A model generated the notes under the pieces. That model saw only the letters and a list, made by a program, of their open reading frames with translations, was not told where the DNA came from and made no database searches. A stretch of 64,000 nt of DNA from Podarcis gaigeae (lineage: Eukaryota). Numbering within the stretch: position 1 is the first letter of the stretch; the number at the start of each line of letters is the position of its first letter. Of this stretch, positions 1 to 64,000 are shown in pieces. The stretch lies in NCBI GenBank assembly GCA_964106915.2, contig OZ066926.1. One strand, given 5' to 3'. The position numbers were made by a program, and so were the translations under genes.

Positions 1-3000
1 CAGCCTAAAATGATTTCCCTCATCGCAGAGTGCATGTCAGAATCAGGAAATGGGGGAAGGATTCCTAACCACACAGTGCAAATTCCCGCTTGGATAAGGG
101 AACAAGAAATCACAATGGCACTTCCAAGTCTTTTCCCCACCCACTTCCTCATTCTGGATCCTGGTTTGGTGGCAACAAAGGCCAGAACCACCGTGATTGT
201 TTTGGCCAGAACACAAGAAACGGTCACTGTGAAAACAAGGCCAAAAGCCATTTGTCGGAGCAGGCAGCTCACTCTTTCTGGAGGGCTGAGGAAGATCAAT
301 GGGCAGAGGAAGCAGAGCAGGAGGAAAGTGAGGAGAGTGTAGGTGAGGTCCCGATTGTTTGCTCTGACAATGGGTGTGTCCCGATGTTTAATGAAGATGA
401 CTAGGACCACCAGTGTGAGGAGAGAGAGAGAAAGAGCGATCAATGCTAAGCTCATCCCCAGAGTCTCTTTGAAAGACAGGAAGCTGATGGTCTTTAGAAT
501 GCATTGTGATTGTTCCATGTTGGGATAATGATCTTCAGGGCATGCAACACAGTCATCCATATCTGGAGAGAACATAATACATTCAGATTTCATAGTTGCA
601 AAGCAACTACTAATGGTGCTCGGTATGGAACTCATAAGCTTAAATTAGATATATCACAGATATTTCCAGAGTAACCAGATTGAGAGTGATGCATGAGAAC
701 CCCACCTCAGCACTTTGTGTTGGGTCATGTGCAGAGGCGGAGCTACTTGCTCTGACACCCAGAGCGGCATGGGGGTGGGGCTATCTGGCCCACAGGGGCT
801 GGGCTAGCCGCCCGCATGGCAAGCGTCCCTAGAGGCCTGCTGCCCAAGCGGCAAGTGGGGGGGGGCGCTGCTAGCTGCCCGTGTGGCAAGTCTCTGAGGG
901 CACTGCCAGCGCGGCGAGTGTTGGGGTGGGTGGTGTGGCCATGTCAGCCTGCTAAGAGATTACACCCAGGGTGATCCGCACCCTCCTTCCTCTTCTACTG
1001 GTTGTGTGGGGTGCCCTGTGATGGCTTACTAACTCCCCATAAACCATCTTGTGCAGTTTAGATGGACAAAGTTGGTAAGTACAAATACAAATCAGCCTTG
1101 CATTATAATGGTTCAGAACAGGAACTCAGGAATGTGTCATACCAACTCAGATAACTGGTCCATTCAGCTCAGCATTGCCTGCAGTATATCATGGGTGACA
1201 AATCTTTTTTGGGGGGGTGGCGAGGACAATGTCCATATTCCTTTATGGGGGCTGTGGGCCAATAGGGATGGAGGAGAAATTTGAATTTGTTGACATTTGG
1301 ATGTGAAAGTTCTGTAAATTGTACTTCTTGAACCAACACAAAGCATAATAGAGTTTCCCAAAAAAATGGTACAGATCTCCAATCAAACAAAATGCACAAA
1401 AATGCATATTTCCATAACTTTTCCATAATTTCTAACATTACTGATGTTTGAAAAGTATATCTTTTGTGTTTCTTACCCTTCTGGATTGAAATCTTGCCTT
1501 GAGGACATGGAGCACAATCATAGCAGCAGAATGGCTCCCCCTCCTTCTTTTCCTTGCTGGAACCAGGTGGACAACTTGGGTTACACACAGAAAGGGGTGG
1601 AATCTGCCCATTTAAAGAAACACTTAAACATTTTAGCACACAGTAATCATTAGCACTTTTTGTTTCCATTCTCTTCCATCCAGCAGTAGGAAGACACTAA
1701 ACTACTCATTCAAAACTCGGTGCCAAGCTACTCATTTTCTTTTTCATGTGTTTTTTTTAAAAATACACACAATTTTTGATGTTAGTTAATCAAAGGTTTG
1801 AACAGAAAATTAAAGTAATGAAACATACTTTTTTTAAATTTGCCAATAAGCCTGGTAAACTGTTGGCATGACAACTTAAAAAAGAAGGAGTGAATCAGAC
1901 AATAAATAATATTATGGATGGGGATAAATATTTGATTAACCCAAAAGAAATAAGGAAAGTATTTGAAAAAATTATACTTCATTATATCACTGTGGAAAAG
2001 AGGACTGTGAGAAAATGGAATCTTAATTGAGTGATTGTAACATACCCCGAGTACCCAAAGAAAATTGGCCAGGTTTGAATGCACCCGTATTTATTACCCT
2101 GATCGCTAAACAAGATAGTGACTTAGCAAAGACAAAAAATTTCAGACCTATTTCTTTATTGAACTGTGACTATAAACTATTTGCTACAATTGTAGCTAAC
2201 AGACTAAAAAAGACATTGACTAAGTCAGTCCATGGAGACCAAGCTGGGTTCCTACCAGGCCAACAAATGAAGGGCAATGTAAGAAATGCAATTAAGTTAA
2301 GAGAGTGTGTGGAAGTGAGAAATGAACAACAGGCCACATTAATATTTTTAGATGCAGAGAAAGCCTTTGATTATATTTAATGGTCATTTTTTATTAAAGT
2401 ATTAGAGAAAATGGTAATTCTTTCCTGGCTGCAATTAAAGTGATCTATACCAATCAATCCGCAATTTTTTTTAATAAATAATATTCCTTTATACAAATGC
2501 AAAATAGAAAAAGGAACAAGACAAGGGTGTCCCCTATCTCCATTGCTGTTAGAAATATTGCTTCAGAATATAAGGACAAATAGGGAAATTAAAAGTATTG
2601 AAGTGGGATGCAGTCTCTATAAATTAATAAATATAAAATATGCAGGGATTTATGATATGTAAAAGAAACCATGGAAAGAGAAGAAGGGAAGTCATTGATA
2701 TTATAAGGATGTTAAAATGAGTATTTCCCCTTCATGGATCACTGCCTTGCCATGGCGAAGGGGCTTGAATAACTCAGAGAAGCTATGAACTATGCCGAGC
2801 AGGGCACCCAAGATAAACAGGTCATAGTGGAGAGTTTTGACCAAACGTGATCCACCTGGAGGAGGAACCGGCAAGCCACTCCAGTATCCCTGCCAAGAAA
2901 ACTCCATGGACAAAGACAACAGGCATATAAAAGTTATGACGCTGGAAGATAAGCCCCTCAGGTCGGAACATGCTACTGAGGAAGAGCAGATGACAAGTCA

Positions 3001-6000
3001 ACATCAAAAAAACAAAGATCATGGCCACTGGTCCCATCACCTCCTGGCAAATAGAAGAGGAAGAAATGGAGGCAGTGAGAGATTTTATTTTCTTGGGCTC
3101 CATGATCACTGCAGATGGTGACAGCAGCCACGAAATTAAAAGACGCCTGCTTCTTGGGAGAAATGCAATGACAAACCTAGACAGCATCTTAAAAAGCAGA
3201 GACATCACCTTGCCAACAAAGGTCCGTATAGTAAAAGCTATGGTTTTCCCAGTAGTGATGTATGGAAGTGAAAGCTGGACCATAAAGAAGGCTGATCGCC
3301 AAAGAATTGATGCATTTGAATTATGGTGCTGGAGGAGACTCTTGAGAGTCCCATGGACTGCAAGAAGATCAAACCTATCCATTCTTAAGGAAATCAGCCC
3401 TGAGTGCTCACGGGAAGGACAGATCCTGAAGCTGAGGCTCCAATACTTTGGCCACCTCATGAGAAGAGAAGACTCCCTGGAAAAGACCCTGATGTTGGGA
3501 AAGATGGAGGCCACAAGGAGAAGGGGATGACAGAGGACGAGATGGTTGGATAGTGTTCTCGAAGCTACCAGCATGAATTTCACCAAACTGAGGGAGGCAG
3601 TGGAAGACAGAAGTGCCTGGCGTGCTCTGGTCCATGGGGTCACGAAGAATCGGACATGGCTAAACGACTAAACAACAACAACAAAATGATTATTTTAAAT
3701 TGTTAAACAAAATTTAATTAAGAAAAATACATTAAAAATAATGATGCTGAAACTTACCATGTTTGAGCCCCTTTCAGGCATTCACGAAGAATGCATGAGG
3801 ATGCAAATGGGGAAGAGGATTGAGAATTCATCTTCACCAGCACAGCTCCTATTGTCCCCATGTTGTTGTTTAGTCGTTTAGTCATGTCCGACTCTTCATG
3901 ACCCAATGGACCAGAGCACGCCAGGCACTCCTGTCTTCCACTCCCTCCTGCAGTTTGGTCAAGCTCATACTGGTAGCTTCGAGAACACTATCCAACCATC
4001 TCGTCCTCTGCTTTTTAAGATGCTGTCTTTTCTCCCAAAAAGCAGGTGTCTTTTAGTTTCGTAACTGCTGTCACCATTTGCAGTGATCACGCTGACTGTA
4101 TAGAGCTTCTCCATCTTTGGCTGCAGAGGATATAATCAATTTGATTTTGATGATGCCCATCTGGTGATATCCATGTGCAGAGTCATCTCTTGTGTTGTTG
4201 GAAATGAGTGTTTGTGATAACCAGCTTGTTCTCTTGACAGAACTCTATTAGCCTTTGCTCTGCTTCGTTTTGAACTCTAAGGTCAAACTTGCCAGTTGTT
4301 CCTTTTGTCTCTTTACTCCGTACTTCAGCATTCCAATCCCCTATAATGAGAAGAACATCCTTCTTTGGTGTCATTTTTAGAAGGTGTTGTAAGTCTTCAT
4401 AGTCCCAAGAATGAGCTACAAATCTGGAGACTGTGTGGAGAGTGATCTTGTGCTCAAATCCAACCTGTAGGTTTCCCACAGGTATCTAGTTGGCTACTCT
4501 AACAACCAGGATTGTTTGTTTGACCCTCTGATCACAGGGTCATTTTCTGTATAAAATCATAAATATCTACCTTACATGAAACAAAATTAAAAAAAAATCA
4601 TTCCAGTAGAACCTTAGAGACCAACTAAGTTTGTTATTGATATGAGCTTTTGTGTGCATGCACACTTCTTCAGATTTTGTTTCGACTATGGCAGAGCAAC
4701 ACGGCTACCTACCTGTACCTTACATGGTAACAACTCAAACAATATCAACCGCAGATCAAAAGGCCAGAGATACTTTAATCTGACAACAAACTGGGAGAAG
4801 AGGTATGTTTTCACCTGGCGCCTAAAGATATGTAGGGAAGAGAGCCTCTTTGGAGGGGGCGACTGATTTTTTTAAAAAATTCTTTGGCCCCCATTGTTTG
4901 AGTCTTCCTCAGTCTAAGAAATCAATTTCCTCATTCCACTGTTGGTGAGAAAAACAGCTGCCGACAAACTCAATAGTCCCTGCTTCCTTCCCATCAGAGC
5001 AACAAACCCCTTATTCTTGACAAGAGACTCATGAAATACCCTGGGATAGAGAGACACACAAGGTAACAGTCACATGCATGCCATATCAAGATGCAGGACA
5101 AGACTGGCCATGGGTGTTATCCTGGTCAAGATGGGCCATTGGACTGATCCAGCAAGCTCACATTATGTTCTTATGTAGTGCAGAGCAAAATCTAAAAGTG
5201 CAATACCATTGTTTTCCTATATCTCATGGATGTAGGAATTATGGCCCACCTGGTGAAAGCTTCTGTGCCAAACCATTCTGTTGTCATTAAGGGTGAATGG
5301 CTGGTCAGGTGTAGCCTCTACACTCACCCTTCCAACCTTGACCCTCACAAAGGAGTTATTTGGAAAAGTGACCATGTTGGTGATATCAAAGCCAGCTTCT
5401 ACTTCCCTGTTCTCACCAAAAGATACTGTTTCTCCAGCAGAGTTGTTGAAGGAGACAGTCCTGAAGAAGGGACGGAGCTGCATTGGAAGAAAAATAGGAA
5501 CTGTGAGGTAATGAATATGTCTCTCCTTTTTGGCACTCATGATGCCTCAAGTCTGTCTGTACGGTGTTTTCTATACCAATATTTTAGGAACTGTAGCCAT
5601 TTTTGTTCCAAGCTGTGTTTGACTGCCTGCACAACTGACTGCTGTATGGAAAAGCACATGAATCTGACCTTTGAAGAGCTTTGCAAGTAAACAATGTACA
5701 ACCTATTAATTATGTAACCTGTCTTTATGCTAAGGAAGTGGTGTATTTTGGGATCAACTAGAAGGGGTACATTTTAAGGTTTTAACACCTAAATTTCATG
5801 CCTTTATTTGCTGCATGAGTTGCCATGTTAAATCTCTTCTGGGGTTCTCTCACCAAAGAGTCCAACAAGAATGATATTGTTTAGCAAGCTCAGCAAAAAC
5901 TAAAAAACACGTTTAAAATCCTCTTCCTTGCTGTTCCCCATCCCATTTCCCCAGCCACAGCTACTTTTTTCTCCAGCTCCACCTGCCAGCTGTCTCCTAC

Positions 6001-9000
6001 TCGTCTCAGTCTAGGCTGAGATCTCCCTGTAACTTCTGTGCAGTGATGCTGCTTTGGAAGCAGCAGCACAGTGCAGGATTGTATCTGCACAGTGCAGGGT
6101 TGGGTCGGTTGTATTCCAAGACCCCACTAACAGGTTCTCTGCATGCAAAGGAAGTTGCTCACACAAAAATGGGACAGGTCTGGCACTTCACTGTCTTACT
6201 CCATGAGTAGCTTTTCTGCACACAAGGGGAGAATGTGCTCTTACACTGGAGCTTGAAATTTTTCCAGATGGTGGATAATTTTGACCTTTATGACTCATGG
6301 AGAATTAAACACCCTAAGGGGAAAGATATTACACACTTCTCGGAAGCTAAAAAATCAGGGGGGAAGTTTGATGCTATCTTGATTTCTAAAGGGCTGACCC
6401 TCTTCTTAGAAAAAGCAGAAATTCTGGGAAGGACTATATCAGACCATAATCCAGTAACAATACATATGGAAATTAAAAAGCAAACAAAGGGAAGGTGGAG
6501 GATGAACAATGAGATATGGAGAGACGACCAATGGCTGACACAAGCAAAAATAAAGTTAGCGGAATTTTTCGGAGATAAATGGGAAACAAAATACAGATAT
6601 AAATGTAGTTTGGGACACAAGTAAAGCATACATGAGGGGTCTTGGAATACAACAAATGGCTAGACTGAAGAGGATAAAAGACAATAATATCGAAGAGCTA
6701 ACTAAACAGATAAGAATTAATGAAAAAGAGTTGATCAAAAATCCAAAAAGTCATGAAATATTACAAAAAATAAAGATATTTGCAATCCCATATCTCTAGT
6801 ATATTAAATAAGGAAGTAGAAAATAAAATTCAATGGGCAAAACAAAGGTATTTTGAATCTGCCAATAAGCCCGGTAAGTTGTTAGCATGGATGATAAAGG
6901 AAAAGCAAACAAAAAAAGTTATAAATAAAATTTTGGACCAAGGGGAGGAAATAACAGACCCAGTAAAAATAAAAATAAAATTCTTAAACTTTTATAAAGA
7001 TTTGTATAAACAAGAACAATTAGAGATTAATAAAATGGAAGAGTTTTTACAACAAAATAAATTACCAATAATTGAAAAAGAAGAAGTTGAGGCCCTAAAC
7101 TCCAATATAGAAATAGATGAAAGAGCACAAGTAATAAAAAAAAAATGAAGAGTGGCAAATCGCCAGGTCTTGACAGAATCACATTAATGTACTATAAGAA
7201 CCTGGAAGAAGTAATCCTCCCTATATTACAAAGAATAATGAATAATATACTGGGAAGGAAAGATATACTACAATCATGGAAAGAAGCACTGATCACTCTA
7301 ATCCCGAAACAGGGAGTGGAGTTGACAGACATGAAAAATTATAGACCAATCTCCCTGTTGAATACAGACTATAAAATCTATGCTGGGGTGATGGCTAATA
7401 GATTAAAAAAGACTCTAAACAAAATAATCAGCAGAGATCAGGCGGGCTTCTTACCGGATAGACATATAAAAGACAATACAGGAATAATAATTGACCTGTT
7501 GGAGTATGTGGAAATGAAACCAAGTAAAAAGATGGCCATGTTATTGGTTGATGCAGAAAAAGCTTTTGATAGAGTATCATGGAATTTCCTATTGGAAACT
7601 TTCAAAGGTCTGGACATAGGGGAGAGAATAATTAATGGAATTAGTGTGATATATGATAACCAAAAAGCAAAACTGCTAATAAATAACGAGATCACCGAAG
7701 AGTTCAGCATCGAAAGGGGGACAAGACAGGGGTGCCCTCTCTCATCACTTCTTTTTATTTCCACCTTGGAACCACTTTTAATAGCAATAAGAAAGGATAA
7801 AAACATAAGAGGAATTAACCTAGGAACTCAATACTATAAAATTAAAGCCTTTGCAGATGATGTAATCGTAACCACTGAAAACCCTGTGAAAAGTATCCAA
7901 AAAACGCTTGCACAACTGGAAGAATTTGGGAAGGTCTCGGGGTTCAAACTGAATAAAGGAAAATCCAAATTATTAACGAAAAATTTATGTAAGTTGGAAC
8001 AAGAGGAACTGGAAAATACAACAGGTTTAAAGGTAGCCAATAAGGTAAATTATTTGGGGGTTTGGATCACCAATAAGAATATAAACTTATATAAGGACAA
8101 TTATGAGAAGAAGTGGAAGGAAATAAAAAAAGAATTAGAGACTTGGGGAAAATTAAATTTGTCCCTGTGGGGGAGAATATATCCACAGTTATAAAGATGA
8201 TTTTTATGTTCCAAACAATACCTATAATTAGAGGCATAAAGTGTTTTAAGGAATGGCAGAAAGACCTTGCCAAGTTTTTTGGCAAGGGAAAAAACCACGC
8301 ATAAAATTTAAGCTACCAACAGAGTTGAAGGAAAAAGGAGATTTCACGGTTCCTGACCTTAAATTGTACTTTGAGGCAGTGTGCTGGACATGGATTAAGG
8401 ACTGGATATTAATTAAAAACAAGGTTAAATCCCACAAAGGATTTTTAAATCATATTATGAGAAGGGCATTATATGAAGTATGGGAGAGGAGTAAAAAATC
8501 AGTAGTTTTGCATATCACTGCCTATGTCAGATAAATTACATCTTCTGAGAGGCATTACCTGCCAAGGCCAAAGCTCCTGGATCTCTCCTTCCACCACAGA
8601 TTTGTATTTGGTCCTGGACAAGAACATGGCATGTAAAGCATGTGCCGTTGCATAGACAGCATTGTAAAGACTGTAGCTGTGGCCAGACATGGTCATCTCA
8701 AAAGCAGATGAAATGAGATTCTCCAGCTTCTCCTCTCCAGTGCAGGTTCCACTGGCCTGCTCCTCTGTACCAGAGTTTGGAAATAAACAGAGAAATACCT
8801 GTGCCCAGAACTCCTTGACAAAGCCATTTCCATTTGCCTCAAAAGGATTTTGTGCCTCAAGGAAGGATTTGAATCCTTGTACCACATTTGAATGAACTGT
8901 AAAGCAGAGGGAACCATGGAAGACTTGCATATCCAGGTTCATTTGATAGGTCAATGCCGTGAAATCCAGTTGTGCTGTCAGAATCCACACCTTGCCCACA

Positions 9001-12000
9001 GATGTCTTGGTCACATTTTCCACTTCAACTAGTGCTACCATGGATCTCAAGATAAGCATGGACTTTGTTCCTCCATAGACAACCACCACTTTGGCTTCAC
9101 TTTCCATAATAGCTTGATAAATTTGGATCCAGTAGGGATACATCACATAATACTCAGCCAAATATGTCATTTTCAGGTTTGTCTCTGTGAAGGCCAAGCA
9201 AATGCCTTTCTGAGACAACAGAGGTTTCATGGTCTGAATAAATCTCTCTCCACCTTCACTTTCTCTAGCAAGCAAACCAACCCACATCCATCCAAAGTGC
9301 AGAAGTAACTCAACAATCCCAGTGTACTGATGGGCTTCATTGGGCACCATCTTGTAGAAGGAAGTGGATTGGCTTTGACCAGCATCCTCTGGGGCAAAGG
9401 AGCCATAAATGAGCTAAACGGAAATACAGTAGCATCATGTATTATTGCAGAAGGACTGGGTATGTGCATCGAAGGCATATTCACATAGGAGGCAGAATGA
9501 GCCAGTTGCCTTAAGAAGGCAGGTTCCAGAAAGCTGGGAGGGGTGGCAGATTGCACCCTGTGTTTCTCTGCCTCCAGCTTCTTCTCTGCCATCCCTGCAT
9601 GCCCAGTTTCCTGCACTCCTGCTTTCCTCTCTTCCTTTGTTTCACCACAGCATTTCAGCACCTGCTCTCATGGCGTCTTCCCTTCCTTCCTCTCTTATTT
9701 TTTATTTTTATTTTTTTATATATAAATATTTATTAAGATTTTTGTAAAAGAAAAGCATAAGTAACAAACAACATTGCTTATATCATAACAGAATTTCATA
9801 ACTTGTTTGGGCTTCCTCACGTCTCCTGCTCCCACTTACAGTGTTAAGAAGTTTTTTCAAGCAAATTATCATCTTGTTTGCAATCTTATATCCGCTCGTT
9901 TAAATATAATCTAATAGTTCTCCCAAAGGGTTTGTCTTTTCCTTAATCTCACTTATCATCGAATTCCAATCTAGTTTAGTGGTGGCCAGTTATTTATGAT
10001 CAAGCATCCTTCTTAACATTCAATCAAATTACAATATTTTTGTAAAAAAAATTTAATTTTCTTCCAGTCTTCTTCAATCCTTTCTTCTCCCAGGTCACGG
10101 ATTCTGCCGGTCATCTCTGCCAGTTGCATATAGTCTATCAGCTGCATCTGCCATTCTTCCCTCTCTTAAACCAATTATATTGAGAATTCACATCAAGTGC
10201 CACAATGTGTCAGCAGCTGACTCCTGATAGGCAGGCTTCCAGCTTTGCAAGAGAGCAGCTTCAGTCTCCATCTGGTAGGCCATGGAGCAAAGGTGAGAGG
10301 GTGTCAGTTGGAAGAATGGAATTTGGATACATGTTTTTAGGTGTGTGTGGATAAGGAAGTGGGGTGAGATGAGCACTCTTCCATCATCACATTACCTTCT
10401 CTCCATCCATAGACACTGACAGTTTGATGCTACACATTCTATTTAATTGTGCAAAGCACACTGGGAACACTTTTTGTGAAGGGCAGAATCACTCTCCTTT
10501 GTCACTCACAACTATTTCTATATTAAACAAATACTTTCTGGATAGAAAGGATCATGGTGAATCTGTGTGAAATCCCCAAGGCAGTATCTTACCTGGGGAA
10601 TCTTGTAGATCCTCAAGATGTTTTCCAGGTAGACAGAGGTATCAAAGTCCAGTCCCCCAATAACTGCCACCAGGTGTTTCTGGATTTTGCACTCGTAATT
10701 GGGCATAAGTGTGGAGGGAAAGTTCATAGCAGCCTGGTAGGTCATCCTTTCATCAAAGTAATTGTCATAGATGTGGAATCCCAGTGTAATATTGGGTAAG
10801 ATCTTGGGGTTCTCATTGATCTCCTTGACAGCAAATACCAAGGCCAGAATATGCTGGTAGTTCTTTGGCACAACACTGCAACAAGAATTTTTTGCTGTAT
10901 CATTGGGAGATATGCTATACATGTTTTAAACAGGCCTCTTTATGATTCTTCAGTATTTTAGTGGAAATAGTGCCCTAATATACAGTGGTACCTCGGGTTA
11001 AGAACTTAATTCATTCTGGAGGTCCATTCTTAACCTGAAACTGTTCTTAACCTGAGGTACCACTTTAGCTAATGGGGCCTCCTGCTGCAGACACGCCACT
11101 GTCGCACAATTTCTGTTCTCATCCTGAAGTAAAGTTCTTAACCAGAGGTACTACTTCTGGGTTAGCGGAGTCTGTAACCTGAAGCGTCTGTAACCCGATG
11201 CATTGTATTCCACTTTTATTGCACTTGCACCAATATATGCATTTTTATGGACACTTTATGTTCATATATTCATTTTTGTTTACATGGTTTGGTTGGAGAA
11301 CTGTACTGAACAATTTGGAGAAGTGTGAATTTCAAATGATGGCTATGTTTTAGTTTTGATATATTTTTAAAGCAAACAAATTTTGGTAGCTTCACCTTTA
11401 AATATGAACTGATTTGAATTCCCCGCTTCCCAATAAAAAATATTGATATTAACTTTGGGGTCCATCATATACAGGGTGAGTCTTTTAAAAGAGGCCCCAT
11501 GGAGCATTTGTGTTCTGTATCCACGGGGCCTCTTTTAAAGGACTCACCCTGTACTTGACTACACTTTTTGAAGATCCAAAAGATCCTGCTGCTAACACCA
11601 GCATCTAAATAATTTTCTCTCATACCAACTTCCTTAGGCCTCGCTCCTGTCCAGTTCACACACAGATTGGTTTAGCAGCTAGGTACAATCTGCCTCTGAC
11701 TGTCAAACTCCTCAGACTATGTTCCTGGCTGCTTGGACAGCTGAGCTCCTTTAATGTGCTTTTATAATTTTCTCCTGGTATGAACTGGGCAGAATTTTAG
11801 CTTAATGTAGGGCTCATTCAGACTTCCCCTAGTCCTGCCATTTACCTCTGGAAAAATCTGTTCTTTACCACTTAATTGGAACTCATACCTCCCTCAACAC
11901 TTCTCCCAACTGACAGTTAACTGACATTTCTTCAGTGATCACTACCTTCAGCTGAATAAAGTCTGAATGTATCTGATTCAGTCTAAAATATTACATTCAT

Positions 12001-12623
12001 CTAGCCTGGCTTGGATCTTTGAGTGCCACCTCAAAGGGGAGGTGAGCCTTTAAGACCCCTCACATGAGAGTTTCTGAGGTGAAGATTAAGAACAGAGAAG
12101 GGCTTTCCATCTTAAACTAGGGAGGTTTAATCTTTGAGTCCTCCTCTTGTCAAACTCTCCTTGGAAGAGATTTGGTGGGATGTGGGGAGGAGAGAAACAT
12201 CAACAAGACCAGGCTCTCTCATCTCACTGACACATTCAGATCTGCATCTCCCTTCTTCCAAGCCAACTTTTCAGCTTTGTAAATGCCCCCCACCATCTGC
12301 CAGGATGTAAGTCCCCCTGAAATCAGTGGAACTAGCTTCTGAATAGAGCAGGTTAGAGCTGTGGGATATTTCAGTATCATTTGGTTAGTGGACATTTCAA
12401 TTATTTACAAGGTATTAAGAAGTTGATGGGTAGTTAGCCTTTCTTTGAAGTCTTCTTCGTCAAAAGCAGCAAAGAGGTGAGAAGCAAGTCCGCCAACTAT
12501 AAGATGACCAGGTTGGTAGTATTCATGTGGAATTCTGGACAGATCATGGACAGTGCAACTCGTGGTATGTTTGCACACCAGATGTGGCAGATGAAAGAGA
12601 AGGGGCACAATAAACTTCAGCAT
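1..12623 (-). CDS. Vomeronasal type-2 receptor (V2R, Vmn2r26-like class C GPCR), gene A; 3' end runs off window. Exons: 12623-12409, 10875-10593, 9413-8559, 5477-5250, 1603-1477, 562-<1
   Basis: Signal peptide plus [13 protein letters not shown] (ex1); [34 protein letters not shown] (ex2); MVPNE..HFGW..W (ex3); VTFPNNSF (ex4); nine-Cys domain [13 protein letters not shown] (ex5); 7TM with RANNRDL (ex6). GT-AG sites and phases match sister genes; no stop seen. Possible upstream in-frame ATG at 12647. Confidence 0.95.
732..1000. mobile_element. GC-rich non-autonomous hAT-type element in intron 5 of gene A
   Basis: Absent from paralogous introns (gggttatgtggggtgtcc); CAG..CTG ends; 8-bp flanks gtcatgtg/gttgtgtg; same family as 58304-58524 in opposite orientation. 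Confidence 0.7.
1760..2720 (+). mobile_element. Degraded L1/Tx1-clade LINE (RT fragments and 3' UTR); tail resumes at about 3684-3735 after the nested BovB
   Basis: ORF 2027..2380 with [16 protein letters not shown] and LDAEKAFD; [10 protein letters not shown] remnant near 2515-2545; many deletions. Confidence 0.85.
2721..3682 (+). mobile_element. BovB (RTE LINE), internally deleted: 5' UTR joined to ORF C-terminus and 3' tail
   Basis: ORF 3021..3530 ([32 protein letters not shown]) is the BovB C-terminus; (CAA)n tail; aaaatga TSD; nested in an L1 3' UTR. Confidence 0.92.
3861..4402 (-). mobile_element. BovB fragment (endonuclease piece plus 3' end, several internal deletions)
   Basis: ORF 4183..4479 contains [24 protein letters not shown] (APE endonuclease); 3861-4010 is the reverse complement of the BovB 3' end. 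Confidence 0.88.
4579..4715. mobile_element. Penelope-like element terminal remnant with degenerate hammerhead motif
   Basis: Perfect 11-bp TSD taccttacatg (4568-4578 and 4716-4726); minus strand CTGAAGA-aGTGTGCATGCACAC-AAAAGCTC; internal inverted gaaacaaaat/attttgtttc junction. Confidence 0.75.
6270..8500 (+). mobile_element. L1-clade LINE ORF2 internal fragment (EN C-terminus to RT), frameshifted, in intron 3 of gene A
   Basis: SDHNPV (endonuclease), [28 protein letters not shown] and FADD across ORFs 6235..8534; absent from the paralogous site in B and D. Confidence 0.93.
9697..10159 (-). mobile_element. 5'-truncated L1 3' end in intron 2 of gene A
   Basis: Minus strand [28 protein letters not shown], then 3' UTR and A-rich tail; TSD cctctctta. 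Confidence 0.85.
10983..11198. mobile_element. Tc1/Mariner (Tigger/pogo-type) MITE, one end lost
   Basis: TA|CAGTGGTACCTC terminus; same family as 56686-56881. Confidence 0.75.
11472..11551. mobile_element. 80-bp palindromic mariner-type mini-MITE
   Basis: 32-bp arms (2 mismatches) plus 16-nt loop, CAGGGTG termini, TA duplication; empty site catatacttgac in B (21770) and D (50695). Confidence 0.9.
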
Positions 12624-13124
12624 ACTGAAGAAAATATTCTTTCTCATCAAACACCCTTATTTCCATCCAGCACATGAACCTTGCTTCACAACCAACCTCA
12701 GTACAATATTCTGCCTCATCACAAACAGCACTTCTCTAACAATTCACAGATTAAAATCCTATTTTATAACTTGATTAAGAAAATAGTTAAAATCCTTCCT
12801 CTTCCTCTGTCCTCTCCCTTGTAAAGAATGGCAAGAAGCTACTATAATACCCATGTTTTGACATTGGTTAGTATTCTCTGGAAATCTACTGAGACATTAT
12901 CCAAGGGAGACTGAGTGTGATAATTATAGGTGAGATAATAACAAGCTCTCTTTACATCAGGAACATCAGAAAATAACCAAACATAATAATAACAACTCTG
13001 TTTCTGATCTTTCATTCAAGGTGGTTTCTGACTGTTTATGGAACAACAAAGGGCATGCAGAATTAAGAGCAATGAGGAAGAGAAGAACAGTGGGCCAGTC
13101 TCTTATCACTGCTGACCAGTGCAA

Positions 13125-13190
13125 ATGATTAACATGACTTCCTAAAATTTCTCACCTGAACACCAGTTCATTAGTTTTCTGACAATTATA
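13125..13190. promoter_or_regulatory. Conserved upstream block of gene A (copies at about 23338-23400, 37598-37660, 52283-52345, 62458-62517)
   Basis: gattaa..aaaatttc..cctgaaca..ttcatta..t(g/a)aca retained about 450-580 bp upstream of all five first exons; contains TAATGA on the minus strand. Confidence 0.5.
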
Positions 13191-14425
13191 CCGAGACGAA
13201 AGATTGGTGAAAAGAATGAGTTTTGTAGGTGGTTTGCGTTGGTAGCAAGGAAAAATAGGAATCAAAAAAAATAAGAATGCTCTGGATACCAAGATCCATT
13301 TTGGGGGCACAAACTCTTCGTTGAGAGATTCCCACAAACAACTATTTGTGTTCCTGATAGAAAAGCACCTCACAACTAGTTGGAGGGAGAAATATATAGA
13401 AGTAATAAATAAAAAGTAGTGAATGGTGGTATTTTCTAATAAAATGTAGCTTAATTTCACTCAAGTTCAAAATGCTTTTACTCCAAAATATTCATTCAGA
13501 AGCATTCTGCCCATTAAAAGTACCAAAATTGGTATTTATTGAATTCTAAGTTTATTGAATTCTAAGTTTAAAAAACCCTCCAGGGATTGTTTAGCATATA
13601 TTGCCCATGACTACAGGCATCCCCCACAGCACATGAATAATATTGAAATAATTTAATTAATACCCAGTTATGGAGGGAGAGCTGGAGAGTTCTCATGGCT
13701 TGTGAGGGCAGAGACTGGAGTTACAGCAGGGGGTTGTTTGCGCTATTCAGCCCCCCCCCACCTGACAGCTAATGTGCATAGAAGCAGCAACTTTTCCACA
13801 CATCTCCCAGTCTGCCCCCAAAATTCCAGATGTGGGTATTTTAGATGCAGTATTTTTTATCTGGAATGGAGAGAGAACAGTAGAGAAAATATTCAAAAGG
13901 TTTTAGAGGGTGCTCCCCACTTATCCGATCTTCATTTATGTGTGGGGGCACTTGAACATAATCACCAGGTAAGTGGGGACTCACTGTACTGAAACCTCAG
14001 AGAATGGCTAATCATGACAGTAGCAACTCTACTGAAACCTTACCCAGACAAAAATAACCTAGAAAGGAATGAGACTTTTTTTAAAAAGGAAGAAATTGCC
14101 TCTCAGTGTATTATTTCTTCCTATTCAGTTTCTAATCAATTACCCTCTGAAGTTCTAGTCAGGTCTCAATATTTTATGGTACTCATGACAGTTTTTTGGT
14201 TTCCAAATAAGCCTTAGGGTTAAAACAAGATGAGGTGCTCCTGCCTCAGAGAGACCACAGGGGATTTTAAAAGAAATTGCACATAGGAATTGCAACATGT
14301 AAAATACAACAAAATTGAATGGTGTGGATAAAGAGAGATTAAATTGCCATAAAATGCACGGTAAATGTATGATGTAGGTGTCCATATTATCATAGAACAA
14401 AAAACAGAGAGGACATGCTAATTTT

Positions 14426-17400
14426 CTATTTCCTCTTTATTAACTGCTCTTTGCTGTTCAGATCAGGCCTCAACACAATGATGTAGCATTTGGGAGCAAA
14501 GATGGAGCCCAGTATCCCAGCACTGGAGGCCAAGATGGAGAAGATCTCCACAGCCACCATGTATTTCCCCTTGGTGCTCAGGTAGACCGGAACAAAGGAG
14601 ATCCAAACACTACAAAACAAGAACATACTGAAGGTGATGAATTTGGCCTCATTGAAGCTCTCAGGCAGTTTCCTGGCAAAAAAGGCCACAACAAAGCTGA
14701 TAATGGCCAAAAAGCCCATGTAGCCCAGGACACAGTAAAACAGGGCAACTGACCCTTCGTGGCAGCCTAGAATGATTTCCCTCATCGCAGAGTGCATGTC
14801 AGAATCAGGAAATGGGGGGAAAATTCCTAACCACACACTGCAAAGGCCTGCTTGGATAAGGGAACAAGAAATCACAATAGAGCTTGCCAGTCTTTTCCCC
14901 ACCCACTTCCTCATTCTGGATCCTGGTTTGGTGGCCACAAAGGCCAGAACCACCGTGATCATTTTGGCCAGAACACAAGAAACGGTCACTGTGAAAACAA
15001 GGCCAAAAGCCATTTGTCGGAGCAGGCAGCTCACTCTTTCTGGAGGGCTGAGGAAGATCAATGGGCAGAGGAAGCAGAGCAGGAGGGAAGTGAGGAGAGT
15101 GTAGGTGAGGTCCCGATTGTTTGCTCTGACAAGTGGTGTGTCCTGGTGTTTAATGAAGATGGCAAGGACTAATATTGTGAGGAGAGAGAGAGAAAGAGCC
15201 AACAATTCTAAGCTCATTCCTAGAGGATCTATAAAGGACAGGAAGGTGATGGTCTTTGGAATACATTGTGATTGGTTCCTGTGTGGATAATGATCTTCGG
15301 GGCATGCAACACAGTCAACCATGTCTGGAAAGAAAATAATACATTGAGATTTTACATTTTAGATACTTTTTAGATTTTAGATTAGAGCAACTGCTAATGC
15401 TGCAAGTATAGAAATCACAGAGGTACCACAGATATTTCCAGAATAACCAGATTGAAAGCGATACATGAGAATCCCACCTCAGCTTTTGTGTTGGGTTATG
15501 CAGGGTGTCCTGTGATGGCTTGCTAACTTCTCATAAACCACATTTTTTTATTGTCCAGAACAGGCACAGTCCATGACCATTTCCACAGAGGTTCCATTCC
15601 CAGCCCCGTTCCACACCCTTTGCTGAACCCATTACACCCTGCCCAGGTGTGTGATCGCGAATCAATCAGACACATGTTTGTTTGTTATTGCCTTAATTAA
15701 GATAGGTGTCTCATACCAAGTGATATCACTGGTGCATTTAATTCAAAATTGCCTGCTGTATTTTCACCTGTGACAAAGATTACATCATGGGTGACAAACC
15801 TATTCTTTTTAGGAGTGGGTCCCTAATCCTTTATGGGGGCTATCTAGCAATTGGTATGGAGACAATTTGGTTTTTATGCCACTTGAATGAGAAAGATATC
15901 TAAATTGCACTCCTTGAATCAACACGTAAACCAAAGTAAAATTTTCCTTAAAATTTGTACTTCTCTAAACATTTGCGATGCAGTTCTCCAATCAAACAAT
16001 ATGTACAAAAATGCAAAGGTTACCAATTCTTTATTTATCCTTTTCCGCAACTTCTAACATGCCTTATTTTTGAAAATCGTATATCCTGTGTCTCTTACCC
16101 TTCTGGGACGAAATCTTGCCTTGAGGACATGGAGCACAACCATAGCAGCAGAATGGCTCCCCCTCCTTCTTCTCCTTCCTGGAACCAGGAGGGCAATTTG
16201 GGTTACATACAGAAATAGGTGGAACCTGCTCATTTAAAGAAACAGATAAACCATTTAGCACAGAGAAGTAAGTAGCACTTTTGGTTACTTTTTTCTTCCA
16301 GCTGGCAGTAGGAAGACACCAAACTACTTATTCGAAACACAGTGCCAGGCTACTCATTTGGTTCTTCATGGTTTTTAAAAAAAAATAATAAATCAAAATA
16401 ATGCTGAAACTGACCATGTTTTAGCCCCTTTCTGGCATTCAGAAAGAATGCATGACAGCTGAAATAGGGAAGGGGATTGGGGGTTCATCTTTGCCAGCCA
16501 TGCCCCCTTTTGTCCCCATATATAAAGTAATACCTTTCACACCTCCAATTTTCCAATCGCAGCAAGTGTAAAAAATAATAATCATGCTTTGTGAAGATGA
16601 CAGAAGCGTAGCGCCAAAAATGATCTACTAATGTGGAGACCTTGTGGAGTGTGGTCTCACCAGCTCTGCCCAAATTGTTCCCATAGCTGTTCCACCAATC
16701 ATCTCTGCATACTAAGCAGACAGCTCTGACAGGCTGAACACGCTGAGAAGCCTCCCTGTTATTTGGAATTTTCTGTTCTTATCTCAGTCCCCAAATATGA
16801 GGAGTCATCTAAACAAGTTCAGCCAAATGTTCTTAGAAGCCCCCTTCACAGCCATGCATTTTATCTTAACAGATACATTTTCAAGTGTATTTAATCCTAC
16901 CAGATGTATTGTTCAAACAATATTGATACTTTTTTGAGTTGAGACTATACCATAAGATCCACAGAAATTTGAAACCTGTTCCAATATGTGTACTAGTCTG
17001 AGAGGTATAAAATTGTAGACAATATGAAATTCTCCTCCACCCATGCCTACAGTTCCTTTTTCCTTAGGATACAAGTGGCTAGCATAAGCACACTTCTTGT
17101 TTTTTAAAAAGGAACATGAATAATGGAATGTGTGGTTTGTCTTAAAGGTAAAGGGACCCCTGACCATTAGGTCCAGTCGTGACCGACTCTCGGGTTGTGG
17201 CACTCATCTCACTTTATTGGCCAAGCGAGCCGGTGTACAGCTTCCAGGTCATGTGGCCAGCATGACAAAGCCGCTTCTGGCGAACCAGAGCAGCGCACGG
17301 AAACAGCGTTTACCTTCCCGCTGAAGCGGTACCTATTTTCTATTTGCACTTTGACGTGCTTTCAAACTGCTAGGTTGGCAGGAGCAGGGACCAAGCAACG

Positions 17401-20400
17401 GGAGCTCACCCCGTCACGGGGATTCGAACCGCCAACCTTCTGATCGGCAAGTCCTAGGCTCTGTGGTTTAACCCACAGCACCACCCACATCCTGTGGTTT
17501 GTTTTAGGTGTCTCAATAAAATTAGGGCTGCCATATGTCCGGGATTTCAAAGGCGGAAGCGGCGTCCTGGGGAAAGTTCTAGAAGGTGGAGGTTTGTCCT
17601 GGATCTTTGGCAAGTAAAACGAAAAATTGTGGGATTTTTGCATGTTTGTCGAGGGAGATTCAGGGGGTCCTGAAATAGGTCAACCCTAGTATAATTGAAA
17701 GGTGTGGTAGCTTGGGGGTGATTCTCTCTCTCACACACACACACACACATTATGTCTAAGAAATTCATTAGAGGTTTGCGGCTATTGCCTCTTCTTCTTC
17801 CCAAGAGACTCATGAAATACACTGGGATAAAAAAAGCCCCAAGTCAAAAGCCACATGCCATATCCAGCTGCTGGACAAGATTGGCCAATGGCAATATTCT
17901 GCACTAGTTGGGCATTGATCTGAGACAGCAAGATCATCTTATGTTGTGATTCCTGCATCGCGGACCACATGACTTCCAACTCTAAGATTCTATTATTCTT
18001 ACACAGTGCGGAGAAAAAATGTTTAGAATCTGGCTAGAAAGGCAGGTATGTGCTGGACTGATGATCTGTAAGTAAAATAACATTATCTTTTCCTATCTCT
18101 CATAGATGTAGGAACTATGCCTCACCTGGTGAAAGCTTCTGTGCCACACTATTCTGTTGTCATCAAGGGTGACTGGCTGGTCAGGTGTAGCCTCCACATC
18201 CACCCTTCCAACCTTGACCCTCACGAAGGAGTTATTTGGGAAAGTGACCATGTTGGTAATATCAAAGCCATCTTCTACTTCCCTGTTCTCACCAAAAGAT
18301 ACTGTTTCTCCGGCAGAGTTGTTGAAGGAGACAGTCCTAAGAAAGGGATGGAGCTGCATTGGAAGAAAAATAGTAACTGTGAGGTAATGGATATGGCACT
18401 CACGATGCCTCCAGTCTTTCTGTGCAGTGTTTTCTATACCAATATTTTAGGTACTGTAGCCATTATTGTAACCAAGCTATGTTTGACTGCCTGCACAACT
18501 GACTGCTGTATGGAAAAGCACATGAATCAGACCTTTGAAGAGCTTTGCAAGTAAACAATGTATACCCTATTAATTATGTGACCTGTCTTTGTGGTAAGGA
18601 AGTGGGATATTTTGGGATCAGCTAGAAGGGGTACATTTTAAGGTTTAAACACCTACATTTCATGCCTTTATTTGCTGCATGAGTTGCCATTTTAATTCTT
18701 TTCTGGGGTTCTCTCACCAAAGAGTGCAGCAAGAATGATATTGTGGTTCGAGGACCCAAACCCCGCGCAGTGGAATGAAACACAAGGACACGTGATATAA
18801 GGTTAATGGGCAAGAAAAGGTGGGCTGGAGGCTGGCGCCGCAGCAATTCAGACTGCTGTACATGCCCCCTTGAAGGCACCTGGTTGGGTGCCTGGCCGAG
18901 GGCAAGGGCGCCAGGCAGGTGAGTGGGAGGCAGGGGGCAAACACCCCCCTGCTTGAGGCAGAGTCCAGCTCCCAGCCACAACCACTCCCCTCTCTTGCAG
19001 GGAGGAGAGTCTTTGCTTAGCAAGCTCAGCAAAAACTAAAAAAAAAAAAATGGTTGAAAGTCCTCTTCCTTGCTGTTCCCCATCCCATTTCCCCAGCCAC
19101 AGCTACATTTTTCTCCAGGTCCACCTGCCTCTCCCTGCCAGCTCTCTCCTACTCATCTCAGTCCAGGCTGGGATCCTCCCTGTAACTTGTGTGCAGTGAA
19201 GCTCCTTTGGAAGTAGCAGCACAGTGCCGGATTGGATCCGCCTTCACTAACAGGTTCTCTGTACGCAAAGGAAGTTGCCCACAAAAAAGCAGGACAGAGC
19301 AGAATAGGATCCTCCTGCTTAACAGCTGTAAGCAGGATGGCCTGATACTTCCCTGTGCTAGTTCTTAATGAGCAGCTTCTCTGCACACAAGGGGAGAATG
19401 TGGTCTAGTAGTGAGAGCTTGCAATTTTTCAGGGTACTGTTTTGCATATCATTGCCTATGTCAAATTATAACTCATGAGGCATTACCTGCCAAGGCCAAA
19501 GCTCCTGCATCCCTCCTTCCACCGCTGCCCTGTATTTGGTTCTGGACAAGAACATGGCATGTAGAGCATGTGCTGTGGCATAGACAGCATTATAAAGACT
19601 GTAGCTGTGGCCAGCCATGCTCATCACAAATGCAGATGAAGGGAGATCTTCCAGCTTCTCCTCTCCAGTACAGGTTCCACTGGCCTGCTCCTCTGTATTG
19701 GAGTTTGGAAATAAACAGAGAAATACCTGTGCCCAGAACTCCTTGACAAAGCCATTTCCATTTGCCTCAAAAGGATTTTGTGCCTGAAGAAAGGCTTTGA
19801 ATCCTTGTACCACATTTGAATGAACTTTAAAGGAGAGGGAACCCTGGAAGACTTGCATATCCACGTTCATTTGATAGGTCAATGCTTTGAAATCCAGCTG
19901 TGCCGTCAGAATCCACACCTTGCCTACAGACGTCTTAGTCACATTTTCCAATTCACCAAGAGCTACTATGTCTCTCATGGCGAGCATGTACTTTGTTTCT
20001 CCATAGAAAACCACCACCTTGGCTTTACTTTCCATAATAACTTGATAAATTTGAATCCAGTGTTGATACATGTCATAATACTCAGCCATATATGTCGTTT
20101 TCAGGGTTGTCTCTGAGAAGGCCAAGCAAATGCCTTTCTGGGAGAGCAGAGGTTTCAGGGTCTGAATAAACCTCTCTCCACTGTCTCCACTAGCAAGCAA
20201 CCCAACCCATGTCCAGCCAAAGTGCAAAAGTAACTCAACAATTCCAGTGTACTGATGGGCTTCATTGGGCACCATCTTGTAGAAGGAAGTGGATTGGCTT
20301 TCACCAGCATGCTCTGGGGCAAAGGAGCCATAAGTGATCTAAAGGGAAATAAAGGAGCATTATTTATAAATGCAGAAGGACTGGGTATTTGAACCCAGGG

Positions 20401-22825
20401 GGCAAAATGAGCCAGTTGCCTTAAGAAGGCAGGTTCCACAAAGTTCCTCTGCCCTCCTTTTCTTTATCCACTGTGATCTCTAGGCTTTTTCTCTACTGCT
20501 GCTTTTCTCTCCCCTGTTTCTTTCATGTTGCTTCACCACAACATTTCAGCTCCTGATTTCATGGCGTCTTCCCTTCCCTTCCCTTCCCTTCCTCTCTCAA
20601 GCCACTAACACACAAAATCCCTATTAAGTCCCAGAATGTGTGGGCAGCTGATTTCTGATCGGCAGGCTTCCAGCTTTGCAAGTGAGCAGCTTCAGTCTCC
20701 AACCAGTAGGCCATGGAGCAAAGGTGAGAGGGTGTCAGTTGGAAGAATGGAATTTGGATACATGTTTTTTAGGTGTGTGTGGACAAGGAAGTGGGGTGAG
20801 AGGAGCACTCTTCCACCATCCCATTACCTTCTCTTCATCCATAGTCTGATGCTTGGTGGAGAGGAATGGCTACCTAGAGCAGACATGTTTTTATTATGCT
20901 GATAGCTTAATGTCACCTGACAGCTTGATGCTATGCATTCTATTTAATTGTGCAAAGCACACTGGGAACACTTTTTGTGAAAGGCAGAATCACTCTCCTT
21001 TGTCTCTCACAACTATTTCTATATTAAACAAATCCTTTCTGAATAGAAAACATCATGGTGAATGAGTGTGGAAACCCCAAGACTGTATCTTACCTGGGGA
21101 ATCTTGAAGATGCCCAAGATGTTTGCCAGGTAGACAGAGGTATCCAAGTCCAGTCCCCCAATAACTGCTATCAGGTGTTTCTGGATATTGCACTTGTAGT
21201 TTGGTAGAAGGGTGGAGAGAAGGTTCAGAGCAGCCCAGTAGGTCATCCTTTCATCGAAGTAACTGTCATAGATGTGGAATCCTAAGGTGATATTAGGTAA
21301 GATCTCGGGGTTCTCATTAATCTCCTTGACAGCAAATACCAAGGCCAGAATATGCTGGTAGTTCTTTGGCACAATACTGCAACAAGAATTTTATGCTGTA
21401 TCAGTGGGAAATATCCTATGTTGTTGCTTTTTAATCTGCTTCTTAATGATTCTTTAATATTTTAGTGCAAATTGTGCCCCAATATACTCATATCTACAGA
21501 ACACTTCCCACTGAAGTAATGCATTGTATTCCAATTCTATTCCAGTTACACTAATATATGAATTTTTATGCACACTTTGCCTACATATATTCATTTTTGT
21601 TTACATTGTTTGGCTGGAGAACAGTTTTGAACAATTTGGAGAAATGTGAATTTTGGTTTTTATAACTATTTAGAGCAAAGAAAGTTTGGTAGGTTCACCT
21701 TCAAATATGAACTGATTTGAATTGCCTCCTTCCCAAGAATGGAATACTGATGTTTACTTTGGGGTCCATCATATACTTGACAACACTTTTTGAAGACCCA
21801 AGAGATGCTGCGGCTGACAGAAGCATCTAAAGCCTTTCATCTCATACCAACTTCCCTAAGCCTCCATTCCTGTTCAGTTCACTCACAGATTAGTTGAGCA
21901 GCTAGGTACAGTCTGCCTCTGACTGGCAAACTCCTCAGGTTATATTCTTAGCTGCTTGGACATCCAAGCTCCTTTAAGAAATCTGCGTTTCTAATGTTCT
22001 TCTGGTATGAACTGAGCAGAATTTTGGCTTAATGTAGGGTTCATTCAAACTTCCCCTAGTCCTGCCATTTCCCTCAGGGAATACCTGATCTTTACTGCTC
22101 AGTTGGAACTCACACCTCCCTCAGAACTTCTCCTGGCAGTTAACTAACATTTATTCACTGATCACTACCTTCAGCTGAATACAGCCTGAATGTATCTGAT
22201 CCAGGCCCTGCCTATAAATATTAAACGCAATTGTCTAGCCTGACTTGAATGAGAACATCAGGCGTTATTCGAGCATCAGGGGTTATTCAAAGGAGAGGTG
22301 AGACTTTAAGACACTTCACAAAAGAGTTTCTGAGGTGAAGATTGAGAACAGAGAAGGGCTTTCCATCTTAAACTAGGGAGGTTCAACCTGTAAGTCCTCT
22401 TGTTAAACTCTCCTTGGAAGAGATTTGCTGGGATGTGGGGAGGAGAGAACACATCAACAAGACCAGGTTCTCTCATCTCAGTGACACATTCAGATCTGCA
22501 TTTCCCTTCAGTGGAAGTAAATCCCACTGAAATCAGGGCAACTAGCTTCTGAGGAAGCCTGGTTAGAGCTGGGGGATATTTCAGTATCATTTGACATTTG
22601 ATGTCTTTACTGGGTATTAAGAAGTTGATGAATAGTTAGCCTTTCTTTGAAGTCTTCTTTGTCAAAAGCAGCAAAGAGATGAGAAGCAAGTCCCCCAACA
22701 ATAAGATGACCAGGATGGTAGTATTCATGTGGAATGCTGGACAGATCGTGGACGGTACAATTCGTGGTATGTTTGCACACCATAAGTGGCAGATGAAAGA
22801 GAAGGGGCACAATAAACAGCAGCAT
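14426..22825 (-). CDS. V2R gene B, complete, about 867 aa. Exons: 22825-22611, 21376-21094, 20338-19487, 18353-18126, 16225-16099, 15324-14426
   Basis: Exon lengths 215/283/852/228/127/899 sum to 2604, in frame; canonical splice sites; 7TM ORF 14426..15322 with [15 protein letters not shown] and KCYII motifs. Possible upstream ATG at 22849. Confidence 0.96.
17144..17492 (-). mobile_element. Sauria SINE (lacertid/Podarcis-type), near full length
   Basis: aaaggtaaagggacccctgaccattaggtccagtcgtg end; tRNA-like B-box (ggttcgaatcc on the minus strand); TSD tgtggtttgt. Confidence 0.9.
17523..17688. mobile_element. Probable hAT-Blackjack-type MITE
   Basis: Imperfect TIRs tagggctgccatat / ataggtcaacccta; no clear TSD. 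Confidence 0.45.
18742..19012 (-). mobile_element. LTR-like fragment in intron 3 of gene B
   Basis: Absent at the homologous site in gene A (atattgt|ttagcaagc); CpG-rich; minus strand ends in a U5-like ..cctcgaaccaCA. Confidence 0.5.
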
Positions 22826-24592
22826 ATTGAAGCAAATATTCTTTCTCATCAAACAGCACTATTTCCATCCAGCACATGAGCCTTGCTTCACAACCAACCT
22901 CAGTACAATATTCTGCCTTATCACGAACAGCACTTCTCTAACAATTCACAGATTAAAATCCTATTTTACAACTTGATTAAGAAAATAGTTAAAATCCTTC
23001 CTCTCCTCTGTCCTCTCCCTTGTAAAGAATGGCAAGAAGAGGTTATAATACCCATGTTTTGACATTGGTTAGTATTTTCTGGAAATCTACTGAGACATTA
23101 TCCAAGGGAGACATAGACATGCTGAGAGTGATAATTATAGGTGAGATAATAACAAGCTCTCTTTACATCAGGAACATCTGAAAATGCCCAATAATAATAA
23201 TAATAACCCTGTTTCTGATGTTTCATTTATAGTTCTTTCTGACTGTTTTATGGCTCAACAATAGGGCATGCAAAATTAACAGCAATGAAAAGAGAAGAAC
23301 AGTGGGCCAGTCTCTTATCAGTGTCAACCAGTGGAAAAGATTAATCTGATCTCCTAAAATTTCCCTCCTGAACACCACTTCATTAGTTTTCTAACAATTA
23401 TACTGAGATGAAGTAATGGTGAAAAGGACAGAGTTTTGTAGGTGGTTTCGTTGGAAGCACGAAAAAATAGGAATCAAAAAAGGAGAATGCTCTGGATGCC
23501 AAGATCTGGGTTGGGGGCACAAACTCTTGGTTGAGAGATTCCCACAAACAACTATTTATGTTCCTGATAGAAAAGCCCCTCACTACTAGTTGGAGGAAGT
23601 AATATATGGAAGTAATAACTAAAACGTAGTGAATGGTGGTATTATATTTTCTACTAAAATGGAGCTTAATTTCACTCCTGTTCAAAATGCTTTTACTTCA
23701 AAATATTCATTCAGAAGCATTCTGCCCTATCTTATAACTATAAACCCATTAAAAATACCAAAATTTTTATTCATTGAATTCTAAGTTTAAAAACCCCTCC
23801 AGGAATGGTCTAGCATATATTGCCCTTAACCATGGGCATCCCCCACTGCACACGAATAATAACTAAATACTTAATTAATACCCAGAAATGGAGGGAGAGA
23901 GCTGGAGAGTTCTCATGGCTTGTGAGGGCAGAGACTGGAAGTGCAGCAGGGGGTTGTTTGCGCTATTCAGCCCCCCCCACCTGACAGCTAATGTGCATAG
24001 AAGAGCAGCAGAAGCAGCAACTTTCCCCACACATCCCCCAGTCAGCTCCCAAAATAACAGATGTGGGTATTTTAGGTGCAGTATTCTTGATTTGGATGGA
24101 GAGAGAGAAGTATAGAAGACATTCAAAGGTTTTAGATGGTGCTTCCCACTTATCAAATCTTCATTTATGGGTGGGCACTTGAACATAACCCCAAGTAAGT
24201 GGGCATTCACTGTTCTGAAATCTCTGAGACAGTAGCAACTCTACTGAAACCTTACTGAGAGGAAAATAACCTAGAAAGGATCAAGCTTTAAAAAAAAAAG
24301 CCTCTCAGTGTATTGGTTTTTTTGTTCAGTTTCTAATCAATTACCCTTTGAGGTTCTAGTCAGGCCCCAATATTTTGTGGTACTCATAACAGTTTCTTGG
24401 TTTTCCAGATAAGCCTTAGGTTTAAAACAAGATCAGGGGCTCCTATCTCAGAGGGACCACAGTGAATTTTGTTAAAGAAATTGCACATAGCATTTGCAAC
24501 ACATAAAATACAAGATAATTTAATGATGTTGATAAAGAGAATTATATTGTTCATATTTTGGTAGAACAAACCCATGAAAATGATAGGATTTT

Positions 24593-27500
24593 TTATTGCC
24601 TCTTTATTAATTGCTCCTTGCTGTTCAGATCAGGCCTCAACACAATGATGTAGCATTTTGGGGAAAAGATAGAACCCAATATGCCAGCACTGGAGGCCAA
24701 GATGGAGAAGATCTCCACAGCCACCATGTATTTCCCCTTGGTGCTCAGGTAGACTGGAACAAAGGAGATCCAAACACTACAAAACAAGAACATGCTAAAG
24801 GTGATGAATTTGGCCTCATTGAAGCTCTCAGGAAGTTTTCTAGCAAAAAAGGCCACAACAAAGCTGACAATGGCCAAAAAGCCCATGTAGCCCAGGACAC
24901 AGTAAAACAGGGCAACTGACCCTTCATTGCAGCCTAAAATGATTTCCCTCATCACAGAGTGCATGTCAGAATCAGGGAATGGGGGAGAGATTCCTAACCA
25001 CACACTGCAAAGGCCTGCTTGGATAAGGGAACAAGAAATCACAATGGAGCTTGCCAGTCTTTTCCCCACCCACTTCCTCATTCTGGATCCTGGTTTGATG
25101 GCCACAAAGGCCAGAACCACCGTGATCGTTTTGGCCAGAACACAAGAAACGGTCACTGTGAAAACAAGGCCAAAAGCCATTTGACGGAGCAGGCAGCTCA
25201 CTCTTTCTGGAGGGCTGAGGAAGATCAATGGGCAGAGGAAGCAGAGCAGGAGGGAAGTGAGGAGAGTGTAGGTGAGGTCCCGATTGTTTGCTCTGACAAT
25301 GGGTGTGTCCCGATGTTTAATGAAGATGGCTAGGACCACCACGGTCAAGAGAGAGAGGGAAAGAGCAAACATTGCTAAGCTCATCCCCAGGGGCTCTTTA
25401 AAAGACAGGAAGCTGGTGGTCTTTGGAATACATTGTGTTTGATCTCTGTTTGGATAGTGGTCTTCAGTGCACCCAACACAATCTTCCATGTCTGGAAAGA
25501 AAACAATTCAGATTTCAGATGTGTTGGAGAGCAACTACTAATGGTGTCAGTATGGAACTCATAAGGTTAAATTACAATTTTTGCAGGTATTTCCAGACAA
25601 ACCTGAGTGTAAGTGTGAATGAATGAGAATCCCAGCTTAGCACTATGTTCTGGGCCATTCAGCATACCCTGTGATGTCACACTAACTCCCCAGTTTAGAT
25701 GGATAAGGGTGGTAACTACAAATAAATATCATGCTTGTCTTAATTACTCAAGTGTGGTACATTATTGGAATCAATCCATCAAATCATGTTTTGCTAGACA
25801 GGCACACGAAGTGGCTAAGGTCGCAGAACTTTCCTGTAAATTTTGCTGCAGAGGACTCTGTGAGATCACTTCCTTTGTTTGCCTTGGCAGGCAGCTATAA
25901 TACTACTCCTTCCTGCTTGGGCATCTCCCTCTTTTTCTTCGTCATGCCTCAGATTTTGTACTTTTGTAATTTATCAGTTAGAAACCTGCCTTCATTTTGC
26001 TACTGTAACTGCTGCTTCGAAAACTAGATTATGTAAATACTACTTTTATTTCTTTACAAAACAAAGTGTACATGATTGTTCTTTTTAAGGAGGAGAAAAC
26101 GGGTAATATGAGGGAAAATCCAGTTTGCCACCAAGCATCCTGGATTATTTCTAGAAGGTTAAATCAATGTTATTTTAGCTTCCAAGTTTAAAGTTGCAAA
26201 GTGTGATACCCTCCTAATCTCACTCCTGTGAGCAAGGGATTATAATGACTAAATTATATATCCTCTCCTTGTAGCTAATTCTAGTCCTACTGAACATTCA
26301 GAACAGGAACTAAGGAAAGTGTCTTATGGCAAGTCGGATCACTGGCCCAGCTAGTTCAGTATCGCCTGCCGTACTTTAGCCTCTGACAAAGATTAGATCA
26401 TGGGTAACTAACCTTTCCTTTTTAAGACAAGGTTCATTCCTTGGGGGGGGGGCTCTCTGCCAGTATGGATCAAGGTGAAAATTACTTTTGTTGATATTTC
26501 AGTGGGAAAGTTACCAAAATGGCACTCTTTGGAAACCAGAGGCCTTTCTCCTGGGCATAGTCGGCCAATTGGTTGTAAAGAAGGATAGAACCTTTTTTAT
26601 GTATGCTACAACAGCAGCAAGAATTCTTATAGCAAAGTACTGGAAGACACAAGATTTACCCACCGTGGAAGAGTGGCAGATGAAAGTGATGGACTACATG
26701 GGCTTGGCAGAGATGACGAGCAGAATTCGAGAGCAGGGAAGAGCAACGGCGGAAGAAGATTGGAAAAAATTTAAAGACTATTTAAAGAAATATTCAAAAA
26801 TCAGTGAATGCTAGATTGATGTTGAATGAGAAAAATAGGGGTTAATAGCGATAATGGTTAAGTGGAAGAATCTGAACAATTTGTATAATCAATTTGAAAA
26901 TAAGGGAGGGATTTGTTAATTAACTAATTCGACATGAGAATGCAGAAAGGGGAGGTATGAGGAAGTCGGGAGAGTAAGGATCATGAAATTAAGAGCCTGA
27001 AATTATACGTGTTGTATGTTTTCTTTATTGTCTTGTCTTTTTTGTTATGGATGGAAAACTAAATAAAAATCATTTTGAAAAAAACAAAAAACAAAATGGC
27101 ACTCTTTGAACCAACACATGAACCAAAGTATTGTTACCCTGCAAAATGTGTACATCTCCGGACTTCCGGGTTAGCGCCTCCAGCAATGGTGGAGCTCCTC
27201 CGATCGGGAGGAACTTGCTCCGTGGAAAGTAGGGTCTAACTGCCACGGCGAAGGCCCTTGGAAATCACAGCCGGAAGAAGCCTGTGAACTTGGGATTCAG
27301 TTGGCACCTTTTGCGCCCCCCCTACTCACTGGGAGACCCAGTATCGAGAATCCGGAGCGACGTGGGGTGAGCGGCGCGGTGCTTTGAATCGACCGCTTCT
27401 TTCACAGAGTGAAGCCGCATTGCTGCTGTCGGAGAGCGCTGACTTTTTTCCCTGTGGACAATTGGATTTTAAACAACAACCCATGAGTAGAACGGAAAAT

Positions 27501-30500
27501 TGGATTTTTAAATATTTTAATTTGGCATCGAACGGGGAAGGTTCAAACAGGAAGTCCGCCTTCCCCTTTTGTAAACAGACTGAAGCAAAGTAGTCGCTAA
27601 CTAAGGTCTTGGAAAGTTTTATGTAAAGGATCAGAATTCCACTGATTGAAACCATTAAACCCTCCCTTGGAAGTAGGGGAAGAGGGGGGAAATTCTGACC
27701 CAGCGAGCCTGCAGGAGAAAGTGAAAAATTTAAAATTAAACCATTACTTCTCTGAACCTGGAAACCGGCTGCAAAAAGTCCATTGACGGTGAACAGTACA
27801 TATTTGACAGCTAGCTATAAGGGAAAGATACTGTTTCCATTGTCCGCTTCTGCGTTTAAAAAGAAGAAAAGGTAACTGGAAATTGTTACTATTTTCACCT
27901 TTGGAATTGTGTCAGAAAGGATTGCTACAAATGGAAACTGTCTTCCTCTAGAGGGAGCTTTTGAACATTGTTACAAGAGTGGAGCTGAGGAATCCGGCTG
28001 TAAGATAAGGGCTGTGGGAAACCAGGCTTTGACCTTGAACATCCCAAGAATGTCGGCTAGGGAAGATTTAGTGTCTGTATTGTATAAGACACTGTTGGAA
28101 AAGCTTCATAAACAGATAGATGTCATGGCTACTAGTATTGTCATCTTGGGATCAAAAGTGGGCATTAACACAGAAGTTGCCCAGAATCCGGCACAGGAAT
28201 CTATTTTAACCGAACAAATTGATGAAACAGAGAAGGAAAAAGTTGCTGTTGTTGAACTTAAAGCAATACAAGGGGGAGCCTTAACCTTACAGATGCAAAT
28301 TGAGGATTACAAGTTGAAGCCCTTTATGATTGAAACTAGAAAAAGCCAGATTTTGAAGATTGGAGCCTGGCCTGGTCTGGAAAAAGAAAGCTGGAGAGAT
28401 CCCCTTATGTGGGGATCAGTTGACTTTGGGACATGGATTTGGGTCAGGGGGAGATTGGAGTTTTGGGGGCCTTTGGATTTGGAGGAATTTTGAAACAAGA
28501 TTTGGAATGCCTAATTTTAACTATGGAAATCTGGCTGACCTGTTAAGAAGGAATAAAAGTATTGTTGGGCTGGAGCTTTCTCGAGATCTGCTTTTTAGCA
28601 TCAAAGATTATGAAGAAGATCGGCAGAAGGGATGTGAAGAAGAGTTAAGAGCCTGGGATATAAGATTTCCAGGTTGATGGACTGCTTGGTGTTGACGGAA
28701 GTGACAGCAGAGGCTGAGACCAGGGAGAGGAGACGGTGGAAGAAGATTGGGAATTTAAAGTTTATATATGGAGACTTTGCAAAATTTAATGAGGGATAGA
28801 AAAATCGTGGAATGAAATTTTTATGACCCTAGTGGAAATGTTTTTGAGAGATCAAGTTCAAATATATTAATTTTAATGAGAAATAAGATTAAATAAAGTA
28901 AAAATGGTTTGTTAATCGGTGAAAGAAGAGAATGTAAAATTACAGAACATTAAGATAAACTATTAGGATAAAAATAAAGATGGAGGATGTTGGATTGAAG
29001 ACAGGTGGTTTAAGCTGAAATGATACAAAGGAATAAGTAAAAATGGATTGTTAATTAGTGAAAGAAGAAAATGTAAAAGTATAGTTTATCAAGATAAGTT
29101 ATTAGGATAAAAACAAAGATGGAAAGGATTTGCTGAAATATCTAATTGAACTAGAATACAAAAAAAGAGAGGTGTGAGGAGGTCAAGGAAATAAGCTAAG
29201 GAAAGAAAGTTATGTAAAGGTTTGATTTGGTTTTTTTTCTTTTTTCTTTTTAATTGTATGTATCTTTTTCTTTTTTCTTTTTTTCTTTTGATGTGGCTTG
29301 TTTTTATGCTTGGTGTTTTTTGTGTTTTTTTCTTGTAACCTTTAAAATCTTAATAAAAATTTATTAAAAAAACAACAACAAAATGTGTACATCTCCAAAA
29401 TTTGTGATGCAGTTTTCTAATCAGGTGATATGTTCAGAAATGCAACATATTTCCATTTATTTATTTATTTACTTATCTTCTTCCACGGTTTCTAACATGA
29501 CATTTTATTTATTCATCTATCTATTTATTAAATTTGCATACCACCTTTCACCCAAAAGTAACATCACTGGCCCACTTAGCTCAGTATTGCCTGCTGTATT
29601 ACAAACTCTGACAAATAATAGAACATAGGTGACAAAACATTTCTTTTTAGGACAAAGTCCATATTTTTTTTAATATGGACTTCCAATAAGGATGGAGGAG
29701 AAATTTGGTTTTGTTGCCATTTGAATGGGAAAGATCTAAATTGCACTCCTTGAACTAACACATGAACCAAAAGATAGTTGTCCCGAAAGATATGTGCTTA
29801 TCTTCAAGCTTGCAATACAGTTTTCTGAACAAACAATATGTACAAAAATGCACATATTACTAATTAAAGTGGAACCTGGGTTTTAAAATTTCTCAATTGA
29901 CAAAGGTTTTGGAACTCGAATGCCGAAAACGCAAAAGTAAATGGCTTCTGTTGAGATACCACTGTATTTTTCTCAATTTTCTCTGTAAATTTGCAGACCG
30001 CCCTTTGTGCCACAGTTTTTGAACGTTTTGGAAGTCAAATGGTCTTCTGGAATGGATTACAATCGAAAACTAAGGTTCCATTGTATTTACTTAACTTCCC
30101 CCACAACTGCTAATATGACTTAAGTTTGAAAGGTATATATCCTGGGTCAGTCTGGGATGAAATCTTGCATTGAGGAAATGGAACACCTGACACTTTTAAC
30201 ATGACATTTCATTTCATTTTCCTTATTTTTCTTATTTACTAAGTTTGTATACTTCCCATCATCCGAAGATCTCAGGGTGATTCACAGCATAACAAATGTT
30301 ATAAAATAATATAGCATGATATATGTTTGAAAAGCACCATATATATATACAGTGGTGCCTCGCAAGACAGAAAACCCACTAGACGAAAGGGTTTTCCGTT
30401 TTGGAGGCACTTCGCTAAACGGATTTCTCTATGGAGTTGCTTCGCAAGACGAAAAAATCTTGCGAGTTCCCGCGGTTTTTTTCCGCTCCCCCCCCCTTTC

Positions 30501-30598
30501 CTAATCCGCTAAGCTGTCAATGGGCTTGCTTCGCAAGACGAAAAAACCGCTAGACGAAGAGAATTGCGGAACGGATTCTTTTCGTCTTGCGAGGCACC

Positions 30599-30646
<48 letters not shown>

Positions 30647-33517
30647 GTGTTTCCTACCTTTCTGGGATGAAATCTTGCCTTGAGGACAGGGGGCACAATC
30701 ATAGCAGCAGAATGGCTCCCCCTCCTTCTTCTCCTTACTGGAACCAGGAGGGCAACTTGGGTTACATACAGAAAGGGGTGGAACCTGCCCATTTAAATAA
30801 ACACATAAACAGTTTAGCACACAGAAATTAGCTAGAACTAGCAAGCACTGAACAACATATTCCAAAATCAGGGTCAAATTATCCTTTCTGCTTTCCATGG
30901 TTTTAAAACAGAATGCTAAAACTGACCATCTTTGAGCCCCGTTCTGCACAGAATGCATGAGGACTCAATTTGGGAAGAGGATTGGAGGCTTATCTTCATA
31001 AGCTCTGCCCCCATTATCCCCATATACAAAAGCAATACCTGTTCCACCCCCAATTTTTCATTCTTAGCACATGTAAAAGTTTATGCCTTCAGGAGAGGAC
31101 AGTAGTGTAGTGTCAATTGTTGTTTAGTCATTTAGTTGTGTCCAACTCTTTGTGGCCGCATGGACCAGAGCACGCCAGGCACTCCTGTCTTCCACTGCCT
31201 CCCTCAGCTTGGTCAAACTCATGTTGGTAGCTTCAAGAACACTGTCCACCCATCTCATCCTCTGTTGTCCCCTTCTCCTTGTGCCCTCCATCTTTCCCAA
31301 CATCAGGGTCTTTTCCAGGGAGTCTTCTCTTCTCATGAGGTGGCCAAAGTATTGGAGCATCAGCTTCAGGATCTGTCCTTCCAGTGAGCACTCAGGGCTG
31401 ATTTCCTTAAGAATGGAGAGGTTTGATCTTCTTGCAGTCCAGGGGACTATAGTGCCAATAATGATCTAAAAATGTGGAGAATGTGTGGAATGTGGTCTTA
31501 GGGTCAGATCCTGCTTGCAGGTTTCCTACAGACATCTGGTTGACCAGTTTGAGAACCAGGTTTATTATTTATTTGTTTTCTATACCTCCTTTCATCGGAA
31601 GATTGCAGGACAGTTTACAGTACAGTCGTACCTCGGAAGTCGAACGGATTCAGTTCAGGAAGTCCGTTCGACTTCCAAAACATTCGGAAACCAAGGAGTG
31701 GCTTCTGATTGGCCGCAGCCAATCAGAAGCTGCGTAAACTGCGTTGGCTGTTCAGGTTCCAAAGAACATTTGCAAACCGGAACACTCACTTCCAGGTTTG
31801 CGGCGTTCAGAAGTCAAAACGTTCGACTTGCAAGACGTTCTTCAACCAAGGGATGACTGTATAAAATATACGAAAATGCAGAACACAGTAACAAACAAAG
31901 CAATACCTGCCTCCGCCTCCACCCCTGGTTTAAAAGGCCATAGACAGTTTAATCTGCAAATGTCCTAGGTGAAGAAGAATATTTTCATCTCACACCTAAA
32001 GATATGTAGGGAAGGGGCCAAACGAGCCTTCCTTGGGAGAATTGATTTTCTATACCTTTGCCCTCATTTATTGTTTGATTCTTCCCCAATCTAAGAAGCC
32101 CCTTTCCTCATTCCACAGTTGGGGACAAAGAACAGTTGTGCACAAATTTCTGTGGCCCCTGCTTCCTACTCAAGCATTAGCATTTGATCTCCAAGGAACC
32201 TTCTTCTTGCCAACAAAGTCATGAAGTACATTGATACAGAAAGAGCCCCAAGCTCCATGCATGCTATATCCAGATGCTGGACAAGACTGGCCATTGGTGT
32301 TACCCTGGACTAGATGGGCCGTGGGTGTGACCCAGCAAGCTCATCTTATGTTCCCATGTAGTGTAGAAGAAAATGTTTTGAATACGGCTGGAGAGCCACA
32401 TATGTGCTGGACTGATGATCTATAAGTGCAAGAACATTCTGTTTTCCTATCTTTCGTAGGTATAGGAATTATGCCCCACCTGGTAAAAGCTGCTGTGCCA
32501 CACCATTCTGTTGTCATCAATGGATGTTTTCTTTCCCGGGGCGGCTTCCACATCCACCCTTCCAACCTTGACCCTCACAAAGGAGTTATTTGGAAAAGTG
32601 ACCAGGTTGGTAATATCAAAGCCAGTATCTACTTCCCCATTCTCACTAAAAGATAAAGTTTCTCCAGCAGAGCTGTTAAACGAGACACTTCTAAGGAAGG
32701 GATGGAGCTGCATTGAAATAAAAATAGTAATTATGAATAATGCAAATCTCTCTCCGTACTGGCACCCAGGATGCAGGTCGTGCAATGCAAACATAATGCA
32801 TTCCTTAGAAATAATTCAGAAGGTGAGCATTTTCATAGGGAGCTAATGTTTTCCATTATTTCCTGGGGGGGGGGGGGAATCTCAATGCATTCCCAACCAA
32901 GAAACAATGAGAAAAAAATCCAAGGCTTTCAGGTATCATTGCCTGGATATCTCCCCTCTTTCAAGAGAATGGTAGGGTAACCAGCCTCATATATAAAGGT
33001 AAAGGGACCCCTGACCATTAGGTCCAGTCATGGCTGACTCTGGGGTTGCAGCGCTCATCTCGCTTTATTGGCCGAGCTGTTCCCTCCAGCCATATGGATT
33101 TACCCAGTCTCTTTTGTTACAGACAAGAGTATGAAACAACCTATATTTCCATGCTTTTGTTTGCTTCATGCTTTGCTGCGTTAAACCTCTGGTGGGGTTC
33201 TTGCACCAAAGAGTACTTCCCTAGCTCTGCTCACTGTTCCCAATCCCCGTTCCTCAGCCTCAGCTACATTCTTCTCCAGCTCTGGCTGCCTCTCCCTGCC
33301 AGCTCTCCCTTTCTCCTCTTAGTGTAGGCTCGGATCCTTCTTTTAACTTGAGTGCAGAGAAGCTGCTTGTGAAGGACCAGCACAGTGCAGGATTGGATCA
33401 TTCTGCTTAACAGCTGTAAGCAAGGCGGTCTGAACCTGCACTGTGCAACTCCTCCACAAGCAGCTTCTCTACACAGCAAGAGAGAATCTGATCATACTGT
33501 CCTACATATCACTGCCC

Positions 33518-33555
<38 letters not shown>

Positions 33556-36500
33556 GCATTACCTGCCAAGGCTGTAGCATTAGAAGCTCCTGCATCCCTC
33601 CTTGCACCACTGCTCCGTATTTAGTCCTGGACAAGAACATGGCATGTAAAGCGTGTGCCGTTGCATAGACAGCATTACAGAGACTATAGCTGTGGCCAGT
33701 TATGCTCATCTCAAAACCAGACGAAGGGAGATCTTCCAGCTTTTCATCTCCAGTGCAGGTTCCACTGGCCTGTTTCCCTGTATTGGAGTTTGTAAATAAA
33801 CAGACAAAGGCTTGTTCCCAGAACTGCTTGAGAAAGCCATTTCCATTCACTTCAAAAGGATTTTGTGCCTGAAGAAAAGCTTTGAATCCTTGCACCACAT
33901 TTGAATGAACTGTAAAGGAGAGGGAACCATGAAAGACTTGCATACCGATGTTCATTTGATAGGTCATTGCTGTGAAATCCAGTTGTGCTGTCAGAATCCA
34001 CACCTTGCCCACAGATGTCTTGGTCACATTTTCCAATTCACCTAGTGCTACCATTGATCGCAAGATAAGCATAGACTTTGTTCCTCCATAGACAACAACA
34101 ACATTGGCTTTACTTTCCATAATAACTTGATAGATTTGGATCCAGTCAGAATACATGATATAATACTCAGTCAAATATGTGGTTTTCAGGTTTGTGTCTG
34201 AGAAGGCCAAGCATATGCCTTTCTGGGAGAGCAGAGGTTTCAGGGCCTGAATAAATCTCTCTCCACTGTCATTATCTCCAGCAAGCAACCCAACCCACGT
34301 CCAACCAAAGTGAAGAAGTAACTCAACAATCCCAGTGTACTGATGGGCTTCATTGGGCACCATCCTATAGAAGGAAGTAGACTGCCTTTGACTAGCATCC
34401 TCTGGGGCAAAGGAGCCATAAGTGAGCTAAAAGGAAATAATGGAGCATATTCAGTAAGAGTAGACAAGATGTATATGTCCTTTGGCGGCCTGCCAACACA
34501 GAAGGCCAGATAAGCTAGTTGCCTCGGGAAGGCAGGCTACAGAAAGCTGGGAGGAGTGGCAGATCTGGCCTGCATTAAGTCCACCCCATGCTTGTTGACT
34601 ACCTTCTCTGCCATCCCTGCATGCCCAGTTTCCTGCGCTGAAACCCCTGAATGCCTGCTTTCCCCCCTCCTTATATTTCTTGAGCTTGAACGTCTTGCTT
34701 TTCTACTCTGCTGCTTTCCTCTCCTGCATCAACCTTGCTTCACCACAGCATTTCAGCTCCTCATTGCATGGTGTCTTAACTTCCCTTCCTTCCCACATCT
34801 CTATCAAACCACTATTGCACAGAATCTCGCTCAAGTGCCACAATGCATGGGCAGCTACCAGCTTTGCAGGCTCCCAGCTTTGCAGGAGAGCAGCTTCAAT
34901 CTCCAGTCATTAAGGTATGGGTCAAAGTTAAGAGAAACACTAGTTAGCAGAATATAAAGTGGAAGCGTGTTTTGGAGTGGTGAGGAAGCAGGGATGAGTT
35001 AGTGCTCTCTCATTATCACAGTACCTTCTGTCCATCCCAATACTCTCTATCTTTATTTCACTCTCCCCTTCTCCATTGCATTTCACTGGAAACACTTTTT
35101 GTGGAGGGAAGGTCTACTCTCTGTCAATCACAACTATTTTTCTACTATACAAAACCTTTCTGGATACAAAATATGATGGTAAATGAGTCTGAAGTCCCCA
35201 AGGTGGTATCTTACCTGGGGGATCTTGTAGATGTCCAAGATGTCTGCCATTTGGAGGGAGGTATCAAAGTCCAGTCCCCCAACAGCTGTCATCAGATGTT
35301 TCTGGGTGTCGCACTTGTAGTTAGGTAGAAGTGTGGAGGGAAGGTTCAGAGTGACCCGGTAGGTCATCCTTTCATTGAAGTAACTGTCATAGATGTGGAA
35401 TCCCAATGTATTATTAGGCAAGATCTTGGGGTTCTCATTTATCTCCTTGACAGCAAAGGCCAAGGCCAGAATATGCTGGTAGTTCTTTGGCACAACACTG
35501 CAATGAGAATTTCATGCTGTATACTAGGGAGATACATTATGCAATATTCTTTTTAAAAAATTAGGACCTCACAAGAATTCTTCAACGTCTTATTGCAAAT
35601 TGTGCTTTAAGATACAGGTATCTGCAAATCAGTTTCCTCTTAAAGGATGCCTTTTTCTACTTGTATACTTCTATACCACTTTCACTGATACTTACATTAC
35701 TCAATTATATTTCAGGCTGCTTGGATAATTCATGTCATTTAAGAAATCTGCTTTTATGACACTCTTCTGATAAAAACTGGGCAGATTCTTAGCCTAAAAA
35801 AGACACCAGCCCACTGGTTCTGATATTCAGCACAAAATTCAGCATTAAGTTCGTAAGGTTTAATGTTTTATTATGTTTTTGTATATGCTGGAAACCACCC
35901 TGAGTGGGCGTGGTACTATTACTACCATTACTACTACTATATTGTTAACACAGTGGGTTAAATAGCTTAACCTTAGCTGTCCACTTTCTCTGGACTTTAC
36001 CACACACCTCCCTAATTACTGCTCCCAAGTGACTGTTAACTGCAATTTCTTCACTGATCAGAACCTTCCAGTGATCACAATCTGTTCTTGCCCAGACTAA
36101 TGAAAATGAATATGCATTATCCAGGGCTGTCTATAAATATTAAACGCAATTCTCTCCCCCCCCCCCATCACCAAGCAGCTTTCACCAAAGAGGCATGCAC
36201 CGCATTAACAGCACAGGGTTTCAAACTTTGACAGTAACACACAAATATCAACAGAGACGATGAAAATATTTTGAAAGCACAAAACATAGACATACATTTA
36301 TCTACTGGTACTGATCTGATGCAACAAAAAACTTGCATCAGAATACAGAGAAGTAGGTAGCCTAGCTTAATGGATAACTTCTCATCATTTTCAGACCTGT
36401 GACATGTCTCATCATTTTCAGACCTGTTAACTAGGAGTGTTATTTGAGTCAAGCCTGACATGGATGCAAACACCTGGGGCTCTTAGAAGTCCACATTCTA

Positions 36501-36869
36501 AGAGGTGAGCTTTTAAGACCCCTCACCCCAAACTTTCAGAGGTGAACTTCAATATTCAGAACAGAAAGACCTTTGCCTCTTAAACTAGGCAAGTTTAAGA
36601 TGTGTCTTCTTTTTAAACTATTCTTGAAAGAAATATGGGGGGGGGCAGAGAGCACACCAGCAAAACAAGACTCTCTCATCTGAGTGACACATTCAGATCC
36701 CCATCTTTCTCTTCCCAAGCCAACTCGAGCTTGCCCCTCTACCTCTGCCTGGAAGTAAATAAGTGGAACTGGCTTCTAAGTAAGCATGTTTAGCACTTGG
36801 CAATGTTTTGGTATCATCTGATTACAGAGTGGCTGGGGGGACTCAGCCAGATGGGTGGAGTATAAATAA

Positions 36870-36911
<42 letters not shown>

Positions 36912-37145
36912 TGACAAATGAAGTCTTTACAAGATATTAAGAAGTTGATGGGTAGTTAGTCTTTCTTTGAAGTCCTCTTTGTCAAAAGCAGAATGGAGGT
37001 GAGAAGCAAGTCCTCCAACAATAAGATCACCAGGTTGGTAGTATTCATGTGGAATTCTGGACAGATCATGGATGGTGCAACTCGTGGTATGTTTGCACAC
37101 CATAAGTGGCAGATAAAAGAGAATGGACACAATAAATAACAGCAT
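24593..37145 (-). CDS. V2R gene C, complete, about 871 aa. Exons: 37145-36931, 35497-35215, 34426-33563, 32707-32480, 30784-30658, 25491-24593
   Basis: Exon lengths 215/283/864/228/127/899 = 2616, in frame, GT-AG; same Venus-flytrap, nine-Cys and 7TM motifs. Confidence 0.96.
26532..27091 (+). mobile_element. Young 5'-truncated L1 (ORF2 C-terminus, 3' UTR, poly-A)
   Basis: [21 protein letters not shown]; AATAAA and A-tail; perfect 17-bp TSD caaaatggcactctttg. Confidence 0.93.
27160..29378 (+). mobile_element. Full-length non-autonomous L1 derivative (HAL1-like): 5' UTR, degenerate ORF1, ORF2 C-terminal remnant, 3' UTR
   Basis: Perfect 18-bp TSD caaaatgtgtacatctcc; starts GGACTTCCGG; CpG-rich 5' part; no EN or RT motifs; 3' part similar to the neighbouring L1; AATAAA and A/CAA tail. 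Confidence 0.8.
29867..30083. mobile_element. Old Tigger-type MITE
   Basis: Degenerate TIRs aagtggaacct / aggttccattg flanked by TA. Confidence 0.6.
30151..30186 (-). pseudogene. Degenerate duplicate of the 3' end of V2R exon 5 inside intron 5 of gene C
   Basis: tctgggatgaaatcttgcattgaggaaatggaacac matches exon 5 (tctgggatgaaatcttgccttgaggacatggagcac); the GT donor is deleted. Confidence 0.7.
30350..30602. mobile_element. Tigger/pogo-type MITE
   Basis: TIRs CAGTGGTGCCTCGCAAGAC / GTCTTGCGAGGCACCACTG; many CpGs retained. Confidence 0.88.
30601..30642. repeat. (TG)21 microsatellite
   Basis: Direct reading. Confidence 0.97.
31117..31447 (-). mobile_element. 5'-truncated BovB 3' end
   Basis: [22 protein letters not shown]; TSD tgtagtgtcaat/tatagtgccaat; empty site in gene B near 16607. 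Confidence 0.9.
31623..31859. mobile_element. Tigger-type MITE
   Basis: TA|CAGTCGTACCTCGG ... ccaagggatgactg|TA. Confidence 0.75.
32994..33078 (-). mobile_element. Sauria SINE 3' fragment
   Basis: Matches 17144-17230. Confidence 0.85.
33521..33553. repeat. (TG)16 microsatellite
   Basis: Direct reading. Confidence 0.97.
36824..36911 (+). repeat. L2-type 3' tail ending in an (ATT)n microsatellite
   Basis: cagagtggctgggg..agccagatgggtgg..ataaataaa(tta)n; related to the tail at 37931-37975. Confidence 0.7.
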
Positions 37146-37930
37146 GCTAAGGCAAATATTATTCCCTATCAGACACCCTCATTTCTATCTAGAAAATGAA
37201 CCTTAGCTTCAGAACCATCCTCCGTTCTATATTCTGTTTTGACATGAACAACACTTCCCTACCAATTCACAGATTAAAATCCTATCCTATAACTCAACAG
37301 CAGAAATCATTCCTCTACCTCTGTGCTTTCCTATGCTTAGAATGGCAAGAAGGGTTTTTTATACCCATGTTTAGACTTTGGATTGTATTCTCTGGAAATC
37401 TATTGCGACATTACCTAAGGGACACTTAGTAATTACAAGAATGATTATTACAGATGAGATTGTAACTAGCTCTCTTTACACCAGGAACATCAGAAAATGT
37501 CAAAACAAAAACTTTCTCTTTATGAGAGAACAGAAGGACATTCAGGACGAGGAAGAAAACAACAGTGAGCCAATCTGTTATCCTGAAATGCTTCATCTGA
37601 TTAATCTAATCTCCTAAAATTTCATACCTGAACACTAGTTCATTAGTTTACTGACAATTCTACCAAGACAGATTAAAGAATGATGAAAGGTGGCTTGTGT
37701 TTGTTTTAAGCTTTTAGAAGTTTAAAATATATTCTCTTGAGTCCAAAACATCCCTCTTCCCCTAGCATAGAAAAAGGACACACATCATCCAGAAAACACA
37801 GGCAGTTAAACTTGACTTAGTTACAGTGGAGGAAGTTCCATATTATTGGTACAGGAATATATGAGAGACTTGTTAGAATCATGTGGTCTGTGCTTGGAGG
37901 AACCAGCACAGATCTCACATGTTCTGCTTC

Positions 37931-40876
37931 TAATAATAATAATAATAATGGCCTCCCCAGCCACTCTCGGCGGCTTCCATAGAAACCAAAAATACAGTAA
38001 AATCACACGTTAAAAACTTCCCTGAACAGGGCTGCCTTAAGATGTCTTCTGAATGTCAGGTAGTTGTTTATTGCTTTGACATCTGCTGGAAGGGCGTTCC
38101 ACAGGGAGGGTGCCACTACCGAGAAGGCCCTCTGCCTGTAGCTTTTTTTTCCTGCATAATTTTTATTGTTTTTTAAATCATAACAAACAAGAAAATAAAA
38201 CAGTTTACACCTTGTTATCGCAGATTTCTTTCTATAAGACTTCCTTCAGCTTCCCCTGAAATCATCCATACCCTAATTTAACAAATTCACACAAATCCTA
38301 GCTTATATTGACATTATTTTCTCTTTCCTTCTTTTTCTCTTTAGACAATATTCCAACCTTTTCACAGAGCTTTTTTAAACCCAACTAGCGTTATCTGACC
38401 TTCACTTATATTTTCCAGATATTCCACAAATTTCCCCCAGTCCTCAATGAACCTTTGGTCTTTTAAATATCTAATTTTCCCCGTCAATCTGTCCATCTCC
38501 GCGTATTCTAGTAGTTTTGCTCTCCATTCCTCAAGCGTTGGTATGTTCTGTTGTTTCCAATTTTGGGCCAATAGGACCCTTGCGGCCGTTGTTGCATATT
38601 GAAAGAATTTACTGTCATTGTTCTTTATATCACTTCCTGCTAGGCCTAACAGAAAAGCCTCCGGCTTTTTCCCAAAGTTATATCTTAATATACTTTTCAT
38701 TTCATTATATACACTTTCCCAAAAGCCTTTGACCTTTCTGCAGTCCCACCACATGTGGAAGAAGGATCCCTCTTTTTCCCTGCATTTCCAGCATTTATTG
38801 CAAGTTTTATATATTTTTGCTAATTTTGCAGGTGTTATATACCAACGGTAAAACATCTTCATGAGGTTCTCTTTTAACGTTATGCAAGCTGTAAATTTAA
38901 GGGTTTTTTTCCAGAGTTTCTCCCATTCTTCATAGTATATATTATGGCCGATGTCCCTTGCCCAATGAATCATCACAGACTTCACTTCCTCATCTATCAA
39001 GTTATACTCTAATAGCATATTATACGTTTTAGAAAGAATTTTGTAATCATTGTTTATTATTTCAGTCTGGAATTTAGATTCTTTATCCGCGTATCCTCTC
39101 TCTTTAACGTCTTGTCTAAACATTTCGTTTATTTGGAAATAGTGTAATCAATCATAGACTTTTTCTTTAACCTGGTCATATGGTTTCAGTTTCCATGTCC
39201 CCCCTACTTTTGTTAACAATTGTTCATAAGTTGTCCAATCACCTCTCATGTTTACTTTTTTCACGCTCATAACTTTAGGTTCTAGTAAAAATCTATTCCT
39301 CTCCCAAACTTCCATTAGAGGGCCTTTAAAAATATGTGTTGCGAAACCCTTGTGCTTCCTCTTCCCCTGCCATAAGTACGCATGCCATCCTGCTCTATTG
39401 TCGAACCCCTCCAGGTCTAATAGTTCCTTATTTTCCAATTTTATCCATGTTTTCACCCAGCAAAGGGACGATGCCTCATAATATAATTTCAGATCTGGCA
39501 GAGCGAATCCCCCTCTTTCTTTAGCTTCTGTTAACAATTTGAACTTAATCCTTGTTTTTTTGCCCTGCCAGACATATTTTGAGATTCCTCTTTGCCACTC
39601 TTTAAATATCTTAGTGCCCTTGATTATCGGTAAGTTCTGGAACAGAAATAACATTCTCGGGAGAACGTTCATCTTAATTAAAGCTATCCTACCCCAGAAT
39701 GACAATCTCAGCTTCCCCCACCTCTCCAAGTCCTTTTTTATCTCTTTCCATACCTGCTCATAGTTATTCTTAAATAGGTCTATATTTTTTGGGGTTATCC
39801 ATATTCCTAGATATTTTACCTTTTTGGCCACTTCTATTTCTGTTTGTTGTTGTAATTCCTTGATTGCCTTCGAATCTAAATTCTTCACCATTATTTTAGT
39901 CTTTCTTTTGTTTAACTTAAAACCAGCCACCTTACCAAATTGTTCCAGTTCTTCCAGTATCTCTTTTATTGAGTTCAGCAGGTCTTCTGTTGTTATTACT
40001 AAATCGTCTGTGAACGCCTTAACTTTATATTCATTTTGACCAATTCTAATCCCTTTTATTTTCTTATTTTGTCTTATTGAGTTCAGAAGTACTTCCAGTA
40101 CTATTATAAATAGCAACGGGGAGAGTGGGCAACCCTGTCTTGTACCCTTCGCTACCGTTATTTCTTCTGACACCACGTGGTTCCCTGTAGCTTTGCTTCT
40201 CGCAATGAGGGAACCGCCAGAAGGCCCTCGGCGCTGGACCTCAGCGTCCGGGCAGAATGATGGGGGTGGAGATGCTCCTTCAGGTATACTGGACTGAGGC
40301 CGTTTAGGGCTTTAAAGGTCAGCACCAACACTTTGAATTGTGCTCGGAAACGTACTGGGAGCCAATGTAGGTCTTTCAAGACCGGTGTTATATGGTCTCG
40401 GCGGCCGGCCCCAGTCACCAGTCTAGCTGCCGCATTCTGGATTAGTTGTAGTTTCTGGGTCACCTTCAAAGGTAGCCCCATGTAGAGTGCATTGCAGTAG
40501 TCCAAGCGGGAGATAACCAGAGCATGCACCACTCTGGCGAGACAGTCCGCAGGCAGATAGGGTCTCAGCTTACGTACCAGATGGAGCTGGTAAACAGCTG
40601 CCCTGGACACAGATTTGACCTGTGCCTCCATGGACAGCTGTGAGTCCAAAATGACTCCCAGGCTGCGCACCTGGTCCTTCAGGGGCACAGTTACCCCATT
40701 CAGGACCAGGGAATCCTCCACACCTGCCCGCCTCCTGTCCTCCCAAAACAGTACTTCTGTCTTGTCAGGATTCAACCTCAATCTGTTAGCCGCCATCCAT
40801 CCTCCAACTGCCTCCAGACACTCACACAGGACCTTCACCGCCTTCACTGGTTCTGATTTAAAAGAGAGGTAGAGCT
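37931..40876 (-). mobile_element. L2-clade LINE (3' part), split by an L1 insertion
   Basis: ORF 40158..40847 with LNPDKTE, SRLDYCN and HITPVLKDLHWLPV; 3' remainder and (ATT)n tail at 37931-38140. Confidence 0.9.
38146..40177 (-). mobile_element. 5'-truncated L1 (RT to C-terminus, 3' UTR, poly-A) nested in L2
   Basis: [14 protein letters not shown] and CCHC region (CWKC..HMWWDC); ORFs 39148..40176 and 38362..39123 are in one frame, split by a single TGA; duplicated cctgtagcttt at both ends. Confidence 0.94.
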
Positions 40877-41306
40877 GATTCTTAGGTAGAGCGATTGCCT
40901 AGTCACTCTTAAGGCAAGCTAAGCCTGGCACAACAGCTTACTCTGTGGTCTTAACCCCATCATGCATTAACTCAGACTGAAGCATGTTGGTTAGATGAGA
41001 CTGGTTCCATGAGACTAGTTGGAAGAGCAGGCTTAAATGTGGGAGGTGGCCTTGGAGATATTCCAGTAAATGGTGAAGACCATGTTTTCGTTTTGACTGG
41101 TTTCAATTGACTTGGAATCAGCTGAGCTATGTCCTGCTTTTGTAGGAGAAAATGGAAATTGCTTGGCTTTTTCTGAGCCAATGGAGACTGAGATTGGGAG
41201 GATTTTCTCCACAAGATGGATCACAGGTCTGCTTGTGTATTTTAGGGACCCCCTTTTTGAAGCCTGCTGAAGGTATCATATAAGGAGGAGAAATAAAGAT
41301 TTCTGC

Positions 41307-42061
41307 TGGGATGGGGGAGACATTCAATTCAGTTCCTGCTTAAAACGGAAAAAATCATGTTTGTTCTTTCTGAATATCAGAAGCAAACAAATAGTGCATA
41401 GTGAAAACAACATTACCACACAGCTTGCAAAAATGCCGACACTGCATAGAAAAATGTGTTTATTGAAGAACTACCGACAAAAGAGGAATGGCAGATAAAA
41501 TTGATGGACTACGCAGAATTGGATAAGATGACAGGGAGAATTCGAAACCAGTGGGACCAGAAATTCTTGAAAGACTGGAGTAAATATGCAAGTTATTTGA
41601 AAGACAATTGTAACCAACTGACTATGCTTGTAGGACTACAAGAGGTTTTGTAAGGAGACCTATATGAAATATGCAGAAAAGATTTATGAGAATGGATTTT
41701 AAGTTATGGGTTATTAAAAGTAATAGGTAGGATAATAAATGCAAGATTAAGAGATGAGGTTGGAAAATCTAATGATTAGACGCGGTTGATGGGAGTCTCA
41801 GGCTAAAACTGCCAAAATGTTGTATAAGATGAGATGAGATGATATGTTCTGTTTGGAAAATATATGTAAAAACTAATAAAAATGTATATTAAAAAAGTAA
41901 AGAAAAATTTGCTTATTGGTAGAAATTGACACAACAATGCTTAAGAATTTTCATGAGGATATTTTTAAATAAAAAAACATGCAGAAATATGGAGAACTGA
42001 ATTTAACATGAACAAAATGAGAATCTGGTAAAATCAAAATTGGCAGGATCTTCCATCCCTA
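41307..42061. mobile_element. Old hAT-like element containing a nested L1 3' end
   Basis: gggatgg.. / ..ccatcccta termini. Confidence 0.5.
41466..41900 (+). mobile_element. L1 3' end
   Basis: EELPTKEEWQIKLMDYAELDKMTGRIR; AATAAA; TSD agaaaaat(g/t)tg(t/c)ttattg. Confidence 0.85.
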
Positions 42062-42076
42062 TTGACTACTAATTCA

Positions 42077-42295
42077 GATAGTACCTCTACTTACGAGCAC
42101 CTCTGGTTATGTATCCTTCGGAATACGCATGCAGCAAACGCGGAAATATTTTTCCAGGTTTCACCATGCATGCATGCGCAGAAGCACCCTACTGCACCAC
42201 ACGCATGTGCAGAAAAGGCACCTCCGGTTGTGAAAACCTCGGGATCCGACTGGAGCTCTGGAATGGATTCCGTCCGCAACCGGAGGTACCATTGT
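42077..42295. mobile_element. Tigger-type MITE
   Basis: tagtacctc.. / ..gaggtaccattg|TA. Confidence 0.65.
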
Positions 42296-43484
42296 ACTTT
42301 TAATTTACATCGTCAATTACATACACAAATGACATGTATATGTTACACCTAATGAGTTCTGATTTCCAAGATTTTGGGCCTAGAACCAATGGGGTGGTGC
42401 AGATTACACACACATTATTTTTATGTTGCATAGTTCCCATTCATTAGTGATATTAATAAATCATGTAGTCCTCCTAGCAACCTGCATCCCATAGAGCAAT
42501 ATGGTGGGCGTACTTTCAGTACGCCCACAATCAGCCCACGTCTTCAGTGCCTGCATGGGCTGGGCTACCGGAGCACCTTCTCTGACCTTCCGATCACAGG
42601 AACACAGGAACACTAACGCAGCATTCCCGAGAAGCAGGTCCTTGTGCTGTGGACTCATCTGCTCATGTGAGCCCCCAAACTCAGCAGAGTAAACAGAAGC
42701 AAAGCTGTGGAGGTATTGCAGCATACCTAATTTATTTCTACCAATTAATCAAATAAAAGAACATAATTATGTATGAGAGGAGCAGCACTCATACAGTCAT
42801 CCTTTCTCTTCGTAAGACAGATCAAAGAAAAACAACAACAGTACCAGAGATGGAAGTCTTGAAGAGTAGCTTCTGCCCCCTCCTTTCTCACAGTATGAAA
42901 GTAAAACAATAGGATCAGGTATCCTTGCAATGGGAGGGATGAAAATACTGATATCTTATAACAATATGCCCATTAAAAATACCACAATTGTTACACATTG
43001 AGTTTTAAGTAAACACTAATCCCTGAAATAGCAAATATTGCCCACAACTATTGACATGACACATCATGAATACCTTCCCATTCTATTATAATGGCAATAG
43101 TGCCTATGTGAAAATGCCAGAACTGAGTTCTCGTGAATTCTGGCTGAAAAAATGTCAACTGAAACTTTACTTACTAGAGAATCACCCAGAAAGGAATGAG
43201 AAGCTAGCTATAAGTAAATAAATATACAAGACTCCCAATAAACGATATTCTTACATTTAATTTCTAATTAATTACACTTTGGTGTTCTAGTTAGGCCTCA
43301 ATATTATGTGGTATCAATGACAAGGTTGGGGACCCCTGTCTCAGAGACTCCAAAGGATTTTTAAAGGATCTGCAGGTAGGAATTGCAACAGATGAAATGC
43401 AACATAATTATATGATAAGAATGAAGAGAGATTATTTTGATTTATATAATGGTACAAAAAAGAAAACAAAGATGATGATATAAT

Positions 43485-45674
43485 TTACAACTTCCTTTTT
43501 ATTAACTGTTCCTTGCTGTTCAGATCAGGCCTTAACAAAATGATGTAGCATTTGGGAGCAAAGATGGAGCCCAGTAAGCCAGCACTGGAGGCCAAGATGG
43601 AGAAGATCTCCACAGCCACCATGTATTTCCCCTTGGTGCTCAGGTAGACTGGAACAAAGGAGATCCAAACACTACAAAACAACAACATGCTGAAGGTGAT
43701 GAATTTGGCCTCATTGAAGTTCTCAGGCAGTTTCCTGGCAAAAAATGCCACATCAAAGCTGACAATTGCCAAAAAGCCCATGTAGCCCAGGACACAGTAA
43801 AACAGGACAACTGACCCTTCATTGCAGCCTAGAATGATTTCTCTCAACATTGAGTGCATGTCAGAATCAGGAAATGGGGGAAAGATTCCTAACCACACAC
43901 TGCAAATAGCTGCTTGGATAAGGGAACAAGAAATCACAATGGAGCTTGCCAGTCTTTTCCCCACCCACTTCCTCATTCTGGATCCTGGTTTGGTGGCCAC
44001 AAAGGCCAGAACCACCGTGATAGTCTTGGCCAGAACACAAGAAACGGTCACTGTGAAAACAAGGCCAAAAGCCATTTGTCGGAGCAGGCAGCTCACTCTT
44101 TCTGGAGGGCTGAGGAAGATCAATGGGCAGAGGAAGCAGAGCAGGAGGAAAGTGAGGAGAGTGTAGGTGAGGTCCCGATTGTTTGCTCTGACAATGGGTG
44201 TGTCCTGATGTTTAATGAAGATGGCAAGGACTAATATTGTGAAGAGAAAGAGAGAAAGAGCAAACAATGTTAAGCTCATCCCCAGAGGCTCTTTAACAGA
44301 CAGGAAGCTGATGGTCTTTGGAATGCATTGCGATTGGTCTCTGTGTGGATAGTGATCTTCGGGGCACCCAACGCAATCTTCCATGTCTGGAAATAACATA
44401 ATGCGTTTAGATTTCAGTTGTTGGGATAGTAACAACATGCTGTGAGTATGGAACACTTAATGTTAAATTAGAGTTATCACAGATATTTCCATAGTAACCA
44501 AACTGAAAGTGATGCCTAAGAACCCTACCTCAACCTTTGTGTTGGATTATGTGGGGTGTCCTGTGATGGCCTGCTAACCTCCCATAAACCACATTGTTAT
44601 CGTCCAGAACAGGTACAGTCCATGACCATTTTACACAGGGGTTCCATTCCCAGCCCCATTACACCCCCACATACTAGGCTGAACGCATTCCACCGCGCCC
44701 GGGTGTATGATCACGTATCATTCATAGACATGTTTATTTGCTATTGCCTGAATTAAAGAAGGTGTCTCATACGAAGTCATATCACTGGTGCATTGAGTTC
44801 AAAATTCCCTGCTATATTTTAACCTGTATCGAAGATTAGATCATGGGTCACAAACCAATTCTTTTTAGGAGATGGTCCATATTCCTTTATGGGGGCTATC
44901 TGTCAATAGGTATGGAGGAGAAAACTGGATTTTATGACACTTGAATGAGAACGCTTTCTACATTGCCCTCCTTGAACCAACACATTGACCAAAGTACAGA
45001 TGCCCTTAAAAATGTGAACTTCTCTAAACATTTGTAATGCAGTTCTCCATTCAAACAATACATTAAAAAATGCACATATCACCATTGATTGATTTATCCT
45101 TCTCCTCAACTTCTAACATGACATAAGGTTGGAAAATTATATATCCTGTGTCTCTTACCCTTCTGGGATGAAATCTTGCCTTGATGACATGGAGCACAAT
45201 CATAGCAGCAGAATGGCTCCCCCTCCTTCTTCTCCTTCCTGGAACCAGGAGGGCAACTTGGGTTACATAGCGAAAGGGGTGAAACCTGCTCATGTAAATA
45301 ATGGGGAAGAGGGTAAGGAAAAACTTTTTCTCCCTCTGTCATAATACTAGAACTCAGAGATAAAAAACGAAGTTAATTTTTGATTGATCGGGGCACCTTT
45401 TCACACAGTATAGCTAAAACTATGAGATAGAATTCTACAAGAGAAAGTGATGGGCATCAACTTGGCTGAATTTAAAAGATGATTGGAAAAACTAATGGAA
45501 GAAAAGCCTATCAGAGGCTACCATCCTTGGTGGAGGGAATGCATTTACTCAATGGTCAGAGGAAGTATGGTACTGAATGCCAGTTGTTGGAAACCACAAA
45601 AGGGGAGAGAGGTCTTATGATTATGTCCTCTTTGTGGGTTTCCTACAAGCATCTGGTTGGCCACTTTCAGAACC

Positions 45675-45713
<39 letters not shown>

Positions 45714-48700
45714 TTATACCATGCCACAGGGCAGTTTACATTATAAAAACATAAAAAGGGAAAGCATGACAAACACAATCAGTAGCATCCCAGTTTGAAA
45801 GACCATAAATAGTTTAGTTCACTAATGGCTTGGAAGAAGAGGAATGTTTTTGCCTGGTGCCTATAGATATGTAGGGAGGTGCCAGGCAAGCCTTCTTGGG
45901 GAGGGCTGATTCTTCTCCGATCTAAGAAGCCCCTTTCCTCATTCTACACTTGGTGACAAAGAATAGCTACCCACAAACCTTCACAGCCCCTACTTCCTTC
46001 TCAACCATCATGCATTTGAACTGCAAGGATCAAACACCTTCTTCTTCCCAAGAGACTCATGAAATTCACTTGGACGAAAAGAGCCCCAGGCCAAAAGCCA
46101 CATGCCATAGCCAGATGCTGGACAAGATTGGCCAAAGGCATTATTCTGCACTAGTTGGGCATTGATCTGAGCCAGCAAGATCATCTTATGTTGAGATTCC
46201 TGTATCCCGGAACACGTAACCTTCGGGATGACTTCCAACTCTAAGATTCTATTATTCTTAAGCAGTGCAGAGGAAAATGTTTAGAATCTGGCTGGAAAGG
46301 CAGGTATGTACTGGACTGATGATATGTAAATAGAATAACATTCTCTTTTCCTGTCTCTCATGGATGTAGGAATTATGCCCCACCTGCTGAAAGCTTCTGT
46401 GCCACACCATTCTGTTGTCATCAAGGGTGAATACCTGGCCTGTGGCAGCCTCCCCACCCACCCTTCCAACCTTGACTCTCATGAAGGAGTTATTTGGGAA
46501 AGTGACCAGGTTGGTGATATCAAAGCCAGCTTCTACTTCCCTGTTCGCACTAAAAGATACTGTTTCCCCAGCAGAGTTGTTGAAGGAGACACTCCTAAGA
46601 AAGGGGTGGAGCTGCAAGGAAAGAAATAGAGTAACTTTGAAGTAATGCAAATGTCTTGTAATACGTACATAAAGGCTTTAATGCTGTAGAATAAGGTGTC
46701 CTGACAGGCTTGGCCTATGTCACTTTCTCTTACCTTGGGAGGAAATGGGCAACAAAGCCATTTGTTCTGCTAACTCTAAATGTGAATTTGGTGTGTGTGG
46801 AGTTCTGACCTGATCCCTACAGCCACATGGATTTAAGAAAAAAACAGAGATACAACTTAGGACACTTTTGGACCATAACCCAAACCAGGGAAATTGCTGG
46901 CATGGCAGTTAAAGAAAAAAGAGAGAACATTTAATAAATAAACTGAAAGCAGAAGCGAAAATAGTAGACAATCCAAAAGATATAAGGAAACAGTTTGTTA
47001 TTACACAGAGCTATATTGAGCTGGTGAGGAACACAGAGAAAAAATAGGTTATTTAAAGCAGAACAATTGACAAAAAATTCCGAAGGAGATCAGTTCTTTG
47101 AATGCACCAGTAACAATGATGGAGATGCAACAGGGAATAGGCCAGGCTAAAGCTGGTAAATCGCCAGGACCTGATGGACTATCAGCTAAGTATTATAAGA
47201 AATTACCGTATTGGCCTGAATATAAGCTCCACCTTTTCCCCAAATTCAGACTGTGAAAAGTTAATGTGTGGCTTATATTTGCGACCTTATGATATGTAGC
47301 CAGGAGTGTTCGGCAAACAGTGCCAGGAGCGTGGCAAAGCAGTGCCTGCCCACGTCTTCTCCCCCAAGGCCGGGAAGGGATAAGGCTGCCAGGAATGCAG
47401 ATCAGCCCCCCCCCCTGCCCCCAGTATGTAGCCAGGGGCAGCGAGGAATGAAGCGGCTTATATTCAGTTATTTTTTCTTTTTCTCTTTTCCCTCCCCTCC
47501 AATCTTAAAGGTACAGCTTATATTTGGGTGCAGCTTATATTCAGGCCAATACAGTACAAGATTTTCTGGCACAACCACTTAAGGATATAATGAATGGAAT
47601 ATTAAATACAGAGAAACTGCCAGAATCTCGGAAAGAGGCATATATTACATTGATTCTGAAATAAGATACAGATTTATTGTCAGTTAAAAATTGCAGGCCA
47701 ATCTCTTTGTGAAATAATGACTACAAACTATTCGCCAATATTTGGCAAATAGAATGAAAAGGATTTCATCCATCAAGATTAAGCCAGCTTTCTTCTTGGT
47801 TGGCAGATGAAGGATAATATGAGAAATATAATTGATTTGATAGAATATCTGGAGGCCAGGAATGATAAGCAAGCAGCATTAATATTTAGAGATGCAAAAA
47901 AATAAGTGCGCCCTATGGGCCAGTGCGCCCTATAGGGTGAAAAATACGGTATATTATACTTGAAAGACCACTGTAAACGCTTGAACTCATTGGCAGATTT
48001 TAAATAACTCTTGCAATGATACATAGGACTTGGATACAACGAAGGGTGATAAATTAGATGGATTTATAATATGCAATTTTAAAAGTTATTTAAAGAACCC
48101 ATGGAGGGGAGGAGGGAAATCTTGAGATTCAGAAGAATCATGTGCAAGTTTTAATATCTGTAATAATACTATGCAAGTGAATGAATTTGTTTAAAAAAAT
48201 AATTGTTTTTTTAAAAGCAAGATGGCCTGATACTTCACTGTGCTAGTACTTAATGAGCAGCTTCTCTGCACAGAAGCAGAGAATGTGGAGTTTGAATTTT
48301 TTCAGGGTACTGTTTTACATATCACTGCCTATGTCTAATAAAGTATATCCCATGATAGGCATTACCTGCCAAGGCTGAAGCTCCTGCATCTCTGCTTCCA
48401 CCACTGCCCTGTATTTGGTCCTGGACAAGAACATGGCATGTAGAGCATGTGCTATGGCATAGACAGCAGTATAGAGACTGTAGCTGTGGCCAGACATGGT
48501 CATCTCAAAAGCAGACGAAGTGAGATTCTCCAGCTTCTCCTCTCCAGTGCAGGTTCCACTGGCCTGCTCCTCTGTACTGGAGTTTGGAAATGAACAGAGA
48601 AATACTTGTGCCCAAATCTGCTTGACAAAGCCATTTCCATTTGCCTCAAAAGGATTTTGTGCCTCAAGAAAGAATTTGAATCCTTGTACCACATTTGAAT

Positions 48701-51700
48701 GAACTGCAAAGGAGAGGGAACCCTGGAAGGCTTGCATATCCCAGTTCATTTGATGGCTCAATGCTGTGAAATCCAGCTGTGCCGTCAGAATCCACACCTT
48801 ACCGACAGATATCTTGGTCACGATTTCCATTTCACCTAGTGCTACCATTGTTCGCAATGTAAGCATGGATTTGGTTCCTCCATAGACAACCACCACCTTG
48901 GCTTTACTTTCCAGAATAGCTTGATAAATTTGGATCAACTGGAAATACATGGCATAGTACGCAGCCAAATGTGTCGTTTTCAGGTTTGTCTCTGAGAAAG
49001 CCAAGCAAATGCCTTTCTGGGAGAGCAGAGGTTTCAGGGTCTGAATAAATCTCTCTCCACTTTCTGCAGCAAGCAACCCAACCCACGTCCAACCAAAGTG
49101 CAGAAGTAATTCAACAATCCCAGTGTACTGATGGGCTTCATTGGGCACCATCTTGTAGAAGGAAGTGAATTGGCTTTGACCAGCATCTTCTGGGGCAAAG
49201 GAGCCATAAGTGAGCTAAAAGGAAATAAAGGAGCATCATCTACAATAGCAGAAGGACTGGGTATGTGCATCCAGGACCTGCCCACCCAGGAGGCAAAATT
49301 AGCCACTTGCCTTAAGAAGGCAGTTTCCAGAAAGCTGGGGAGGTAGCAGATTGCACCCTGTGTTTCTCAGCCTCCACCTCCTTCTCTGCCACCCCTGCAT
49401 GCCAAGTTTCCTGCTTTCCTCTCCTCCCTCCCTCCTTTTCTTTCTCCACTTTTACCTCTATGCCTTCCTATGTTGCTGCTTTCTTCTCCCCTGTTTCTTT
49501 TGCTTTGCTTCATCGCAGCATTTCAGCTCCTGCTCTCATGGTGTCTTCCCTTCCTCTCTCAGATCACTAGGACACAGAATCCCCATCAAGTGCCACAATG
49601 TGTGGGCAGCTGACTCCTGATTGTCAGGCTTCCAGCTTTGCAAGCGAGCAACTTCAGTCTCCAACCAGTAGGCCATGGAGCAAAGGTGAGAGGGTCTCAG
49701 TCAGCAGAATGGAATTTGGATACATGTTTTTAGGTGTGTGTGGAGAAGGAAGTGGGGTGAGATCTCTTCCACCATTCCATTAGCTTCTCTTCATCCATAG
49801 ACACTGACAGTTTGATGCTACGCATTCTATTTAACTGTGCAAAGCACACTGGGAGCAGTTTTGTGAAGGGCAGAATCACTCTCCTTTGTCTCTCACAACT
49901 ATTTCTCTATTATACAAATCCTTTCTGGATAGAAAATATCAAGGTGACTGAGTGTGAAATGCCCAAGGCACTATCTTACCTGGGGAATCTTGTAGGTGCC
50001 CAAGATGTTTGCCAGGTAGACAGAGGTATCCAAGTCCAGTCCCCCAATAACTGCCACCAGGTGTCTGTGGATGTTGCACTTGTAGTTGGGGACAAGTGTG
50101 GAGGGAAGTTTCAGAGCAGCCCAGTAGGTCATCCTTTCATCAAAGTAATTGTCATAGATGTGGAATCCCAATGTAATATTGGGTAAGATCTTGGGGTTCT
50201 CATTGATCTCCTTGACAGCAAATACCAAGGCCAGAATATGCTGGTAGTTCTTTGGCACAATACTGCAACAAGAATTTTATGCTATATCATTGGGGGATAT
50301 CCTATGAACTATTCTTTAAAAATCAGCTTCTGTATGAATCTTCAGTATCTTAGTGCAAATTGTACCCTAATATCTGCATATCTGCAGAAAAATTTCCCCT
50401 CAGGAATGCATTGTATTCCACTTGTATTCCACTTACACTAATATATGTGTTTTTAGGGACACTTTAGGGACCTCCAGATATTCATTTTTGTTTATATTGT
50501 TTAGCTGGAGAACTGCATTGAACAATTCGGAGAAGTGTGAATTTCAAATGATGGCTGTGTTTTATTTCTGATATATTTTTAGAACATCTCCCTTTTTTCT
50601 TTTTTCTTTTTAGTAGTTTCACATTTAAATATGAACTGATTAGAATCCCCCCCCCTTTCCAATAATAAAAGATTGATGTTTACTTTGGGGTCCATCATAT
50701 ACTTGACAACGCTTCTTGAAGATCAAAGAGATATTCTTGCTGACACCAGTATCGAAATATTTTTCTCATACAAACATCACTAAGCCTCCACTCCTGACCA
50801 ATTCACACACAAATTGGTTTAGCAGCTAGGTACAATCTGCCTCTGACTGGCAAACTCATCAGATTATGTTCCTGCCTGCTTGGATCATTTAAGAAATCTG
50901 CTTTTATAATATTCTTCTGGTATGAACTGAGCAGCATTTTAGCTTAATATAGGGCTCATTCAGACTTCCCCTAGTCCTGCCATTTTCCTCCAGGAAAACC
51001 TGATCTTTACTGCTCAATTGGAACTCACACCTTCCGCAGAACTTCTCCCAACTGACAGTTAACTGACATTTATTCACTACCTTCACCTGAATACAGTCTG
51101 AATATATCTGATCCAGGCCCTGTCTATAAATTATAAACACAATTGTCTATCTTGATATAGATGAGAACATCAGGGGCTCTTTGAGTGCAACCTCAAAGGA
51201 GAAGTGAGCCTTTAAGACCCCTCACATGAGACTTTCTGAGGTGAGCATTAAGAACAGAGAAGGGCTTTCCATCTTAAACTAGGGAGGTTTAATCTGTGAG
51301 TTCTCTTGTTAACCTCTACGTCAAAGAGGTTTGGTGGGATGTGGGGAGGAGAGCACACATCAACAAGACCAGGCTCTCTCATCTCTCTGTCACATTCAGA
51401 TCTGCATCTCCCTTCTTCCAAGCCAACTCCTCAGCTTTGTAAATACCCCCCACACACACACACACATCTGCCTGGATGTAAATCCCACTGAAGTCAGTGG
51501 AACTAGGTTCTAAATAGGCCTGGTTAGAGCTGGGTGATATTTCAGTATCAGCTGATTATTTGACATTTGAATTATTTACAAGTTATTAAGAAGTTGATGG
51601 ATAGTTAGCCTCTCTTTGAAGTTTTCTTCATCAAAAGCAGTAAGGAGGTGGGAAGCAAGTCCGCCAACAATAAGATGACCAGATTGGTAGTATTCATGTG

Positions 51701-51794
51701 GAATTCTGGACAGATCATGGACAGTGCAACTCATGGTCTGATTGCACACCAAATGTAGCAGATGAAAGAGAAGGGGCACAATAAACAGTAGCAT
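43485..51794 (-). CDS. V2R gene D, complete, about 867 aa. Exons: 51794-51580, 50262-49980, 49214-48366, 46611-46384, 45285-45159, 44386-43485
   Basis: Exon lengths 215/283/849/228/127/902 = 2604, in frame, GT-AG; carries a private Val>Asp in TM5. Confidence 0.95.
45315..45680 (+). mobile_element. Old CR1 3' fragment abutting the exon 5 acceptor of gene D (homologous copy at about 54780-55140 in gene E)
   Basis: tttttctccctct..cataatactagaactc..tttaaaag..gattagaaaaa..gcatctggttggccact resembles squamate CR1 3' ends; identified by recall, not by alignment. Confidence 0.65.
46905..48215 (+). mobile_element. Degraded L1 fragments in intron 3 of gene D
   Basis: GKSPGPDG at about 47155-47180, RPISL..DYK and DA remnants; 3' UTR similar to 2640-2720. 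Confidence 0.75.
47206..47554. mobile_element. Mariner/Tigger-type MITE nested in L1
   Basis: TA|CCGTATTGGCCTGAATATAAGC ... GCTTATATTCAGGCCAATACAG|TA. Confidence 0.85.
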
Positions 51795-52959
51795 ACTGAA
51801 GCAAATATTCTTTCTAATCAAACACCCTTATTTCCATCCAGCACATGAACCTTGCTTAACAACCATTCAGTACAATATTCTGCCTTGTTGTGAACAGCAC
51901 TTCTCTAACAATTCACAAATTAAAATCCTATTTTACAAGTTTATTGAAAGAAAAGTGAAAATCCTTCCTCTTCCTCTGTCCTCTCCCTTGTAAAGAATGG
52001 CAGGAAGAGGTTATAATACCCATGTTTTGACATTGGTTAGTATTCCCTGGAAATCTACTGAGACATTATCCAAGGGAGACTTAGACATGCTGAGAGTGAT
52101 AATTACAGGTGAGGTAATAAGAAGCTCTCAGAAAATGAGCAAAAAAAACCACCCTGCTTCTGATTTTTCATCCAAAGTGGTTTCTGTCTGTTTATGAGAC
52201 AACAAAAGGGGATGCAGAATTAATAGCAATGAGGAAGAGAAGAACAGTTAGCCAGTCTCTTATTGATGCTGACCGGTGCAAATGATTAATCTGACCTCCC
52301 AAAATTTCCCACCTGAACACCAGTTCATTAGTTTCCTGACAATTATGCCAAGACAAAAGAATGGTGAAAAGGGCTGAGTTTTGTACGTGGTTTGTGTTGG
52401 TAGGAAGTAAATAGGTATCAACAAAGGAGAATGCTCTGGATGCCAAGATCCAGGTTTGGGGCACAAACTCTTTGGTGAGAGATTTCCACCCGAGATTTTA
52501 AATCACAAAATATGCAACAAATTAAAGTGGGGAAATATAGTTTGCTAGACCTTTAAAATATGACTTCCATCTTCCCTTAGCATAGAATAAGACCACACAT
52601 TTGTTAAGAACTGGTAATACTTATAAACTCTTCAAAGGCAAGGTTCATATGCTTTCCCACACAAGTCAGAAAACACAGGCAGCAAAACAAGGCTTATTTA
52701 CAATGCTGAAAGTTCAAAATTCTTGGTATAGGAATGTAAGGGAGGCTTCTAAGAACCAGGTGGTCTGAGTATGAGGAAACCAGCTCAGACCTAAAATGTG
52801 CTTCTCAGGTAAAGCGAAGGAAAGCAAGAGGCCTGATTACCAATTCCCTCCCAAAGTGAGCTATGCCTGCCACAACATAATTGAATGGTGTGGATAAAGA
52901 GAGATTACATTGCTCATATTTTGGTAGGAAAACCCCCAGAAAGATGATGGTATAATTTA

Positions 52960-55900
52960 TTATTTCCTCTTTATTAACTGCTCCTTGCTGTTCAGATCCG
53001 GCCTCAACAAAATGGTGTAGCATTTGGGAGCAAAGATGGAGCCCAGTATCCCAGCACTGGAGGCGAAGATGGAGAAGATCTCCACAGCCACCATGTATTT
53101 CCCCTTGGTGCTCAGGTAGACTGGAACAAAGGAGATCCAAACACTACAAAACAAGAACATGCTGAAGGTGATGAATTTGGCCTCATTGAAACTCTCAGGC
53201 AATTTCCTGGCAAAAAACGCTACAACAAAGCTGATAATGGCCAAAAAGCCCATGTAGCCCAGGACACAGTAAAACAGGGCAACTGACCCTTCGTTGCAGC
53301 CTAGAATGATTTCTCTCTTCACTGAGTGCATGTCAGAATCAGGGAATGGGGGAGAGGTTCCTAACCACACAGTGCAAATTCCCGCTTGGATAATGGTACA
53401 TGACAACACAATGGAGCTTGCCAGTCTTTTCCCCACCCACTTCCTCATTCGGGATCCTGGTTTGGTGGCCACAAAGGCCAGAACCACCGTGATCGTTTTG
53501 GCCAGAACACAAGAAACGGTCACAGTGAAAACAAGGCCAAAAGCCATTTGTCGGAGCAGGCAGCTCACTCTTTCTGGAGGGCTGAGGAAGATCAATGGGC
53601 AGAGGAAGCAGAGCAGGAGGGAAGTGAGGAGAGTGTAGGTGAGGTCCCGATTGTTTGCTCTAACAATGGGAGTGTCCCGATGTTTAATGAAGATGACTAG
53701 GACCACCACTGTGAGGATAGAGAGAAAAAGAGCAATCAATGCTAAGCTCATCCCTAGAGGCTCTTTAACAGACAGGAAGCTGATGGTCTTTGGAATGCAT
53801 TGCGATTGTTCCATGTTTGGATAGTGGTCTTTGGGGCACCCAACGCAATCTTCCATGTCTGGGAAAAAAAGTTTTTATTTCAGACGTTAGGATAGTGACA
53901 ACTACTGCTGTGAGTATGGAACACATAAGGTTAAATTGTAGTTATCACAGATATTTCCAGAGTAACCAGATTGAAAGTGATGCATCAGAATCCCACCTCA
54001 ACCTTTGTGTTGGGTTATGTGGGGTGTCCTGTGATGGCTTGCTAACTCCACATAAACCACATTGTTATTGTTCAGAACAGGTACAGTCCATGACCATTTT
54101 ACACAAGGGTTCCATTCCCAGCCCCATTCTACACCCACATACTAGGTTGAACGTATTCCACCGCACCCGGGTGTACAATCACGCATCATTCATAGACATG
54201 TTTATTTGTTATTGCCTGAATTAAAGAAGGTGTATCATACGAAGTCATATCACTGGTGCATTTAGTTCAAAATTGCCTGCTGTATCTTACCCTGTAACAA
54301 AAATTAGATAATCTGCGTCAAACCATTCCTTTTTTTGGAGAAGGTCCATATTCCTTTGTGGGGGCTATCTGTCAATAGGGATGGAGGGGATTTTTTTTTT
54401 AATGCCACTTGAATGAGAAGGCTATCTACATTGCCCTCCTTGAACCAACACATTGACTAAAGTACAGATGCCCTTAAAAATGTGAACTTCTCTAAACATT
54501 TGTAATGCAGTTCTCCAGTCAAACAATATGTACAAAAATGCACACTTCACTAATTTGTTTATCCTTTTCCTCAACTTCTAACATGACATATGGTTGGAAA
54601 ATTATATATCCTGTGTCTCTTACCCTTCTGGAATGAACTCTTGCCTTGAGGACATGGAACACAATCATAGCAGCAGAATGGTTTCCCCTCAATTTTTTCC
54701 TTCCTGGAACCAGGAGGGCAACTTGGGTTACATACCGAAAGGGGCGAAACCTGCTCATGTAAATAATGGGGAAGAGGGTAAGGAAAAGCATTTTCTCCCT
54801 CTCTCATAATAGAAGAAATCAGAGATATCCAATGAAGCTAAATGGATTGATTAGGCGCACTTTTTCATACAATATAGCTAAAACTATGAGATTCAATTCT
54901 ACAGGATACATTGATGGGCATCAACTTGGCTGAATTTAAAAGACGATTAGAAAAACTAGTGGAGGAGAAACCTATCAGAGGCTACCACCCCTTGGTGGAG
55001 GGAATGCTTTTACTCAATGGTCAGAGGCAGTATGGTGCTGGATACCAGTTGCTGGAAATCGCAAAAGGGGAAAGTGGTGTTGTGATCATGTCCTGTTTGT
55101 GGGTTTCCCACAAGGGTCTGGTTGGCCACTTTTAGAACCTTATTTATTTATTTATTTTACCACAGGGCAGTTTGCATTATAAAACCACAAAAGGCATAAC
55201 ATGCACAAAAATAATAACAGCCCAGAGAAATATTTTCGCCTGGTGCCTAAAGATACAAAGGGAGGTGCCAGGCAAGCCTTCTTGGGGAGGGCTGATTCTT
55301 CTCCAATCTAAGAAACCCCTTTCCTCCTTCTACACTTGGTGACAAAGAATAGCTACCCACAAACCTTCACAACACCTACTTCTCAACCATCATGCACTTG
55401 AACTGCAAGCAGGAAACACCTGCTTCCTCTTCCCAAGAGACTCATGAAATGCACTTGGACGAAAAGAACCCGAAGCCAAAAGCCATATGCCATATCCAGA
55501 TGCTGGACAAGACTGGCCAATGGCATTATTCTGCACTGGTTGGGCATTGATTTGAGCCAGCAAGATCATCTTACGTTGAGATTCCTGTATCCCGGAACAC
55601 ATGACCTTCGGGATGACTTCCAACTCTAAGATTCTATTATTCTTAAGCAGTGCAGAGGAAAATGTTTAGAATCTGGCTGGAAAGGCAGGTATGTGCTGGA
55701 CTGATGATATGTAAGTAGAATAACATTCTCTTTTCCTATGTTTCATAGCTGTAGGAATTATGCCTCACCTGCTGAAAGCTTCTGTGCCACACCATTCTGT
55801 TGTCATCAAGGGTAAACTCCTGGCCTGCGGCAGCCTCCCCACCCACCCTTCCAACCTTGACTCTCATGAAGGAGTTATTTGGAAAAGTGACCAGGTTGGT

Positions 55901-58900
55901 GATATCAAAGCCAGCTTCTACTTCCCTGTTCGTACTAAATGATACCGTTTCCCCAGCAGAGATGTTAAAGGAGACACTCCTAAGAAAGGGGTGGAGCTGC
56001 ATTGAAAGAAAAAGAGTAACTTTGAAGTAATGTAAATGTCTTGTAATACATACCTAAAGGGTTTAATGCTGTAAAGTGTCCTGACAGGCTTGGCCTATGT
56101 CACTTCCCCTTAGCTTGGGAAGAAATGGGCAACAAAGCCTTCTGTTCTGCTTACTCTGTGTTTGAATTTGGTTTGAATGGAGTTCTGAGCTGCTCCTTAC
56201 AGCCACATGGATTTAAGAAGCCGCTTATTTCAGAGAAGAACGTAGTCTGAAACTACCATTTTCTATACCAATAACAAGCTTAGGAACTTTTACTATTTTG
56301 TAACCAAGCTATGTCTTCTGCTTCTGCAACTTTTTTCTGAGTGCTGTGTTCCAAAAATCTTTGAATTTTGAAGAGTTCTGTAAGTAAATCGTGTAGGACC
56401 TGCTAAGCATGTGATCTATTTTTGTGCTAGTGAAGTGGGATATTCTGGAATTCACTGGAAAGGGCATATTTTAAGGTTTTACAGTATTTCCATGCTTCTG
56501 GTTGCTGCATGTTTTGCCATGCACACAAAGGAAGTTGCTCACAAAAAACCAGGATTGGGTCCTCCTGCTTAACAGCTGTAAGCAAGGTGGCCTGATATTT
56601 CACTATGCTAGTCCTTAATGAGCAGCTTCTCTGCAAACAAGGAGAGAATATGGTCTTACATTGAAGCTTGATTTTTTTCAGGGTACAGTGGTACCTCAGG
56701 TTACATGCACTTCAGGTTACAGACTCTGCTAACCCAGAAATATTACCTGGGTTAAGAACTCCGGCGGCGCGGCATCAGCAGGAGGCCACATTAGCTAAAG
56801 TGTTGCTTCAGGTTAAGAACAGTTTTCAGGTTAATTACGGACCTCCGGAACGAATTAAGGACTTAACCTGAGGTACCACTGTACTGTTTTATGTATTATG
56901 TATTATGTATCACTGCCCAGGTCAAATAAAATGTATCTCATGAAAAGAATTACCTGCCAAGGCTGGAATTTCTGAAGCTCCTGCATCCCTCCTTCCACTG
57001 CTGCCCTGTATTTGGTCCTGGACAAGAACATGGCATGTAGAGCATGTGCTGTGGCATAGACAGCATTATAAAGACTGTAGCTGTGGCCAGTCATGCTCAT
57101 CACAAATGCAGATGAAGGGAGATCTTCCAGTTTCTCCTCTCCAGTGCAGGTTCCACTGGCCTGCTCTTGTGTATTGGAGTTTGGAAATAAACAGAGAAAT
57201 ACTTGTGCCCAGAACTGCTTGACAAAGCCATTTCCATCTTCCTCAAAAGGATTTTGTGCCTGAAGAAAGGCTTTGAAACTTTGCACCACATTTGAATGAA
57301 CTGTAAAGGAGAGGGAACCATGAAAGACTTGCATATCCATGCTCATTTGATAGGTCATTGCTGTGAAATCCAGCTGTGCTGTCAGAATCCACACCTTGCC
57401 CTCAGAGGTTTTGGTCACATTTTCCAGTAAACCTAGTGCTACCATTGATCGCAAGGCAAGCATGGACCTTGTTCCTCCATAGACAACCACCACCTTGGCT
57501 TTACTTTCCATAATAGCTTGATAAATTTGGACCCAGTGGAAATACATGACATAGTACTCAGCCAAATATGTCGTTTTCAGGGTTGTCTCTGAGAAGGCCA
57601 AGCAAATACCTTTCTGGTAGAGCAGAGGTTTCAGCGTCTGAATAAATCTCTCTCCACTGTCTCCACTAGCAAGCAACCCAACCCATGTCCAGCCAAAGTG
57701 CAAAAGTAACTCAACAATCCCAGTGTACTGATGGGCTTCATTGGGCACCATCTTGTAGAAGGAAGTGGATTGGCTTTCACCAGCATGCTCTGGGCCAAAG
57801 GAGCCATAAGTGAGCTAGAAGGAAATAAAGAAGCATAATCTGTAAATGTGGAAGACAGACTGCCTATGTCCATTGAGGGCCTGACCACACAGAAGGTGAA
57901 ATGAGCCAGTTGCCTTAAGAAGGCAGGTTCCCGAAAGCTGGGAAGGGCAGCAGATCTTGCCTCCATGGAGCTTCTCAGCTTCTGCCTAATCCTCTGCCAC
58001 CCCGCATACCCACTTCTTTGCATTCCTTTTTACCTCTCCCCGCCCCCTTTTCCTTCTTAAGTTTGTAGTCCTTGGTTTCCTGCACTGCTACTTTCCTCTC
58101 CTCCATTTCTTTTCTCCATTTCCTCCCTTTTTCTTCATCACTGCATTTCAGCTTCTCATTTCATGGTGTCTTAACCTCCCTTCCTTTCCACACATCACTC
58201 AAGTGCCACAATGTGTGCACAACTGCCTCCTGTTGTCTGAGTCCCAGCTTTGAGGATAGCAGCTTCAGTCTTCAGTCAGTAAGCTATGGGGCAAAGGTGG
58301 GAGCACTGGCGGAGGAAGAGGGGTGCGGGGGGAGCACACCGCCCCTGGCAGCGCGATCCCAGTGGGGTGCCATTGTGGCTGCCCCCCCGCCCGTGCTGGG
58401 TGCCACGCCCCCAGGATGTGCGCCACACCGCTGTGGGCGGTGTGCCATGCCCCCAGAACGCACGCCAGCCCCGCCCCCACCTGCTCTCCATCCCCCAGTG
58501 CCAGAGCATGAAACTCCACCACTGGGTGAGAGAGGCACCAGTTGGCAGAATGAAAAGTGGAAGCATGTTTTTTTTTGCTCTCCCACTACCACAGTACCTT
58601 CTCTCCATTCAAAGACTATCTATTTTTACTTCACTCTTCCCTTCTTCCTGCATGGCATTTGGAATGCTGCTGTAGCGCTCCCCCTTGGACAAGGAATGAG
58701 AAGCCAGCAGCCAGTGGCCTGATGGCATTTCCGGGTTTTCTGTTTATTCATTATGGACCCTGATTTATTTCTACAAAGTTTGCAGAGAGGTTGAATGATT
58801 TGTGAGGTGGCTAGACAATGTTGCATCTAGCAAATGTTATCCGGCACTTTCCAGTGCATTTCCCAATTGCTTTTTGGAAGGAAGCCGTTTTCCCATCACT

Positions 58901-61900
58901 TTTTGGAGTATGTTTATGTGTGTGTAGTTTTGCTCACAAAAGCACCAGTTCACCCATGCAGAATCATACAATCATAGAATTGTAGAGTTGGAAGGAATCT
59001 CAACTAAAGCATCCATGACAGATGACCATCCAACCTCTGCTTAAAAACCTCCAGTGAAGGCATAGGTACTCAAGGGAGGTGAGTGGCTGAATCCTACACA
59101 AAACTAGTGACAGCCTGGAGGGATCCTGAGATTTGCAGAGGTCACAACAATTCTAGCTCAAGTACTCCACCCATGATGCTGCCTGCCCCCAGCCCACTAC
59201 AGCTGCTGCCTCCACCTGCTACTGCTAGGAAGGAAAACATCCCACAGCTAAATGCCTCAGATGGAAGCAGGACTAGATGCAGGAAGGTGACTACTACTGA
59301 GTTAGACCACTGATCCATCTATTTCAGTATTGTCTAGATGGAGTGGCAGGAGACCTTTACAGACCTACCCAGAGATGCCAGGGATTAATCCTAGGGCTTT
59401 CTACATTCATTGTAGGTGCTCTGCTAACCCTTTCAATGGTGTGATGACTTGCCAGTGGATAAGACTAAATAGGAGAATACTATTTCCTAGCCCATGACAG
59501 ACACCCATACATTCAAACGAAGTTCACCACAAGATTGTGGATTGAGCTCTAGGGTTGCAGAGATGTTCCACCAATCCATGCAGTATCCCTTCCAGTTGGA
59601 TTATATGGTTTAAGCCTGTATTGGGGGGGGGGATGTGTGGGGAGATTCAGATGGTACAGAAGACAGCTGCCAGGATATTGCCAGATTGTTTCCAGTCTCA
59701 ATTAAAGCCCTAGAAATTGTCTGAAACTCATATATCTAAAGAGCTACCTTCTCCCATACCATTCACACTTGGGTGAGGTCAGGTCTGGCCAAAGACATTC
59801 TGCAGCCTGAGATGGAAACTGATTGCACCTGCCATTGAATCTTCCTGCAACATTGTCAATGAGATGGCATCATCTACTGAACTTGAGACACCAAGCTAGT
59901 TAGAGTCAGGGGAGGCCTGCAGCATACACTACTCATACCTCCAGTAAATAAAAATGGCCAGTGTGCTTAAGAAGGGAGAAAGGAATGCCCAACTTGAGCA
60001 GACATGTTTAAATGCTGCTGATGGCTCAATACTATATGACAGGGTGTGTGTTTTGGTGGCATTTAATTTAACTGAGCAAAGCGCACTGGAAACACTTTTT
60101 GTGGATGGAAGGACTACCCTCCTTTGTCAGTCACAACTCCTCTATTGTACAAAACCCTTCTGGATAGAAAATAGGATAGTAAACAAGTATGAAGTCGCCA
60201 AGGTGGTATCTTACCTGGGGGGTCTTGTAAATGTCCAAAATGTCTGCCATTTGGAGGGAGGTATCAAAGTCCAATCCCCCAATAGCTGCCATCAGATATT
60301 TCTCGGTGTGGCAATTGTAGTTGGGTATAAGTGTGGAGGGAAGGTTCAGAGCAGCCCTGTAAGTCATCCTTTCACTGAAGTAACTGTCATAGATGTGGAA
60401 TCCCAGGGTGATATTAGGCAAAATCTTGGGGTTCTCATTGATCTCCTTGACAGCAAACACCAAAGCTAGAATATGCTGGTAGTTCCTTGCCACCACACTG
60501 CAAAGAGAATTTTATGCTGAACCCTTGGAAAATATGCTATGCAATTTTTAAAAAGGGCTTCAGAATCATCCTTCTGTATTTCACTGCAAATAGTTCCCTA
60601 GTATACACATATCTGCAAAGCAATTTTCCCTAAAATAATGCATTGTATAAATTTCAAATGATAGTTGTGTTTTGGTTTTGTTATCTTTTTAGAGCATGCT
60701 AATTTTGGTAGGTTCACATTTAAATGTGAACTAATTTGAATCCTGCCTCTATCTCGAATAAGGGAGTACTGATACTTACTTTCGGGTCCTACATATACTT
60801 GACAACGGTATCTAAAGATTCAAGAGATGCTGTTAAGAATAATAATTTATTATTTATACCCTTCCCATCTGGCTGGGTTTTCCCAGCCACTCTTTAAAAA
60901 CACAATACAGCATTAAACATTGGAAACCTGATCTCCACTACAACAAGTCTTGACAAACTGGGGATAAATACCTAACTATTTAAGTCTCAGTTGTCCACTT
61001 TTACCTCAGCTATCTCTTGACTTTGCCTCACACCTCAACTCATTACTTCTCCCAACTGACAGTTAACTGCCATTTCTTCAATGTTCAGAACCTTCAACCA
61101 ATCACTGTCTTTTGTTCCCAAGGCCAATCAGAATGAATGTACGTGTTCCAGGCCCTGCCTATAAATATTAAATGCCATTGAATTTCTTTCCCCTTCCTGC
61201 CTTCCTATCACCAAGTAGCTATAACTGAACAGCTCTGCACAACATTAAGAGCACAAAGCATCAAACTTTTACACTCACACACTGACATAAACAGAGACCT
61301 TCAACAGAGGATATAAAGCATTTTTAAACCACAAAGCACAGAAATATACAGGTACTGATTTGATCCAATTAAAAACGTGTTTCAAAATGCAGAGAAGTAG
61401 GTAGCCTAGCTTAATGGAGTAGTTCTCATAATTTCCAAACCTGTGACATATTTTTAACTAGGAGTATCCTATAAGCCTTGCCTCACTTGGATGTGAACAT
61501 CTGGGGGTCTTGGAACCCCACCTCTTAAGAGCTCTTAGCCCAAACTTCCTGAGGTGAAGTTCAATATTCAGAACAGAGAAGGGCTTTCCATCTTAACTAG
61601 GGAACTCTTCAGCTTAGCAATAGTTCCCCACCACCACCACCTCTGCCTGGAAGTAAATCCCACTGAAACCTTTGGCACTTGCTTCTGAGTAAGCCTGGTT
61701 AGAGCTTAAGAATGTTTCTGTATTATCTGACATATGAAGTCTTTACAAGGTATTAAGAAGTTGACGGGTAGTTAGCCTTTCTTTGAAGTCTTCTTTGTCA
61801 AAAGCAGAAAAAAGGTGAGAAGCAAGGCTGCCAACAATAAGATCACCAGGTTGGTAGTATTCATGTGGAATTCTGGACAGATCATGGACAGTGCAACTCG

Positions 61901-61961
61901 TGGTATGTTTGCACACCAAATGTGGCAGAAGAAAGAGAAGGGGCACAATAAAGAATAGCAT
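52960..61961 (-). CDS. V2R gene E, complete, about 870 aa. Exons: 61961-61747, 60497-60215, 57814-56954, 55996-55769, 54750-54624, 53858-52960
   Basis: Exon lengths 215/283/861/228/127/899 = 2613, in frame, GT-AG. Confidence 0.96.
56686..56881. mobile_element. Tigger-type MITE in intron 3 of gene E
   Basis: TIRs CAGTGGTACCTCAGGTTA; TA TSD; empty site cagggtactgtttt in B and D. Confidence 0.9.
58304..58524. mobile_element. GC-rich non-autonomous hAT-type element in intron 2 of gene E
   Basis: cactggcggag..ctccaccactg TIRs; 8-bp TSD ggtgggag/ggtgagag; empty site gcaaaggtgagagg in A, B and D. Confidence 0.8.
58960..59060 (-). mobile_element. CR1 3' tail fragment
   Basis: atcatagaattgtagagttggaagg..ccatccaacctctgcttaaaaacctcc; (TTCTATGA)-type tail on the minus strand. 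Confidence 0.7.
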
Positions 61962-62928
61962 GCTGAGGCAAATATTCTTTCTCCTCCTCAAACACCCTTA
62001 CTTCCATGTGAAACATGAACCTTAGTTTCAGTACAACCCTCAGCACAATATTCCGCCTTGACAGGAACCGCACTACACTACCAATTCACAGATCAAGATC
62101 CTATTCTACAACTCAACATAGACAACAGTAGAAATCCTTCCCCTTCCTCTGTCCTCTCCCTTGCATAGAATCACAAGAAGGGTTTTTATATTCTAATGTT
62201 TAGACTTTGAATTTTATTCTCTGTAAATCTATTGAGACATTATCCAAGAGACAGTTAGTAATTATGAGAGTAATAATTACAGATGAGATAATAACTAGCT
62301 CTCTTTACATCAGGAAAATGAAACAGATGACAAAAAAACACACACACCATGTTTGTGATGTTTCATTCAAAGTGGCTTCTGTCCCTTTATGGGACAACAG
62401 AAAGGCATGTAGAATAAACTGCCATCAATGCTGAAATGCCTCACTTGACCGTGGAAATGATTAATCGGACCTAAAATTTCACACCTGAACATCTGTTCAT
62501 TAATTTAATGACATTTATACTAAGACAGGCTAAAGAATGGGGTGAGATTCTCTTGGCAAATCTTATTCAGTTTCTAATCAATCACCATTGGATGATCTAG
62601 TCAGGCCTGCATATTTTGTGGTACCTATTAGATATTTTTAGTGTTCCAAAGCCTCCAGCCTCGATCCAGCCCCCAAAATTTTAGATGTGTTTATTTTTTG
62701 TGCAGTATTTTTGATCTGGAATAGAGAAAGAGCAGCAGATGTTCATTGATGTTCAGAACATTACCCCCAATTAAGCGTGGAGGGGCTGTACTGAAATCAC
62801 TGGCACTGGTTTATCATGAAGGCAGCAACTCTACTGAAACCTTACTTATAGGAAAATAACCTAGAAAGTAATGAGACGTGTTTGTTTGTTTTTTAATTGC
62901 CTCTCAATATATTGGGAGGTTATATTTG

Positions 62929-63827
62929 CTATTTCCTAATTATTAACTGCTCCTTGCTGTTCAGATCAGGCCTCAATAAAATGATGTAGCATTTGGGAGC
63001 AAAGATGGAACCCAGTAAGCCAGCACTGGAGGCCAAGATGGAGAAGATCTCCACAGCCACCATGTATTTCCCCTTGGTGCTCAGGTACACTGGAACAAAG
63101 GAGATCCAAACACTACAAAACAAGAACATGCTGAAGGTGATGAATTTGGCCTCATTGAAGCTCTCAGGCAGTTTCCTGGCAAAAAAGGCCACAACAAAGC
63201 TGACAATGGCCAAAAAGCCCATATAGCCCAGGACACAGTAAAACAGGGCAACGGACCCTTCGTTGCAGCCTAAAATGATTTCTCTCATCACAGAGTTCAT
63301 GTCAGAATCAGGGGATGGGGGAGAGGTTCCTAACCACACACTGCAAATGGCCACTTGGATAAGGGAACAAGAAATCACAATAGCGCTTGCCAGTCTTTTC
63401 CCCACCCACTTCCTCATTCTGGATCCTGGTTTGGTGGCCACAAAGGCCAGAACCACCGTGATTGTTTTGGCCAGAACACAAGAAACGGTCACTGTGAAAA
63501 CAAGGCCAAAAGCCATTTGTCGGAGCAGGCAGCTCACTCTTTCTGGAGGGCTGAGGAAGATGAATGGGCAGAGGAAGCAGAGCAGGAGGAAAGTGAGGAG
63601 AGTGTAGGTGAGGTCCCGATTGTTTGCTCTGACAATGGGTGTGTCCTGATGTTTAATGAAAATGGCTAGGACCACCAGTGTGAGGAGAAAGAAATAAAGA
63701 GCAAACAATGCTAAGCTCATTCCCAGAGGCTCTTGAGCAGACAGGAAGCTGATGGTCTTTGGAATGCATTGTGATTGGTTCCTGTGTGGGTAGTGGTCCT
63801 TTGGGCATGCAACACAGTCAACCATGT
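62929..63827 (-). CDS. V2R gene F, terminal 7TM exon only (upstream exons lie beyond the right edge)
   Basis: 899-bp exon with acceptor ttccAG/AC ATG; intact 298-aa ORF 62929..63825 paralogous to exon 6 of genes B-E. Confidence 0.93.
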
Positions 63828-64000
63828 CTGGAAAGAAAATAATATATTCAGATTTTGGATGTGTTGGAGAGCAACTACTAATACTGCGAGTATGGAACTC
63901 ATAATGTTAAATTAGAAGTATCACAGATATTTCCAGATAAACCAGATTCAAAGTGATGCCTAAGAACCCTACCTCAGCACTGTGTGTTAGGCTTTTTGGG

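Follow-up and report, generated by a model that had tools for sequence, protein, structure and literature searches.

Do tandem genes for vomeronasal type-2 receptors (V2Rs) each follow a single history from end to end, or are they assembled from pieces of one another? The window analysed here, a 64-kb stretch of Podarcis gaigeae DNA, holds five V2R genes (A-E) with six exons each and open frames, plus the last exon of a sixth (F), and the cluster around it comprises 27 six-exon V2R copies. We consider it highly probable that these copies are mosaics: in exons and introns alike, the closest relative shifts with position in the gene, likely through mispairing and exchange of DNA between neighbours at meiosis.

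Gene models and family assignment

Genes A-E all lie on the minus strand, as do the other window features given below, and have GT-AG introns, no internal stops and 868-872 codons (stop counted). Gene A (1..12623; exons 12623-12409, 10875-10593, 9413-8559, 5477-5250, 1603-1477 and 562 to 336 bases past the window edge) has 869 codons and a start codon predicted by homology. It is followed by B (14426..22825; exons 22825-22611, 21376-21094, 20338-19487, 18353-18126, 16225-16099 and 15324-14426; 868 codons), C (24593..37145; exons 37145-36931, 35497-35215, 34426-33563, 32707-32480, 30784-30658 and 25491-24593; 872 codons) and D (43485..51794; exons 51794-51580, 50262-49980, 49214-48366, 46611-46384, 45285-45159 and 44386-43485; 868 codons). 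Gene E (52960..61961; exons 61961-61747, 60497-60215, 57814-56954, 55996-55769, 54750-54624 and 53858-52960) shows the Pfam domains ANF_receptor on exons 2 and 3, NCD3G on exon 5 and 7tm_3 on exon 6, all over the cut-off. Only exon 6 of F (62929..63827) falls inside the window; its exon 3, past the window, measures 863 nt, which shifts the frame. The expectation that all copies stay in frame was thus borne out for A-E but not for F. Intron phases are identical across all copies, so that most exchanges keep the frame and its retention needs no selection.

The presence in a single protein of 7tm_3, a Venus-flytrap domain and a cysteine-rich domain, together with six coding exons in tandem arrangement, identifies these genes as V2Rs (class C GPCRs), for which six exons are the typical layout according to the accessible text of PMC12400810. 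The nearest proteins to E exon 6 are lacertid sequences named 'vomeronasal type-2 receptor 26-like' (91-93% identity; the names are automatic annotations and the comparison is by identity), while the calcium-sensing receptor (CaSR) matches only distantly and A-E are nearer to annotated V2Rs. The alignments kept 27 of 30 copy groups, with three partial copies omitted; a 20-gene set omits K1-3 and O1-4, and codon models used the 16 copies with open frames.

Changing relationships along the genes

Relationships were counted at sites that split A-E two against three. As originally predicted, C and E stand together against A, B and D at 25 of 50 such sites in intron 1, 13 of 22 in exon 2 and 33 of 50 in intron 2, and they share a 27-nt intron-1 motif, exact at 36348 (C) and 61392 (E) and found also in one gene outside the window. 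The proposed pairing of D with E was recovered as well (7 of 19 sites in exon 4, 59 of 119 in intron 4), as was that of A with B over intron 3 and exon 4 (5190-5880 against 18064-18744, 89.9%). Exon 3 gave a divided answer: its best tree is (A,D),(B,E) as claimed, but the sites are interleaved (BE 10, AD 9, AB 6, AC 6 and CE 5 of 43). Likewise, the D/E-like character ascribed to B intron 4 holds for the first ~400 bases only, and after 17738 B tracks gene a1, outside the window, at 243 of 254 sites. Intron distances reverse along the genes, from 0.35, 0.27 and 0.26 to 0.13, 0.09 and 0.11 between D and E (which differ by 26-35% in 5' non-coding DNA and by 9-13% in introns 3-5), and from 0.09-0.15 to 0.33 and 0.27 between A and B, with values of ~0.3 possibly inflated in absolute terms because the intron alignments are noisy.

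A breakpoint in exon 4 of B (18164..18175) separates A-like sequence upstream from D/E/a1-like sequence downstream, the switch from A-like to D-like falling between 18175 and 18164 (97:11 sites before, 9:38 after; permutation p 0.0005). Exon 2 and intron 2 of D include a tract (49563..50262) nearly identical to a4, another gene outside the window (16 differences in 700 bases); relative to A, D becomes a4-like from 50142-50123, inside exon 2, and this likeness is over at 49153-49092. A block running from the end of intron 3 into intron 5 is common to D (44938..46725) and E (56105-54406), with 92.2% identity over 1596 columns compared with 81.1% outside. In E the D-like block spans 54406..56359; around 56359, within intron 3, B-like sequence gives way to D-like (67:39 against 20:119 sites). 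Moreover, B (20139..20338) and E (from 57814) have in common a patch at the start of exon 3, LASGDSG loop included (6 differences in 200 bases), while the neighbouring intron 2 is not common to them (21/100 and 41/100 differences); the patch is absent from the pairs passing the global within-exon test. Bounded tracts are seen for D/a4, a3/D and B/E. They come from one haplotype, in which donor and recipient, or crossover and conversion, are indistinguishable for most tracts.

Some copies appear to change identity over longer distances. For instance, K2, outside the window, equals K1 in exon 1 (0 of 215 differences; 16 to K3) and is K3-like downstream (3 of 293 differences against 63 of 254), which makes it a clear candidate for an unequal-crossover hybrid that took its 5' part from one neighbour and its 3' part and spacer from the other. 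Gene a5 changes clade within exon 3 (315:37 against 66:166 sites), and the new type continues into the spacer. The spacer between B and A (12624..14425) is homologous from end to end to the C-B spacer (22826-24592; 85% over 1761 bases), though C and B are not closely related in their gene bodies, and it marks a duplication unit offset from the gene boundaries. That B is itself an unequal-crossover hybrid is suggested by this arrangement, its spacer being only 85% alike.

Could these patterns instead reflect one true tree, blurred by amino-acid convergence, uneven rates and duplications that came close together in time? Separate trees gain 188.6 log units over one tree, whereas the maximum among 300 one-tree simulations of all 12 partitions, with branch lengths free per partition, was 15.4 and none reached the observed value; the predicted incongruence of topologies is thereby confirmed. 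The non-coding partitions reject one tree by themselves, even with these free branch lengths (145.7 against a simulated maximum of 9.1), and the gain also exceeds the simulated one for the exons alone (31.0 against 12.4) and for exons 1-4 (20.8 against 11.3). A smaller run comprised 22 simulations without intron 3. This simulated test was used instead of 20-gene AU tests, which were set aside because small partitions overfit; on most single A-E exons, AU tests fail to reject the concatenated tree, which favours the single history, as do the weak exon-6 pairings. PHI on the A-E coding sequence gives z = -8.7 (lowest of 100 one-tree simulations, -1.87), but restricted to synonymous sites it fails to reach significance in A-E (p 0.38 over 39 sites) and in A-F (p 0.50 over 44 sites), and with 20 genes reaches only p 0.012; at sites free of protein selection the signal is therefore present in the non-coding partitions and weak at synonymous sites alone. 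Against one tree also stand intron stretches in which dozens of diagnostic sites in a row change parent together, and block-wise rate variation in the simulations falls short of the observed switch count. A painting model yields 234 switches on the real data and 127-135 on one-tree simulations, so that single short patches are unreliable and only switch totals were used; from a pairwise tract scan, in which 84 of 190 pairs had 0 of 200 permutations and conserved blocks and alignment quality were uncontrolled, only triplet-confirmed tracts were used. We regard a single blurred tree as very improbable overall: it is already refuted for the long blocks and may account for some exon-6 motifs. Ectopic recombination among tandem paralogs, as first proposed, is strongly supported by PHI, the two-against-three sites, the triplet switches and the one-tree test.

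An assembler jumping among paralogs would produce chimeras too. Tandem V2R arrays are difficult to assemble, as stated in the available part of 10.64898/2026.10.06.756852, and the single-base frameshift of F could be an error. However, the longest exact run of any of A-F with another copy is 237 bases (apparent exact runs for E-F, K3-O1 and a4-a3 are products of overlapping flanks), common tracts are 90-99% alike and not identical, and the window contains no gaps (one in 394 kb). The B junction is matched by independent contigs: one from run X3 (same species label, other study) spans 18143-18224 with 0 differences, covering one side by only ~22-32 bases and two diagnostic sites, and one from run X7 (other species) spans 18137-18231 with 4 differences, the closest paralog having 6 mismatches in 81 positions. 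The mosaics of E, D and a5 recur in the Podarcis proteins P0047, P0041 and P0062, respectively, and P0062, from a different assembly, repeats the within-exon switch (273 of 288 residues identical). A further protein, P0044, annotated as an 'isoform X3' model, joins exons 2-3 of E type to exons 4-5 of B type and may be either a species-specific hybrid or an annotation chimera. Since the other-study contig matches the B junction exactly and the proteins repeat the mosaics, misassembly is an exceedingly improbable source of them and is largely refuted already.

Under the preferred reading of meiotic exchange, neighbouring copies would mispair and exchange DNA. Intragenic unequal crossover would yield hybrids that begin as one neighbour and end, spacer included, as the other; these are the probable source of the long blocks (the tail and spacer of B, the block common to D and E, a5 and K2). 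Unequal crossover is known to create hybrid genes, as in the Lepore-type globin hybrids. Non-crossover exchange would then copy patches of 100-700 bases, mostly in exons, which are still ~90% alike between copies, compared with ~70% for introns.

The 7TM exon and the predicted pocket segments

The original prediction extended the mosaic pattern to exon 6, pairing A with E and B with both D and F, but none of these pairings is individually significant in triplet tests (p 0.18, 0.17 and 0.19, respectively); a fourth triplet, placing E between A and D, gives p 0.0175, uncorrected. Exon 6 as a whole is nevertheless recombinant (PHI p 0.027 for A-E, p 0.001 for 20 genes), and its switches exceed the one-tree null about twofold (37 against 15-18), as do those of exon 3 (53 against 24-25). 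Exchange thus extends beyond the ligand-binding domain: the 7TM exon switches equally often and is the most homogenised region. In this exon the copies lie at almost equal distances from one another regardless of how far their introns have diverged, the exon's fourfold-site distance staying flat at 0.08-0.11 as intron distance goes from 0.07 to 0.28 (171 pairs, Spearman 0.02), whereas that of exons 1-4 climbs from 0.06 to 0.17 over the same pairs (Spearman 0.40); the pairs are not independent, and without CpG-prone sites the Spearman contrast narrows (0.09 vs -0.11). The 7TM exon is not intrinsically slow, because it diverges from distant subfamilies as much as exons 1-4 do (0.33 vs 0.33). Among K1-K3, each of exons 2-5 shows only 0-3 base differences but exon 6 shows 24-47 of 896, and third-position GC is 0.59 in 7TM, 0.49 in exon 3 and 0.64 in exon 2. 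Trees of the 7TM exon would tell little of paralog history in this cluster, and misleading results can come from whole-gene trees, orthology assignments and tests of selection at sites within such arrays.

The proposal of a combinatorial route to diversity within the ligand-binding domain stands in part: new combinations of predicted pocket segments exist, but targeting of that domain finds no support in the switch excess, which is equal in exons 3 and 6, or in the homogenised 7TM. Given these combinations, it is plausible that diversification would be a by-product of homology, in a process not aimed at the pocket. In addition, selection might retain recombinants of a lobe-1 segment and a lobe-2 loop for new ligand ranges, which we hold to be possible but rather unlikely. 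Two segments aligned to CaSR pocket residues (the S147 region in exon 2 and the Y218 loop in exon 3) do occur in crossed combinations: one ten-residue type is found with four loops, LASGDSG (B), LAAESG (D, a1, a3), LARESEGG (a2, a5) and LAVDDDSG (a4), and LASGDSG is also paired with a ten-residue type in E. In exons 1-4, M8 is preferred over M8a (2dL 32.6; 13 sites with posterior over 0.9), but the 7TM passes this comparison too (2dL 7.5), and recombination alone can produce a significant result. The global test for tracts within exons is passed by 11 of 190 pairs in exon 3 and by 2 of 190 in exon 6, where the lower count may reflect power lost through homogenisation. Furthermore, hardly any variation is seen at the positions equivalent to A168, S170 and E297. 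We tentatively raise the doubtful but broader idea that lacertid V2R clusters form a germline cassette system, with a homogenised common 7TM signalling module and ligand-binding domains built from a few interchangeable predicted pocket segments (helix types in exon 2 and, in exon 3, loop types of differing length), in which selection keeps new combinations arising between species, for new scent ranges. The comparisons B vs E and D vs a4, together with a5 and K1-K3, provide natural recombinants with defined differences in these predicted segments, which could serve for mapping ligand specificity.

Comparison with known systems

Exchange between tandem paralogs is itself textbook; its mapping in a squamate V2R cluster appears to be the new part. 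We found no paper mapping chimeric copies in the squamate V2R literature, covered mainly through freely accessible main texts. The accessible portion of PMC3590772 treats gene conversion among close squamate V2R paralogs as a hypothesis awaiting investigation, that of PMC12400810 has no match for conversion, recombination or chimer, and that of 10.64898/2026.10.06.756852 describes squamate V2R evolution as gene birth and death. The arrays of the first two sources are, as far as those texts go, six-exon tandem genes like the present ones, in which exchange is now mapped.

Gene conversion between tandem vomeronasal receptor paralogs is likewise described in the available sections on the V2R-like OlfC subfamily 9 of fish (PMC6588630) and on rodent V1R clusters (PMC2644715), where it serves as a side test or an explanation for odd orthologs, without an exon-intron map. 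Unlike in those accounts, a mosaic make-up is apparent here in most copies, in the form of long hybrids as well as short patches. The GENECONV table of PMC6588630 may contain comparable tracts.

Binding-region segments are also recombined between copies by conversion in MHC and immunoglobulin families (PMC3966226, in its accessible part), to which CEACAM domain shuffling (PMC8860441) can be likened; for MHC the former source ties exchange to selection for new binding functions, whereas the V2R mosaics are described here from sequence. In protocadherin clusters, following the accessible text of PMC1852091, one region is homogenised, the recognition region is diverse and the homogenised part misleads trees, as in the V2Rs. 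However, protocadherin identity there exceeds 99% while V2R homogenisation is partial (~11% at fourfold sites), and, unlike in protocadherins, the V2R recognition domain recombines too.

The V2R cluster and its gene models

The window occupies G000:C25:39618001-39682000 within a 1.51-Gb genome. With flanks of 160 kb and 170 kb added at its two ends, we found 30 V2R exon groups, all on the minus strand, of which 27 possess all six exons and three are partial; copies past A are named a1-a10, and those past F are named G-J, K1-3 and O1-4. Genes A-E have GT-AG introns, open frames and identical intron phases, the domain order of E by Pfam is that of class C GPCRs, and the closest named proteins are V2R-26-like from Podarcis and Zootoca (91-93%), which makes a lacertid the probable source. 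The original statement that all copies stay in frame holds for A-E but not for F, whose exon 3 (L017; 863 nt; window-relative 69465-68603, outside the window) is frameshifted, indicating either a pseudogene or an assembly indel. Further broken copies are I, a7, O1 and O4. The three partial copies, one lacking exons 1-2 (window-relative -100918 to -110172), one a lone exon 1 beside the sole assembly gap (-123942) and one a lone partial exon 6 (121475-120849), are possibly by-products of unequal crossover.

Two LINE-like reverse-transcriptase frames with Pfam RVT_1 hits, 65% alike, are situated in intron 3 of A (7121-8194, plus strand) and between D and C (39148-40311, minus strand). Frames without a Pfam hit occur at 2994-3530 (plus), 40158-40898 (minus) and 27876-28493 (plus), and the first two are presumably fragments of BovB/RTE and L2 retrotransposons.

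Mosaic relationships among the copies

The mosaic structure of A-E is real, and nearest relatives switch along the gene as originally claimed. When all 15 topologies of A-E were scored over 12 partitions, allowing each partition its own tree gained 188.6 log units, as against at most 15.4 in 300 data sets simulated on the best single tree, whose branch lengths could vary between partitions; the gain was 145.7 for non-coding partitions only (9.1 in one-tree simulations) and 20.8 for exons 1-4 only (11.3). The groupings favoured by informative sites also change: C+E prevails through intron 2, whereupon exon 4 and the intron after it support D+E, and intron 5 supports B+D+E. PHI on the A-E coding sequence gave z = -8.7 (148 sites), with p < 0.05 in 2 of 100 one-tree simulations. 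Restricted to synonymous sites, PHI did not reach significance in A-E (p = 0.38 with 39 sites) and gave a weak signal in the set of 20 genes (p = 0.012), and hence the neutral evidence rests on introns and flanks.

Changes of closest paralog were placed by triplet scans (permutation p = 0.0005 each) in B inside exon 4 (18175-18164), in D inside exon 2 (50142-50123) and at the start of exon 3 (49153-49092), in E within intron 3 (about 56359), and inside exon 3 of a5 and a2. The original observation, made with A-F alone, was largely right, but some of its pairings name a cousin instead of the closest relative: the larger part of B intron 4 follows a1, and in D it is a4 that exon 2 and intron 2 resemble most, with 16 mismatches over 700 bases. 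Three proposed pairings in exon 6 were not significant one by one in triplet tests (p = 0.17-0.19).

Assembly chimerism could in principle generate such mosaics. There is no assembly gap in the window, and the longest exact run common to A-F and another copy is 237 bases. Moreover, independent contigs match the B junction: one from a different study, labelled as the same species (X3), is identical over 18143-18224 and one from another species (X7) has four differences over 18137-18231. Compared with this junction stretch, the best paralog has 6 mismatches in 81 bases. The support is modest, as little sequence lies downstream of the junction. Proteins from other assemblies give further support. 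P0047 combines a C-type exon 2, as in E, with a D-type exon 4, and P0041 an A-type exon 2, as in D, with an E-type exon 4. P0062 shares the switch inside exon 3 with a5, and a switch within one exon could not be created by a mis-spliced gene model. In P0044, exons 2-3 are E-type and exons 4-5 B-type, which may reflect either a distinct hybrid gene or a chimeric annotation.

Two signatures of probable exchange

Intragenic unequal crossover is expected to give long hybrid blocks running into the spacer, and the first signature consists of long blocks reaching past the 3' end into the spacer. The cleanest case is K1-K3 (L024-L027; G000:C25, window-relative 141744-171414), three recent copies about 98% alike with exact common runs of up to 1654 bases. 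Here K2 is a K1-front/K3-back hybrid with exon 1 of K1, the tail of K3 and spacers 99% alike; exons 2-5 of the three differ at 0-3 positions each and exon 6 at 24-47 of 896. Likewise, the front of a5 is of the a3 type, but its back and its spacer belong to the a6/a8 type. The C-to-B spacer aligns end to end with the B-to-A spacer, while the DNA downstream of A does not align with that downstream of B. Unequal crossover inside genes would account for the hybrid geometry of these long blocks.

The second signature comprises short bounded patches, chiefly in exons, such as that of a3 and D in exon 3 (2 differences in 243 bases) and that of B and E at the start of exon 3 (6 in 200), where the adjoining intron is unshared. 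These are interpreted as tracts of gene conversion. Copies are about 90% alike in exons and about 70% in introns, so that exons supply the homology. Because intron phases are common to the copies, selection need not be invoked to explain why the frame is preserved.

Effects on the receptor and comparison with known systems

Recombination aimed at the ligand-binding domain, as first proposed, is not demonstrable: assigning stretches of each copy to the closest paralog gave 234 switches, compared with 127-135 across 24 simulations on a single tree, and exons 3 and 6 alike show roughly twice the expected number. The strongest effect of exchange is homogenisation of the signalling part (7TM, exon 6), because fourfold-site distance there stays near 0.1 throughout while intron distance spans 0.07-0.28 (pairs not independent), and exon 6 of K1-K3 diverges beside near-identical exons 2-5. 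Against distant subfamilies the 7TM diverges as fast as exons 1-4, and the contrast by which the 7TM is decoupled from the rest of the gene shrinks without CpG-prone sites. Gene O1 (window-relative 172286-182597), which carries a frameshift in exon 3 as well, is of O type in exons 1-4, at a fourfold distance of 0.057 from O2-O4, but its 7TM is as far away as another subfamily (0.325).

Aligning the V2R copies to the calcium-sensing receptor, whose pocket residues are listed as S147, A168, S170, Y218 and E297 in PMC4977154, predicts that the ligand pocket is lined by the GGLD motif of exon 2 and by the loop that follows VGLL in exon 3. The loop falls into distinct length classes, and across the 20 genes these are found in crossed combinations with the types of exon 2; on this sequence evidence new combinations of putative pocket segments are present. 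In our own fit on block-wise trees, M8 was favoured over M8a for exons 1-4 (2dL = 32.6) and also for the 7TM (2dL = 7.5); as the 7TM passes as well, recombination may inflate both signals. Codon 286 of E (exon 3), with nine residues among 17 copies and an M8 posterior of 1.0, is a candidate specificity site; codons 255-260, 289 and 325 nearby were noted alongside it. A cassette system in which such combinations would be kept by selection for new scent ranges seems rather doubtful.

No study mapping chimeric V2Rs in squamates turned up in the literature searched, most subscription papers lying outside it. Among vomeronasal paralogs, catfish OlfC genes are reported to undergo conversion (PMC6588630), and it has been invoked for V1Rs of the mouse (PMC2644715); for squamate V2Rs it is put forward as a hypothesis awaiting study (PMC3590772). 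Homogenisation like that of the 7TM is described for protocadherin 3' regions (PMC1852091). The process is hence a known one, and what is new is the family in which it is set.
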